Below the pieces are notes generated by a model that had not been told where the DNA came from, did no database searches, and saw only the letters and a list, made by a program, of their open reading frames with translations. A DNA stretch of 64,000 nucleotides from Anolis carolinensis (lineage: Eukaryota). Positions 1 to 64,000 of the stretch are shown piece after piece. Each line of letters begins with the position of its first letter. Position 1 is the stretch's first letter. The position numbers and the translations under genes are program-made. The stretch is taken from assembly GCF_035594765.1 (NCBI RefSeq), contig NW_026943822.1, positions 2,198,992 through 2,262,991 of the forward strand, given 5' to 3'.

Positions 1-512
1 CGGGGTGAGAAGGGCGGTATATAAATGTCGCAAATAAAAAAAAAAAATAGAGGCAAACATTCAATGCCTTTTAACATAGAACAAAGACAGACAAACATAG
101 GCTCCGAGCGGGCCTCGAACTCATGACCTCCTGGTCAGAGTGATTCATTGCAGTGATTCATTGCAGCTGCTCTCCAGCCTGTGCCACAGCCCGAGCCCAT
201 TATCTTATAGCCTGTTTGTTTCCTCGTTTCTGGGACTTTGGCTTCGCTTTAAGGACCTTGTTTCATGCCTAATGTTTCTATGGATTTGTTCTTACAGCCT
301 TGTTTTTGTAACTACCTTTTGGAATTGAACTTTTGCCTTTTATGAACTATCTTTTCCCTATTTCCTAATAAACTACAAAAGACTTCATCTGGTGTACATT
401 CTGGTGTCTTTAGCAAGGTGAAACTAACCTGAGGTGCGACACTTGCTCTCCCGCCGCAGACGCCAGGGAAGGCTCATTCCCCCCTTTTTCTTCCTCTTCT
501 TCCTCGTTGTAG

Positions 513-989
513 GGCGACGTGGGGGGCGAGCGGGTGCTGCAGCGGCGGTGGACCACCTTCCTGAAGGCTCCGCTGCTCTGCTCGCACCCCGAGGACGGCT
601 TCCCCTTCAACGTGCTGCAGGACATGTTTGTCTTGACCCCCGGACAGGACTGGAGGGAGACGGTCTTCTATGGGGTCTTCACCTCCCAGTGGTGAGCATC
701 TGGGGACAAAGCTCTGGGGGGCACACAAGGGGCAGGGGGCCGTGCCCACCGCAACGTACAGACCAGCCTCTCAGCTGGAAGAACTGACCTCCCCTTCCCT
801 CCCTCCAATGTCTCCCCAGGGACAGGAAGGGGGCCGGGGGGGCGGCCGTGTGCGCCTTCTCCATTCAGGACGTGGAAGAAGCCTTCAATGGACTCTACAA
901 GGAGGTCAACCGGGAGACACAGCAGTGGTATACCGATACCCGCCCTGTGCCAGAGCCCCGGCCTGGAGCAGTACGTATCAATACAATAA

Positions 990-1036
<47 letters not shown>

Positions 1037-1263
1037 CATAGAATCATAGAATAGTAGAATTGGAAGAGACCTCACGGGCCATCCAGCAGGAAATCGTATT
1101 CAAAGCACCCCCAACAGATGGCCATTAATTAATAATTAATTGATGGTGACTATTATTATTATTATTTTATTCTATTATGACACAGCAAACAAGATAGATA
1201 TGCTGGATTTCGTATCACAAAATCACAAGTCGAACACTTCCCAAGTGTCTAGGACTGTGTGAT

Positions 1264-1310
<47 letters not shown>

Positions 1311-4300
1311 TTATTATGACACAGCAAACAAGATAGATATGCTGGATTTCGTATCACAAAATCACAAGTCGAACACTTCCCAAGTGTCTAGGACTGTGTG
1401 ATGTATTTTCGGATGATGCGCGCAGATCCCAGTAGGGTGGCCTTTTGCAGTTGGCAGATTGTAATTTTGTCAATGCCTATTGTTTCCAAATGCCGGCTGA
1501 GATCTTTTGGCACGGCACCCAGTGTGCCCATCACCACCGGGACCACCTGCACTGGTTTCTGCCAGAGTCTTTGCAGTTCAATCTTGAGGTCCTGATAGCG
1601 GCTGAGTTTTTCCTGTTGTTTTTCCTGTTGGGATGGCAACATCAATGATCCAAACCTTTTTCTTTTCCACAACTGTGATGTCTGGTGTGTTGTGTTCCAG
1701 AACTTTGTCAGTCTGGATTCGGAAGTCCAATTATTATTATTATGATAGAACCATAGAATAGTAGAGTTGGAAGAGACCTCACAGGCCATCCAGTCCAACC
1801 CCCTACCAAGAAGCAGGAAATCGCATTCAAAGCACCCCCGACAGATGGCTATTAATTAATAATTAATAGATGGTGGTGATGATGATGACAATGATGATGA
1901 TGATGATTATTATTGTGTCACATCACAGTCAAAACACTGACTGGGCGATGCCTCCTGTAGTAGAGGCTCCTTCTTTGGAGGCTTTGAAACAGAGGCTGGA
2001 ACTGTCAGGGGTACTTTGGTGGTGCTTTTCCTGCGTGGCAAAAAGGAGGGTGTTGGGACTGGATGGCCTTTGGGGGTCCCTTCTATGCTTCAATGGGCTT
2101 GGGACCAAACCTACTGGGTTCTTACCTCCTTTGTCCCTGGATTCCCAGGGAAGGCAGCAAGTGGAGTCCTCCCCGAAGCCCCTGGGCCCAGGACTACTGG
2201 CCAGGCCCTCTAAGAGCCCCTTCCTTCCTTCCTTCCTTCCTTCCTTCCTTCCTTCCTTCCTTCCTTCCTTCCGCAGTGCATCAGCCGCCAAATGAAGATC
2301 GCCTCCTCCCTCCAGATGCCCGACCGGGTGCTCAACTACCTCAAGGACCACTTCCTGATGGACAGCGCCGTCCGGAGCCAGCCCCTCCTCCTGCAGGGAC
2401 ACTCACGCTACCGGCAGGTGTCCGTCCAGAGGGTGCAGGGTCTGCACCGGGCCTACGACGTCCTCTTCTTGGGCACAGGTGGGCCAGCGCCGGGGCCTTC
2501 AGGCGGATTGAGCAGGGCGGGTGGGTGAGAGCTCACCTCTCCTACGTTCTCCAAAGACGAGTGGGAGCAGGTTCCAGGTGGGAATCTGGGAAACTCCCGT
2601 TCTTCAGGGGAGGCAGGGACTGGGCTCCAGGGATCAGTGGGCTGTCGTTGTTTGGTGCCCCAAAGGAACTCCTGAAGCAGGCTGGCCCTGGCTTGGTTCT
2701 GGACCTGGTTGTAATTCTGGAATTGGTTCTGGTCTGGGTTCTGGATCAGTCCTGCTCCTGGTTGTAATTCTGGATTTGGTTCTGGTTCTGGTCTGAGTCC
2801 TGGCTCGGTTCTGGTCCTGGTTGAAATTCTGGATTTTGTTCTGGTTCTGGTCTGGGTTCTGGCTCAGTCCTGGTCCTGGTTGTGATTCTGGATTTGGTTC
2901 TGGTTCTGGTCTGGATTCTGGCTCAGTCCTGGTTGTAATTCTGGATTTGGTTCTGATTCTGGTCTGGCTTCTGGCTCAGTCCTGGTTGTGATTCTGGATT
3001 TGGTTCTGGTTCTGGTCTGGGTTCTGGCGGACAAAGAGCGGGTACAGTTGGAGAGTCTTATTTCCGTGGGGCAGGCCAGGTTCCCAGGGGCTCCGTCCTC
3101 AGATTCCCGCTTCTTCTGCCTTTCAGAGGACGGCCAGCTGCACAAGGCTGTGGTCGCAGGGCAGAACCAGGTGCACCTGATTGAGGAGATCCAGCTCTTC
3201 CCCGCCGGGCAGCCCGTCCTGGAGCTGCTGCTGGACGCCACGCAGGCAAGGCCCAGGACCGTTGTGGGAGACCCTTCCTCTGCACCCGCACCCAGCCACC
3301 CCTCCTTGGCCGTGGGTCTCAATCCCAAGGCCATGGAGCTGGGGATGATGGTCCACGTGTTCCTCTCGCCTCCTTCCTGCAGGGCCTGCTCTACGCCGCC
3401 TCCTTTGCCGCCCTGGTGCAGGTCCCTCTCGCCAACTGCAGCATGCACCGCACCTGCGGGGAGTGCGTCCTGGCCCAGGACCCCTTCTGCGCCTGGAGCG
3501 GAAGCGCCTGCCGCCCCTTTGCCCGGGACCCCCGCTCAGCGGCGTAAGTGCTTCTCCCACCAGTGTGGTGGACGGGGAGGGGGCTTCCCTTTGCTCCTCC
3601 GCTGTGACGGATCCTCTTTCTCCCCACAGCTCCTGGGTCCAGGATATTGAAGGTGTGGATGCCGTGCGGCTCTGCCCTGAGACCGGCAGGGAGCTTGGCA
3701 ACTCGGCAGGTAAAGGGATGCGGGGACTGTGGACATTGTGTCTGATGCCAAGGACTGTTTTCAGTTCTGCATCACGGAAACACACTGTGTTGCAGTGGCA
3801 CTCTTTGAACATTGTACGTGGTTGTGTTTCTGCAGTGGGCTACTTTTCTTTTCGTGTCAGGAGCGACTTGAGAAACTGCAAGTCGCATCTGGTGTGTGAG
3901 AGTTGGCCGTCTGCAAGGACGTTGCCCAGATGTTTTGATATTTTTACCATCCTTGTAGGAGGCTTCTCTCATGTCTCTGCATGGAGCTAGAGCTGGCAGC
4001 TCATCCGTGCTCTCCCCGGATTCGAACCAGCAACCTTCAGGTCAGCAACCCAACCTTCAAGTCATCCATCCATCCAGTGGGTTTAACCCACTGCGCCACC
4101 GGCGTCTCCTAAACAGGTAGCATGGTTAACAAGAGCATAGCAGCAAAGGCAAGGTGTCCAAGGAAGCATTAGATATATCACACTTAGGGAGCTAGGCCAG
4201 CAGTTAAAGTTACAAAAGCTTTATTCAAAAGAACTGTATAACCAATAGGAAAGGAAACCGCTGAGGTCCTACCTCTAGCTGGTCTTGGCTCAGTCTTCTC

Positions 4301-5059
4301 AGGACAAAGGAATGGAAGGCTGGAAACCTGAGTGGGGAGTTGCTCTGAGAATATCAGTCCACATGTCAAATAATAATAAAAACTTTATTTATATACTGCC
4401 CTATCAACTCAGGAGACTCAGAGTGGTTTCCAGCATATCAGGAAATATACAGTCAGTTAAAACATACAGCAATTAAAACATTGTAAACATAAACAGAAGT
4501 GCATAAAACAGATAATCATACAATACATAATCGAACATTTACAAACCTAATAACAGGACTCAATAAATCCACATGCAGTGGCCAGGATTGAGCATTGGAG
4601 TGGCCAGGTAGGAGCAAGACAGACAGAGATTATTTTTATTATTTTATTGTATGACACAGCAAACAAGATAGATATCACAAGTCAAACACTTCCCAAGTGT
4701 CTAGGACTGTGTGATGTATTTTCGGATGATGCGCGCAGATCCAAAATAATAATAATTAATTATATTATTATTATTATTGACACAACGACGTTGTATGACA
4801 CAGCAAACAAGATAGACATGCTGGATTTTGTTTCACAAAACCACAAGTCAAACACTTCCCAAGTGTCTAGGACTGTGTGATGTATTTTCGGATGATGCGT
4901 GCAGATCCCAGCAGGGTGGCCTTTTGCAGTTGGCAGATCGTAATTTTGTCAATGTCTATTGTTTCCAAATGCTGGCTGAGATCTTTTGGCACGGCACCCA
5001 GTGTGCCCATCACCACCGGGACCACCTGCACTGGTTTCTGCCAGAGTCGTCTTCTTCTT

Positions 5060-5130
<71 letters not shown>

Positions 5131-6623
5131 TGTTACTATGTTTATACCTCACTTTCCACAAGGAGACTCGAAGTGGCTTACATTAAAAGCAATTTGATAC
5201 AATTCAAAGAGAGTGAGAGACAGCAGGCATGGGCCAACTTTGGCCCTCCCTCCAGGTATTTTAGACTTCAACTAACAGCCAGGAATTGTGGGAAGTCCAA
5301 AACAGCTGGAGGGAGGGCCGAAGTTGGCCCATGCCTGAGATAGAGGGCAAGTTGAGGGATGGGTTTCCCTAACTTTCTTGGCCTTATCCATTTATCATCT
5401 GCTTTCTTACGTAGAGCAAGGAGCCTCCGGTGGCCTAGGGGATAAAAGCCTCGTGACTTGAAGGTTGGGTTGCTGACCTGAAAGCTGCCAGGTTTGAATC
5501 CCACCTGGGGAGAGTGCGGATGAGCTCCCTCTATCAGCTCCAGCTCCATGTGGGGACATGAGAGAAGCCTCCCACAAAGATGGTAAAACATCAAAACATC
5601 CGGGCAATGTCCCCTGGGCAACGTCCTTGCAGACGGCCAATTCTCTCATTCCAGAAGCAACTCCGGTTGCTCCTGACATGAAAAAACAAAACAAAAACGT
5701 AGAGCAGAGTTGAATCCCAACACGAACTCCATCACCACCCAGTTGCACCCCTTTCCTCTCCTTGAGGCAGGACCGTGGCCTTGGCATGTCTGGGGGTCCC
5801 AGTGCTAGTTCACTGCCCCAGGAGGGGAGGGGGTGGTCTGGGGGTTCCTTGTGCTTCCCTGTGGCCTGACCCCGTTGCCTTTCCCGCAGGGGAGGAGCCC
5901 CAGTGCCAGCGGGTGCTCCTGCGCCCCAACGCCGTGACGCCGCTGCGCTGCCCGCCGCTCTCCAACCTGGCTTCGTGGCGCTGGGAGCGGGACGGGACCC
6001 CCCTCAACGCTTCCTGGCTGGTGCTGCCGGACGGGGAGCTGGTGCTGGCGGGCGGCCCGGAGCAAGCGGGGCGCTACGAGTGCTGGTCCTCGGAGGGGGG
6101 CTTCCGGCAGCGGACGGCCAGCTACTGCGTGGAGGCCGGGCGGCCGTGGGTCTTCCGCAGCCCGCCGGACACCGTCGGCACCTCCAGGAGCACCTCGGCG
6201 GAGGCGGCCGGCCTCTCGGACGACAAGACTTACTGGACCGAGTTCCTGGTGATGTGCGCCCTCTTCGGCCTCGTCGTGACGCTGCTCACGCTCTTTGCGC
6301 TGCGCCGGCACCACGGCGCCATGAAGGCCTTCCTGAAGCAGGGCACCTGCACCCGCACCCACCCCAAGGCCAAGGCGCCCCCGGAGAGCCTGCCCCTCAA
6401 CGGCGCCACGGCCGCCCCCAGCGCCCTGCTGCCCGACCACAAGGGCTACCACGCGCTCGACGACAGCAGCCCGGCCCACGGCGCCCCAGGCCTCCCGACC
6501 GTGGCCTTCCTAGAGTCCAGCCGCCGCCCGCTAAGCATGCACGCGAGCCTTGTGGAAGTGTCGCCGCCTTCCCAGCGGCCCCGCGTGCGCCTGGGCTCCG
6601 AGATCCGGGACTCGGTGGTATGA
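513..6623 (+). CDS. SEMA4B: Semaphorin-4B, 3' part (5' exons outside window). Coding exons 513-691, 820-970, 2277-2478, 3127-3245, 3383-3543, 3630-3709, 5890-6623
   Basis: Spliced exons are phase-consistent (1626 nt). They translate to the Sema domain end (GDVGGERVLQRRWTTFLKA...LKDHFLMD), PSI domain (CGECVLAQDPFCAW), Ig-like region, TM (YWTEFLVMCALFGLVVTLL) and the SEMA4B PDZ-binding tail RVRLGSEIRDSVV*. One intron has a GC donor (3246). Confidence 0.96.
1175..1729 (-). mobile_element. Dong/R4-clade non-LTR retrotransposon 3' ends (two, tandem) in (TAA)n
   Basis: REL-endonuclease motif HNTPDITVVEKKKVWIIDVAIP..EKLSRYQDLKIELQRLW; embedded in (TTA)n, the known Dong target. Confidence 0.8.
2690..3027. 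repeat. (TCTGGT)-based degenerate minisatellite in a SEMA4B intron
   Basis: Repeated GATTTGGTTCTGGTTCTGGTCTG..CTCAGTCCTGG units. Confidence 0.85.
4645..5047 (-). mobile_element. Dong/R4 3' fragments
   Basis: Near-identical to 1313-1570; flanked by TAA/TCT microsatellites. Confidence 0.8.
5420..5697 (+). mobile_element. tRNA-derived SINE with Vingi-like tail (other copies about 3845-4110 -, 52250-52450 +)
   Basis: Box A/B-like head; tail CTCCTGACAYGAAAAA resembles the Vingi 3' end in this window. Confidence 0.65.
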
Positions 6624-7408
6624 GGCCGGATGGCAAAGAACGAGACAGACAGACCTTCCTGTGCTGAGCCTTCTGCAGAACTGGCCCCGGGCATCAGAAC
6701 GGGCAGTGGAGCCGCTGTGGTGCCGGGGGAGCCTGCATGTCTTTTGGAGCGCTGGGCCTGTCAGGAGAAGGGCATGACAGCGCTTTCAGCAGAAGGCGAG
6801 GCTTCTTGGAAGGCAGCACTATGAGATGAAACGCACAATTTGGATGACGTTTTGACGGCCAACTTGACCGACTCACAGTTCAAAGGGGGGGATTTGAGGT
6901 CTCGGAAGCTGCCCCTGTGGGACCAACGCCCCTTTCTTGGCCCACCCAAGGAACTGGACTCCAAGAGGTCTTCCTTTGGGACAAGGAGAGCAGGATCGGC
7001 TCCGGTCGTGCTCCGATGGGGCAGGAGCCAGACATGTGGGTGTCCTTGTCTTTGTATTGTCTGTGCAGGAGTGGGAAAGCGGGGCCAGGAGACGGAGGAA
7101 GCCTTTCCAAGGCCAGGCCACTGTGAACCCCCTCCCCAATCCTTCACCAGCATGGAGTGCCCTCACAACCATATCCCCCTTCCCTCGGTGCATCTGCACA
7201 AGTGGTGGCTGTGTTTATTTGTGTGGTTTTGCATAAAAGTTGACCCGTCTCCTTTGGCTTCCTGCTGCTGAATCTGGACTCAGGCTGCCCTTAGGCTTGT
7301 TTACTTTGCAGCCTCCATCACTCCTTCCCTGTCTCCAAGGTTGAGGCTCAGTGCCCAAAAATCTCTAGTATCTATTTCCAACCAGACACAAAAATGAGAT
7401 TTAAAATA

Positions 7409-8424
7409 CGGTAGAGTCTCACTTATCCAACATAAATGGGCCGGCAGAACGTTGGGTAAGTGAAAATGTTGGATAATAAGGAGGGATTAAGGAAAAGCCT
7501 ATTAGATGTCAAATTATGTTATGATTTTACAAGGTAAAAGGTAAAGATTTTCCCTGACGTTAAGTCCAGTCGTGACTGACTCTGAGGGTTGGTGCTCATC
7601 TCCATTTCTGAGCCGAAGAGCCAGCGTTGTCCATAGACACCTCCAAGGTCATGTGGCCACTGGCATGACTGTCTGGAGCACCGTTACCTTCCCGCCAGTG
7701 CGGTACCTATTGATCTACTCACATTGGCATGTTTTCGAACTGCTAGGTTGGCAGAAGCTGGAGCTAACAGCGGGTGCTCACTCCGCTCTCCGGATTCGAA
7801 CCTGGGACCTTTCAGTCTGCAAGTTCAGCAGCTCAGCACTTTAACACACTTCACCCTTCAGGGGCTCATTGTTTTATAAATTAAGCACCAAATCATCCTA
7901 TTTTACAAAGAAATTGCCAGAAAAAGCAGTTCAATACATGGTAACGTTATGTAGTAATTACTGTATTTACTAATTTAGCACCAAAACATTGCAATGTATT
8001 GAAAACATTGTCTATAAAACATTGGCTACTAACGAATTAACAACAAATAAAGATAGGTAAAGGTAAAGGTTTTCCCCTGACGTTAAGTCCAGTCATGTCT
8101 ATGTCTGGGGGTTTGTGCTCATCTCAATTTCTAAGCCGAAGAGCCGGCGTTGTCCATAGACACCTCCAAGGTCACGTGGCCATAGGCATGACTGCATGGA
8201 GCGCCCTTACCTTCCCGCCAGAGCGGTATCTATTGATCTACTCACATTTGCATGTTTTCTAAGTGCTAGGTTGGCAGAAGACAAATAAAGATAGAATGGC
8301 ATAAAATGAACTTACAAGTAACAACATTTTACAGAAAATTAAATCTAGAGAAACAGCTGTGGATCTGAGCGGGAGGCAGAATGCATTGGATAATCCAGAA
8401 TGTTGGATAAGTGAGACTCTACTG
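7409..8424. mobile_element. TA-flanked MITE (CAGTAGAGTCTCACTTATCC TIR) containing two nested - strand Sauria SINEs (7533-7866, 8056-8279)
   Basis: TIRs at both ends; AAAGGT tails of the SINEs. Confidence 0.8.
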
Positions 8425-8893
8425 TACAATCGTTCCATCTGCAGAATAACACTGAGTGGGGTGTGTGCAATAGAAAGACTGATCTTTGCATGGGTTTTAT
8501 AGTTGACTAGAGTAAACATGCACGCACATGTGCAAACTCTCCCTGCTCCGTCCTTCAATTTGGCCTCTCCCTGTTCCAAAACAATCCTGTTTTCCAAAAC
8601 AATCCTCCTGTGCTTCCCCGTCTTCCAGGTCATTCCAATCTTTCTTCACTTTTTGCACACTTTGCCTCTTTTCCCTTCCTCCTCCTCTCTCTTTAACCCA
8701 TTCTCCAAAATCTCAGTCTCTCTGCCAGGAGGACCAAGTGGGGTGTCTCACCCACCTGGCTCAGGTGCATTGACAAAGGAGGAGGAGGAAGTGCTACCTT
8801 TTGTTTTGTTCTGCAGCCGCTCAGCCAGACTACGCGGCGTCACCTCCGCTGGGAGAAATAAACACCGGAGGGGACAATGTCCAACTTCCACAC

Positions 8894-8899
8894 TTTATT
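8894..8899 (-). terminator. Probable CIB1 polyadenylation signal AATAAA
   Basis: TTTATT on the + strand about 430 nt downstream of the CIB1 stop. Confidence 0.55.
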
Positions 8900-9326
8900 A
8901 GGACAGGTGTAGAAAACGTAGGCGCGGCCATGGAGACTGTGCCAAAAACAAGTTACGTCAGTAAGGCTTTGAGAAAAGGTCGTCGCTCTGATGCCACAAC
9001 TCAGCTACAGAAGTAGCCCAAGCCTCCAGACTGAGACCAGGCAAGGAGAGAGAAACGAGGAAGAAACAAACTGTGATCCAAAGAATTCCCTGCAAAGGCA
9101 CCAAGGTTTGAGTTACAGCAATGCCGGATGATAGGCACAGATGGTGTGGCTCCCAGGGAGGCCGCGATTGATCAGCATCAATCATGGAAGATATTTAAAG
9201 GCCATAGTGTCAGAAGACCTCACTGCCCAGAGCATATAAGTCATCGCTTTGGGTCCCTTGACTCGATGTCAGTCATCCACGTTGGCGAGAAAAACAGAAG
9301 CAGGAGCGAGGCGAAACGGTGAAGAA

Positions 9327-12300
9327 TCAGAGCACAATTTTGAAGGAACTGAGGGAGAGAAAGGACAGTGCAGTCAGATGACCAAAAAGGAGGTCCCACC
9401 TAAACATTAGGAAGAATTCCTTGACTTGATTCCTAGTCTGCCCCAGGGGTGGTGGACACCCGTATTTTAGAGCCATTTAGGCCAAGGGTGGAGGAGCATC
9501 TCTTTCGCGTGCCAAAATTAGGCATGACTAGATGTCCTCTTCCAACTCTTAAGATCCTGAGAATAATATTATGTTACAAAATTTGAAAAAAAATGTTCCT
9601 GGTTTGAAAGTGTTATTTTCTGTTTAATTGTGCAGTACTGACTTTGCAAGTAGTTGTTATACAGTGTTCCCTCATTTATTATTTATTAGCGACATTTATA
9701 TCCCGCCCTTCTCACCCCGAAGGGGACTCTGGGTGGTTTACAAGTATATATACATACGATATATTATACAACTATATTGCAATATTATTAGTAATATTGC
9801 ATGTAATATAAATATACTATTATAATAGTGAATTATAATTATTATTACATTGTATTACATCATAATATTATTATTAATATTACATGTATATACAATATAT
9901 TATAATATTAGTATAGTATAGTACAGGGGTGCCCAAACTAAGGCCCGGGGGCCAGATGCGGCCCATCAAAGCTATTTATCCGGCCCCCATGGCACAAGGG
10001 CAGAAGGGGGTTGGACTAAATGACCCAAGCGGTCTCTTCTTCTCTTACAATCTTCTTCTTCTTCTTCTTATTATTATTATTATTATTATTATTAACATTG
10101 AGGCTAGGTGGCCATCTGTCAGGGGTGCTTTGCTTGTGCTTTCGGTGCACAAAGGCAGAAGAGGATTGGCCTCAATGGCCCAAGGGGTCTCTTCCAACCC
10201 TCTTTTTATTATTATTGTTGTTGTTGTTATTGTTGTTGCTCCAACGGTCCGGCCCTCCAACGGTCCAAAGGATCGTGAACTGGCCACATGTTTAAAAAGT
10301 TTGGGGACCCCTGGTATAGTATAATATTATTATTGACACATGGGGGTTACGTTCCAGGACCAGCTGCGAAAAGTGAAAATCTGCAAAGTAGGGACACTAT
10401 ATTTGTGTTGTTTACAATCTCACTGGCAAGTATTCCTAATATTATATAATATTATATTGTAATACGATATAATAATATCAATTATATATTATATTTTACA
10501 TGTAATATTACTAATAATATTACAACATATTGATACAGTACAATATAGTAATTTATTACCAGTATTGTACTATGCTAATTATATAATTTTGTATGTAAAT
10601 TTAATTTGTAAGCCGCTCTGAGTCCCCTTCAGGGTGAGAAGGGTGGGATATAAATGTAGTAAATAAATAAGTAATAAATAAGTAGCGTCTCTCTTCCCTC
10701 CTCGCCTCTCAAGCACGCGCATGTCTTCTGAGGCGAAAACAAAGCTGCTTTGGCCTCCTTTTCTCTCCCTTCGGCTCCTTCCTTCCTTCTTTCCTTCCTT
10801 CCTTTTTTATTCCTTCCTTCCCTTTCTTTCCTTCCTTCCTTATGCTTCTCCTTAGGAAGGAAGTAGAAAGAAGGATTTATACTATTATTTTAAGATTTAT
10901 ACTATTATTTTAATGTTTATTGTAAAACCGCAGAACAGCAAAAAACTAAACCGCAGAAAACAAAGCTGCTTCGGCCTCTTTTTCTCTCCCTTCGGCTTCT
11001 CCTTCCTTCCTTCCTTCCTTCCTTCCTTAGGCTTCTCCTTAGGAAGGAAGTAGAAAGAGGGATTTATACTATTATTGTAAGATTTATACTATTATTTTAG
11101 TGTTTATTACAGAACAGCAAGGGCACAAAAAGCGAACCGCGAAGTAGTGAGGGAACACTGTACTGCAAAAGTTTTGTTTTTGTGGCTGCTGCAAACTAGG
11201 TTGAACGGGTTAGGACTATCGGAGATTCACTGAAAAACTAGAGCAAAGTATGCTGCAGGATGTCTTGCAAAGCGAAGTTTTTTGCAGTTTAGTATGTTAC
11301 CTGTGTTTTTAATGATAGAATCAATTAGAAAATGACATTTATGACCCAGGAACAAAACTTTTGTTACATAGTGTAATTTGGAAACTATTGTAGCAAGAAG
11401 CCAGAGGGGCTGTTTCTGGAAGGGACTCTTTAGGGAGAGAACAGGAAAGGGGGATTGACCCCCTGCCCCATGCAAACGGGGGGAAGGAGGCATACCTGGT
11501 GAAGTCTGGGGATCGGGAGATGATGTGCTGGAACTCGGAGAGGTTGATGGTCCCGTCTTTGTCGATATCGGACTCCTCTAAAATCTGCAGAAGCGGCAGA
11601 GACTCAGAAGGGCCGAGGGCCCCACAGGATGGAGGGGGCAGCCCGGGCCTTCCCTTCCGCCCCACTCACGTTCTGGATGAGCTGCTCCATTTCCACGGGG
11701 CTCAGCCGGCTGTCCTCTCCCTCCCCGGTCAGGCAGTTGACCAGCTGCTCCAAGTCCTTCTTGTCCAGAGTCCCGTCATCATCAAAATCTAAGGAAGAAT
11801 AATAATAATACATTTTTAATAATAATGCATCCTGGTGGCTCAAAGCAGGGGTGCAAGAAGTTCAAAAACAAATGAACGTAAAAATAAAAATAAAGTACTC
11901 AATTACATAGATAAATAAAAACACACACATATATATGAAAATGTATACCAATCACAGAAGGAGGGCCCACGGGTGAGAGCACTTGTGAAAGTGGCATAGA
12001 TTTATTTACTTACTTATTTACAGCATTTTATATTCCACCCTTCTCATCCCAAAGGAGACTCAGGGTGGATCGCAATGCACGTATACATGGCAAACATTCA
12101 ATGCCAGTAGAGTCTCACTTATTCAACACTTGCTTATCCAACGTTCTGGATTATCCAACGCATTTTTGTAGTCAATGTTTTCAATATATTGTGATATTTT
12201 GGTACTAAATTCATAAATACAGTAATTACTACATAGCATTACTGCGTATTGAACTACTTTTTCTGCCAAATTTGTTCTCTAACATGATGTTTTGGTGCTT

Positions 12301-15300
12301 AATTTGTAAAATCATAACCTAATTTGATGTTTAATAGGCTTTTCTTTAATGCCTCCTTATTATCCAACATATTCGCTTATCCAACATTCTGCCGGCCCGT
12401 TTATGTTGGATAAGTGAGACTCTACTGTAATACATCCTGATGGCTTGAGGCAGGGGTACAACAAGTTCAAAAACAAATGAACATAAAAATAACAATAAAG
12501 TACTCAATTACATAGATAAATAAATAAACACACACACATATCTATGAAAATGTATACCAATCACAGAAGGAGGGCCCCCGGGTGAGAGCACTTGTGAAAA
12601 TGACATAGATTTATTTATTTACTTACAGTAGAGTCTCACTTATCCAAGCCTCACTTGGATTATCCAAGCCATTTTTGTAGTCAATGTTTTCAATATATCG
12701 TGATATTTTGGTGCTAAATTCGTAAATACAGCAATTACAACATAACATTACTGCGTATTGAACTGCTTTTTCTGTCAAATTTGTTGTAAAACATGATGTT
12801 TTGGTGCTTAATTTGTAAAATGATAACCTAATTTCATGTTTAATAGGCTTTTCCTTAATCCCTCCTTATTATCCAAGATATTCGCTTATCCAAGCTTCTG
12901 CTGACCCATTTAGCTTGGATAAGTGAGACTCTACTGTACTTATTTACAGCATTTTATATTCCGTCCTTCTCACCCCGAAGGGGACTCAGGGCGGATCGCA
13001 ATGCCCATCTCCATGGCAAACATTCAATGCCATTGGACAAACAACATATATAGACAACCACATATAGGCAGAGACACAGAGGCAATTTAATACTCCAGCT
13101 TTTTTGCTTTGTGAGGATATGCTCGATTCCGGCCACAGGGGGAGCTGCTGCTTCATCACCCACTGCGACACCGAGTCCTTGATGGAATGTGTTGTCGAAG
13201 GCTTTCATGGCCGGGATCACAGGGTTGTTGTATGTCTTTCGGGCTGTGTGGCCATGTTCCAGAATGCTTCTGGAACATGGCCACACAGCCCGAAAGACAT
13301 ACAACAATCCTTGATGGAACTTCTTCCTCTTCTGCACACTGCTGGAGATTTTTATGGCATTGTAAATTAACCTCCCCGCATAGCGGTACCTAAATTCCTA
13401 CTTGACAGATGCAACTGTCTTTCGACTGCATGGGTTAACGGCAAGCTGGACTATTTATAGTCGGGAGCTTACTTTGACCTGGGCTGGCTTCGAACTCATG
13501 ACCTCTCGGTCTGTAGTGATTTATTACAGCTGGCTACTAACCAGCTGTGCCACAGCCTGGTCGGAGGCTGGACTTAGTAGTTGCAGCGAGCAACGTTATG
13601 GAACTGCTACAGCCCAAATCTCTGTCGGTGAACTCTTGGATTGGACCTGAACTTTGGCTTGAGTTGATGAGATTGCTTGGCTTTGACCCTTGGAAAGAAC
13701 TCTGGACTCTCTGTATGTTTTGCCCCAGGTGGACTCATTGCTGAGTAAGACTTTGGACTGCCTTTGACTATGAGACGGTGAGCAGTGGCTACGTTAACAG
13801 AGATTCTGTGGACAGGTTTTGGACACTCACCAAAGATGCGGAAAGCATAGTGGGACTTGACTTCTGGAGTGGCCGCGTCGCTGAAGGCGCTCAGCATGTC
13901 CAGGAAGTCCTCAAAGGAGAGGCTGCCCTCCCCGTCCTCCGCCGTGGAGAAGACGCGGAGGATGCGGTGCCGGNNNNNNNNNNNNNNNNNNNNNNNNNNN
14001 NNNNNNNNNNNNNNNNNNNNNNNNNNNNNNNNNNNNNNNNNNNNNNNNNNNNNNNNNNNNNNNNNNNNNNNNNNNNNNNNNNNNNNNNNNNNNNNNNNNN
14101 NNNNNAATAAAGGAGTGGAAGAGAGGAAGGGAAGATAGGAAAGGAAGGAAGGGAAGGGAAGGAAGGAAGAGAGGAAAGAAAGGAAGGGAAGAGAGGAAAT
14201 GAAGGAAAGGAAGAGAGGAAAGGAAGGAAGGAAAGGAAGAAAGAGAAGAAAGGAAGGGAAGAGAGGANNNNNNNNNNNNNNNNNNNNNNNNNNNNNNNNN
14301 NNNNNNNNNNNNNNNNNNNNNNNNNNNNNNNNNNNNNNNNNNNNNNNNNNNNNNNNNNNNNNNNNNNNNNNNNNNNNNNNNNNNNNNNNNNNNNNNNNNN
14401 NNNNNNNNNNNNNNNNNNNNNNNNNNNNNNNNNNNNNNNNNNNNNNNNNNNNNNNNNNNNNNNNNNNNNNNNNNNNNNNNNNNNNNNNNNNNNNNNNNNN
14501 NNNNNNNNNNNNNNNNNNNNNNNNNNNNNNAAAGATGAAGGGAAGAGAGGAAAGAAAGGAAGGGAAGGAAGGAAGGAAAGAGGACGGGAAGAGAGGAAAG
14601 AAAGGAAAGGAAGAGAGGAAAAAAAGAGAGGAAAGAAAGGAAGAGATGAAGGAAAGAGAGGAAGAAAGGAAAGGAAGGAGGTCCGTGAGGTCAAAGAGCT
14701 GCCCGAAGCAAGGCCCAGGCCACTGAGAACCAGACCAGAGCCCCCCCCCCCCTTCCAGGAAGTGCCACCCCACCCTCCCCTGCTCTGTATCTGCTGCTTG
14801 AGCTTCTTCTGTGGGGTTTGCACTTGCTTCACGTGTCTAGATCACTATATGCCGCTTTATTGATCACAGCTCTGTTCTGTGGATCTGGGATTTCTAGTTC
14901 AGAGAGAGAGAGAGATCTGAGGCCAGTATTCCATCCTGGAATAACAACCCTTTGTACAATTCTGGGCACCGCAATTCAAGAGGGATATTGACTGTAAGCT
15001 GGAAGGGGTCCAGAGGACGAGGGCGACTAAAAGGGTCAAAGCCCCGGAGACCATGACTAATCCCTTGGAGGAGCGTCTTAAAGAGCTGGGTCTGTTCAGC
15101 CTCAGAAGAGAAGTTTGAGAGGAGGCATGAGAGCCATGTTTACATATTTGAAAAGATGTCCTAAGAAAGGAGCAGGCATGTTTTCTGCTGCCCTGGAGAC
15201 GAGGACTCAATGGAACAATGGGTTCAAATGACAGGGGGAGGAGATTTCCGTCTGAATATTGGGAAAAACTGATTGGGGGGGGGGGGGGTGATTGTGTTTT

Positions 15301-18023
15301 TTCCTGCATGGCCAAAGGGTTAGGGTTAGGGTTGGACTGGATAGCCTTTGGGGGCCCCTTCCATCTCTATGATTTTATGATTCTGTGACCACAGGGTTGT
15401 CCTCCTTCGGCTCCCTTACCCTGAGTTCGGGCAGCGCCAGGACCTTTCCCTTGGGCGCCCGGATGGCGAAGGCCTGGTCCCGATCCTCCTTGGGCAGAAG
15501 GTCGCAGAAGCGCCGGTGGGCCCTGAAAAGGAAGGAAGGAAGGAAAGGGAGGAAGGAGTGAGCATATCTCACCTACCCTAAAGTCACTCCACCAACTGCC
15601 AATTAGTTTCCGGACAAAGTACAAAGTGTTGGTTTGGACCTTTAAAGGCCTACAGCAGTGGTTCCCAAAATTATTTGGCCTACTGCTCCCTTTCCAGAAA
15701 AAATATTATTCAGCGCCCCCTGGAAAGGGGGCGTGGCTTAGAGGGGTGGGCGTGGCTCCTGCTCAAGAGGGCAGGGCTGAGCCTCTCCCCTAGGGCTGGG
15801 AGGGGGAGGTGGGTGGGGCCACAAATGGGCGGCCAGGACTGGGATGGGCAGAGTTACAAGCTCTGAGGCAGGGCTGAGCTTCTATCCCTGTCCTGGACAC
15901 AGGGGGCGGGGCCTCTTCCCGAGTGCCTGACCAGGCTGGACCTCTATGCCCCGCCCCCGTGTTCTAACAAGCGCCTCAGGGGAGGTATAGAGGCTCAGCC
16001 CTGTCTCGTGCTCTTGGGAAGAGGCCCCGCCTCCACCCCTAGCCCCGCCCTTTAGTCCTAAAAGGCCTCTCAGGGGAGGTATAGAGGCTCAGCCCTGTCT
16101 CGTGCTCTTGGGAAGAGGCCCCGCCTCTACCCCTAGCCCCGCCCTTTAGTCATAAAAGGCCTCTCAGGGGAGGTATAGAGGCTCAGCCCTGTCTCGTGCT
16201 CTTGGGAAGAGGCCCCGCCTCCACCCCTAGCCCCGCCCTTTAGTCCTAAAAGGCCTCTCAGGGGAGGTATAGAGGCTCAGCCCTGTCTCGTGCTCTTGGG
16301 AAGAGGCCCCGCCTCTACCCCTAGCCCCGCCCTTTAGTCATAAAAGGCCTCTCAGGGGAGGTATAGAGGCTCAGCCCTGTCTCGTGCTCTTGGGAAGAGG
16401 CCCCGCCCCCACCCCTAGCCCCGCCCTTTAGTCATAAAAGGCCTCTCAGGGGAGGTATAGAGGCTCAGCCCTGTCTCGTGCTCTTGGGAAGAGGCCCCGC
16501 CTCTACCCCTAGCCCCGCCCTTTAGTCATAAAAGGCCTCTCAGGGGAGGTATAGAGGCTCAGCCCTGTCTCGTGCTCTTGGGAAGAGGCCCCGCCCCCAC
16601 CCCTAGCCCTGCCCTTCAGTCCTAAAAGGCCTCTCAGGGGAGGTATAGAGGCTCAGCCCTGTCTCGTGCTCTTGGGAAGAGGCCCCGCCTCCACCCCTAG
16701 CCCCGCCCTTTAGTCATAAAAGGCCTCTCAGGGGAGGTATAGAGGCTCAGCCCTGTCTCGTGCTCTTGGGAAGAGGCCCCGCCTCTACCCCTAGCCCCGC
16801 CCTTTAGTCCTAAAAGGCCTCTCAGGGGAGGTATAGAGGCTCAGCCCTGTCTCGGGCTCTTGGAAGGAGGCCCCGCCCCCATCCCTAGCCCCGCCCTCTG
16901 TGTCCCCACAAGCGCCTGAGGAGAGGTATAGATCCTCAGCCCTGTCTCGGGCTCTTGGGAAGAAGCCACGCCCACTCCTCTAGCTCCGCCCCCTGTGTCC
17001 TAACAGGTGCCTCAGGTGCTCAACCCTGTCTCCGGCACTTGGGAAGAGATAATAGCGTTGGAATAATAATAATAATAACCTTTATTTATATCCCGCCACC
17101 ATCTCCCGGAAGAGATTCAGGGCGGCTTACAATGGCATTCCAAGGTGCAAAATATAATAATAATAATAATATACGAAATCCAGCATATCTATCTGGGGGC
17201 AGAGGACTCTTACAAGTCAAACAAGCAGTCAAAGAAGAAGAACATGCCCTGGCAGAATATGTGAAGCAAAGTGAAGAACCTGCTTTGATTGAAGTCAAAA
17301 ATCAGAAACTCCTCAAAGCACAGCAGACAAAAAACCAGTACAAGAAAGCCACACTACAAACTAGAGCTGACAGCTGGCACAACAAAACACTGCATGGAAA
17401 GTTCCTTGACAAAATTGAAGGAAAAGCTGATAAGGAGAAGACCTGGCTCTGGCTCACGAATGGACCCTGAAGAAGGAGACCGAAGGCCTGATCCTTGCAG
17501 CCCAGGAGCAAGACATCAGGACAAAGGCCATTCAGGCCAAGATCGAAAAATCAGCTGATGACCCAAAATACAGACTGTGCAAGGAAACTGACGAAACCAT
17601 TGATCCTATCCTCAGCTGCTGTAAGAAAATCGCACAGACAGACTACAAACAGAGGCACAACTATGTGGCCCAAAGGATTCATTGGAACTTATCTATCTTG
17701 TTTGCTGTGTCATACAATAATAATAATAACCCAAGGCAGGAAATATAAGGAAGGAAGGACTGCAAGGAAGGAGGGAGAGAAGAAAAGATGCAGCCTAACA
17801 ATTCCCACTTCCCGGCCTACTCACAGCAGGATCTCCTGCGCGGTCAGGAAGGTCAATTCCTGCGGAAGAAGGAGATGCTAGTTAATTATCCCGGAAGAGG
17901 AAAAGGTCCCGGAAGAAGGAAGAGCAGCCTCCCCCCCCTCCCCGCGGTTCACTTCCGCCGCCGCCTTGCCTGGTACTCGCTCAAAAGGTCCCGCGGGAGT
18001 CGGCGGCTGCCGGAGACCCCCAT
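9327..18023 (-). CDS. CIB1: Calcium- and integrin-binding protein 1. Coding exons 18023-17970, 17859-17825, 15522-15420, (gap)-13973-13831, 11788-11670, 11584-11496, 9348-9327
   Basis: Translation [40 protein letters not shown]...LPELR/..RILRVFST...[42 protein letters not shown].../[36 protein letters not shown]. Two EF-hand loops, N-terminal Gly2, Kozak GCCGCCATGG. The 5' end of exon 4 is hidden in Ns. Confidence 0.96.
9924..10313. mobile_element. hAT non-autonomous element
   Basis: TIR CAGGGGT.CCCAAACT, 8-bp TSD GTATAGTA. Confidence 0.85.
12105..12427. mobile_element. Tc1/mariner-type MITE, representative copy (others 12626-12936, 18903-19217, 24759-25048, 25147-25469, 26107-26412, 32423-32745, 35049-35354, 40453-40775, 45491-45796, 55347-55669, 60560-60882)
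   Basis: About 300-320 bp, TIR CAGTAGAGTCTCACTTATCCAA, TA target duplication in most copies. Confidence 0.85.
13974..14680. other. Assembly gaps (13974-14105, 14268-14530) within a purine-rich GGAA/GAGAGGAA simple repeat
   Basis: Runs of N. Confidence 0.98.
14960..15385 (+). mobile_element. CR1 LINE 3' fragment
   Basis: [13 protein letters not shown]-like remnant and ATTCTATG-like tail. Confidence 0.7.
15977..16916. repeat. 94-bp GC-rich minisatellite, 10 near-identical copies plus degenerate flanks, in CIB1 intron 2
   Basis: CAGGGGAGGTATAGAGG recurs at 15977, 16071, 16165 ... 16823. Confidence 0.95.
17171..17714 (+). mobile_element. Rearranged Dong/R4 fragment (post-RT region and zinc knuckle) in (TAA)n
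   Basis: GGRGLL..., [49 protein letters not shown]; 3'-end sequence identical to the 1175 copy. Confidence 0.8.
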
Positions 18024-18210
18024 GGCGGCCAGACGGAAACAGCCGAAGGGGCGACGAAGCCAGTGCGAGCTCTTCCGAGTCCGGCCCCTTCTCATACGTC
18101 ACTGGGCAACGCTCCCATGGCAACGAGGCCCCGCCCCTTAAAGGGGACGCGCAGGTGAGGAAGAGCCGGAAGGAAAGGCATCTCCGAGCAGCTTCCGCTT
18201 GCGTGAGTTC
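17940..18210. promoter_or_regulatory. CpG-rich bidirectional promoter CIB1/GDPGP1 with two adjacent RFX X-box-like motifs (18098-18110, 18111-18124), GC box, ETS-like CCGGAAG and candidate + strand donors (GTGAGG 18155, GTGAGT 18203)
   Basis: CpG density, divergent gene arrangement, motifs read directly. Confidence 0.7.
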
Positions 18211-19234
18211 TATACATCTATCTCAGGCCTGGGCCAACTTGGGCCTTCCCTTGAGTTGTTTTGGACTGCAACTCCCAGCATTCCTCACAGCCTCAGGCCC
18301 CTTCCTTAAGCGGCTGAGGGGGAAAAGGAAGGGGCCTGAGGCTGTGAGGAATGCTGGGAGTTGCAGTCCAAAACAACTCAAGGGAAGGCCCAAGTTGGCC
18401 CAGGCCTGATCTATAAGCTGTAGGCCTGCTTATTTTAAAGGATTTCATTCTTTTTTTTTAATGGCTGAGACAAACAAACTTCCTGCCTCTAATAATCATA
18501 ATATATAATAATATATTGTATATACATATAATATTGATAATATTATAATGTATTACAATATAATACTGATAATAATACAATTTAATAATATTAATTATAT
18601 ATTATATATTAAATGTAATATTACTAATAATATTACAATGTAATGATATAGTACAATATAGTAATTTAATGCTAGTGTTGTACTATGCTAATAATGTAAT
18701 GTATTGTATATGAATGGAATTTGTATGCCGCTCTTGAGTCCCCTTTGGGGTGAGAAGGGCAGCATATAAATGTAGTAAATAAATAAATAAATAAATAATA
18801 ACTGGCAGACTCAATATGAGGATTTAAAGATCGAACTGCAAAGACTCTGTCTTCAAAGGCAGCCCCACGTAGAGTGCATTTCAGTAATCCATTCTAGAGG
18901 TACAGTAGAGTCTCACTTATCCAACATAAACGGGCCGGCAGAAGCTTGGATAAGCAAATATCTTGGATAATAAGGAGGGATTAAGGAGAAGCCAATTAAA
19001 CATCAAATTAGGTTATGATTTTACAAATTAAGCACCCAAACATCATGTTATACAACACATTTGACAGAAAAAGTAGTTCAATAGGCTACATAGTAATTAC
19101 TGTATTTACAAATTTAGCACCAAAATATCACAATATATTGAAAACATTGACTACAAAAATGGCTTGGATAATCCAGAAACTTGGATAAGCGATGCTTGGA
19201 TAAGTGAGACTCTACTGTATTAATAAACAACGAC

Positions 19235-19269
<35 letters not shown>

Positions 19270-19506
19270 ATTATAATACAAATAATAGATACATAGCTGC
19301 TTTGACTCCTTTTTGGAGAGAAATGTGTGGTATAAATAAACAGAATAATAATACATTTTAATACTAATAATAGGCACATAACCATTTTGAGTCTCCTCCT
19401 GGAGAGAAAAATTGGGGTATAATTAAACATTAATAATAATAATAATTTTCTACAGATCATTTTTTAGGCTCCCAGAAGGATCTCCTTCCGTCTCTCTGCA
19501 CCCAGC

Positions 19507-20577
19507 ATGAACTCCAACAGCCAGGATCTCAACGGGACCCCATCTGCGGAGGCCTTCTCCTATGGGGAACGGGACTTGGTGTTCAGCGGGGTAGAGTGGC
19601 CATCCAAGGGCCTGTCCCGCTTTGATCGTGCCCTGCTGCAAGGCTGGAGGGACCGCATGGAGAAGGGCTTCTTCCGCTACCGCTTGGAGGCGTTGCCCAC
19701 CCGGGTCCTGCCAGGCGTGATGGGTCTGGTGGCACAGCTGAACGTGGAGCGCGGGGCGCGGCGGAGGGCCCCCCAGGAGATCCACAGCCTTCAACAGGCC
19801 TTCGACCCGCAGCGGTTCAACTTTACCCGCATCCGGCCAGAGGAGGTGCTCTTCGCCTTGAGGCGGGAAGGCTCCGCGGAGGAGGTTCTGGTGGTCATCA
19901 ACGTCAGCCCTTTGGAAAACGGGCATGTGCTCCTGGTGCCGGATCCGGGCTGTGAACTGCCGCAGGTGCTGACCCCGGAGGCCCTCCTTTGTGGCCTGGA
20001 GGCCGTCCTGCTCAGCACCCAGCCGGGCTTCCGCGTGGGCTTCAATAGCCTGGGGGCTTGCGCCTCCGTCAACCACCTCCATCTGCATGGCTATTACCTG
20101 GACAGGAAGCTGCCGGTGGAGACTGCCCCTTGCCAAGCCCTTCTGCCCAAAGCAGGGCTCTACTTGCTGCAGGATGGGGCCCCGGCACCTGGCTTCCTCT
20201 TCTTCTTCTCCAAAGTGGCGCAGCTGGAGGAGATGGCCAGACAAGTAGCAAAGCTGACCAGCTTCCTGGCAGAGAAAGGGGTGGCCCACAATCTCTTTGT
20301 CACCCGGGGAGCGGACCCAAATAAGGGATCTTTCTGCGCTGCATCGCGGCCGGGGCTTCGAATCATTGTCTGGCCCCGGAGGGCCTGCTTTGGGGCCAAG
20401 GAGTCCTCTGCCTTCAATGTGGCGCTCTGTGAACTGGCAGGGCATCTGCCCATCAAGACCGCCCAGGACTTTGAGACCCTGACCGAGGCCTCGGCTCTCC
20501 AGATAATTCGAGAGTGTCTCCTCTCAGATGCTGAGTTTGCCCAGCTGCAGCGAGAGCTGGTGGCCCTCTTGGGGTGA
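19507..20577 (+). CDS. GDPGP1: GDP-D-glucose phosphorylase 1 (single coding exon, 356 aa)
   Basis: HIT-like motif GFNSLGACASVNHLHLHGYY, VAQLNVERG, INVSPLENGHVLLVP, HNLFVTRG, FNVALCELAGHLP; acceptor-like AGs at 19454-55 and 19466-67 just upstream; syntenic position. Confidence 0.96.
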   Translation: MNSNSQDLNGTPSAEAFSYGERDLVFSGVEWPSKGLSRFDRALLQGWRDRMEKGFFRYRLEALPTRVLPGVMGLVAQLNVERGARRRAPQEIHSLQQAFDPQRFNFTRIRPEEVLFALRREGSAEEVLVVINVSPLENGHVLLVPDPGCELPQVLTPEALLCGLEAVLLSTQPGFRVGFNSLGACASVNHLHLHGYYLDRKLPVETAPCQALLPKAGLYLLQDGAPAPGFLFFFSKVAQLEEMARQVAKLTSFLAEKGVAHNLFVTRGADPNKGSFCAASRPGLRIIVWPRRACFGAKESSAFNVALCELAGHLPIKTAQDFETLTEASALQIIRECLLSDAEFAQLQRELVALLG

Positions 20578-20661
20578 CATCTGTGGGGCTCAAGTGTGCT
20601 GCAGGTTGGCAGGCCTCTTTCTCCGCTCTTCCCACTCAAACATGAACGCAAGGCCATGAAC

Positions 20662-20776
20662 TCAAAACTGCCTGAGACTTCCAGGCTCTGACCAAGGCCT
20701 CGGCCCTCCAAATTATTTGGGAGGGTTTCCTCTCAGACACTGAGTTTGCTCAGTTGCAGTGAGAGCTGGTGGCCCA
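20662..20776 (+). pseudogene. Decayed tandem copy of the last ~38 codons of GDPGP1 in its 3'UTR
   Basis: KTA*DFQALTKASALQIIWEGFLSDTEFAQLQ*ELVAH versus KTAQDFETLTEASALQIIRECLLSDAEFAQLQRELVAL (20453-20567). Confidence 0.85.
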
Positions 20777-20810
20777 TAAACATGTTTTAACAAAAGAAAT
20801 AAGAGATATA

Positions 20811-21152
20811 CAGTGTTCCCTCACTACTTCGCGGTTCACTTTTTGCGGATTCGCTGTTATGCGGTTTTTCAATTACTCTAAAAGACTATTATAAATCATT
20901 AAAAATTACAATTTACAGCCTAAGGAAGAGAGGAAGGAGAAGCCAAAGGGAGAGAGAAGGAGCCCAAGTGGCAACAGGAGGAAAAGGAAGTGATTTATCA
21001 ACACACAATTGGTTGATAAAGACTTAAAATAGTGTATAACTACTTAAATAATGTATAAATACTAAAATAAATATAGTGTCCCTACTTTGTGGATTTTCAC
21101 TTATTGCGAGTGGTCCTGGAACCTAACCCCAGCAATAAGTGAGGGAACACTG
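20811..21152. mobile_element. TA-flanked MITE, TIR CAGTGTTCCCTCACT (second, interrupted copy 9662-11160)
   Basis: Inverted termini with TA flanks. Confidence 0.75.
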
Positions 21153-22799
21153 TATTCTGGGAAGGCAAAGATTTTCCAAAGTGTAATTATTCTGTGTTGC
21201 TTTGACAAAGAGATTAGACGTTATTTTCATGGCTAAAGACATTTATTGAACCATCTAAACATTATAAATACACTGCAGCCTCTCTGCTGCAGATTCTTCT
21301 TGCATTGCTTTGTTAAAATTTGGTTAGAGTTAATGGAGTTCATTGTATGCCTAGGGCAAAGGTTTCTGGCCATTTGACCAAGATTGCCTTTGAATCAAAG
21401 CACAGCCTCTTTGTTCAATGAGCAGAGTAGCAGAAAGCCACAAAGTTTAAATGGTTGACTTTGTATAGAGCGTGTTTTGAAAGGTTCCAGCATTGATAAA
21501 ACGACAGAAAATAACACACACTAATAAATGTATCAAAGACCAAAAAAAAAAACCAACCAAAATGATGAGATTTAAAAAAGAAATCTGCTTACAAAAACAG
21601 GCTCAAAAGTAGTTTTGGTAAATCAAATCCAGGTTGAAGTTATAAGTCCAATAAAGTGAGGAGTAAAATGGGATTTCCTTCTGTCTTGTGGTGAAATAAA
21701 ATAAGAGAAATCCCATGCGGTCAGATAGGACATCATTCAAAAGAGTAAAACGAACATGAACCCAGAAACCCCTTTTGCCAGATAGTTCAATATTCAGGAG
21801 TTCTGGGGCAGCGTGGTTCACACATTTATTTATGTAATGCTGCTCAGTAACCTGTGAAATATTTATTTATTTATTACAGTATTTATATCCCGCCCTTCTC
21901 ACCCAATAAGGGACTCGGGGCAGCTTACAATAAAAGCACATACAGTAGGGTCTCCAACATTCGCTTATCCAACATTCTGGATTATCCAACGCATTTCTGT
22001 AGTCAATGTTTTCAATACATAGTGATATTTTGGTGTTAAATTCGTAAATACAGTAATTACTACATAGCATTACTGCATATTGAACTACTTTTTCTCTCAA
22101 ATTTGTTGTATAACATGATGTTTTGGTGCTTAATTTGTAAAATCATAACCAAATTTGATGTTTAATAGACTTTTCCTTGATCCCTCCTTATTATCCAACA
22201 TATTTGCTTATCCAACGTTCTGCCGGCCCATTTATTTATTTATTTATTTATTTGCTACATTTATATCCCGCTCTTCTCACCCCGGAGGGGACTCAGAGCG
22301 GCTTACAAATCAAAGGTACATACAATGTATTATTAGCATAGTACAATATAAGCATTAAATTACTATATTGTACTATATCATTATATGGTAATATCATTAT
22401 TAATATTACATTTAATATATAACATATAATTAATATTATTTAATAATGAATAATATAATATAACATATAATTAATATTATTTATGTTGGATAAGTGAGAC
22501 TCTGCTGTATATAAAAATAATACAATACATTGTGAATCAATTAAAATTAAATACATCAAACATTCATAAAAATACACTTATAAATATACTTATAAATATA
22601 CCCTCCCCTTACCCATATTACCCCATATATATAGTTAGAAACCTTTCCCTGATATCCATAGAGAGTAGATCCCTTTCCTACCCTTCCTAACCTTACCTTA
22701 TCTACCTACCTAACCATACTTACCTCACTCCTCCCTTTAGACACATGACTGTAACAAAATTTCAATAAAAATTATTTATAAAAAAATAAATATACAGAT

Positions 22800-23141
22800 A
22801 AGTGAATGTTGCAATTAACCACCTTAATTAGCATTGAATGGCCCCCAGGCAGTAAGCATCCTGACCTTGAAGATGCAAGGCCATTCAGTGCTAATCAAGG
22901 TGGCCAACTGCAACATTCACACCTGTGTCAAACAGACAAAGAACCCTTTCTCCCACCCTGGGCATCATTCCACAGTATATGAACCCCACTTGCCTCGTTT
23001 CCAACAGACCTCACAACCTCTGAGGATGCCTGCCATAGATGCAGGCAAAACGTCAGGAGAGAATGCTTCTGGAACATGGCCATACAGCCAGGAAAACTCA
23101 CAGCAACCAGTGATCCCAGCCATGAAAGCCTTCGACAACAC
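22800..23141 (+). mobile_element. Penelope-like element terminal fragment with hammerhead motif (GAAA mutated to AAAA)
   Basis: CTGAGGA-T-GCCTGC-loop-GCAGGC-AAAACGTC at 23017-23057. Confidence 0.65.
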
Positions 23142-23287
23142 AACTCTTATTATTACTATCATGCTGGGTGGCCATCTGGGGAGGGCTTTGATTGTGCTTT
23201 TATTTTTTATTTTTTTATTTATTTACAGCATTTATATTCCGCCCTTCTCACCCCAAAGGATATTCATGGCAGATCACATCTTCTTCT

Positions 23288-23742
23288 TCTATATATATAA
23301 AAGCGTGATGGCATCACGGCGACCCACAAAACAACAAAACTACAGGCCCCCCAACCTCGAAATTTGACAACACAACCCATCATCCACGCCTCTAGGTTGA
23401 TACAACAAAAAGAAAAGAAAAATAAAGTCCTAATTTGAGAGAGAGGAATAATTGCTTTTATCCAATTGCTGCCAGTTTGAAGGCTAAGCTCCTCCAACTT
23501 GGTCTCCTAGCAACCCAATAAAAAATAATAAAAAACACTAAAAATTAATACAATAAAATACTATAATAACAGAAAATAACTAAAATAATACAAGAAAATA
23601 ATAAAATATAATAAATAAAAATATAACTTACAACAAAAAATTAATTAAAAAATGCAAATAACGTCAAATAAAAATTACACAACAATTTTTAACCAATACC
23701 ACCACCACTTTGCCACAGCAACGCGTGGCCGGGCGCAGCTAG
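23288..23742 (+). mobile_element. Non-autonomous Helitron
   Basis: 5' TCTATATATATAAAA; 3' GCCAC..GTGGC hairpin then CTAG|T. Confidence 0.8.
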
Positions 23743-24019
23743 TTACACATATAGGCAAACATTCAATGCCTTTTAACATAGAACAAAGACAAGACAAACA
23801 TAGGCTCCGAGCGGGCCTCGAACTCATGACCTCCTGGTCAGAGTGATTCATTGCAGCTGGCTTGCTCTCCAGCCTGCGCCACAGCCCGGGCCTAAATCGA
23901 GGCAGGAAGGGGTTAGTCTAGATGGCCCCTGGGGGTCTCTTCAACCTGAACATCTTTCCTTTGGCTTCTCAACTGGATCCCTGGCCTGAATGTCAACAGA
24001 GCAGATTCCACCAACGTAA

Positions 24020-24200
24020 CGCACGCACGCACGCACGTTCGCTCTCGCGCCTCATAAGGAGGCCAATGGCGTCACAGTACTCGGGAGGGGGCGGGGCCGC
24101 GCTGTCGCCATGGAGACCGCGTCGGGCCTCAAGGAGGCCTCTAGGCCCAGGCGCCATCGCCGCGGCCGCCTCAGGGGAAGAAGCAGCCTTGGCGACCGGT
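24020..24200 (+). promoter_or_regulatory. TTLL13 CpG promoter and putative first exon: CCAAT (24063), CGTCA half-CRE, GC box, X-box GTCGCCATGGAGAC (24104-24117), donor GTGAGG at 24199
   Basis: Motifs read directly; only CpG island upstream of TTLL13 coding exon 1. Confidence 0.65.
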
Positions 24201-24418
24201 GAGGGGCCTTTTGCCGGCCAGACGTGCCCTCTTCGCCCAGTTCACAGTCTGGCTCAACACTGGGCCTATAATCCCAGGATCCGCTTATCCCAGTGTAGAC
24301 TCCTCAAGCAGATAATCTGGGGTCAAATCCTAGGACATAGGCCCCATAAAATCCAGACCTGGATTATATGGCAGTGCAGATTTATATACTCCAGATTATC
24401 AAAGCAGGCAATGTAAAT

Positions 24419-24551
24419 CAGGCCTGGGCAAGCTTCGGCCCTCCAGGTGTTTTGGACTTCAACTCCCACAATTCCTAACAGCCGAAGGCTGTTAGGAATT
24501 GTGGGAGTTGAAGTCCAAAACACCTGGAGGGCCGAAGCTTGCCCAGGCCTG
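24419..24551. mobile_element. Fully palindromic hAT-type MITE (CAGGCCTGGGC TIR); family copies 5224-5337, 18224-18408, 41715-41867, 47376-47577, 59917-60118
   Basis: 65-bp perfect arms with 3-nt loop; the 18224 copy has a 6/8 match 8-bp TSD. Confidence 0.8.
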
Positions 24552-25471
24552 ATCCACACTGCCTGCTTTGATAATCTGGATTATCTATTTATTTATTTGC
24601 GACATTTATATCCCGCCCTTCTCACCCCGAAGGGGACTCAGGGCAGTTTACAAGTATATATACATATACAATATATTGTATTATACAACTATATTGCAAT
24701 ATTATTAGTAATATTGCATGTAATATAAATATACAATTATAATTGTGAATTACAATTACAGTAGAGTCTCGCTTATCCAAGCTTCTGGATTATCCAAGCC
24801 ATTTCTGTAGTCAATGTTTTCAATATATCGTGATATTTTGGTGCTAAATTCATAAATACAGTAATTACAATATAACATTACTGCATATTGAACTACTTTT
24901 TCTATCAAATTTGTTGTACTCAATTTGTAAAATCATAACCTAAGTTGATGTTCAATAGGCATTTCCTTAATCCCTCCTTATTATCCAACATATTCGCTTA
25001 TCCAACATTTTGCCGGCCCGTTTATGTTGGATAAGTGAGACTCTACTGTACATATACAATATATTATATTATACGACTACATTGCAATATTATTAGTAAT
25101 ATTGCATGTAATATAAATATACAATTATAATAGTGAATTACAATTACAGTAGAGTCTCACTTATCCAAGCCTCGCTTATCCAAGCTTCTGGATTATCCAA
25201 GCCATTTTTGTAGTCAATGTTTTCAAAATATAATGATATTTTGGTCCTAAATTCGTAAATACAGTATTTACAATATAACATTACTGCGTATTAAACTACT
25301 TTTTCTGTCAAATTTGTTGTATAACATGATGTTTTGGTGCTTAATTTGTAAAATCATAACCTAATTTGATGTTTAATAGGCTTTTCCTTAATCCCTCCTT
25401 ATTATCCAAGATATTCGCTTATCCAAGCTTCTGCCAGCCCGTTTATGTTGGATAAGTGAGACTCTACAGTA

Positions 25472-26087
25472 CTAGCTTTGCCCGGCCACGCGTTGCTGTG
25501 GCTTATGCTTTCAGAGTGTTGCTCTCAATTTACTGTCCTGATTTTAGAGATTATATTGCTCTGTATTATTATATCACAGTAATTATTACATATTATATTT
25601 ATAATCTTATATTATCTGCTTAGAACTGGATTATATAAAATGCACACTGAAGTGGATTATATGGCAGTGTGGAGTCAAGATAATGCAGTGCAAAGCAGAT
25701 AATATAAGATTATAAATGGGTTATATAGCTGTGTGGAAGGGCCTTGAGTCTACACTGCCATATACTGTAATCCAGTTAAAATCTGATAATCTGTATTTTA
25801 TAGGCAGTGTGGAAGAGGCCTAAGTTAGGCCTAACTCTACCTGTCCCCTGGACTGAGTGGGTTGCTAGGAGACCAAGTGGGCAGAGCTTAGCCTTCTAAC
25901 TGGCAGCAATTGGATAAAAACAATTATTCCTCTCCCTCTAATTAGGACTTTATTTTTCTTTTCTTTTTGTTGTATGAACGTAGAGGCAAGGATGAAGGGT
26001 TGTGCTGCCAAGTTTAGTGTTTCTGGAATGTGTAGTTTTGTTGTTTTGTCCTAGGCCAAAATTTTATTACCCTTTTATATATATAGA
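25472..26087 (-). mobile_element. Non-autonomous Helitron (related subfamily)
   Basis: A|TC...CTAG|T on - strand with the same subterminal hairpin. Confidence 0.8.
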
Positions 26088-27266
26088 TAATAGTGTATTA
26101 CAATTACAGTAGAGTCTCACTTATCCGAGCCTCGCTTATCCAACGCATTTTTGTAGTCAATGTTTTCAATATATCATGATATTTTGGTGCTAAATTCATA
26201 AATACAGTAATTACAGTATAACATTACTGCGTATTGAACTACTTTTTCTGTCAAATTTTTTGTATAACATGATGTTTTGGGGCTTAATTTGTAAAATCAT
26301 AACCTAATTTGATGTTTAACAGGCTTTTTCTTAATCCCTCCTTATTATCCAAGATATTCGCTTATCCAAGCTTCTGCCGTCCCGTTTAGCTTGGATAAGT
26401 GAGACTCTACTGTACAATATATTATACGACTATATGACTACTATATTATTAGTAATATTGCATGTAATATAAATATAAAATTATAATAATGAATTATTTT
26501 TATGATTACATTGTATTACATCATAATATTATTATTAATATTACATGTATATACAATATAGAGTCTCACTTATCCAACGTAAACGGGCCAGCAGAACATT
26601 GGATAAGCGAATATGTTGGATAATAAGGAGAGATTAAGGAAAAGCCTATTAAACATCAAATTAGGTTATGATTTTACAAATTAAGCACCAAACCATCATG
26701 TTATACAGCAAATATGACAGAAAAGGTAGTTCAGTACGCAGTAATGCTATATAGTAATTACTGTATTTATGAATTTAGCACCAAAATATCACAATGTATT
26801 GAAAACATTGACTACAAAAATGCGTTGGATAATCCAGAACGTTGAATAAGTGAGACTCTACTGTATACATATGCAATATATTATATTATATGACTATATT
26901 GCAATATTATTAGTAATATTGCATGTAATATAAATATACAATTGTAATAGTGAATTATAATTATTATTACATTGTATTACATCATAACATTATTATTAAT
27001 ATTACATGTATATACAATATATTATAATATTAGTATAGAATAATATTATTCTATATTATTATATCATTAAATTGATTCGGTCCCTTGTGAAAAAGCTGTG
27101 GTTTCAGTCACATAATTCTGTAGAAAACGTATGGTCTGAAAGACCACGGAGATAAAGGAGACCAATCCCGAGGGTTTTGTTGCTCTTTAAATCATAGCAA
27201 ATGTTGTAGCGGACACCTGTGCTGACCCCACTCTTCCTTGTTCTCTTTGCAAAAGTCCCTGAGAGA

Positions 27267-29996
27267 ATGAAGCTCAACAGAGATGAAAGCAGCGAGTCTG
27301 AGAACGAAACTGACGACGATGAGGAGGAAGAAGAGGAAGACGATGACGACGATGAGGGAGGCCTGTCTGATGAGTCTGCCAACAAATGCCTGAAGCGCCT
27401 GGAGGCAGAAGAGAAAGCCTCCCAGCAGAACCGCTCCCAGGACAAGGAGGAGACCCCGAACTGTGGGCAGAAAGGCGAAAAGGGGGCTCAGCCAGGGCTC
27501 TCCCTGATCGATCTGGAGGAGCAGTTGGCAGAAGAGTGTGACTTGGAGGAGACAAGACGAAAGAGGCGGAGGAAGCACAGGTGGGTCATCTTCCATGATG
27601 TTGGATCGGGTGTGGGACCTTTCCCCTATTGCCTATTGCCCGTTTCACTTGCAGGATCAGCTCTGTCTGGGGGCCTCTTTGAGGCCTCTTACACACTGCC
27701 CTGTATCCCAGGATCTGATCCCGGATTTTCTGCTTATCCCAGATAAGGGGCCGGACTGTGGCGCAGGCTGGAGAGCAGTTGCTGCAATAAATCACTCTGA
27801 CCATGAGGTCATGAGTTTGAGGCCAGCTCGTGGCGGGGTGAGCACCTGTCAATTAAAAATAAAATATAGCCCCTGCTCGTTGCTGACCTAGCAACCTGAA
27901 AGATAGTTGCATCTATCAAGTAGGAAATAAGGTACCACTTATAAAAGTTGGAAGGCAAATTTAACTAATTTACAACATTGGAATGAGGAAGTGAGGAAGT
28001 GCCATCACAGTGGATGATGAAGCAGCTGCTCCCCCGTGGCCAGAATCGAACATCCCCTCAGGAGAAGGTTAAATTGCCTCTGCATCTGTCTGTCTCGGTC
28101 TCTGTTTGATGTGTTTATGGGCATTGAATGTTTGCCCTGTATGTGTATAATATAATCCGCCCTGAGTCCCCTTCGGGGTGAGAAGGGCGGAATATAAATA
28201 CTGTAAATAAATAATCTGGCAGTGTAGAGTCATATAATCCAGTTCAAAGCAGATACTCTGAGATCAGATCCTGGGATACAGGGCAGTGTAGATCCAGCCT
28301 GAAGCTCCTGTGTTTGGTCACCTCTTCCTCCCCTTAGGCTCTGCATCAACCTGACCAACTGCAAATATGAGAGCGGTAAGTGAAGGCTCCTTCTCAGGGC
28401 CTGGGAGGCGAGGCTCCCGGGCTGCTCTTGGGGAGTCGTCGTGTTAGACTGGCCTTGGGAACCTCTGCTTCTTGTGCTGCAGTCAGGCGTGCTGCTCGGC
28501 GCTGTGGCCTGAAAGAAGTCGGGGAGGACGAGGAGTGGACCCTTTACTGGACGGACTGCTCTGTCTCCCTGGAGCGCGTCATGGAGATGAAAAGGTTTCA
28601 GGTACCTGCCATGGAAGCAGGAATCATAGAATCATAGAATCGTAGAGTTGGAAGAGACCTCACGGGCCATCCAGTCCAACTGCCTGCAAGAAGCAGGAAA
28701 ATCTCATTCAAAGCACCCCAGACAGATGGCCATCCAGCCTCTGTTTAAAAGCCTCCAAAGAAGGAGCCTCCACCACAGTCCGGGGAAGAGAGTTCTACTG
28801 CCGAACAGCCCTTCTCACAGTGAGGAAGTTCTTCCTGATGTTCAGGTGGAATCTCCTTTCCTTTCCTGTAGTTTGAAGCCCTTGCTCCATTGCATCCTAG
28901 TCTGCAGGGCAGCAGAAAACAAGCTTGCTCCCTCCTCCCTATGACTTCCCCCCACATATTTGTACATGGCTATCATGTCTCCTCTCAGCCTTCTCTTCTG
29001 CAGGCTAAACATGCCCAGCTCTTTAAGCCGCTCCTCATAGGGCTTGTTCTCCAGACCCTTGATCATCTTAGTTGCCCTCCTCTGGACACATTCCAACTTG
29101 TCAACATCTTCCTTCAATTGTGGTGCCCAGAATTAATAATAATAATAATATAATAAAACTTTATTTATATACCGCCCTATCTCCCGGATGGGACTCACGG
29201 TCATAAAAGCAAACACAAACATTACATAACAACATAATACACATTATTAAACAAAGTAAAATAATACAATTATAACAATAAATCACACTTACGTGGACAC
29301 AGTATTCCAGGTGTGGTCTGACCAAGGCAGAATAGAGGGGAACATGACTTCCCTGGATCTAGATGCTATACCCCTATTTATGCAGGCCAGAATCCCATTG
29401 GCTTTTTTCGCTGCCGCATCACATTGTAGGCTCATGTTTCACTTGTTGTCCACAAGGACTCTTAAGATCTTTTTCACAGGAGTTGGAAGGTTGGGCTTTT
29501 GTGGGGAGAAACAGCTTGGCTGGCCAGTGGCGATGGCCACGGAACAGGGCACTCCAGCAGGTGAACAGAACAGAATAGAACAGTGTTTCCCAAAGTCTGA
29601 TTTTACAACCATTTTGGACTTCAGCTCCCAGCATCCCTTATCATTGGCCAAGAAAGCGAGTTTAAATCAATACCTGGAGGACTAGAGTTTGGGAATCACT
29701 GGAATAGAATAATTTTATTGTCATTTATTGACAAAAATGGCAATGGTTTCTGCTTGTAGATGGAAGGTTTCAAGTAAGACTTCAGGAATTACAATGTCGT
29801 AGGTGTGTGAGATGACGACCTAGGGCAGTGATGGCCAACCTATGACACGCGTGTCAGCACTGACACGCCTAGCCATTTTTGCTGACACGCTGCCGCATGC
29901 AGATTGATTGGATGACTAATGCCAAATTTGGTATGATTTGGTCCAGTGGTTTTGTTGTTTACTCCATGGGAATTATGCACATTACATTTATATCTA

Positions 29997-30038
<42 letters not shown>

Positions 30039-33000
30039 ATATCATTCTATGATTATTCTATTATTGTAGTATATTATTATATTATTACTATTATATTATT
30101 ATTATTATATTATTCATTATTCATGACTACATTGAAACTACAATAGAGAGAAATCAGCGTGGAAACTGCAAGAGGTACCATAGATTGTTGTACATGGAAA
30201 TAATGGTAGTAAATAGTTTTTGATTTATTAAATACAGTTATATATTACAATTATATATTTTTGTTATTTAAATTATATATATTGTGAAATTATGGGGTTT
30301 TTTTCTCGAAGAGACACACCACCCAAGTCATGCTAGGTTTTTTGGTGAATTTTGTCACACCAAGTGCAAAAGGTTGCCCATCATTGACCTAGGGAGACAC
30401 TAGCGAGAATACTTGAAAGGGTTCAGGGATCTCACCACCCTCTTCCATTCTTCCAGAAAATCAACCACTTCCCAGGCATGGCGGAGATCTGCCGCAAGGA
30501 CCTGCTTGCCCGCAACCTCAACCGCATGCTCAAGCTCTTCCCCAAAGAGTACAGCATCTTCCCTCGCACCTGGTGCCTGCCAGCAGAGTGAGTGAGGGGA
30601 CGCTTTGGAGCCTGGAAGCAGATGACCCACACCCCACCAATACACACACACTCCTGACATTGTGAGGATATGTTGTGAGGAGTAAGTCATTGTGAGGAGT
30701 AAGTCTTACTCAAAACATTGACCTCTCTCCTCTCTCGGTGCAGCTACGGGGACTTCCAGGCCTATGGCCGCATGCGGAAGAACCGGACGTACATCTGCAA
30801 GCCAGACAGCGGCTGCCAAGGGCGAGGCATCTTCATCACACGCAACCCAAAGGAGATCAAGCATGGGGAGCGCATGATTTGCCAACAGTATGTCACCAAG
30901 GTAGGGCCAGGGAAGGGAAAAGACAAACAACATTTCCCCTTCCTGCTTAGTCTTCAGCCACAGTGGTGCTGTCTGTGCCCAGTGGAAAAAGCTTGGCCTT
31001 AAAGCCCCGCTGCTGAGCCCGCCTTCCTTGCTCATCCATCTCACTCTGCCCATATCCTTGCAGCCCTTCCTCATTGATGGCTTTAAGTTCGACATGCGCA
31101 TCTATGTTTTGGTCACCTCCTGCGACCCACTAAGAATCTTTGTATACGAGGAGGGGCTGGCCCGCTTTGCCACCATGAGATACATCGAGCCCAGCAGCAA
31201 CAACCTGGTAAAGAAGGGACATTTCCCAGGAACTTGTATATGCTTTGTAGGGTAATACGCTCTCCCTTGTTGCCGGGCGGGGTTCCTCCTGTGAGTCTTG
31301 TGCAGGATGGGCAGAGCGCCTGTGATGTACCTACCCATGGTCAGCACGGGTTTGGTCTCAGACTCTGCCCATCTGGGACAGAGACTGGAACTGGCTGTCC
31401 CAGTATCCACCCATGTTCAGCCAAGGTGGAAGGAGAGGCTGGGTGGTTGGAGACTGACCCTCCCGCTCTCCTTCCCTCCCTCCCTCCCTCCCTCCCCAGG
31501 AGGACATCTGCATGCACCTTACTAACTATGCCATCAACAAGCACAACGAGAACTTTGTGCGTGATGACTACTCCGGGAGCAAGAGGTATTGGGGGATTGG
31601 GGCTGCCCTGCTTCCCATCATGCTTTTGGGCAAAGAAAGCCACTGGCTGCTCTTTCCCAAGGCAGGCCTTGGCACCACCCAACTGACCCTCCCCCACCCT
31701 CCCCTCTCTCGGACCAAACAGGAAGCTGTCCACTTTGAACACCTGGATGCGGGAGCACAGCTATGACACATCCGAGCTGTGGAGGAACATCGAGGACATC
31801 GTAATCAAAACCCTTGTTGCTGCCCATCCGGTGCTGAAACATAACTACCGCACCTGCTTCCCCAACCACATCTCAGGCTGCGCCTGCTTCGAGATCCTGG
31901 GCTTTGACATCCTCCTGGACAGGAAGCTCAAACCTTGGCTCTTGGAGGTGAGTGAGATTTCTCGGTCTCTCTCAAGCTCTTTGCTCAGATTTCTGAGATT
32001 TCTCAGTCTCTCTCAAGCTCTTTGCAGCCCTTACTATCTGTAGAAATAAAGAAGTGAATTGTCTCTTTGGGAAATCTCCTGGAGTGGCCATTCAGTTTTT
32101 CAAGCCCTCCAATGTTCTAACAACTCTTCTAAGTTCTAACAGCTTATGTGTCTGAACATATCTCCCTCTGTGAACCATCTCAGAGGTTAAGATCTTTTGG
32201 GGAGGCCCTGCTCTCAGTCCCACCTGCTTCACAAGTACGGTTAATAGGGATGAGAGACAGGGCTTTCTCAGTGGTGGCCCCTTGGCTGTGGAACTCTCTC
32301 CCCAGTGAGATTAGATCACTGCCCTCCCCCCTCTTGGCCTTCAGAAAGAAAACAAAGACATGATTGTGGGACCAAGCTTTTGAACAGTAAAGTAATCCAG
32401 TGCAAGAAATAAATAGGAAATACAGTAGAGTCTCACTTATCCAAGCCTCGCTTATCCAAGCCTCTGGATTATCCAAGCCATTTTTGTAGTCAATGTTTTC
32501 AATATATCATGACATTTTGGTGTTAAATTCGTAAATACAGAAATTACAACATAACATTACTGCATATTGAACTACTTTTTCTGTCAAATTTGTTGTATAA
32601 CATGATGTTTTGGTGCTTAATTTGTAAAATCATAACTTAATTTGGTGTTTAATAGGCTTCTCCTTAATCTCTCCTTGTTATCCAACATATTTGCTTATCC
32701 AACGTTCTGCTGGCCCGTTTATGTTGGATAAGTGAGACTCTACTGTACGTGCAATTGACAACTGGAATGGCCCCAGTCTACGATTTTGGATCATGTGATT
32801 TTAATGTTTACATTACTAGTTTTTAATTCTATGTTTTCATGTCTAAATATTGTTTATGTCTTATGTTTAATGGTCCTATTGATATTTAATGCACAGTTAT
32901 ATGTTTCTTGTTTAGATTTTATGATTTGGTTTTACGTGTATATTAGGTATTGAATTTTGCCAATATTATGTTGTAAACCGCTTTGAGTTCCCCTCGGGGT

Positions 33001-34651
33001 GAGAAAAGTGGTATATAAATACAGTAAATAAATAAATAAATTCCTCTTTTGTTCAAGCCCATAAACAGGTGGTCCCTCTCCACTTCCACCTTTGGTTTTT
33101 GGCTGTCCATTCAGCCCTGGAGGGTCCCAGGGGAGGACCTGCTGTGCTGTCTTTAAGGAGAAGCACCCCTGTCCATCCCTTTAGCTGTGTAGAGACATGC
33201 AAACAGTCTTGCCAAAGGGCTGGGAAGTCCGGCGAAGGAGACTTGAAAGACCGCCCACAGCCATAGAATCATAGAATCGTAGAATTGGAAGAGACCTCAT
33301 GGGCCATCCAGTCCAACCCTATGCCAAGAAGCAGGAAAATTTCATTCAAAGCACCCCCGACAGATGGCCATCCAGCCTCTGCTTAAAAGCCTCCAAAGAA
33401 GGAGGCTCCACCACCGTCTGGGGCAGAGAGTTCCACTGCCAAACATCAGTTCTAAATATAATCCAGTTCTAAACAGATAATATAAGATTATAAATTTAAT
33501 ATCTAAAATGACCTATGGATATGGCACGAGGTTTTCGGATGAACGGATCTGAGTATATGTACAGTATTTTTAAAAATTTATATACTGTAATTTTATATTG
33601 TATTTAATTGTTTTTAAACTGATTTTATGTATTGCTGATTGATTTTGTATAGGCATCTAATTGTGCCAGTGTTGTAAGCCGCCCTGAGTCCCTTTGGGTG
33701 AGAAGGGCGGGATATAAATATTGGAAATAAATCTCCTTTCCTGTAGTTTGAAGCCATTGTTCCGCGTCCTAGTCTGCAGGGCAGCTTGCTCCCTCCTCCC
33801 TATGACTTCCCCTCACATATTTGTATATGGCTATCATGTCTCCTCTCAGCCTTCTCTTCTGCAGGCTAAACATACCCAGCTCTTTAAGCCGCTCCTCATA
33901 GGGTTTGTTCTCCCATCCTTTCCCTCCTCATGGTGGGCTGAGGCCGCATCCCTATCTCCGTCCTCAGGTCAACCACTCCCCCAGTTTCACCACGGACTCC
34001 CGGCTGGACCGGGAAGTGAAGGATGCCTTGCTCTGCGACACCCTCAACCTCATCAACCTACGGGCTTGTGACAAGAGGAAGGTGCTGGAGGAAGACAAGA
34101 GGCGGGTGAAGGAGCGCCTGCTCCAGCCCCACCAGCCACCCCGGGAGGCCAGGTACATGGGAAGGTGGGCAGGGAGGGATTGCGGATGTGGGGAAGCGCA
34201 ACCTGAGCTCAGGAGACTGGGCACAGGAGGCGCCTCTTCCAGCCTTGGAGCTGCCCTCTGCTTCTGGCACCTCTGAGTGGCCTAGTTCCTCTCCCTTATA
34301 CCATTGCATTGCCCCCCTTAAGAGAGAAGAGACAATGGAGTGAGCAGAAAGTAAGAGTCTTCCACCGCCCCCGTTTTCTTGTTTCCTCTCGGCAACATCC
34401 GAGGGCCAGACTGGGAAGTTGGTTTCCGAGGGCAAGGGGGCTCACTGCCCGCAAACCAAAGGAGGGGTGGGCAGAGCCGTGCCTTCCTGCCCCCCCCCCT
34501 GCAGCCCAGGGGTACATTGTACAACAAAATTAAATGCTATTCCATTACACATTATATATGTAGAATTACAAAACAAAACACCAATCCTTCCACATTCTTA
34601 TCATTGTTGCAATGCCCCTAAAGCCACATCAGTGTAAAACCATAGAGTTCC

Positions 34652-34702
<51 letters not shown>

Positions 34703-37700
34703 CAACTTTATTTTTATACCCTGTCCCATCTCCCCGGAGGGACTCGGAGCGGCTTCCATGGGGCCATGCCCAACACAACAATACAATTACAGCGATAAAA
34801 CAGTAAAAACAATTTTACACATCAGTAAGACATCAACATCAGTAAAACAGTCATAAAAATCAATATACTGCATAAAATATTAAAAACGGGAGGCTAAAAA
34901 CAGATCTGGGCCAAAGTGCAGAAAGACATCACATGGGAGAGGTAGTTTCATGGCTAAAATAATATAGTCACAGCTCTGGGATAAAGTTATCTCTCAGCCT
35001 ATTTGTCATTGATTTTATCAACTTATATCACCTGCCAGATGGTAGATACAGTAGAGTTTCACTTATCCAACGTAAACGGGCCGGCTGAACATTGGATAAG
35101 CGAATATGTTGGATAATAAGGAGAGATTAAGAAGAAGCCTATTAAACATCAAATTAGGTTATGATTTTACAAGTTAAGACCCAAAACGTCATGTTATACA
35201 ACAAATTTGACAGAAAACATAGTTCAATACGCAGTAATGCTATGTAGTAATTACTGTATTTACGAATTTATCACCAAAATATCACGATGTATTGAAAACA
35301 TTGACTACAAAAATGCGTTGGATAAGCGAGTGTTGGATAAGTGAGACTCTACTGTAATTTTAAAAAAGAAGAATATCCATGGTGAGATTGATCCTTAAGC
35401 ATATTTTGAACTTTCTTAAAGCAATGGGAATTATCAAGTGCTCTCAAATCGGGGGGAGGACAACCAGACCCTTCTTGCTTTGCAGGCGGGAGCAGATGGA
35501 GAGCAACCAGGCGGCCTGGCTGGCCCAGGCAGACATGCACGAGAGGAGCCACCTGGGTGGGTACCGCCACATCTTCCCCACTGGCAACACCGACAAGTAT
35601 GCACACTTCTTCAATCACAGGGGGTCCCTGTTTCACGAGACGGTGGCCTCAAAGGCTAGAGAGGAGTGCGCCAGGTACCCGCCCTGGGAGCGGGAGGGAA
35701 AGACATTATTTCCGGATGAAGAGCCTGTCTCCCTTGTTTTGGGGAGCCCCAGGTGACCCTTGCAATGCACTGCAGCCTCCCCCTCCTCTGCCAGGCAACA
35801 GCTGGAAGAAATCCGGCAGAAGAAAGAGCAGCAGCGGGAGAGTGCGGCCGGGAAGAAGCGGAAGGAGGGGAAGGAGAACCCGCAGGGAGAATCCGCTGGG
35901 GAGAAATACCAGGAGAAGATCAAGGCCAAGGCCAAGACCTGGAACCCAAAGGTACTAGCCCCCCACCCATTTTGGAGGAGCCGAGTGGGACATGGGACCC
36001 AGTGCTTCTGTTTGAGCTGATTCTTCTGCAGGTGGACCCCCAAAGGCTGCTCAGTGCGGTTCTCCACTGACCCCCTTCCTTCCTTCCCACACACACATGC
36101 ACCCCCATGCTTCCTGCCTCTATGGGGATGCAACCTTATTTCCATCCCCATAAAACGTCCTGTTGTTTTGTTTCCTTCTGAACCCTGACATTCAGAGGGA
36201 GCCCAATTCCTATGTGCCATCTCCCCCCTGCAGCCTGTGCCCAGGGGCTTCAAAGGGGAGCCCATAGATTTATTGATTTTATTTCGTGTCAAAAGCATTG
36301 CATAATAAATAAGTTTAAAAGCGATACAATAAAGGAATCACAAACAGCTAAATAGTTTTAGATCAAAAGCGGGCAACAGCAACCGCATTGTCCGTAGCTT
36401 TGAACAACTCCTCCTCCGTACATGAGGCAGGGCATTGTGGGCAAGCAGACATATGCGGAGTTGTTTGTTCTGCTCCACAGTCACACAAGGTGGAGGATTC
36501 CTCCAGGTAATGCCATCTTGCCAGGTTGTCTTTTGATCTGCCCACTCTGCTTCTCAGTCTATTTAGGGACTTTCAAGTTGCTCATTCTTGGTTTGCCCCT
36601 GGAGGAAGGAAGACCTTCATGGGGGGCCATCCAGTTGGGATTGCCTGGTCTAGCTGCCCAGAGGGACACTCTTGCTGCTGCTGGAGGAACATCAAGAGGA
36701 GTGGTGGTTCTCATGAAGCTTTTCCTTGATTTGAGTCTACTGGGAGGAGAGTGATAGTCATGCAGTGGGTGGCTTTCACAATGTTCGACCTTATTTCTCT
36801 CACCGTTAGCAGCATCTTCCCATCGCACATCAGGAGGAGCAATGTAGAATTTATCAACAGGTGCAGGTTTAAGGCATCCTGTGATTATTCTACATGTTTC
36901 GTTCAGTGCTATGTCCACCTGCTTCGCATGGACAGACTTGTGCCAGACAGGACAGGCGTACTCAGCAGTCGAGAAAGACAAGGCCAGGGCTGATGTTCTT
37001 ATTACTTGTGGGTCTGCACCCCATGCGCTGCCAGTCAGTTTCTGCAGGATGTTGTTGCGTGCAGCTACTTTGTGTTTCCTATGTTAGTGTTCGATCTAAG
37101 GTGACACCAAGATATTTAGGATGGAAACAGTGTTCGAGCTCTTGGCCTTCCCAAGTAGCTTTCAGTTTCCTGTTGGCTTCACAGTTACGTAGGTGGAAAG
37201 CACACACTTGTGTCTTGGAAGGGTTCGGCTTCAGGTGGTTCTCTTTGTAGTAGCTGGAGAGATCTTTCAAGGCATTAGTGAGCTGGTTTTCAACTGTTTC
37301 AAAATATTTTGCTTGTGTTGTAAGGCCAAGGTCATCAGCATATATAAAGCTCTTTGCGAGTGATGTTTGTGGCTGATCATTCATGAAGATGTTAAACAAG
37401 GTCGATGCAAGAACGTTTCCTTGGGGTAAACCATTCCTTTGCTGCCTCCATCTACTTTTCTTGCCCTGAAACTCCACATAGAAGCTGCGGTTTTCCAGGA
37501 GGGTCTGGACAGTTTTTCTAAAGTCAAAGTCCTGGGTGATATGGTAGACTTTGTGCAGCATTTTTTCTGTGTCATAGGCTGTCATAAGGTCCACATAAAC
37601 TGTTCCCATAATGCATCCTTTCTCATAGCCTTCCTCGATATGCTCAGTCAGATGGAGAATTTGACCTGTATAGTTTTACCCTGGCCTGAAACCTGCTTGT

Positions 37701-39469
37701 TGTGCAATAAGCTTAGGTTCGATAACAGGTCCTAATTGATTGAATAGTATCCTCTCATATACTTTACATAGATGACATAAGAGAGATATGGTGATGATGA
37801 TGGCGATGATGATAATAACTACTTTATTTTTATACCCTGGTGTAAAGCCCACTTCACAAAGGTCCTTTCAGACAGGGGTGGAAATCTTTTCCTTTATATC
37901 CCACCAGCAACCCTGCCTGTGACCGGGGGGGGGGGGGGGGGGGTTCGGGGGGGAGATGGGGGTTTGGGAAGAGAGATGGGAGTTTGGAGGGAGGGCATTC
38001 TGCCTCAGGGTCTCAGAGAGATGAAAACGGGGGCAGGAGCCTCAGGCGAACCCATCCCCATCAGCTCTGTCTTGGCTTTGCTCCCCAGGTGTCCACCGTG
38101 CCTTACGACAGCATGACCCCTCAGGCCATTGTGGAGGAGGAGGAGGTGGAGCGGGTCAAGGCCCTCCTGAGACGGGAGAACCTCATCCGAGGTCTGGGCG
38201 TCATCAACCTGCTGACCCGGTTGCTGAGCCACAGTGAGCCCAGCCCCTTGGACATCCAGAAGCCCCGCATCAACTTCGCTGAAAGCCAGGTGGGCCCTCC
38301 CTCTGGAGCCAGGCTCCACCTCAAATCCCTCCTCTGGGGTCACTGACTGTGGTGCTCTTTCCTGTTGACCATAGCCGGGCTCTGGGTGCCTGGGCTCCCG
38401 GGGCCAACAGTGGTATGCAAACACCGGATAGCTCTTTAGGGAGCACAGGGACACAACCTGGAAGGTGGGGCCCGCAGGTCAAGGGGGTCATGTGGGTCTA
38501 TTTTGGGGAGAGTACAGAGCCCTTGAGAAGGAACCCGAGGGAAGTGGGTCCCCCCTGAGCCATTTGGGGAGCAACCTTTTCTTTCCTGCTGCTCAACCTG
38601 CTACTTTTCTGCTCCAGTCCCACTTCATCCAGGAGGTGCTCAACAACCGCGATTCCCAGAGTGCCATGACGCTGGTCCCCGTCTCCTTCCTGGGGAGCAC
38701 CGTCTCCCGCTTCAGACATCAGGCCGTGCCGCCACCGCCCCCCGCCGCCCGCGTCCAGCTCCTGGGCAACCAAGGCTTTATCCCCACCATCTTGGGCACC
38801 CTGTCCGGTCTGGGGGCCCACCACGATGGCAGCACCCTCTCGCTGCCCCCCAGGAACATCAGCTGGCTGGGCAGCGGCATGGTGGGGCAGCCCTGCACGC
38901 TGGCCCAGATGCTGCGGGCCGGAGGGCGGCGCTTTGGCAGCGCCATGAGCAAGGCAGATGGCGGTGAGTATACCGCGGTCAGCCCCCGGGTGCTGGAGCT
39001 GGCGCCCGCCAAAGGGAGCACCCTCGAGTGGGGCAGCGCCGCCAGGAGCAGGGCCGCTCGGTCGCAGAAGAGCACCTCCCGGAGCCACCCCTCTCCCCTC
39101 CCACACAGAGCCACAGCGCAGCCGCCGCCGCCGCCGCCTCTCCTGGGCTGGGCCCGGGCCCCCCACGCTGCCTCCGGTGTCGCCGCCTCGACCTCTGTTC
39201 CGGGAAGCCCTGCCTACAAGCGGCCCTTGTACTTGGGCTCCGGCTCCCTGAACTGCCTCTCCCACGGCGGAGGGAAAGCGCTCAATGGCAGCGTTGGCAG
39301 CTTCTCCTTCCCTTCCTCCATGCCTGCCCCCCTCAAACCCCACAATCACCACCCGGAGCTGCTGCGAGGGCTGACCATCAACTCTGCCTCAGCCCCGCTC
39401 CTGCGCCGCAGCAGCCCTCACCGCTCCAGCACGGTGGCCGCCTCCCAGCACCTCCACCTGCCCAGGTAG
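27267..39469 (+). CDS. TTLL13: Tubulin polyglutamylase TTLL13 (TTLL6 family), about 932 aa. Coding exons 27267-27580, 28338-28375, 28483-28601, 30457-30587, 30744-30900, 31064-31207, 31500-31585, 31722-31947, 33968-34152, 35486-35674, 35795-35951, 38089-38289, 38618-39469
   Basis: All introns GT-AG and phase-consistent (2799 nt). TTL motifs [76 protein letters not shown]. Position between GDPGP1 and NGRN favours TTLL13 over TTLL6. Last exon structure is less certain. Confidence 0.9.
27750..28212 (+). mobile_element. tRNA-derived SINE with L2-type tail (related - strand copies about 1-198, 12940-13560, 23745-23892, 51545-51692)
   Basis: Head GGCTGTGGCGCAGGCTGG..GAGTTYGAGGCC; tail GAGTCCCCTTCGGGGTGAGAAGGGCGG..ATAAAT. 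Confidence 0.65.
28620..29460 (-). mobile_element. CR1 LINE 3' end (interrupted)
   Basis: [43 protein letters not shown]; (ATTCTATG)n tail. Other CR1 tails at about 1037, 1745, 33263, 40018. Confidence 0.85.
29581..29701. mobile_element. Short hAT MITE
   Basis: 8-bp TSD GAATAGAA; related copy 63328-63435 has TSD TGCTAGAG. Confidence 0.8.
29826..30386. mobile_element. hAT non-autonomous element
   Basis: TIR CAGTGATGG.CAACCT, 8-bp TSD ACCTAGGG. Confidence 0.85.
32140..33040 (+). mobile_element. L2 LINE 3' fragment interrupted by a MITE
   Basis: [22 protein letters not shown], tail CGCTTTGAGT..GGGGTGAGAAAAG..ATAAAT; similar - strand piece at about 42970-43270. Confidence 0.7.
36275..37790 (-). 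mobile_element. Vingi/Ingi-like LINE, 5'-truncated and degraded
   Basis: RT motifs [36 protein letters not shown]; 3' tail GCTTTTGACACGAAATAAA. Confidence 0.8.
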
Positions 39470-39853
39470 CGGCCCTCCATGGAAAAAGGGGCCCCGTCCT
39501 CCTCACTGCAGGCCCCTTTCCCTCCTCCTGCGCAGGAAGGAGGCTTGACTGGAGTCCTAAGTGCCCTGGCGACTGGAGGAGCCCGAAGAGCGGGGCCTGC
39601 TGGGAGGGCACCGTGGCCATGCCAAGAGGGGCCAAGGGGCATTGGAGGCTGCCCTGCTGAGCTGCAGCCCTTGTGGCCCCGGACCCCGGAGGGAAGAGTG
39701 CACTCTGCCCAGTGGCCTCTTTCCGGCTGCGTCAGCCCCCGGGGCCCATCTGCCTGCCGGCCACCCCGGCCCCCTCAGCACGCCGAGAAGGCTGCTCAAC
39801 CGGACAGAGGGGGACTGCGGGCCGGGTAGGGACTTTTTTATAGCCCACTTTCT

Positions 39854-39859
39854 ATTAAA
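39854..39859 (+). terminator. Candidate TTLL13 polyA signal ATTAAA
   Basis: Variant hexamer 385 nt after the stop, before the NGRN promoter. Confidence 0.45.
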
Positions 39860-40242
39860 GCTTTATACAGTTATGCGCTTGGGAGTCTGCCTGTCCTTTG
39901 CATCACCAGGTTCAGGAGGAGGGATTTTGTCAGGACAAAAGAAGGGCCTTGCGATGGCCAGTGGCCAATAATGTACTCCACAGACAGACGCAAAAGTGGG
40001 TGCTTCCTAGAAGCCGGCATAGAATCATAGAATAGTAGAGTTGGAAGAGACCTCATGGGCCAGTCAGTCCAACCCTCTGCCAAGAAGCAGGAAATCGCAT
40101 GCAAAGCACCCCCAACAGATGGCCATCCAGCCTCTGCTCAAAAGCCTGGGGTCGGCGGGAGGCGTGGCCTCGGACCCGGAAGCCACGCCCCCGAGGCCAC
40201 GTGTGTGCCGCTTTCTCTAGCTCCTCCTCCTCCTCCCTCGCG

Positions 40243-42437
40243 ATGGGGCCTGCGGGGCGGCAGCTGCTTCTGGGCCTGCGGGGGTTGGCTCGGTTGGGGA
40301 CGAGGCTGGAAGCAAGCGGGGATCCCGAGCTGGACCTGGAGAGGTAAGCAAGGCGGGGAGCAATTCGTTGCTTGGAGTTTTCCGGGCTGTGTGGTCGTGT
40401 TCCAGAAGCATTCTCTCCTGACGTTTCTCCGTTTAAATAAATAAAATAAATACAGTAGAGTCTCACTTATCCAAGCCTCGCTTATCCACGCCTCTGGATT
40501 ATCCAAGCCATTTTTGTAGTCAATGTTTTCAATATATCGTGATATTTTGGTGCTAAATTCGTAAATACAGTAATTACTACATAGCATTACTGCGTATTGA
40601 ACTACTTTTTCTGTCAAATTTGTTGTATAACATGAAGTTTTGGTGCTTAATTTGTAAAATCATAACCTCATTTGATGTTTAATAGGCTTTTCCTTAATCC
40701 CTCCTTATTATCCAAGATATTCACTTATCCAAGCTTTTGCCGTCCCATGTAGCTTGGATAAGTGAGACTCTACTGTAAATAAAACATTTACGCTGGCCTC
40801 CAACTGACAAGAGTTCTTCCCTCACCCTGGACTTCCCACAGATATATATAAACCTTCCCTGCTTAGTTTCTCCATACCTCACAACCTCTGAGGATGCCTG
40901 CCATAGATGTGGGCGAAACGTCAGGAGAGAATACTTCTAGAACATGGCCACACAGCCCGGAAAACATACAACAATCCTGTGATCCCGGCCATGAAAGCCT
41001 TCGACAACACTTCCTTCTTTGCTTCCATACTGGGCTTCTTTCTCATGCAGATAAACAGCTTCGCTCTCACAGAGCCTCATCTCAAATGAGACTCACACAG
41101 AAGTTTCACACAGTAACTTCACACACAGCAGCCTTCACACTGGGGCTTCACACATGAAGCTTTACACACCAGGCCTTCTCACACACTGAGGCTTCCTCAT
41201 ACTAGGCGTTCTTCATACTGAGGCGTTCTCACACTGCTCAGGATGGCACTAGCTTTGGCCCATTATTTCTCACAGGTTCGTCCTACTTTCCTCAGGATGA
41301 CACTAACTTTGGCCTACTAACTCTAACAGGCTTCAGCCTACTCATTCTCGGGACGACACTAGTTTTGGCCCACTAACTAACTGGCTTCGGCCTACTCACT
41401 CTCCTCAGGATGACGCTAGCTTTGGCCCACTAACTCTAACAGGCTTCGGCCTACTCACTCTCCTCAGGACGACACTAGCTTTGGCCCACTAACTCTAACA
41501 GGCTTCGGCCTACTCACTCCTCAGAGCGACGCTAGCTTATTTAACCCGTTCAGTGCTTGACTCACATTTTTGTAATTAAAAATACCTAGTTAATTTTTAA
41601 TATTTCTGATGATATAGATGTATATTTTTGGTTGGTGTTACACTTAAGAAATGTACCTGTTCCCTGTTCAATGTCCCTTGAATACAAATTCAGCAGAAGG
41701 ATAAGCCTACAGAGCAGGTCTGGGCCAATTGGGCCCTCCGGGTGTTTTAGACTTCGTCTCCCACCATTCCAAACAGCCTCAGGCCCCTTCCTTTTCCCCC
41801 TCAGCCGCTTAGGAATGGTGGGAGTCGAAGTCCAAAACACCTGGAGGGCCCAAGTTGGCCCAGGCCTTCTGCAGAGCGTCTCTGTTTCGTGGCCCGCATA
41901 CCCACGGCCTCCTTGGGGGCCCCTCCTTCCTGCAGAACGCTGCGGAGCCAGGCGAAGGCGGTGCGGGAGCAGCGGATCAAGAGGCAGATGGAGCCACGGG
42001 GACCCCCCCAGCGCACCCTGAGCCGCCAGGCCATGGAGCAGATCCGGTGAGGAGCCATTACAGTGCGGGATCGGGCATCGGAAGTGAGCCTGGCTGAAGC
42101 TGAGCCCCCCTTTGAACCCTTCCCTTTCAGCTTCCTTTCGCGGGAGGCGCCGGAGGAGTGGCCCGTGGAGCGCCTGGCCCGCGGCTTCCAGGTGCCGCCT
42201 GACGTCGTCCGCCGCGTCCTCCGCAGCCGCTTCCATCCCTCGCCTTCGCGCGCCACCAAACAGGATGCCGTGGTTGCAGCCGCCATCACCGGGAAGAGCG
42301 AGGGGCCCACGCGCAAGGAGCAGCAGAGGGGCAGGGAGGTTTTTGACGCCACGGGGAACTTTCTCTACCGCATCCCTGAAGCGAGCCCCCCACCCCTGGT
42401 GGCCCTTGGTCCCGGGAGAAAGGCCCGTCCCAAGTAG
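40243..42437 (+). CDS. NGRN: Neugrin (mitochondrial 16S rRNA module protein), 172 aa. Exons 40243-40343, 41936-42046, 42131-42437
   Basis: TLRSQAKAVREQRIKRQME..PPQRTLSRQAMEQIR/FLSREAPEEWPVERLARGFQVPPDVVRRVLRSRF..KQD and C-terminal QRGREVFDATGNFLYRI match neugrin motifs; Arg/Leu-rich presequence-like N-terminus. Confidence 0.9.
40885..40925 (+). ncRNA. Minimal type I hammerhead ribozyme motif in a Penelope-like repeat (NGRN intron 1)
   Basis: CCT-CTGAGGA-T-GCCTGC-CATAGAT-GTGGGC-GAAAC-GTC-AGG: catalytic boxes, stem I CCT/AGG, stem II, palindromic loopless stem III ACGT. Confidence 0.7.
41235..41540. repeat. About 57-60-bp tandem repeat (about 5 copies) in NGRN intron 1; related copies at 44255-44335
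   Basis: GACACTAGCTTTGGCCCACTAACTCTAACAGGCTTCGGCCTACTC units. Confidence 0.8.
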
Positions 42438-43306
42438 CCCTTGGGGATGAAAAGCAGGGACAGGCGTGGGACGGAACCGGAAGCTGGGCCAGTAAATGCA
42501 CAAAGTGTGATCATGGCAGAACGGTTGTACTCCAAGGCTGGGAAGCAGCTCTCCACTTACCACACTCAGTGCAGGGTAAAATAGGAAAGCAGTTTATTGA
42601 AGAATGTATATAAAAAGCAGAAAAGCAAAACAGAATAAAAACCAACGTCAAAATGTCAGAGGTAGTCCATAGAATTCAAATTACAGTAGAGGCTATTAAA
42701 CATCAAATTACGTTATGATTTTACAAATTAAGCACCAAAACATCATGTTTTACAACAAATTGACAGAAAAGGCAGTTCAGTACATGTAATAATAATAGTA
42801 ATAATAAAACTTTATTTATACCCCGCCACCATCTCCCCGTGGGGACTCGGGGCGGCTTACATGGGGCAGAGGCCCAAACAACGTAAAGACAAAATATAAG
42901 CAACATAATACAAGTCACAATATAAAAAAAATAAAACAGTAATTCTCTCTCTCTCTCTCTCTCTCTCTTGTCCCCACCAAATGCAGTTGTGAGGAGGGTG
43001 GAAGAGAGGAGGGCCTCCCCGGAAGATCTCAGAGAGCGCATAGGTTCATAGGGAACGACGTAGTCACAAAGATAGGCAGGTCCCGAACCGTTTAGAGCTT
43101 TAGAGGTAATAACCTGCACCTTGAACTGGGCCCAGAACATTATCAGCAGCCAGTGGAGCTGCTTGAACGGGGGTTGACCACTTCCTGTGAGCAACTCCGG
43201 TTAGTAACCTAGCTGCCGACTGTTGTACCAACTGTAGTTTCTGGACCGTCTTCAAGGGCAGCCCCATGTAGATTGCAGTACATGCTGCCACGTAGAGTTC
43301 AGTACA

Positions 43307-44159
43307 TGCTGCCCATCCGGTGCTGAAGCATAACTACTGCACCTGCTTCCCCAACCATGTCTCGGACTGCCCGTTTCAAAATCCTGGGCTTTGACATCCT
43401 CCTCGACAGGAAGCTCATGTTAATGTGGGATTTGTGTATTGATAGTGTTTACATGCAATTTGTGCCATGCTTGTATTGCAACTGATTGCATCATCCAGAA
43501 TGTACCATAATGTGGAAAGAGTTAATTGCCAAGAAGCTATGATGACCTTGATGTGTGGCTGGAACTAGGGAGTATCCAGACACAAGTGTTTGTGCATAAC
43601 GATTGCATCAGTTCAGTTCAGTTGAGTTCTGTCTGCCTAGAGTTCGAGTCAAGTTCTGTTGGAGAACACAACAGTCCCGTGTTCGTCTGTCATCTGCAAG
43701 TCTGTTTGTGTTGATTATTGCTGCCTACAGTAAAACTTTGTAAATAGTTTTACCAACGTCTCTTGAGTGTCTCTTTGTTCTGCGTTCCACTGCTTCCATC
43801 CAACTACTGCTGCGCTGCAAATACTCCGACAGCTCAAACCTTGGTTCTTGGAAGTGAGAGATTTCTCGTTCTCTCTCCCGCTCACATTCCCTCTGCCTGA
43901 AGCAGGGCCCCAGTGGTAAGCACTTCACCCCACACCACCACCCCCCCCCCCCCCCGCATCCTACCAGACTTTGCCTCCTTTGTAGACCACAGGCTTTCTC
44001 CCATTGCCTTTAGCATGGGGCTGGGTATAGCATGTCCCCAACAACTATTTTTGCAGCCCTTGCTATCTGTAGAAATAAAAAAGTGAATTGTCTCTTTGGG
44101 AAATCTCCTGGAGTGGCCATTCAGTTTTTTAAAGCCCTCCTATATTCTAACAAGCTCTT
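43307..44159 (+). pseudogene. Degraded partial duplicate of TTLL13 (3' part of exon 31722-31947 plus following intron)
   Basis: 43307-43417 and 43832-43878 align to 31818-31970; 44050-44159 aligns to about 32021-32128; indel in coding part; interrupted by a solo LTR. Confidence 0.9.
43418..43831. mobile_element. Solo LTR (414 bp)
   Basis: TGT...ACA termini, 5-bp TSD GCTCA (43413-17, 43832-36), AGTAAA inside; the empty site is visible in TTLL13 at 31926-31930. Confidence 0.85.
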
Positions 44160-44606
44160 GGTCCCACTCGCTTATCCAACGTTCTACCGGCCCGTTTATG
44201 TTGGATAAGTGAGACTACTGTATTTAAAATTTACACTATAATTAAACATTTTGCTACTCTAACAGGCTTCGGCCTACTCTCCTCGGGACGACACTAGCTT
44301 TGGCCCACTAACTCTTAACAGGCTTCGGCATCCTCAGGAGATTCTGGGACAATCCTTAACACTTGAAAGCATGGAGCATGAGCAACAGGAAACATTGAAC
44401 TAGAAATCCCTTAGATGTATCTGCAAGCACCAGCGAGTTTTTTTTAAGGCATAGCGTAGCATAACATATATTGTATATACATATAATATAATAATATTAT
44501 AATGGAATACAATATTATCCTACTAATAATACAATATAATAATATTAATTATATATTAATATTTATATATTAATATTAATTATATATTAAATGTAATATT
44601 ACTAAC

Positions 44607-44880
44607 AGCACTCCATGCAGTCATGCCGGCCACATGACCTTGGAGGTGTCTGCGGACAACGCCGGCTCTTTGGCTTAGAAATGGAGATGAGCACCAACCC
44701 CCAGAGTGTGAGTAGATCAATAGGTACCACTCTGGCGGGAAGGTATCAGTGCTCCATGCAGTCATGCCGGCCACATGACCTTGGAGGTGTCTGCGGACAA
44801 CGCCGGCTCTTCGGCTTAGAAATGGAGATGAGCAGAGTAGGACACAACTGGACTTAATGGCAGGGGAAACCTTTACCTTT
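44607..44880 (+). mobile_element. Sauria SINE, 5'-truncated, same internal duplication
   Basis: ACCTTTACCTTT tail; shares the junction with the 61962 copy. Confidence 0.8.
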
Positions 44881-45145
44881 AATATTACTAATAATATTAC
44901 CATATAATGATATAGTACAATATAGTAATTTAATGCTTACATTGTGCTATGCTAATATAATATTGTATGTTCATTTGATTTGTAAGCTGCTTTGAGTTCC
45001 CTTCGGGGTGAGAAAAGCGGGATATAAATATAGTAAATAAATAAATATGATGAAATTAAATTTACCTGACATCCAACAACAAACAAGGCCCTTTTCAAAT
45101 AATCCGGGCAATGCCAGGTACCCAAGCTAGTAATATAAGAAATAT

Positions 45146-46980
45146 ACCGTATATACTCAAATATAAGCTGACCTAAATATAAGCCGAGGCACCTAATTTT
45201 ACCACAAAAAAACTGGAAAAACATTGACTCCAGTATAAGTCGAGGGTGGTAAATTTCAGAAATAAAAATAGATACCAATAAAATTACATTAATTGAGGCA
45301 TCGGTAGGTTAAATGTTTTTGAATATTTACATAAAGCTCAAATTTAAGATAAGACTGTCCAACTCTGATCAAATCATCATTATTCTCATCTTCTTCAATG
45401 TAAATGTGCTTATGTCTCCTTTTAATAATAATAGAGTAAAATAATACATGTAATAATAGTAATAATAAATACAGGAAAATAATACAAGTACAGTAGAGTC
45501 TCGCTTATCCAACATTCTGGATTATCCAACGCATTTTTGTAGTCAATGTTTTCAATATATCATGATATTTTGGTGCTAAATCCGTAAATACAGTATTGAA
45601 CATAACATTATTGTGTATTGAACTACTTTTTCTGTCAAATTTGTTGTATAACATGATGTTTTGGTGCTTAATTTGTAAAATCATAAGCTAATTTGATGTG
45701 TAATAGGCGTCTCCTTAATCTCTCCTTATTATCCAACATATTCACTTATCCAACGTTCTGTTGACCCGTTTATGTTGGATAAGTGAGACTCTACTGTAAT
45801 AATAAATAGAGTAAAATAATAAATGCAATAATAATAATAAGATCAGAGTGAAATAATAAATGTATTAAGAATAATAATAATAAAATAGAGTAAAATAAAT
45901 GTAATAGTAGCAACAATAATAGAGAAAAATAATAAATGTAATCATACCAATAATAATAGAGAAAAATAATAAATGTACCATATATTCTTGAGTATAAGCT
46001 GACCCAAATATAAGCCAACCAGGACCCTCACCCGAGTATGTCCAACTCTGATCAAATCATAATTATTCTCATCTTCTTCAATGTAAATGTGCTTAGGTAT
46101 CCTATTAATAATAATAGAGTTAAATAATACATGTAATAATCATAATAATAAATACAGGAAAATAATACAAGTAATAATAAATAGAGTAATAATAATAAGA
46201 TCAGAGTGAAATAATAAATGTATTAATAATAATAAAATAGAGTAAAATAAATGTAATAGTAGCAACAATAATAGAGAAAAATAATAAATGTAATAATGCC
46301 AATAATAATAGAGAAAAATAATACATATAATAATAATAAATACAGGAAAATAATACAAGTAATAATAAATAGAGTAAAATAATAAATGCAATAATAATAA
46401 GATCAGAGTGAAATAATAAATGTATTAATAATAATAATAATAAAATAGAGTAAAATAAATGTAATAGTAGCAACAATAATAGAGAAAAATAATAAATGTA
46501 ATCATACCAATAATAATAGAGAAAAATAATACATGTAATAATCATAATAATAAATACAGGAAAATAATACAAGTAATAATAAATAGAGTAAAATAATAAA
46601 TGTAATAATAATAATAAGATCAGAGTGAAATAATAAATGTATTAATAATAATAATAAAATAGAGTAAAATAAATGTAATAGTAGCAACAATAATAGAGAA
46701 AAATAATAAATGTAATCATACCAATAATAATAGAGAAAAATAATAAATGTACCCTCACTTAGTTTATCCATACCTCACAACCTCTGAGGATGCCTGCCAT
46801 AGATGTGGGCGAAACGTCAGGAGAGAATGCTTCTGGAACATGGCCACACAGCCTGAAAGACATACAACAACCCCAATAAATGTACCGTATATTCTTGAGT
46901 ATAAGTATAAGCCGAGGGGGGCTTTTTCAGTCTTAAAAAAAGGGCTGGAAAACTAGGCGTATACTTGAGTATATACGGTA
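45146..46980. mobile_element. Tigger/pogo-like non-autonomous element (CCGTATATACTC TIR) inflated by AT-rich tandem duplications, a MITE and a Penelope fragment
   Basis: TA-CCGTATATACTC...GAGTATATACGG-TA; GATCAGAGTG units at 45841, 46199, 46401, 46618. Confidence 0.65.
46781..46821 (+). ncRNA. Minimal hammerhead ribozyme motif (identical core to 40885)
   Basis: Same sequence in a Penelope-like fragment about 46752-46873. Confidence 0.65.
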
Positions 46981-47169
46981 AATATAATACAGTGTGTTTA
47001 GGACAGAACTAATTAGGAAATAGCATTGATTACCCAGGAATAAACATCAATCCTTTGTGGGCTGCAGGAAAAAAATATGCAAAATCCGTGCATTCTTGCA
47101 CAACCTGATGATTGATGAAGCAATTCTTGTGAATTTTTTAATATTAAACGTGACATTCGTTGTACTTTT

Positions 47170-47360
47170 TGTATCTAAACCAATCAAGAGAGTTTTTCGC
47201 GCCAAACTAGTCAAACTGTCAGCTTTGTGCAAATGATCTGGGCGCATGCGCAGTGGCGCCCCTAGGCCTCAAAGCGGCGCTAATTGCGTGAGCGGCGTCA
47301 ACAGAGAGAGAGAAGGGCAGGGAAAGAGATTCAAACTGAAGATTAGGAAGAACTAAAGGT
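47170..47360 (+). promoter_or_regulatory. Putative HDDC3 promoter and non-coding first exon: CCAAT 47180, E2F-like TTTCGCGCC 47195-47203, NRF1 GCGCATGCGC 47242-47251, donor AG/GTAAGA at 47359
   Basis: Motifs read directly; HDDC3 coding exon 1 is preceded by an acceptor (TTTCTAG, 51978). Confidence 0.6.
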
Positions 47361-47865
47361 AAGAAGAGCTTGCTCTAGGCCTGGGTAAACTTGGGCCCTC
47401 CCTTCAGGTGTTTTGGACTCCAACTCCCAGCATGCCTCACAGCCTCGGGCCCCTTCCTTTTCCCCCTCAGCCGCTTAAGCGGCTGAGGGGGAAAAGGAAA
47501 GGGCCCGAGGCTGTGAGGCATGCTGGGAGTTGGAGTCCAAAACACCTGAAGGGCGGGCCCAAGTTTGCCCAGGCCTGGCCTACACTCTGTAACACTCTTC
47601 GATTTTTGGTAATTATAAATACCATTTCCTAATTGGTTCTATCATCAAAACGTGGGGGGAAAGTTTATTAATTTGCGCAAACTTCGTTTTGGCGGGAGGG
47701 ACATTCATCCAGTCTCACCTGGCCATCTGTTGGGAGGGATCAGATGGTGTCCTTCCTTCCAGACGGGGGTTGGGCTGGGTGGCCTTTTTTGGAGGGGGTC
47801 GGATTCCTATCAAATACAGCAAAATGGCTGAGCCAATATAAATGTACTTTCCAAATTGCCAACTA

Positions 47866-49820
47866 CAGTAGAGTCTCGCTTATCCAATGTTCTGGATTAT
47901 CCAACGCATTTTTGTAGTCAATGTTTTCAATACATCGTGATATTTTGGTACTAAATTCGTAAATACAGTACAGTAGAGTCTCACTTATCCAACGTTCTGG
48001 ATTATCCAACGCATTTTTGTAGTCAATGTTTTCAATACATCATGATATTTTGGTACTAAATTCGTAAATACAGTACAGTAGAGTCTCACTTATCCAACGT
48101 TCTGGATTATCCAACACATTTTTGTAGTCAATGTTTACAATACATCGTGATATTTTGGTACTAAATTCGTAAATACAGTACAGTAGAGTCTCACTTATCC
48201 AACGTTCTGGATTATCCAACGCATTTTTGTAGTCAATGTTTTCAATACATCGTGATATTTTGGTACTAAATTCGTAAATACAGTACAGTAGAGTCTCACT
48301 TATCCAACGTTCTGGATTATCCAACGCATTTTTGTAGTCAATGTTTTCAATACATCATGATATTTTGGTACTAAATTCGTAAATACAGTACAGTAGAGTC
48401 TCACTTATCCAACGTTCTGGATTATCCAACACATTTTTGTAGTCAATGTTTACAATACATCGTGATATTTTGGTACTAAATTCGTAAATACAGTACAGTA
48501 GAGTCTCACTTATCCAACGTTCTGGATTATCCAACGCATTTTTGTAGTCAATGTTTTCAATACATCGTGATATTTTGGTGCTAAATTCGTAAATACAGTA
48601 CAGTAGAGTCTCACTTATCCAACGTTCTGGATTATCCAACGCATTTTTGTAGTCAATGTTTTCAATACATCGTGATATTTTGGTGCTAAATTCGTAAATA
48701 CAGTACAGTAGAGTCTCACTTATCCAACGTTCTGGATTATCCAACGCATTTTTGTAGTCAATGTTTTCAATACATCGTGATATTTTGGTGCTAAGTTCGT
48801 AAATACAGTACAGTAGAGTCTCACTTATCCAACATTCGCTTAGCCGACGTTCTGGATTATCCAACGCATTTTTGTAGTCAGTGTTTTCAATACATCGTGA
48901 TATTTTGGTGCTAAATTCGTAAATACAGTACAGTAGAGTCCCACTTATCCAACATTCGCTTAGCCAACGTTCTGGATTATCCAACGCATTTTTGTAGTCA
49001 ATGTTTACAATACATCGTGATATTTTGGTGCTAAATTTGTAAATACAGTACAGTAGAGTCTCACTTATCCAACATTCGCTTAGCCAATGTTCTGGATTAT
49101 CCAACACATTTTTGTAGTCAATGTTTACAATACATCGTGATATTTTGGTGCTAAATTCGTAAATACAGTACAGTAGAGTCTCACTTATCCAACATTCGCT
49201 TAGCCAATGTTCTGGATTATCCAACGCATTTTTGTAGTCAGTGTTTTCAATACATCGTGATATTTTGGTGCTAAATTCGTAAATATAGTACAGTAGAGTC
49301 TCACTTATCCAACATTCGCTTAGCCAATGTTCTGGATTATCCAATGCTTTTTTGTAGTCAATGTTTTCAATACATCATGATATTTTGGTGCTAAATTCGT
49401 AAATACAGTAATTACTACATAGCATTAATGTGTAATGAACTACTTTTTCTGTCAAATTTGTTGTATAACATGATGTTTTGGTTCTTAATTTGTAAAATCA
49501 TAACCTAATTTGATGTTTAATAGGCTTTTCCTTAATCTCTCCTTATTATCCAACATATTCGCTTATCCAACATTCTGCCGACCCATTTACATTGGATAAA
49601 CGAGACTCTACTGTAATTACTATGTAGCATTACTGCATATTAAACTACTTTTTCTGTCAAATTTGTTGTATAACATGGTGTTTTGATGCTTAATTTGTAA
49701 AATCATAATGTAATTTTATGTTTAATAGGCTTTTTCCTTAATCCCTCCTTATTATCCAACATTTTCGCTTATCCAATGTTCTGCCGGCCTGTTTATGTTG
49801 GATAAGTGAGACTCTACTGT
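47866..49820. repeat. MITE-derived tandem array: 9 x 105 bp + 4 x 120 bp left-arm units, then a full MITE and the host right arm
   Basis: Unit starts 47866, 47971, 48076 ... 48706, 48811, 48931, 49051, 49171, 49291. Confidence 0.92.
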
Positions 49821-49824
49821 ATTA

Positions 49825-50490
49825 TTTATTTGTCGTGTCAGAAGCGAGTTGAGAATACAGTTATAATGTATAGAAAACCACAAATAAAATTTAAAAACTT
49901 GGCATTATACAAAATTTCCTTTGACCGGAAGCTAGCCACTTCAAGTGCCTCTGATGTTGCCATAAAAAGGTCCTCCATTGTGCATGTGGCTGTGCTCAAG
50001 CTGCATTGTAGTAGGTGGTCTGGTTTGCTCTTCTCCACACTTGCATGTCGTGGACTCCACTTTGAGGTCCCATGTGCTAAGATTGGCTCTGTATCTCATG
50101 GTGTCAAAGTGCAGTCAGTTCAGCGCCTTCCAAGTCGCCCAACCTCCTATGTGCCCAGGAGGGAGTTTCTCATCCGGTCTCAGCCACTGATCAAGGTTCC
50201 AGGTTTTATCCTACTACTTTTGGACTCTTGCTTGCTGAGTTGTTACTCCAAGTATCTCTGTAGATCTTAGGAAGCTATTTCTTGATTTAAGGCGTTGGCT
50301 TGCTGGCTGATATCAAACAGAGGATGGGCCAGAGATGTCAATGCCTTGGTCCTTTCATTACTGGCTGCTACTTGCCGATGGATATCAGGTGGTGCAATAT
50401 TGGCTAGAACTTTATAATTTCTCCAGCGGTGTAGGGCACAGGCATCCTGTGATAAGGCAGCATGTCTCATCAAGAGCCGCCGCATCCACT
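49825..50490 (-). mobile_element. Vingi-like LINE 3' fragment
   Basis: IAPPDIHRQVA, CTMEDLFMATSEALEVASF, tail CTTCTGACACGACAAATAAAT. Confidence 0.7.
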
Positions 50491-50493
50491 GTT

Positions 50494-50538
<45 letters not shown>

Positions 50539-50815
50539 CTTTATTTATACCCCGCCACCATCTCCCCAACGGGGACTCGGGGCGGCTAACATGGGGCCAT
50601 GCCCAGAGCAATACAATATAATAAAATATAAAAACAACATATCATAACACAATTAAAACAATACAATAGATAATAATATACATTACATCAAGAAGTCAAA
50701 GAAATAGTAAAAACAAGGGTGGGCCGCATGAACACAGAGATAAAAACTCGGGGTGAGAGAGACAAAGGAATACACCACAGGGGACAGGGACATATGAAAG
50801 TGGAACAGTCTAGAG

Positions 50816-51501
50816 CAGGGATCCCCAAACTAAGGCCCGGGGGCCGGATGCGGCCCTCCAAGGTCATTTACCTGGCCCCCGACCTCAGTTTTATAATATA
50901 ATATTTTTATATCAGTTTTAATAATATAATATATTGTAAATACATATAATATTGATAATAATCTTATGTTATACAATATAATACTAATAGTAATACCATA
51001 TAATAATATTAATTGTATATATTACATATTATATAATAGTATAGTTCAATATAGTAATATATAATGCTAATATTGTGTTATGCTAATAATATAATATATT
51101 GTATGTACATACAGCTGCTCTGAGTCCCCTTTGGGGTGAGAAGGGTGGGATATATGTAGTAAATAAATACAGTAAATAAATAATTAATGTTAGACTTAGG
51201 CTCGGCCAAAGTCTGACATGACTTGAAGGCACACAACAACAACAATCCTAATTAACTTGACTCATTGGCCAGTAGCAGGCCCACACTTTCCATTGAAATC
51301 CTAATAGGTTTGTTGGTTAAAATTGTTTTCATTTTTTAAATATTGTATTGTTCTTTCGTTATTGTTGTTGTTGCACTACAAATAAGACATGTGCAGTATG
51401 CACAGGAATTTGTTTTTTTTTTTTTCAAATGATAATTTGGCCCCTCAACAGTCTGAAGGATTGTGGACCGGCCCCCTGCTTTAAAAGTTTGGGGACCCCT
51501 G
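50816..51501. mobile_element. hAT non-autonomous element (same family as 9924)
   Basis: 8-bp TSD GTCTAGAG. Confidence 0.85.
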
Positions 51502-51989
51502 GTCTAGAGGATAGATGTTGGAGGGGAGGCAGACATATACATAACACATATAGGCAGACATTCAATGCCTTTTAACATAGAACAAAGACAAACAAACATA
51601 GGCTCCGAGCTGGGCCTCGAACTCATGACCTCCTGGTCAGAGTGATTCATTGCAGTGATTGATTGCAGCTGCTCTCCAGCCTGCGCCACAGCCTTGTTTT
51701 CCATGTTGGGCATGTGTATTCAGCAGCTGAGTAGCAAAGCACAAGGACAGATGTCTTCACTGTATCTGGCTGAGATCCCCAGTTGTGCTAGTCAGAATCC
51801 CTATCAACTAGGATTCTATTATTCATCTATCATAAATCTCTCTTGATCCTATCTATGGCTGGATGGCCTTCTGTTGGGAGGGAACAGATGGTGTCCTTCC
51901 TGCCAGAAGAAGGTCTGACTGGGTGGCCCTCTTTGGGGATCTCTTCCAGTTCTAGGAGTCTGTGTTGTGACTTTCTAGTGCCACGGAGG

Positions 51990-54900
51990 ATGTCGGGGAT
52001 GTCGGAAGCCGTGCAGCTGCTAGACGCTGCCCACTTTGCGGCCTGCAAGCACTCTAGCCAGCGGCGCAAGGACCCCGAGTGCACACCGTACATCAACCAC
52101 CCCATCGGTCAGTGAATCCCTGGGCACGTGCAGAGGCCAGGGCGGGAGGGAGAGGCCACTTTCTCCCCTTAGAAACACACCTGCCCCTCTCCCATTCACC
52201 ACCTCGGGGAGGCAGGGACCATAATTGGGTTCTTAACATCAGTAAGGCAGGAGCCATGGTGGGTTAAATGCTTGTGCCGGCTGAACTGCTAACCTGAAGG
52301 TTGGGTCGCCGACCTGAAGGTTGCTGGTTCGAATCCGCAAGATGGGGTGAGCTTCTGTCAGCTCTAGCTTGCGGGGACATGAGAGAAGCCTCCCAGCAGT
52401 ACATCTGGGCTTGCAGTGTGTTCTCAAGTTGCTTCTTATATGAAAAAAAATCTATAAGACCAAGGAGCTGATAGTAGATTACAGAAGAAATAGATCGGAA
52501 ATTCTGCCTTTGGTTTTAAATGGAAATAGAGTGGCACAGGTGGCCAGTTTTACCTGCACTACTCTTAAGTTCCCTGGTGCTGCATTGTTACGGAAGACCT
52601 GACCTGGGGCCCAGCAGGGATTATATTATTATCTGACTTTCTTAAGCAGGCATGGGAAAACCGGCCCTCCCACCAGGAGTTAAGGAACCAACAAATGAAT
52701 GCAAAATTGTCAGTGTCTTTCTAACACTGTGTTATAGAGAGTGTTCTAACCTACTGCATCTGCATATAGTTTTCCGGTTGCACAGAGGCTATAGATATGA
52801 AGGCACTCCTGCCAAGAGAATGATAGCTGCCCTCTCCCCTCTTTGGAAGAATTTTCTCATCCCCACTGCCTTACGAAAGCTCAGAATATTCTTAAGGATC
52901 CATCTCACCCTGGATATTCTTTTTTTTTAAATTATTTCCATCTGGCAGATAGTATTAGATGATAAAAACGCATAAACTGAGAGAGAGCTTTTATCCCATA
53001 GTTGTGACTACATTGAACTCTGTGGTTTCACACTGACACAACATTAAGGGTTATGCAATAGTTATGAGATTGTGAAAGGATGGATGCTTTGTTTTGTAAT
53101 TCTACATATATAATGTATATTGGGGGTGGCATTTAATTTAATTGTACAATGTACAATGACAATAAAGTTATTCTATTCTGTTATTCTATTCAGGTGTGGC
53201 CCAGATCCTGGCACAGGAGGGTGGCATCACAGACCTCGCGGTGTTGCAGGTGAGTCAGGGCAGCCCCATGGTTCCGGCATTCAAGCTGCAGCCAAAGCCA
53301 TTCAAGCTATAAGGCTGAGCACACACATAGAGCACCAGTTCCCTCAAAGGCAGGGATGTACCGCCAGCCAATGTCCTCGATTCCTGCTAGAGGTCTTAAG
53401 CCCCTTCTACACTGCCCTATATCCCAGGGCTTGATCCTAGATTATCTGTTTCGAACTGGATTATATGAGTCTACACTGGCAGATATCTGGAATAAGCAGA
53501 TAACCTGGGATCAGATCCCGCGATATAGGGCAGTGTATATCCAACCTCAGTGTCCTAGGGTTAGGATCTGCCATCCTCATTATAGTCATGCCATTGCAGG
53601 CAGTCCCTGAATTACAAACATCCAATTTACAAATAAGTCCTAGTCCCCTTCTGCACTGCCATATAATCCAGATTATCAAATCAGATAATTCACGTCATCC
53701 GCTTTGAACTGGATTGTGAGTCTACACTGCCATAGAACCCAGTTCAAAGCAGATAATCTGGATTTTATCTGGCAGTATAGAAGGGGCTCTAGTTAAGAAC
53801 AGAGTGAAACAAGAAGTGAGAGGAATCTGCTCCTCGGAAGGGAAATCCACCCCTTTAAAAGTTATTATTATGGGGGAAAGATGTCTCCACTGAAGCTTTA
53901 TCTCCAATCCTTGTTCCCACAACAAGCCAAATTTTTCAAAATCCAATAATAACAGCAACTGAAAGTAATGTGAAATCTTTTGAACAGGGGCACAGACAGC
54001 AAAACAAATACCACAGATGTGTTGCCTTTCCGTATGCGATCCAAAGCTAAAAGATATATATATATATATTTGACTGGAGTTACGCTTAAAAAATGTCCCT
54101 GTTCCAATTTGCATACAAATCCACTTTAAAAGTAAACCTACAGAACCAATCTTGTTCGTAACTTGGGGACTAACTGTATTGCATATTGATACTTCAGACT
54201 TAATATATAAATAAATATATCCATCAGTAGTTGTGTTGCTATGTGCTCTTGATAAAGGTATACTTTGCTAATGGGAATATAGGTATATTCTAAAAACCAA
54301 TAGCTGAAGCTAAGTGCTAGTACAATTAGCTAATTGCAGCCCAAGGTTTTTCTCATGTGAAAGATGGGAATGAGATAAGGTTTGAATTACTGGTACTTGA
54401 TGAATGAAAGAGAAGACTGCAAAAGAGTCTAATGGGCCAGGCTGTTGGACGAAGGAAATGTAATGCACACCAAATGTTCAAATGTAAAACTTATACACCT
54501 TTTAATGCCACAAAAGCTATCAGACCTAACAATAACCACTGGTGACAGCCTGTGCATGAACTTTTTGAATGAAGGGGGTTTGTTTATCTCTGAGGCAGGA
54601 GCAAAGGTCTGCAGTTGACACTCAGGCAGTGCTCTTGGGGCCATCTAGTGCCTGTCTCCCCGCAGGCTGCCCTTCTGCACGACACGGTCGAAGACACGGA
54701 AACCACCTTCTCAGAGATCGAGGAGCGCTTTGGCACGGAGGTCAGGCGCATGGTGGAGGAAGTGACCGATGACAAGGCATTGCCCAGGATGGAACGCAAG
54801 CGCCTGCAGATCGAGCACGCAGCTGGTGCGAGCCCGGGCGCCAGACTCATCAAGCTAGCCGACAAGCTCTACAACCTGCGAGACCTGAACCGCTGCACTC

Positions 54901-56797
54901 CCCAAGGTCCGTCTTCTGGCCGTTTGCCCCTCCAATCTATCCAGATTTCTATCCTGTTGCATCCTAATGTGTTTCAAAAAGCAGAATACTGTTAGGTACT
55001 TTTAACTTAGCATATTTACTCAGTGTACAAGCAGCTCCGGTTCTTAGCAACTCTGGACTTTGCCCGATTTGAACAGCAGAAAGGCAGACAGCAGAAGTAT
55101 ACTTCTTAAAACAGGAAGGCTCTATCTCTTGTACAGTAATACAAAACACAAGCAGTCTGTACAAAGCACAATTGCACAACAAATTCTTTCACATCTCTCT
55201 TTCCCCCAACAAAACAGCAATGATACCAATCTACAGCAACACCAAGGTAAAATGTTACATTTGCTGTCCAAATTCATACAAATATTAACCAATCGACTAT
55301 TACACTAAATTATTATATTATCATCCCTGCTGCCTGGGATTATGTACAGTAGAGTCTCACTTATCCAAGCTAAATGGGCCAGCAGAAGCTTGGATAAGCG
55401 AATATCTTGGATAATAAGGAGGGATTAAGGAAAAGCCTATTAAACATCAAATTAGGTTATGATTTTACAAATTAAGCACCAAAATATCATGTTATACAAC
55501 AAATTTGACAGAAAAAGTAGTTCAATACGCAGTAATGTTATGTTGTAATTTCTGTATTTACGAATTTTGCACCAAAATATCACGATATATTGAAAACATT
55601 GACTACAAAAATGGCTTGGATTATCCAGAAGCTTGGATAAGCGAGGCTTGGATATGTGAGACTCTACTGTACATAGTTGCATGGCAGGGATTTGGACTAG
55701 ATGGCCCATGTGATCTCTTCCAACTCTATTATTCTATGACTCTTCATGGTTACATCAGCCACTGAGATTTTTCGAGTCCAGGGGTTCTCAAGCTTTTTCA
55801 GCTGCAGAGCCCTTTGTGAAGCAAAAGTTTCTTGTGGCACCCCAAGAAATGTTTTTTTATATTATATTATATATAAAATACCTATGTATCAGGCAGTGGC
55901 AAACTTTTTTTTTACTATTAGAGACTTAATAGTATATCAGTGGAAGACCCCAGGGACCATCCAGTCCAACCCTCTTCTGCCTTGCAGGAAAAACACAATC
56001 AAAGCACCCCCTAAGCTGTGGGAGGGAAATAGGGTTTTGGAAGCAAGCAATGTGAGGGGGAAAGTATCTGGAAGGTGAAGAAAAAGGGCTTTTGGCAGTG
56101 AGGGGGGGGGGGGAGGAGCAGAAAAGAGGAGGGAAAGCTTGGAGGGGGAGGAAGGAGGAGGACACTGTGGAGCCCCTAAGTATGCTTCGTGGAGCCCACG
56201 GGACCACTGCTTTAGTCATTCTGACTTCATAATTAATCATGAATATACTTAATTTATATACAAATTGCAACAAATACATCCTCAAAGTGGAATGCAGCAA
56301 TATGAAATGAAGCTTCTCCAAATGGGAACTGTGTGGAATTTTGAAAGTAGGGTTCAGGGAACGATATTGCAATGGCAGCCCAAGAAGGGAGTTCTCAAGA
56401 TCAGCTGTGCAATTTTGGATAGCATCTCTTGGACAGTAGTTGCTAAAGAAGCCAGCTTTCTGGAAGTTGAAGTCCAAAACACCTTTCCTGTGACTCCTTG
56501 GATCACAGGGAAAGAAAATGTATCTTTCCAGCTGAAGCTTTAGCCTCTTTAGTCTCTGGCTCTGAGAAGCTCCGTGCCTCCTAGCCATGAGACAGAGTCG
56601 CTCTGACAGGAGACACATGACAAACACGTTTGTCACTTTCTGACTGCGAGGTCTCTCTTTGGACAGGTTGGTCTGAAAAGCGGGTCCAGGATTACTTTCT
56701 CTGGGCCTCGGAGGTGGTGAAGGGCTTGCGTGGGACTCATCCGGCCTTGGAGGAGAAGCTGTGGCTGCTCTTTAGGGAGCGAGGGATTCCAGAGTGA
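51990..56797 (+). CDS. HDDC3: HD-domain protein 3 / MESH1 (ppGpp hydrolase homolog, NADPH phosphatase), 181 aa. Exons 51990-52107, 53194-53249, 54666-54906, 56667-56797
   Basis: [59 protein letters not shown]; phase-consistent, 546 nt. Confidence 0.96.
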
Positions 56798-58399
56798 CGC
56801 TGCAGAACATCCTGATGGGAGATCAGAAAGGAGGAGAATCAAGAAATAAAGGAGGGATATAATCACAAGGAGGAGGAGGAGGACCTTCAATTATACTTCC
56901 GCAAATGATTCTGGCAAAAAGTTAGTTCACCATATACTCCTCCTTATCTTGTGCCATTCACTGCATTGAATTTTCTGCTTACTTGCAAAAAAAAAAAAAA
57001 GCCCCACTTGGCTTACAACTTTTCCATCTTTGAGAGCAAGTGCCTAAATCACAGCCTGGAAGAGAAGAGACTGGATCCAGGCCCTTCGTTTATTCTTACC
57101 ACTGTGCAGGTCATGTGGTAGCTGAAATTCATAATTACCTTTGAACAGTGCAAGGGACGCGGCCGTTTGTTGCCACCAAATTATATTATTTGTTTCCTTA
57201 CTGCCACAAATAATTATGTACTTTGCTGCCACCATTTATAACATGTATGTGCCACCGCTCTCCATGGCCAGCACGCAGAAAGACCCAAAGATGGGGGGAA
57301 ACTCTGTTTTGCAGAGCGATGGTTAAATAAGCCACCTCTTTATAATGTTTATCAGGAAGACAAACACTTGAAGTGAAGTAAAACAGAATTATGCTGTTTA
57401 TTTGTACTTGAACAGAAATGTGTATTGGTTTCAATAAAATAACAGGCTTTGCTTTAACAGTGAATGGTTCTTAAACAGGAGTTTCTTGAAAATGGATTGT
57501 TCCCTCATGAAGGAAATATTAACAGACTTTTCAAACCTTAGAGACCTCTTCCCAGGGGCTCCAGACTTAAGCACTCTATCTCTTTAGAGGCTCACTACAG
57601 TTCTTAGCACTTCTCCCTGAAGGCTAATCAGTTTTCTCTCAAAGAGGTTTGTCTCAAACAGTTCCTAAAAACCTTGCTTTCTTCCTTCTTAAAATTATCT
57701 TCCTAGCTGTGCAAACACCAAAAACCCTATCTACCAATTCTCTGACTGAATAGCTCCAACTGTCTATTTGGCTCCGCCTATCTCCGGTTGCTAAGCAACT
57801 CCCAATTTTACCAACCAATCAGGCCGCACTTCCTCACTTGAAGCTGCCTGATGACTCCTCCCCCTTCTTGGCTTAGTTTTTCCAAGCAAGTCCTTGAATT
57901 GCCTCTGCACACCAACCCTGCAAGGTTAGCCAATCCGTTACAAATGGTATCAGGCAGTGTTGTATTTCAGTTTCAATGTTGACTTTTATGGAGAGGTGGC
58001 TGCCAAGGGAGCGGAAATAAATGATCAACATTTTATAATATTACAACTGCATTTCTGGCATTGCAGAAGGATTGGCTGGAGCCTTTTGCTGGAAGAGCAC
58101 TTGGGTTTTCTTGATGTTCAATGAGAAGCTGAGCTTCTCGTATGCTTCTGCAAAGCTGTTTAGAGTGGCCTATAGGTCTTCTGAATGCGCAGACTACGTT
58201 TATTTATTTATTTATTTGCTACATTTATATGCTGCCCTTCTCACCCCGAAGGGGACTCAGAGCGGCTTACAAATTAAATTTACATACAAAATTATATTAT
58301 TAGCATATTACAATACTGGCAATAAATTACTATATTGTACTATATCAATATAATGTAATATTAATATTATTATTATTATTAAATATGTAAAATTATATA

Positions 58400-59256
58400 T
58401 CTATATATATATACCCTGTTTCCCCTAAAATAAGACATCCCCAGAAAATAAGACCTAGTAGAGGTTTTGCTGAATTGCTAAATATAAGGCCTCCCCCGAA
58501 AATAAGACCTAGCAAAGTTTTTGTTTGGAAGTCTGCCCAACGAACAGAACAGCAGAGCATGCAGGATCGGTAAATGTACGTACCATAGAGTGTTGTACAT
58601 GGAAATATTGGTAGTAACAAGAAATTCTTGATAGGATTCACAGTTTGTCTGGTTATGCTGGTTTGTAATTACAACTACTGTACAGTATATAATAAATGTT
58701 CATTTTTTTGTTCTACAATAAATGTGAATTCTTCTTCATGGAAAAATAAGACATCCCCTGAAAATAAGACCTAGCGCAGGAGCAAAAATTAATATAAGAC
58801 ACTGTCTTATTTTCGGGGAAACACGGTAAAAGAGTGATGGCATCACGGCGACCCACAAAACAACAAAACTACAGGCCCCCCAACCTCGAAATTGACGACA
58901 CAACCCATCATCCATGGCTCTAGGTTGATACAACAAAAAGAAAAGAAAAATAAAGTCCTAATTAGAGAGAGAAGAATAATTGCTTTTATCCAATTGCTGC
59001 CATTAGCCCCTCCAACTTGGTCTCCTAGCAACCCAATAAAAAATAATAAAAAACACTAAAAAATTAATACAATAAAATACCATAATAACAAAAAATAACT
59101 AAACATTATACAAGAAAATAATAAAATATAATAAAAAGATAACTTACAATAAAATTAATTAAAAAATACAAATAACATCAAATAAAAATTACACAACAAT
59201 TTTTAACCAATACCACCACCACTTTGCCACAGCAACGCGTGGCCGGGCACAGCTAG
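58400..59256 (+). mobile_element. Non-autonomous Helitron with a Tigger-like MITE (58414-58826) inserted in its 5' TATA run
   Basis: Near-identical to 23288-23742 once the MITE is removed. Confidence 0.8.
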
Positions 59257-59285
59257 TGTAAAATAAAATACGTAAAATTATATAT

Positions 59286-59470
59286 ACGTTATCATCGGCA
59301 TACTGGAGTTCTATAACAGATGATGTTGTGACCTTGGTTTTGGCTTTCAATCTGTTGAGGTTGAATAGCTTGCCATCGGTCCGATAGATGATTTCCACTC
59401 CTGTGGGAAGCTTCCCATCAACAAGATTAAATATCATAGCAATGAAAATGGAAAATAAAGTTGGGGCAAT
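59286..59470 (-). mobile_element. RTE-clade LINE RT fragment
   Basis: APTLFSIF..YRTDGKLFNLNRLKAKTKV..ELQYADD. Confidence 0.7.
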
Positions 59471-59559
59471 AACAACAACATGAAGTGTGAACTGAATCAT
59501 TAAAAAAAGGGACACAGTTGCATTTAGATAACATTGACCTCAAGGGGCCTCCGTAGAAC

Positions 59560-59752
59560 CCCAAACAGCGAAGGAAGCAGACAGCGCAGGCGCAGATCGC
59601 ACCCTCAGCATACCCGGATGTGGCCCATTTCACAACATAACGGAAAGTGGGTGCTCCAGAAAGCCGGTCCGGTGGATCCCGCGACCGTTGCGGATGGTTC
59701 CGGGCAGGACGACGTTCCGGGCCATTTCCTCGCTGCTGCTTCCGCCTCCGCG
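59560..59752 (+). promoter_or_regulatory. VPS33B CpG promoter/5'UTR (NRF1-like GCGCAGGCGC, ETS-like CCGGATGT and CGGAAAGT)
   Basis: CpG-rich stretch directly upstream of the ATG. Confidence 0.55.
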
Positions 59753-62700
59753 ATGGCCTCCCCCGGGCACCGGGACGCGCCGGAGCTGCCGGATTTCGGC
59801 CTCCTGAAGCGCCTGGCCCGGGACCAGCTGGTCTACCTCCTGGAGCAGGTGAGGAGAAAGGGAAAGGATCACCCCATTGGTTTGGGGGTGATGATTTGCA
59901 TTGCCTCCGTCTAGAGCAGGCCTGGGCCAACTTGGGCCTTCCCTTGAGTTGTTTTGGACTCCAACTCCCAGCATTCCTCACAGCCTCAGGCCCCTTCCTT
60001 TTCCCCCTCAGCCGCTTAAGCGGCTGAGGGGGAAAAGGAAAGGGCCTGAGGCTGTGAGGAATGCTGGGAGTTGGAGTCCAAAACACCTGGAGGGAGGGCC
60101 GAAGTTGGCCCAGGCCTGGTATTTTGGACTTCAACTCCCACAATTCCTAACAGCCCGCTGGTTGTTAATTGAAGTCCAAAACCCCTGGAGGAGGAGGGCC
60201 CAAGCTGGCCCAGGTCTGATTTATGACATAAGTACCCTTTGATTTAGGACGCTTTTACTCTGCCATATAAAATCCAGATTATTATTATTTACTACATTTA
60301 TATGCCGCTCTTCTCACTCCGAAGGGGACTCAGAGCGGCTTACGAATCAAGTGAACATACAATATATTATTAGCATAGCATTAAATTACTATATTGTACT
60401 ATATCATTACATACCGTGTTTCCCCGAAAATAAGACAGTGTCTTATATTAATTTTTGCTCCCAAAGATGCTCTAGGTCTTATTTTCAGGGGATGTCTTAT
60501 TTTTCCATGAAAAAGAATTCACATTTATTGTTCAACAAAAAAAAAGAACATTTATTATACAGTAGAGTCTCACTTATCCAACATAAACGGGCCGGCAGAA
60601 GCTTGGATAAGCAAATATCTTGGATAATAAGGAGGGATTGAGAAGAAGCCTATTAAACATCAAATTAGGTTATTATTTTACAAATTAAGCACCTAAACAT
60701 CATGTTATACAACAAATTTGACAGAAAAAGTAGTCCAATACACAGTAATGTTATGTTGTAATTACTGTATTTATGAATTAAGCACCAAAATATCACGATA
60801 TATTGAAAACATGGACTACAAAAATGGCTTGGATAATCCAGAGGCTTGGATAAGCGAAGCTTGGATTAGTGAGACTCTACTGTAGTTCAATACATAGCAA
60901 TGTTATGTTGTAATTACTGTATTTATGAATTTAGCACCAAAATATCACGATATATTGGAAACATTGACTACAAAAATGGCTTGGATTATCCAGAAGCTTG
61001 GATAAGTGAGACTCTACTGTATTAGCATAGTACAATATAAGCATTAAATTACTATATTGTACTATATCATTATATACCGTGTTTCCCCGAAAATAAGACA
61101 GTGTCTTATATTAATTTTTGCTCCCAAAGATGCTCTAGGTCTTATTTTCAGGGGATGTCTTATTTTTCCATGAAAAAGAATTCACATTTATTGTTGAACA
61201 AAATAAATGAACATTTATTATACAGTAGAGTCTCACTTATCCAACGTAAATGGGCCGGCAGAATGTTGGATAAGCGAATATGTTGGATAATATGTTGGAT
61301 AATATGTTGGATAATACGTTGGATAAGCGAATATGTTGGATATATTGAAAACATTGACTACAAAAATGGCTTGGATTATCCAGAAGCTTGGATAAGTGAG
61401 GCTTGGATAAGTGAGACCCTACTGTATTAGCATAGTACAATATAAGCATTAAATTACTATATTGTACTATATCATTATATTACGTGTTTCTCCGAAAATA
61501 AGACAGTGTCTTATATTAATTTTTGCTCCCAAAGATGCTCTAGGTCTTATTTTCAGGGGATGTCTTATTTTTCCATGAAAAAGAATTCACATTTATTGTT
61601 GAACAAAAAAAATGAACATTTATTATAGACTGTATAGTAGTTGTCATCACAAACCAGCATAACCAGACAAACTAAATCCTATCAAGAATTTCTTGTTACT
61701 ACCACTATTTCCCTGTACAACAATCTATGGTATGTACATTTACCGATCCTGCATGCTCTGGTGTTCTGTTCATTGGGCATGCTTCCAAACAAAAACTTTG
61801 CTAGGTCTTACTTTTGGGGGAGGCCTTATATTTAGCAATTCAGCAAAACTTCTACTAGGTCTTATTTTCTGGGGATGTCTTATTTTAGGGGAAACAGGGT
61901 AGTAATATTATTAGTAATAATAATATTACTATTATCATTATCATTATTAATTATTATTATTAGGAGAGCCCTGGTGGCGAAATGCGTTAAAGCGCTGAGC
62001 TGCTGAACTTGCAGACCGAAAGGTCCCAGGTTCAAACCCCAGGAGCGGCGTGAGCGGCCGCTGTTAGCTCCAGCTTCTGCCAACCTAGCAGTTCGAAAAC
62101 ATGCCAATGTGAGTAGATCAATAGGTACCACTCCGGTGGGAAAGTAATGGCGCTCCATGCAGTCATGGTGGCCACATGACCTTGGAGGTGTCTACGGACA
62201 ATGCTGGCTCTTTGGCTTAGAAATGGAGATGAGCACCAACCCCCAGAGTGTGAGTAGATCAATAGGTACCGCTCTGGCGGGAAGGTAACGGCGCTCCATG
62301 CAGTCATGCCAGTGGCCACATGACCTTGGAGGTGTCTACGGACAACGCTGGCTCTTCAGCTTAGAAATGGAGATGACCACCAACCCCCAGAGTCAGACAT
62401 GACTGGACTTAACATCAGGGAAACCTTATCCTGGCCTCACCTCTGACTTTCTCCCCCACAGCTCCCTGGAAAGAAGGACCTTTTCATCGAGGCCGACCTC
62501 ATGAGCCCCTTGGACCGCATCGCCAACGTCTCCATCCTCAAGGTGGTTGTTTATTATGTTTTCCTCATAACTAAAGGAGAGTGCAGTGCAGGAGATGGAG
62601 CTACTCATTTTCCGGTGTCTTTTCTTTGCATAGCAACACGAAGTGGACAAGCTCTACAAAGTGGAGAGCAAGCCAGCCCACAGCAACAGTGACCAGTGAG

Positions 62701-62838
62701 TGATCGGAAACAGGGTCACCAAGAAGGGTGGGGGTCCTCTCACAATTCTCTTGCCACTTTCACTATCTGTTTGTATCTTTCCCGAAAGATTGTGCTTTTT
62801 GATCCGGCCGCGAATCAAGACTGTGAAATATGTGGCAG
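59753..62838 (+). CDS. VPS33B: Vacuolar protein sorting 33B, 5' part. Exons 59753-59848, 62462-62542, 62634-62695, 62789-62838 (continues beyond window)
   Basis: [70 protein letters not shown].../[10 protein letters not shown]. Confidence 0.96.
61962..62428 (+). mobile_element. Sauria SINE with internal duplication
   Basis: tRNA-like head GTGGCG..GGTTCAAACC, body GTGAGTAGATCAATAGGTACC..GGCTTAGAAATGGAGATGAGCACC, ACCTT tail. Confidence 0.85.
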
Positions 62839-63882
62839 GTGAGCGGAGCAATCATAATAAAAATAATTATTATTATGTTTATGTATATCCCACTTTTTCT
62901 CTCCATATGGAGACTCAAAGCAGCTCACAACTAAAGCATTGCAATGCAACTTAAATTATACAAATATACAAGTATTAAAACAGCATTGAACATCATTAAG
63001 AGCATTTAAAATCACAGCAGCCCCTGACAATCTTAAAAACCTTCTTGAAAAGCCTGCCTGAATAAAAAGGTAGCTGCAAGTGATGTAGCTCCTGCGAGAG
63101 TTGGTTTTGTATTAGGGCCCTTCCAGACAGGCCCTATATCCCAGGATCTGTTCCCAGGTTTTCTGCTTTAAACTGGAATTATATGAGTCCGCATTGCTAG
63201 ATAATCTGGGATAAACAAAAAACCTTGGGTCAGATCCTGGGATATTGGGCCTGTTTGAAAGTCTATTGCAGGCATGCTCAAACTGCAGCAATACTTGCAG
63301 TTGCAAATTATGTAGCTCCTGCTAGAGCAGTGGTTCTCAACCTGTAGGTCCCCAGATGTTTTGGCCTTCTACTCCCAGAAATCCTAACAGCTAGTAAACC
63401 AAAACATCTAGGAACCAACAGGTTGAGAACCACTGTGCTAGAGTCAAGCTTTAAAAGTTATGAAACCCTTAATTCAAAGAAATACATTTCTATATAGGAA
63501 AGTTAGGGCCTAACTATATGTCTCTCTGAAGCAGACATCTTGTGTCGCCCCATGCTCACAAGAGAAGAACAAAAAGGAGGATTCGGGGCTTGCCATGTGG
63601 CTGGATACTTTTAATAAAAAAAGGCGTCTCCCTTAGAAGTATCAGTCTCACAAACAGAAAAATTGGAGGAGAGAATAGAGGGAGAGGCAGACAAAGAGGA
63701 AGGGCTTTTCCTACCAGCTGAACTCCCTATCTCCTTTTTGAGGACTATAAACTTGTGCAGGATGTGTTTGAGTTCCATCAAACAGAAGCACAGATTGACT
63801 TTTTTTAATCAAAGAGGAAATGGAAGACTGTGTTCTTTGCTTCCTAAGAGGGAAAAAATCATGACAAAGGCTGGAGATAGAA

Positions 63883-63933
<51 letters not shown>

Positions 63934-64000
63934 TTTTATTTTATTTTATTTTATTTTATTTTATTTTATTTCTTACCTGCCTCTCCTCGTGGCTTGAGGC

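Follow-up and report, generated by a model that had tools for sequence, protein, structure and literature searches.

Genes, CpG Islands and Hairpin Copies in the Window

The window, that is, the whole 64,000-nucleotide stretch of Anolis carolinensis DNA analyzed here, carries genes identified as GDPGP1, a TTL-family gene, Neugrin (NGRN) and an HD_4 gene, together with EF-hand exons on the minus strand. The Sema4 match is weak, and so are the Sec1 matches downstream of 59753. An HDDC3/MESH1 coding exon lies at 51990. The names TTLL13, CIB1, SEMA4B and VPS33B go further than these family matches and are presumed from synteny. A PDB search with the VPS33B exon gave nothing useful, and Rfam gave no match in the window at gathering thresholds. 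The CpG-rich stretches relevant to this study are as follows.

17801..18275, unstranded: CpG island, putative bidirectional promoter of the minus-strand EF-hand gene and GDPGP1
23851..24300, plus strand: CpG island containing the putative first exon of the TTL-family gene
41876..42425, plus strand: CpG island covering NGRN exons 2-3
47240..47358, plus strand: weak CpG stretch with a palindrome that we take to be NRF1-like, ending at the donor; exon end backed by one contig
59501..59925, plus strand: CpG island in which the Sec1-family gene has its first, coding exon (59753-59848)

A preliminary description of this DNA reported six palindromic copies of one element. All six are found as complete hairpins, and a seventh, truncated copy had been missed.

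5224..5337, unstranded: deleted short copy, motif deleted, 513 nt 5' of the CpG-rich last semaphorin exon; not island-adjacent
18224..18408, unstranded: long-class copy at the downstream edge of the shared CIB1/GDPGP1 CpG island
24419..24551, unstranded: short-class copy (133 nt), 220 nt 3' of the putative TTLL13 exon-1 donor
41715..41868, unstranded: internally deleted copy with a degenerate motif, in NGRN intron 1, adjoining the exon 2-3 island and not the 5' island
47376..47577, unstranded: long-class copy upstream of HDDC3 with no standard CpG island, 17 nt after the donor at 47359
59917..60118, unstranded: long-class copy, starting 68 nt downstream of the exon-1 donor of VPS33B
60119..60218, unstranded: seventh copy, truncated, abutting the copy at 59917

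The reported distances between copies and splice sites hold, with donor-like GT dinucleotides at 18203 (21 nt), 24199 (220 nt), 47359 (17 nt) and 59849 (68 nt), and an acceptor about 67 nt after the copy that precedes NGRN exon 2. A second donor candidate for GDPGP1 exon 1 is found at 18155, 69 nt from the copy. One contig of one run (X3, whose RNA status is a guess) stops matching exactly at 47358, the predicted donor; none of the other three runs examined has such a contig. Five copies had been placed at the edge of a 5' CpG island, which is true of three. The copy at 41715 lies 1,371 nt after the NGRN exon-1 donor, and that at 47376 has 13-14 CpG per 400 nt, the nearest called island being 4,950 nt away. 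Likewise, a ZNF143/THAP11-like motif on each arm is present as described at 18263, 24454, 47415 and 59956, and not in the copies at 5224 and 41715. The statement that all five plus-strand genes carry the element was too broad, SEMA4B being a sixth gene on that strand.

Some copies have features of their own. The copy at 18224 has 34 CpG in the 400 nt to its left vs. 1 to its right, and its target site duplication (TSD) has two mismatches; that of the copy at 41715 has one. By folding, the copy at 47376 is a near-perfect hairpin (z -29). A rare variant is carried on both arms of the copy at 18224 and on the left arm only of the copy at 59917. The flanks of the copy at 24419 are themselves inverted repeats over about 30 nt. 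This arrangement was seen only there, and flanks as general inverted duplicates were rejected.

An Old Family of hAT MITEs

The sequences of the copies define an old MITE family of the hAT Buster/Charlie type with an 8-bp target, NTCTAGAN. The element is short (114-202 nt within the window), non-coding and bounded by terminal inverted repeats (TIRs). Its copy number in the genome is at least about 8,000, exact-match counts being 16,244 for the arm and 11,367 for the ends. The ends read CAGGC, in agreement with the YARNG terminal motif of hAT elements (PMC3014272). The symmetrized TSD profile is the TA-centred octamer that characterizes this hAT type, with at most two mismatches in 20 of 57 copies. 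At most one mismatch is found in 11 of 56 copies, vs. 1.4% under the null; among complete copies anchored by their flanks, the count is 17 of 25. The TSDs are eroded.

In A. carolinensis, hAT-HT2N, hAT-N4 and hAT-N1_AC likewise have an 8-bp target of this type, a YARNG terminus and a short non-coding body, and hAT-N1_AC (135 nt, long TIRs) has an internal stretch in common with the hairpin MITE (PMC3014272). Unlike the hAT families described in that paper, the hairpin MITE is palindromic over its whole length, and it is the only island-enriched family among those tested. Its TIR is absent from Table 1 of that paper; as it is set apart from the families of that table only, the element may well have a name in Repbase or Dfam. 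No autonomous partner was found among the 150 scored of 1,206 candidates for the hAT transposase domain PF05699, which were judged by that domain and nearly all belong to one high-copy family. Among the freely accessible papers listed in a literature search, none deals with this family or describes a MITE found at CpG islands in squamates.

Concentration at CpG-Island Edges

CpG islands were called from sequence alone. The main count covers 800 kb of microchromosome DNA outside the window, with 41 copies and 60 islands; three ambiguous matches outside the window (none island-adjacent) and matches less than 400 nt from region ends were dropped. Pattern-ordered and contiguous samples replaced a first, BLAST-ranked sample of 19 loci. 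Of the 41 copies, 20 have a CpG island no more than 300 nt away. The permutation means are 4.8 and 3.7 and the maximum in 2,000 runs is 13, which rules out chance from high copy number. Conversely, 17 of the 60 islands carry a copy. A 400-nt flank with at least 16 CpG accompanies 21 of 41 copies, vs. 14.6% of sites drawn at random and 9.1% of those that resemble the target. Island enrichment extends to short and fragmentary copies (11/29, p = 0.002). The pattern of island-edge copies in the window is not a fluke. One 100-kb region (C15), chosen near earlier BLAST matches, accounts for 11 of the island-adjacent copies (21 in all) and for 9 of the 17 islands; without it, 10 of 28 copies are island-adjacent.

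The enrichment is specific to this family. Ends lie near islands in 36 of 82 cases for the hairpin MITE, vs. 3/40 for HT2/N4, 0/16 for HT3/N3/N1 and 12/236 for TcMar-N7. Two counts of hAT-N1 gave 0/27 and 0/7 near islands. A general hAT preference for islands is not seen for HT2/N4, HT3, N3 and N1. For HT1N1, 2 of 4 ends are near islands, too few to judge. The comparison with other MITEs and with shuffled positions, which the preliminary description had put forward as its own first check, thus comes out in favor of enrichment outside the window. The flanking islands are not one shared repeat either, as an all-versus-all BLAST of the flanks of 34 loci, judged by eye, matched only other repeats and tandem arrays. 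Among 71 copies, a splice donor points only toward the copy in 25, only away from it in 9, both ways in 5 and neither way in 32; GC skew did not orient the islands (39/71 positive). The island copies were placed by a transposase, since 15 of 58 have a TSD with at most one mismatch.

Most copies of the family lie away from islands. At the start of C1, 2-3 of 15 loci are island-adjacent, with similarly few among 16-17 common-type loci there, and the weighted estimate for macrochromosomes is about 14%. The commonest TIR form is at islands in 3 of 53 cases.

Arm Symmetry and GC-Biased Changes

The two arms of a copy differ by 5.8% at islands vs. 11.4% elsewhere (58 vs. 65 copies, p = 5e-5), and by 5.6% vs. 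12.0% in 67 copies not chosen by internal allele or BLAST rank. The difference persists with transversions alone; among unselected long copies only, it is not significant (7.0% vs. 10.3%, n = 8 vs. 18, p = 0.44). Divergence from the consensus is equal in island and non-island copies, so that both are similarly detectable. TSDs have 2.67 mismatches at islands vs. 2.26 elsewhere. They are thus no better preserved at islands, which means that the island copies are not younger.

Mirrored private changes at islands show the weak-to-strong (W>S) excess typical of GC-biased gene conversion: W>S and S>W changes number 30:15 when mirrored on both arms vs. 29:84 when on one arm, and 17:8 vs. 12:32 in a second sample. 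Away from islands the ratio is 10:17. With singleton changes only, the counts are too small for this test. Mirrored changes found in at most three copies are commoner at islands (14/44 vs. 6/75, p = 0.002). At TIR positions 6 and 12, a C is characteristic of island copies of either length class (11/13 vs. 3/28 and 8/8 vs. 9/18), and the two alleles are in linkage equilibrium among island copies (19/11/24/15). A prediction set beforehand held (5/13 vs. 2/27, p = 0.027); at a stricter cut-off it was not significant (4/13 vs. 2/27, p = 0.075). A rare variant at position 30 is common to seven copies, all of them at islands, which hints at a degree of sub-lineage structure or of exchange between copies. 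Where copies were anchored by their flanks, the TSD base beside the arm has changed so as to extend the palindrome in 21 cases, as opposed to 5 for the mirror position (4 vs. 3 in the hAT-N1 control). Where the flank played no part in the choice of copies, the first flank bases match in inverted orientation at a rate of only 0.34, with 0.28 expected.

Methylation alone is rejected as the source of symmetry, because CpG is absent from the consensus arm and transversions show the same pattern. Broad GC context was also rejected as a cause, far-side flank GC being 0.419 vs. 0.410. These patterns point to in-place GC-biased conversion between the arms of island-edge copies.

The ZNF143/THAP11-Like Motif

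The preliminary description saw in the arms a ZNF143/THAP11 promoter composite with a possible regulatory role. Neither is supported by the sequence, the motif matching 15-17 of the 25 bases of the SBS2 probe of PMC3627581. All four named motifs miss the A of ACTACA, and none of the four has the ACTACAnnTCCCA core of the THAP11 site and of SBS2. Among the 134 arms of 67 copies, 12 have this A. Island copies show no enrichment in alleles that would make the motif better (T41A, 3/21 vs. 4/46; T55G, 0/21 vs. 2/46; C51G, 2/21 vs. 7/46). They are, however, enriched in A-to-C changes that lie in the TIR but not in the motif (14/21 vs. 5/46 and 14/21 vs. 10/46). The sole enriched motif allele is A59C (6/21 vs. 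2/46), and the selection for the motif expected of an exapted promoter element is not seen in promoter copies. A59C would fit an SBS consensus and counts in favor of ZNF143 binding.

Outside the family, the perfect core ACTACAnnTCCCA occurs 81 times in 800 kb, four times near an island, where 8.3% of the DNA lies. A second count of better cores in other DNA (14/126 near islands) shows no island bias either. Moreover, hAT-N1 carries a similar internal stretch and yet is not enriched at islands. A lizard ZNF143 matrix built from 14 sites mixes repeats and is unreliable. Cores of this kind are so frequent in lizard repeats (about once per 10 kb) that little can be concluded there from a motif match by itself. 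In the hairpin MITE, the ZNF143-like stretch would be carried along as a passenger, as in many lizard MITEs.

Possible Origins of the Pattern

The explanation that we favor, at slightly better than even confidence, is that an old non-autonomous hAT MITE was concentrated at CpG-island edges across the genome by a taste of its transposase for accessible promoters, and that its island-edge copies are being rewritten in place by GC-biased conversion between their arms. The family has hAT ends, the 8-bp target and thousands of copies, and its island-edge enrichment is biased to the donor (intron-1) side. The transposase would have inserted into TA-centred targets in the AT-richer margins of islands, and selection would then have removed insertions in core promoters and first exons. 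The symmetric arms, mirrored GC-biased changes and ordinary TSDs of island copies may have arisen as hairpins or heteroduplexes were repaired, in a genome devoid of PRDM9 whose promoter hotspots would often undergo double-strand-break repair. According to a preprint, PRDM9 is missing from the green anole, and in species of this kind recombination takes place near CpG islands (bioRxiv 2021.06.08.447603). The hAT element TcBuster weakly favors transcription start sites and CpG islands (PMC3499496).

Unbiased insertion followed by differential survival, island-side copies being kept recognizable by arm repair or deleted less often, would agree with the greater symmetry of island copies, with the age of the family and its eroded TSDs, and with the lack of bias in younger sibling families (divergences in Table 1 of PMC3014272). 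It is unlikely in our opinion, given the equal divergence from the consensus in both groups and the enrichment of fragments. A further argument against it is that repeats are usually lost from recombining regions. A distinct subfamily or burst with C-rich ends may instead have targeted promoters, with symmetry and GC bias inherited from master copies. The rare internal form (223 arm matches), island-adjacent at 36 of 56 loci, the C/C TIR form, island-adjacent in 12 of 27, and the position-30 variant of seven island copies are all in line with such an origin. We find it harder to believe, as the C alleles are unlinked and occur in both length classes, island copies have no better TSDs and rare mirrored changes are over-represented at islands.

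Finally, ZNF143/THAP11 may bind the paired motifs and thereby tether the element to promoters or make it a retained regulatory cassette. The partial match to the SBS2 probe is real, a perfect ACTACA core exists in a few island fragments and A59C is enriched. The 29-base site of ZNF143 may be degenerate, and the protein can function immediately 3' of a transcription start site (PMC11754675); THAP11 is able to bind the TTCCCA half (PMC3627581). However, the key motif-improving alleles are not enriched, better cores elsewhere show no island bias and hAT-N1, which has a similar stretch, shows no excess at islands. As for A59C, it occurs in long copies only, amounts to a gain of GC and reproduces a neighboring direct repeat. 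This makes ZNF143/THAP11 binding the least probable of the readings weighed here.

Relation to Known Elements

The rice MITE mPing and the Drosophila P element, which belong to other superfamilies and hosts, also accumulate near gene 5' ends. Arm conversion is not known for either. A parallel in targeting is TcBuster, a hAT element with an nnnTAnnn 8-bp target and a preference for start sites and islands (PMC3499496). In contrast, that preference is weak and experimental, in human cells, whereas the hairpin MITE shows a fixed genomic pattern of about fourfold on microchromosomes. MLT1J is a mobile element that also bears an SBS2-like motif; its binding is known from ChIP, mostly outside promoters, while the hairpin MITE is a DNA transposon with a degenerate core, known from sequence (PMC3627581). 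In Xenopus, another non-mammalian tetrapod, hAT and other MITEs are enriched at open chromatin and have been domesticated at liver enhancers, at distal tissue-specific sites with ATAC support and not at CpG-island edges as here (PMC12676858).

What is new is that island-edge copies have half the arm difference of other copies and GC-biased mirrored changes, with TSDs no better preserved. Fixed transposons are usually scarce at the CpG-island promoters of vertebrates. With 17 of 60 sampled islands edged by one family and not by siblings with the same target, the hairpin MITE offers a natural example, from a reptile, of a transposon targeted to promoters or retained there. Its paired arms provide an internal control in each copy, so that gene conversion and GC bias can be read locus by locus, and the location of recombination in a lizard without PRDM9 becomes testable from sequence. 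It is conceivable, if doubtful, that a promoter-homing MITE marks many CpG-island promoters (about a quarter on gene-dense microchromosomes), that each copy records meiotic break repair by GC-biased self-conversion, and that some copies set the downstream border of the island or bind ZNF143/THAP11. If this were true, the symmetry of the arms would chart hotspots from sequence alone, in a reptile that has no PRDM9.

Copies of the family in the window

The family under study is a palindromic hAT MITE, and the six complete copies listed in the preliminary description are all present at their positions. They are 114-202 nt long and palindromic over their whole length; the hairpin fold of the 47376 copy has a z of -29. 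Gene identities are backed at family level; the exact names are putative and draw partly on synteny.

Features of the window (copies are named by their start)
2688-3069, minisatellite, units of 53-59 nt
5224, family copy, SEMA4B
15854-16999, minisatellite, units of 94 nt
17945-17955, minus strand, end of the first coding exon of a CIB1-like gene, which by eye appears to carry a GC donor, not GT
18224, family copy, GDPGP1
24419, family copy, TTLL13; the flanks (24390-24580) are mutually inverted over ~30 nt with 4 mismatches, lengthening the hairpin past the element
41715, family copy, NGRN
47376, family copy, HDDC3
47860-49500, tandem arrays with 105-nt and 120-nt periods, past the 47359 donor and ahead of the HDDC3 coding exon, their units derived from one end of a TcMar-N7 (Tc1-type) MITE
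59917, family copy, VPS33B, directly adjoined by a seventh, truncated copy

Donor-like sites precede four copies, at 21 or 69 nt (18224), 220 nt (24419), 17 nt (47376), and 68 nt (59917). In one run of four, the genome match of one contig, presumed to be RNA, stops exactly at the donor preceding the 47376 copy. The claimed position at a 5' CpG-island edge does not apply to the NGRN copy, which adjoins the island of exons 2-3, 1,371 nt past exon 1, nor to the 47376 copy, where there is no standard CpG island.

Identity and abundance of the family

The target site read from copy flanks is the 8-bp NTCTAGAN, and the target site duplication (TSD) is kept with at most one mismatch in 17 of 25 complete copies sampled by fixed flank. 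Judged by these sequence features, the family is a Buster/Charlie-type hAT MITE. It has two length classes, short (~134 nt) and long (~200 nt). Exact genome matches were counted for arms (16,244) and for ends (11,367), so the copy number is at least about 8,000. Other window repeats match terminal inverted repeats (TIRs) tabulated for Anolis carolinensis in PMC3014272; the family's own TIR is absent from Table 1 of that paper. At gathering thresholds, Rfam gave no match to the family in the window. No partner transposase was identified among the best 150 of 1,206 PF05699 candidates, nearly all of one high-copy family. A different element of ~480 nt (locus L290, 1509-1990), with an unrelated, HT2-like interior, opens with the family's TIR and is a lead toward the partner transposase. 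Pieces of the MITE also seed tandem arrays on contig C1 (L021, L025, L027, L029, L033, L100; periods ~152-266 nt), and several arrays near the contig start have one common unit.

Association with CpG islands

An HMM applied to contiguous microchromosome DNA (800 kb, window excluded) found 41 copies. At least 16 CpG in a 400-nt flank were present for 21 of them, where the corresponding share is 14.6% for random sites and 9.1% for target-like ones; 11 of these 21 come from one region chosen near earlier matches, without which the count is 10/28. Twenty of the 41 lie at most 300 nt from a called island, whereas permutations gave means of 4.8 and 3.7, with a maximum of 13 in 2,000; 17 of 60 islands bear a copy. 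Ends near islands amount to 36/82 for the family, 3/40 for HT2/N4 and 0/16 for HT3/N3/N1, which are sibling hAT MITEs, and 12/236 for TcMar-N7. The suspected bias is therefore found against both other MITEs and shuffled positions, and among the families compared it is confined to this one.

On macrochromosomes, the island-adjacent rate is lower (about 14% weighted): 3/53 for the commonest TIR form, 9/17 for forms with C at TIR position 6 or 12, and 0/27 for the comparison family hAT-N1. A rare internal form, with three occurrences in the window and 223 arm matches, is island-adjacent at 36 of 56 loci. These counts make the window a rich example of a pattern that involves a minority of all copies; the promoter-edge MITE is real and family-specific.

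Across 71 island-adjacent copies, CpG density falls from ~4.5 to <1 per 50 nt over the element. A strict donor points only at the copy in 25 cases, only away in 9, both ways in 5, and neither in 32.

The ZNF143/THAP11-like motif

The preliminary description placed such a motif on each arm and proposed it as a possible basis of promoter position. The 5224 and 41715 copies carry no motif. The four named ones (18263, 24454, 47415, 59956) agree with the SBS2 probe of PMC3627581 at 15-17 of 25 bases, all four missing the A of ACTACA. In a 67-copy subset, selected neither by internal allele nor by BLAST rank and taking in, where complete, 13 loci oversampled on purpose for TIR C alleles, motif-improving alleles show no enrichment at islands, whereas TIR A-to-C changes, outside the motif, are enriched. 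The exception, A59C, is island-enriched but is a GC gain restricted to long copies. Outside the family, the perfect THAP11/SBS2 core ACTACAnnTCCCA occurs 81 times in the 800 kb (~1 per 10 kb), 4 times near islands, with no island bias seen; there and in L002-L419 such cores lie, by eye, mostly in other repeats and in several unrelated-looking contexts. hAT-N1, which has a similar stretch, shows no island enrichment. Island position therefore follows the element ends, not the motif, and the sequence does not support the proposal.

Arm symmetry and GC bias

Among 123 complete copies, the two arms differ by 5.8% in island-adjacent copies vs. 11.4% in others (5.6% vs. 12.0% in the 67-copy subset), and in the full set both groups are equally distant from the consensus. 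This result stands at four cut-offs and with transversions alone; it does not hold in unselected long copies alone. Private changes mirrored on both arms number 30 from A/T to G/C and 15 in reverse at islands, where one-arm changes stand at 29:84; away from islands, mirrored changes number 10 and 17. Island copies do not have better-preserved TSDs (2.67 vs. 2.26 mismatches), so youth alone does not account for them.

The C alleles at TIR positions 6 and 12 are present in both length classes and mutually unlinked, and each completes a small local palindrome, which suggests a templated origin. A prediction set beforehand held at p 0.027, from a TIR-form count in which five copies on contig C2 are non-independent, and gave p 0.075 at a stricter cut-off. 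These five (19.08-19.17 Mb; L397-L399 and two further places) have one left flank, are spaced 14-31 kb apart, and probably belong to a tandemly duplicated gene cluster. The TSD base adjoining the arm drifts toward pairing (21 vs. 5; control 4 vs. 3) and toward G/C (56 vs. 40 of 80 at islands), weakly in unselected copies.

One rare arm variant is common to 7 island copies, three of them close together on the window's contig; carriers include 18224, 59917 (single arm only), a C13 copy lying ~81 kb to the right of the window, and the copies at L013 and L100. Its presence in nearby copies suggests local hopping or copy-to-copy conversion. Such sharing tells against a purely in-place model, with copy-to-copy exchange or a sub-lineage probably also contributing.

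Origin of the island position

On balance we favor, with slightly better than even confidence, a transposase that would have preferred open promoter chromatin and inserted at TA-centred sites along island margins, after which selection would have spared core promoters and first exons. This preference would resemble that of TcBuster, described as weak in PMC3499496. Differential survival of copies is an unlikely source of the pattern, and a promoter-biased subfamily is slightly less probable still. A tether or cassette acting through ZNF143/THAP11 is the least probable reading. ZNF143 may bind the copies, since its recognition site is degenerate (PMC11754675).

In this species, which lacks PRDM9, recombination is expected near CpG islands (both points from bioRxiv 2021.06.08.447603). 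Island copies would then sit in recombining DNA, and arm-to-arm repair there would fix G/C. The unusual feature of the family is this probable GC-biased self-repair of its island copies, not the ZNF143-like motif.
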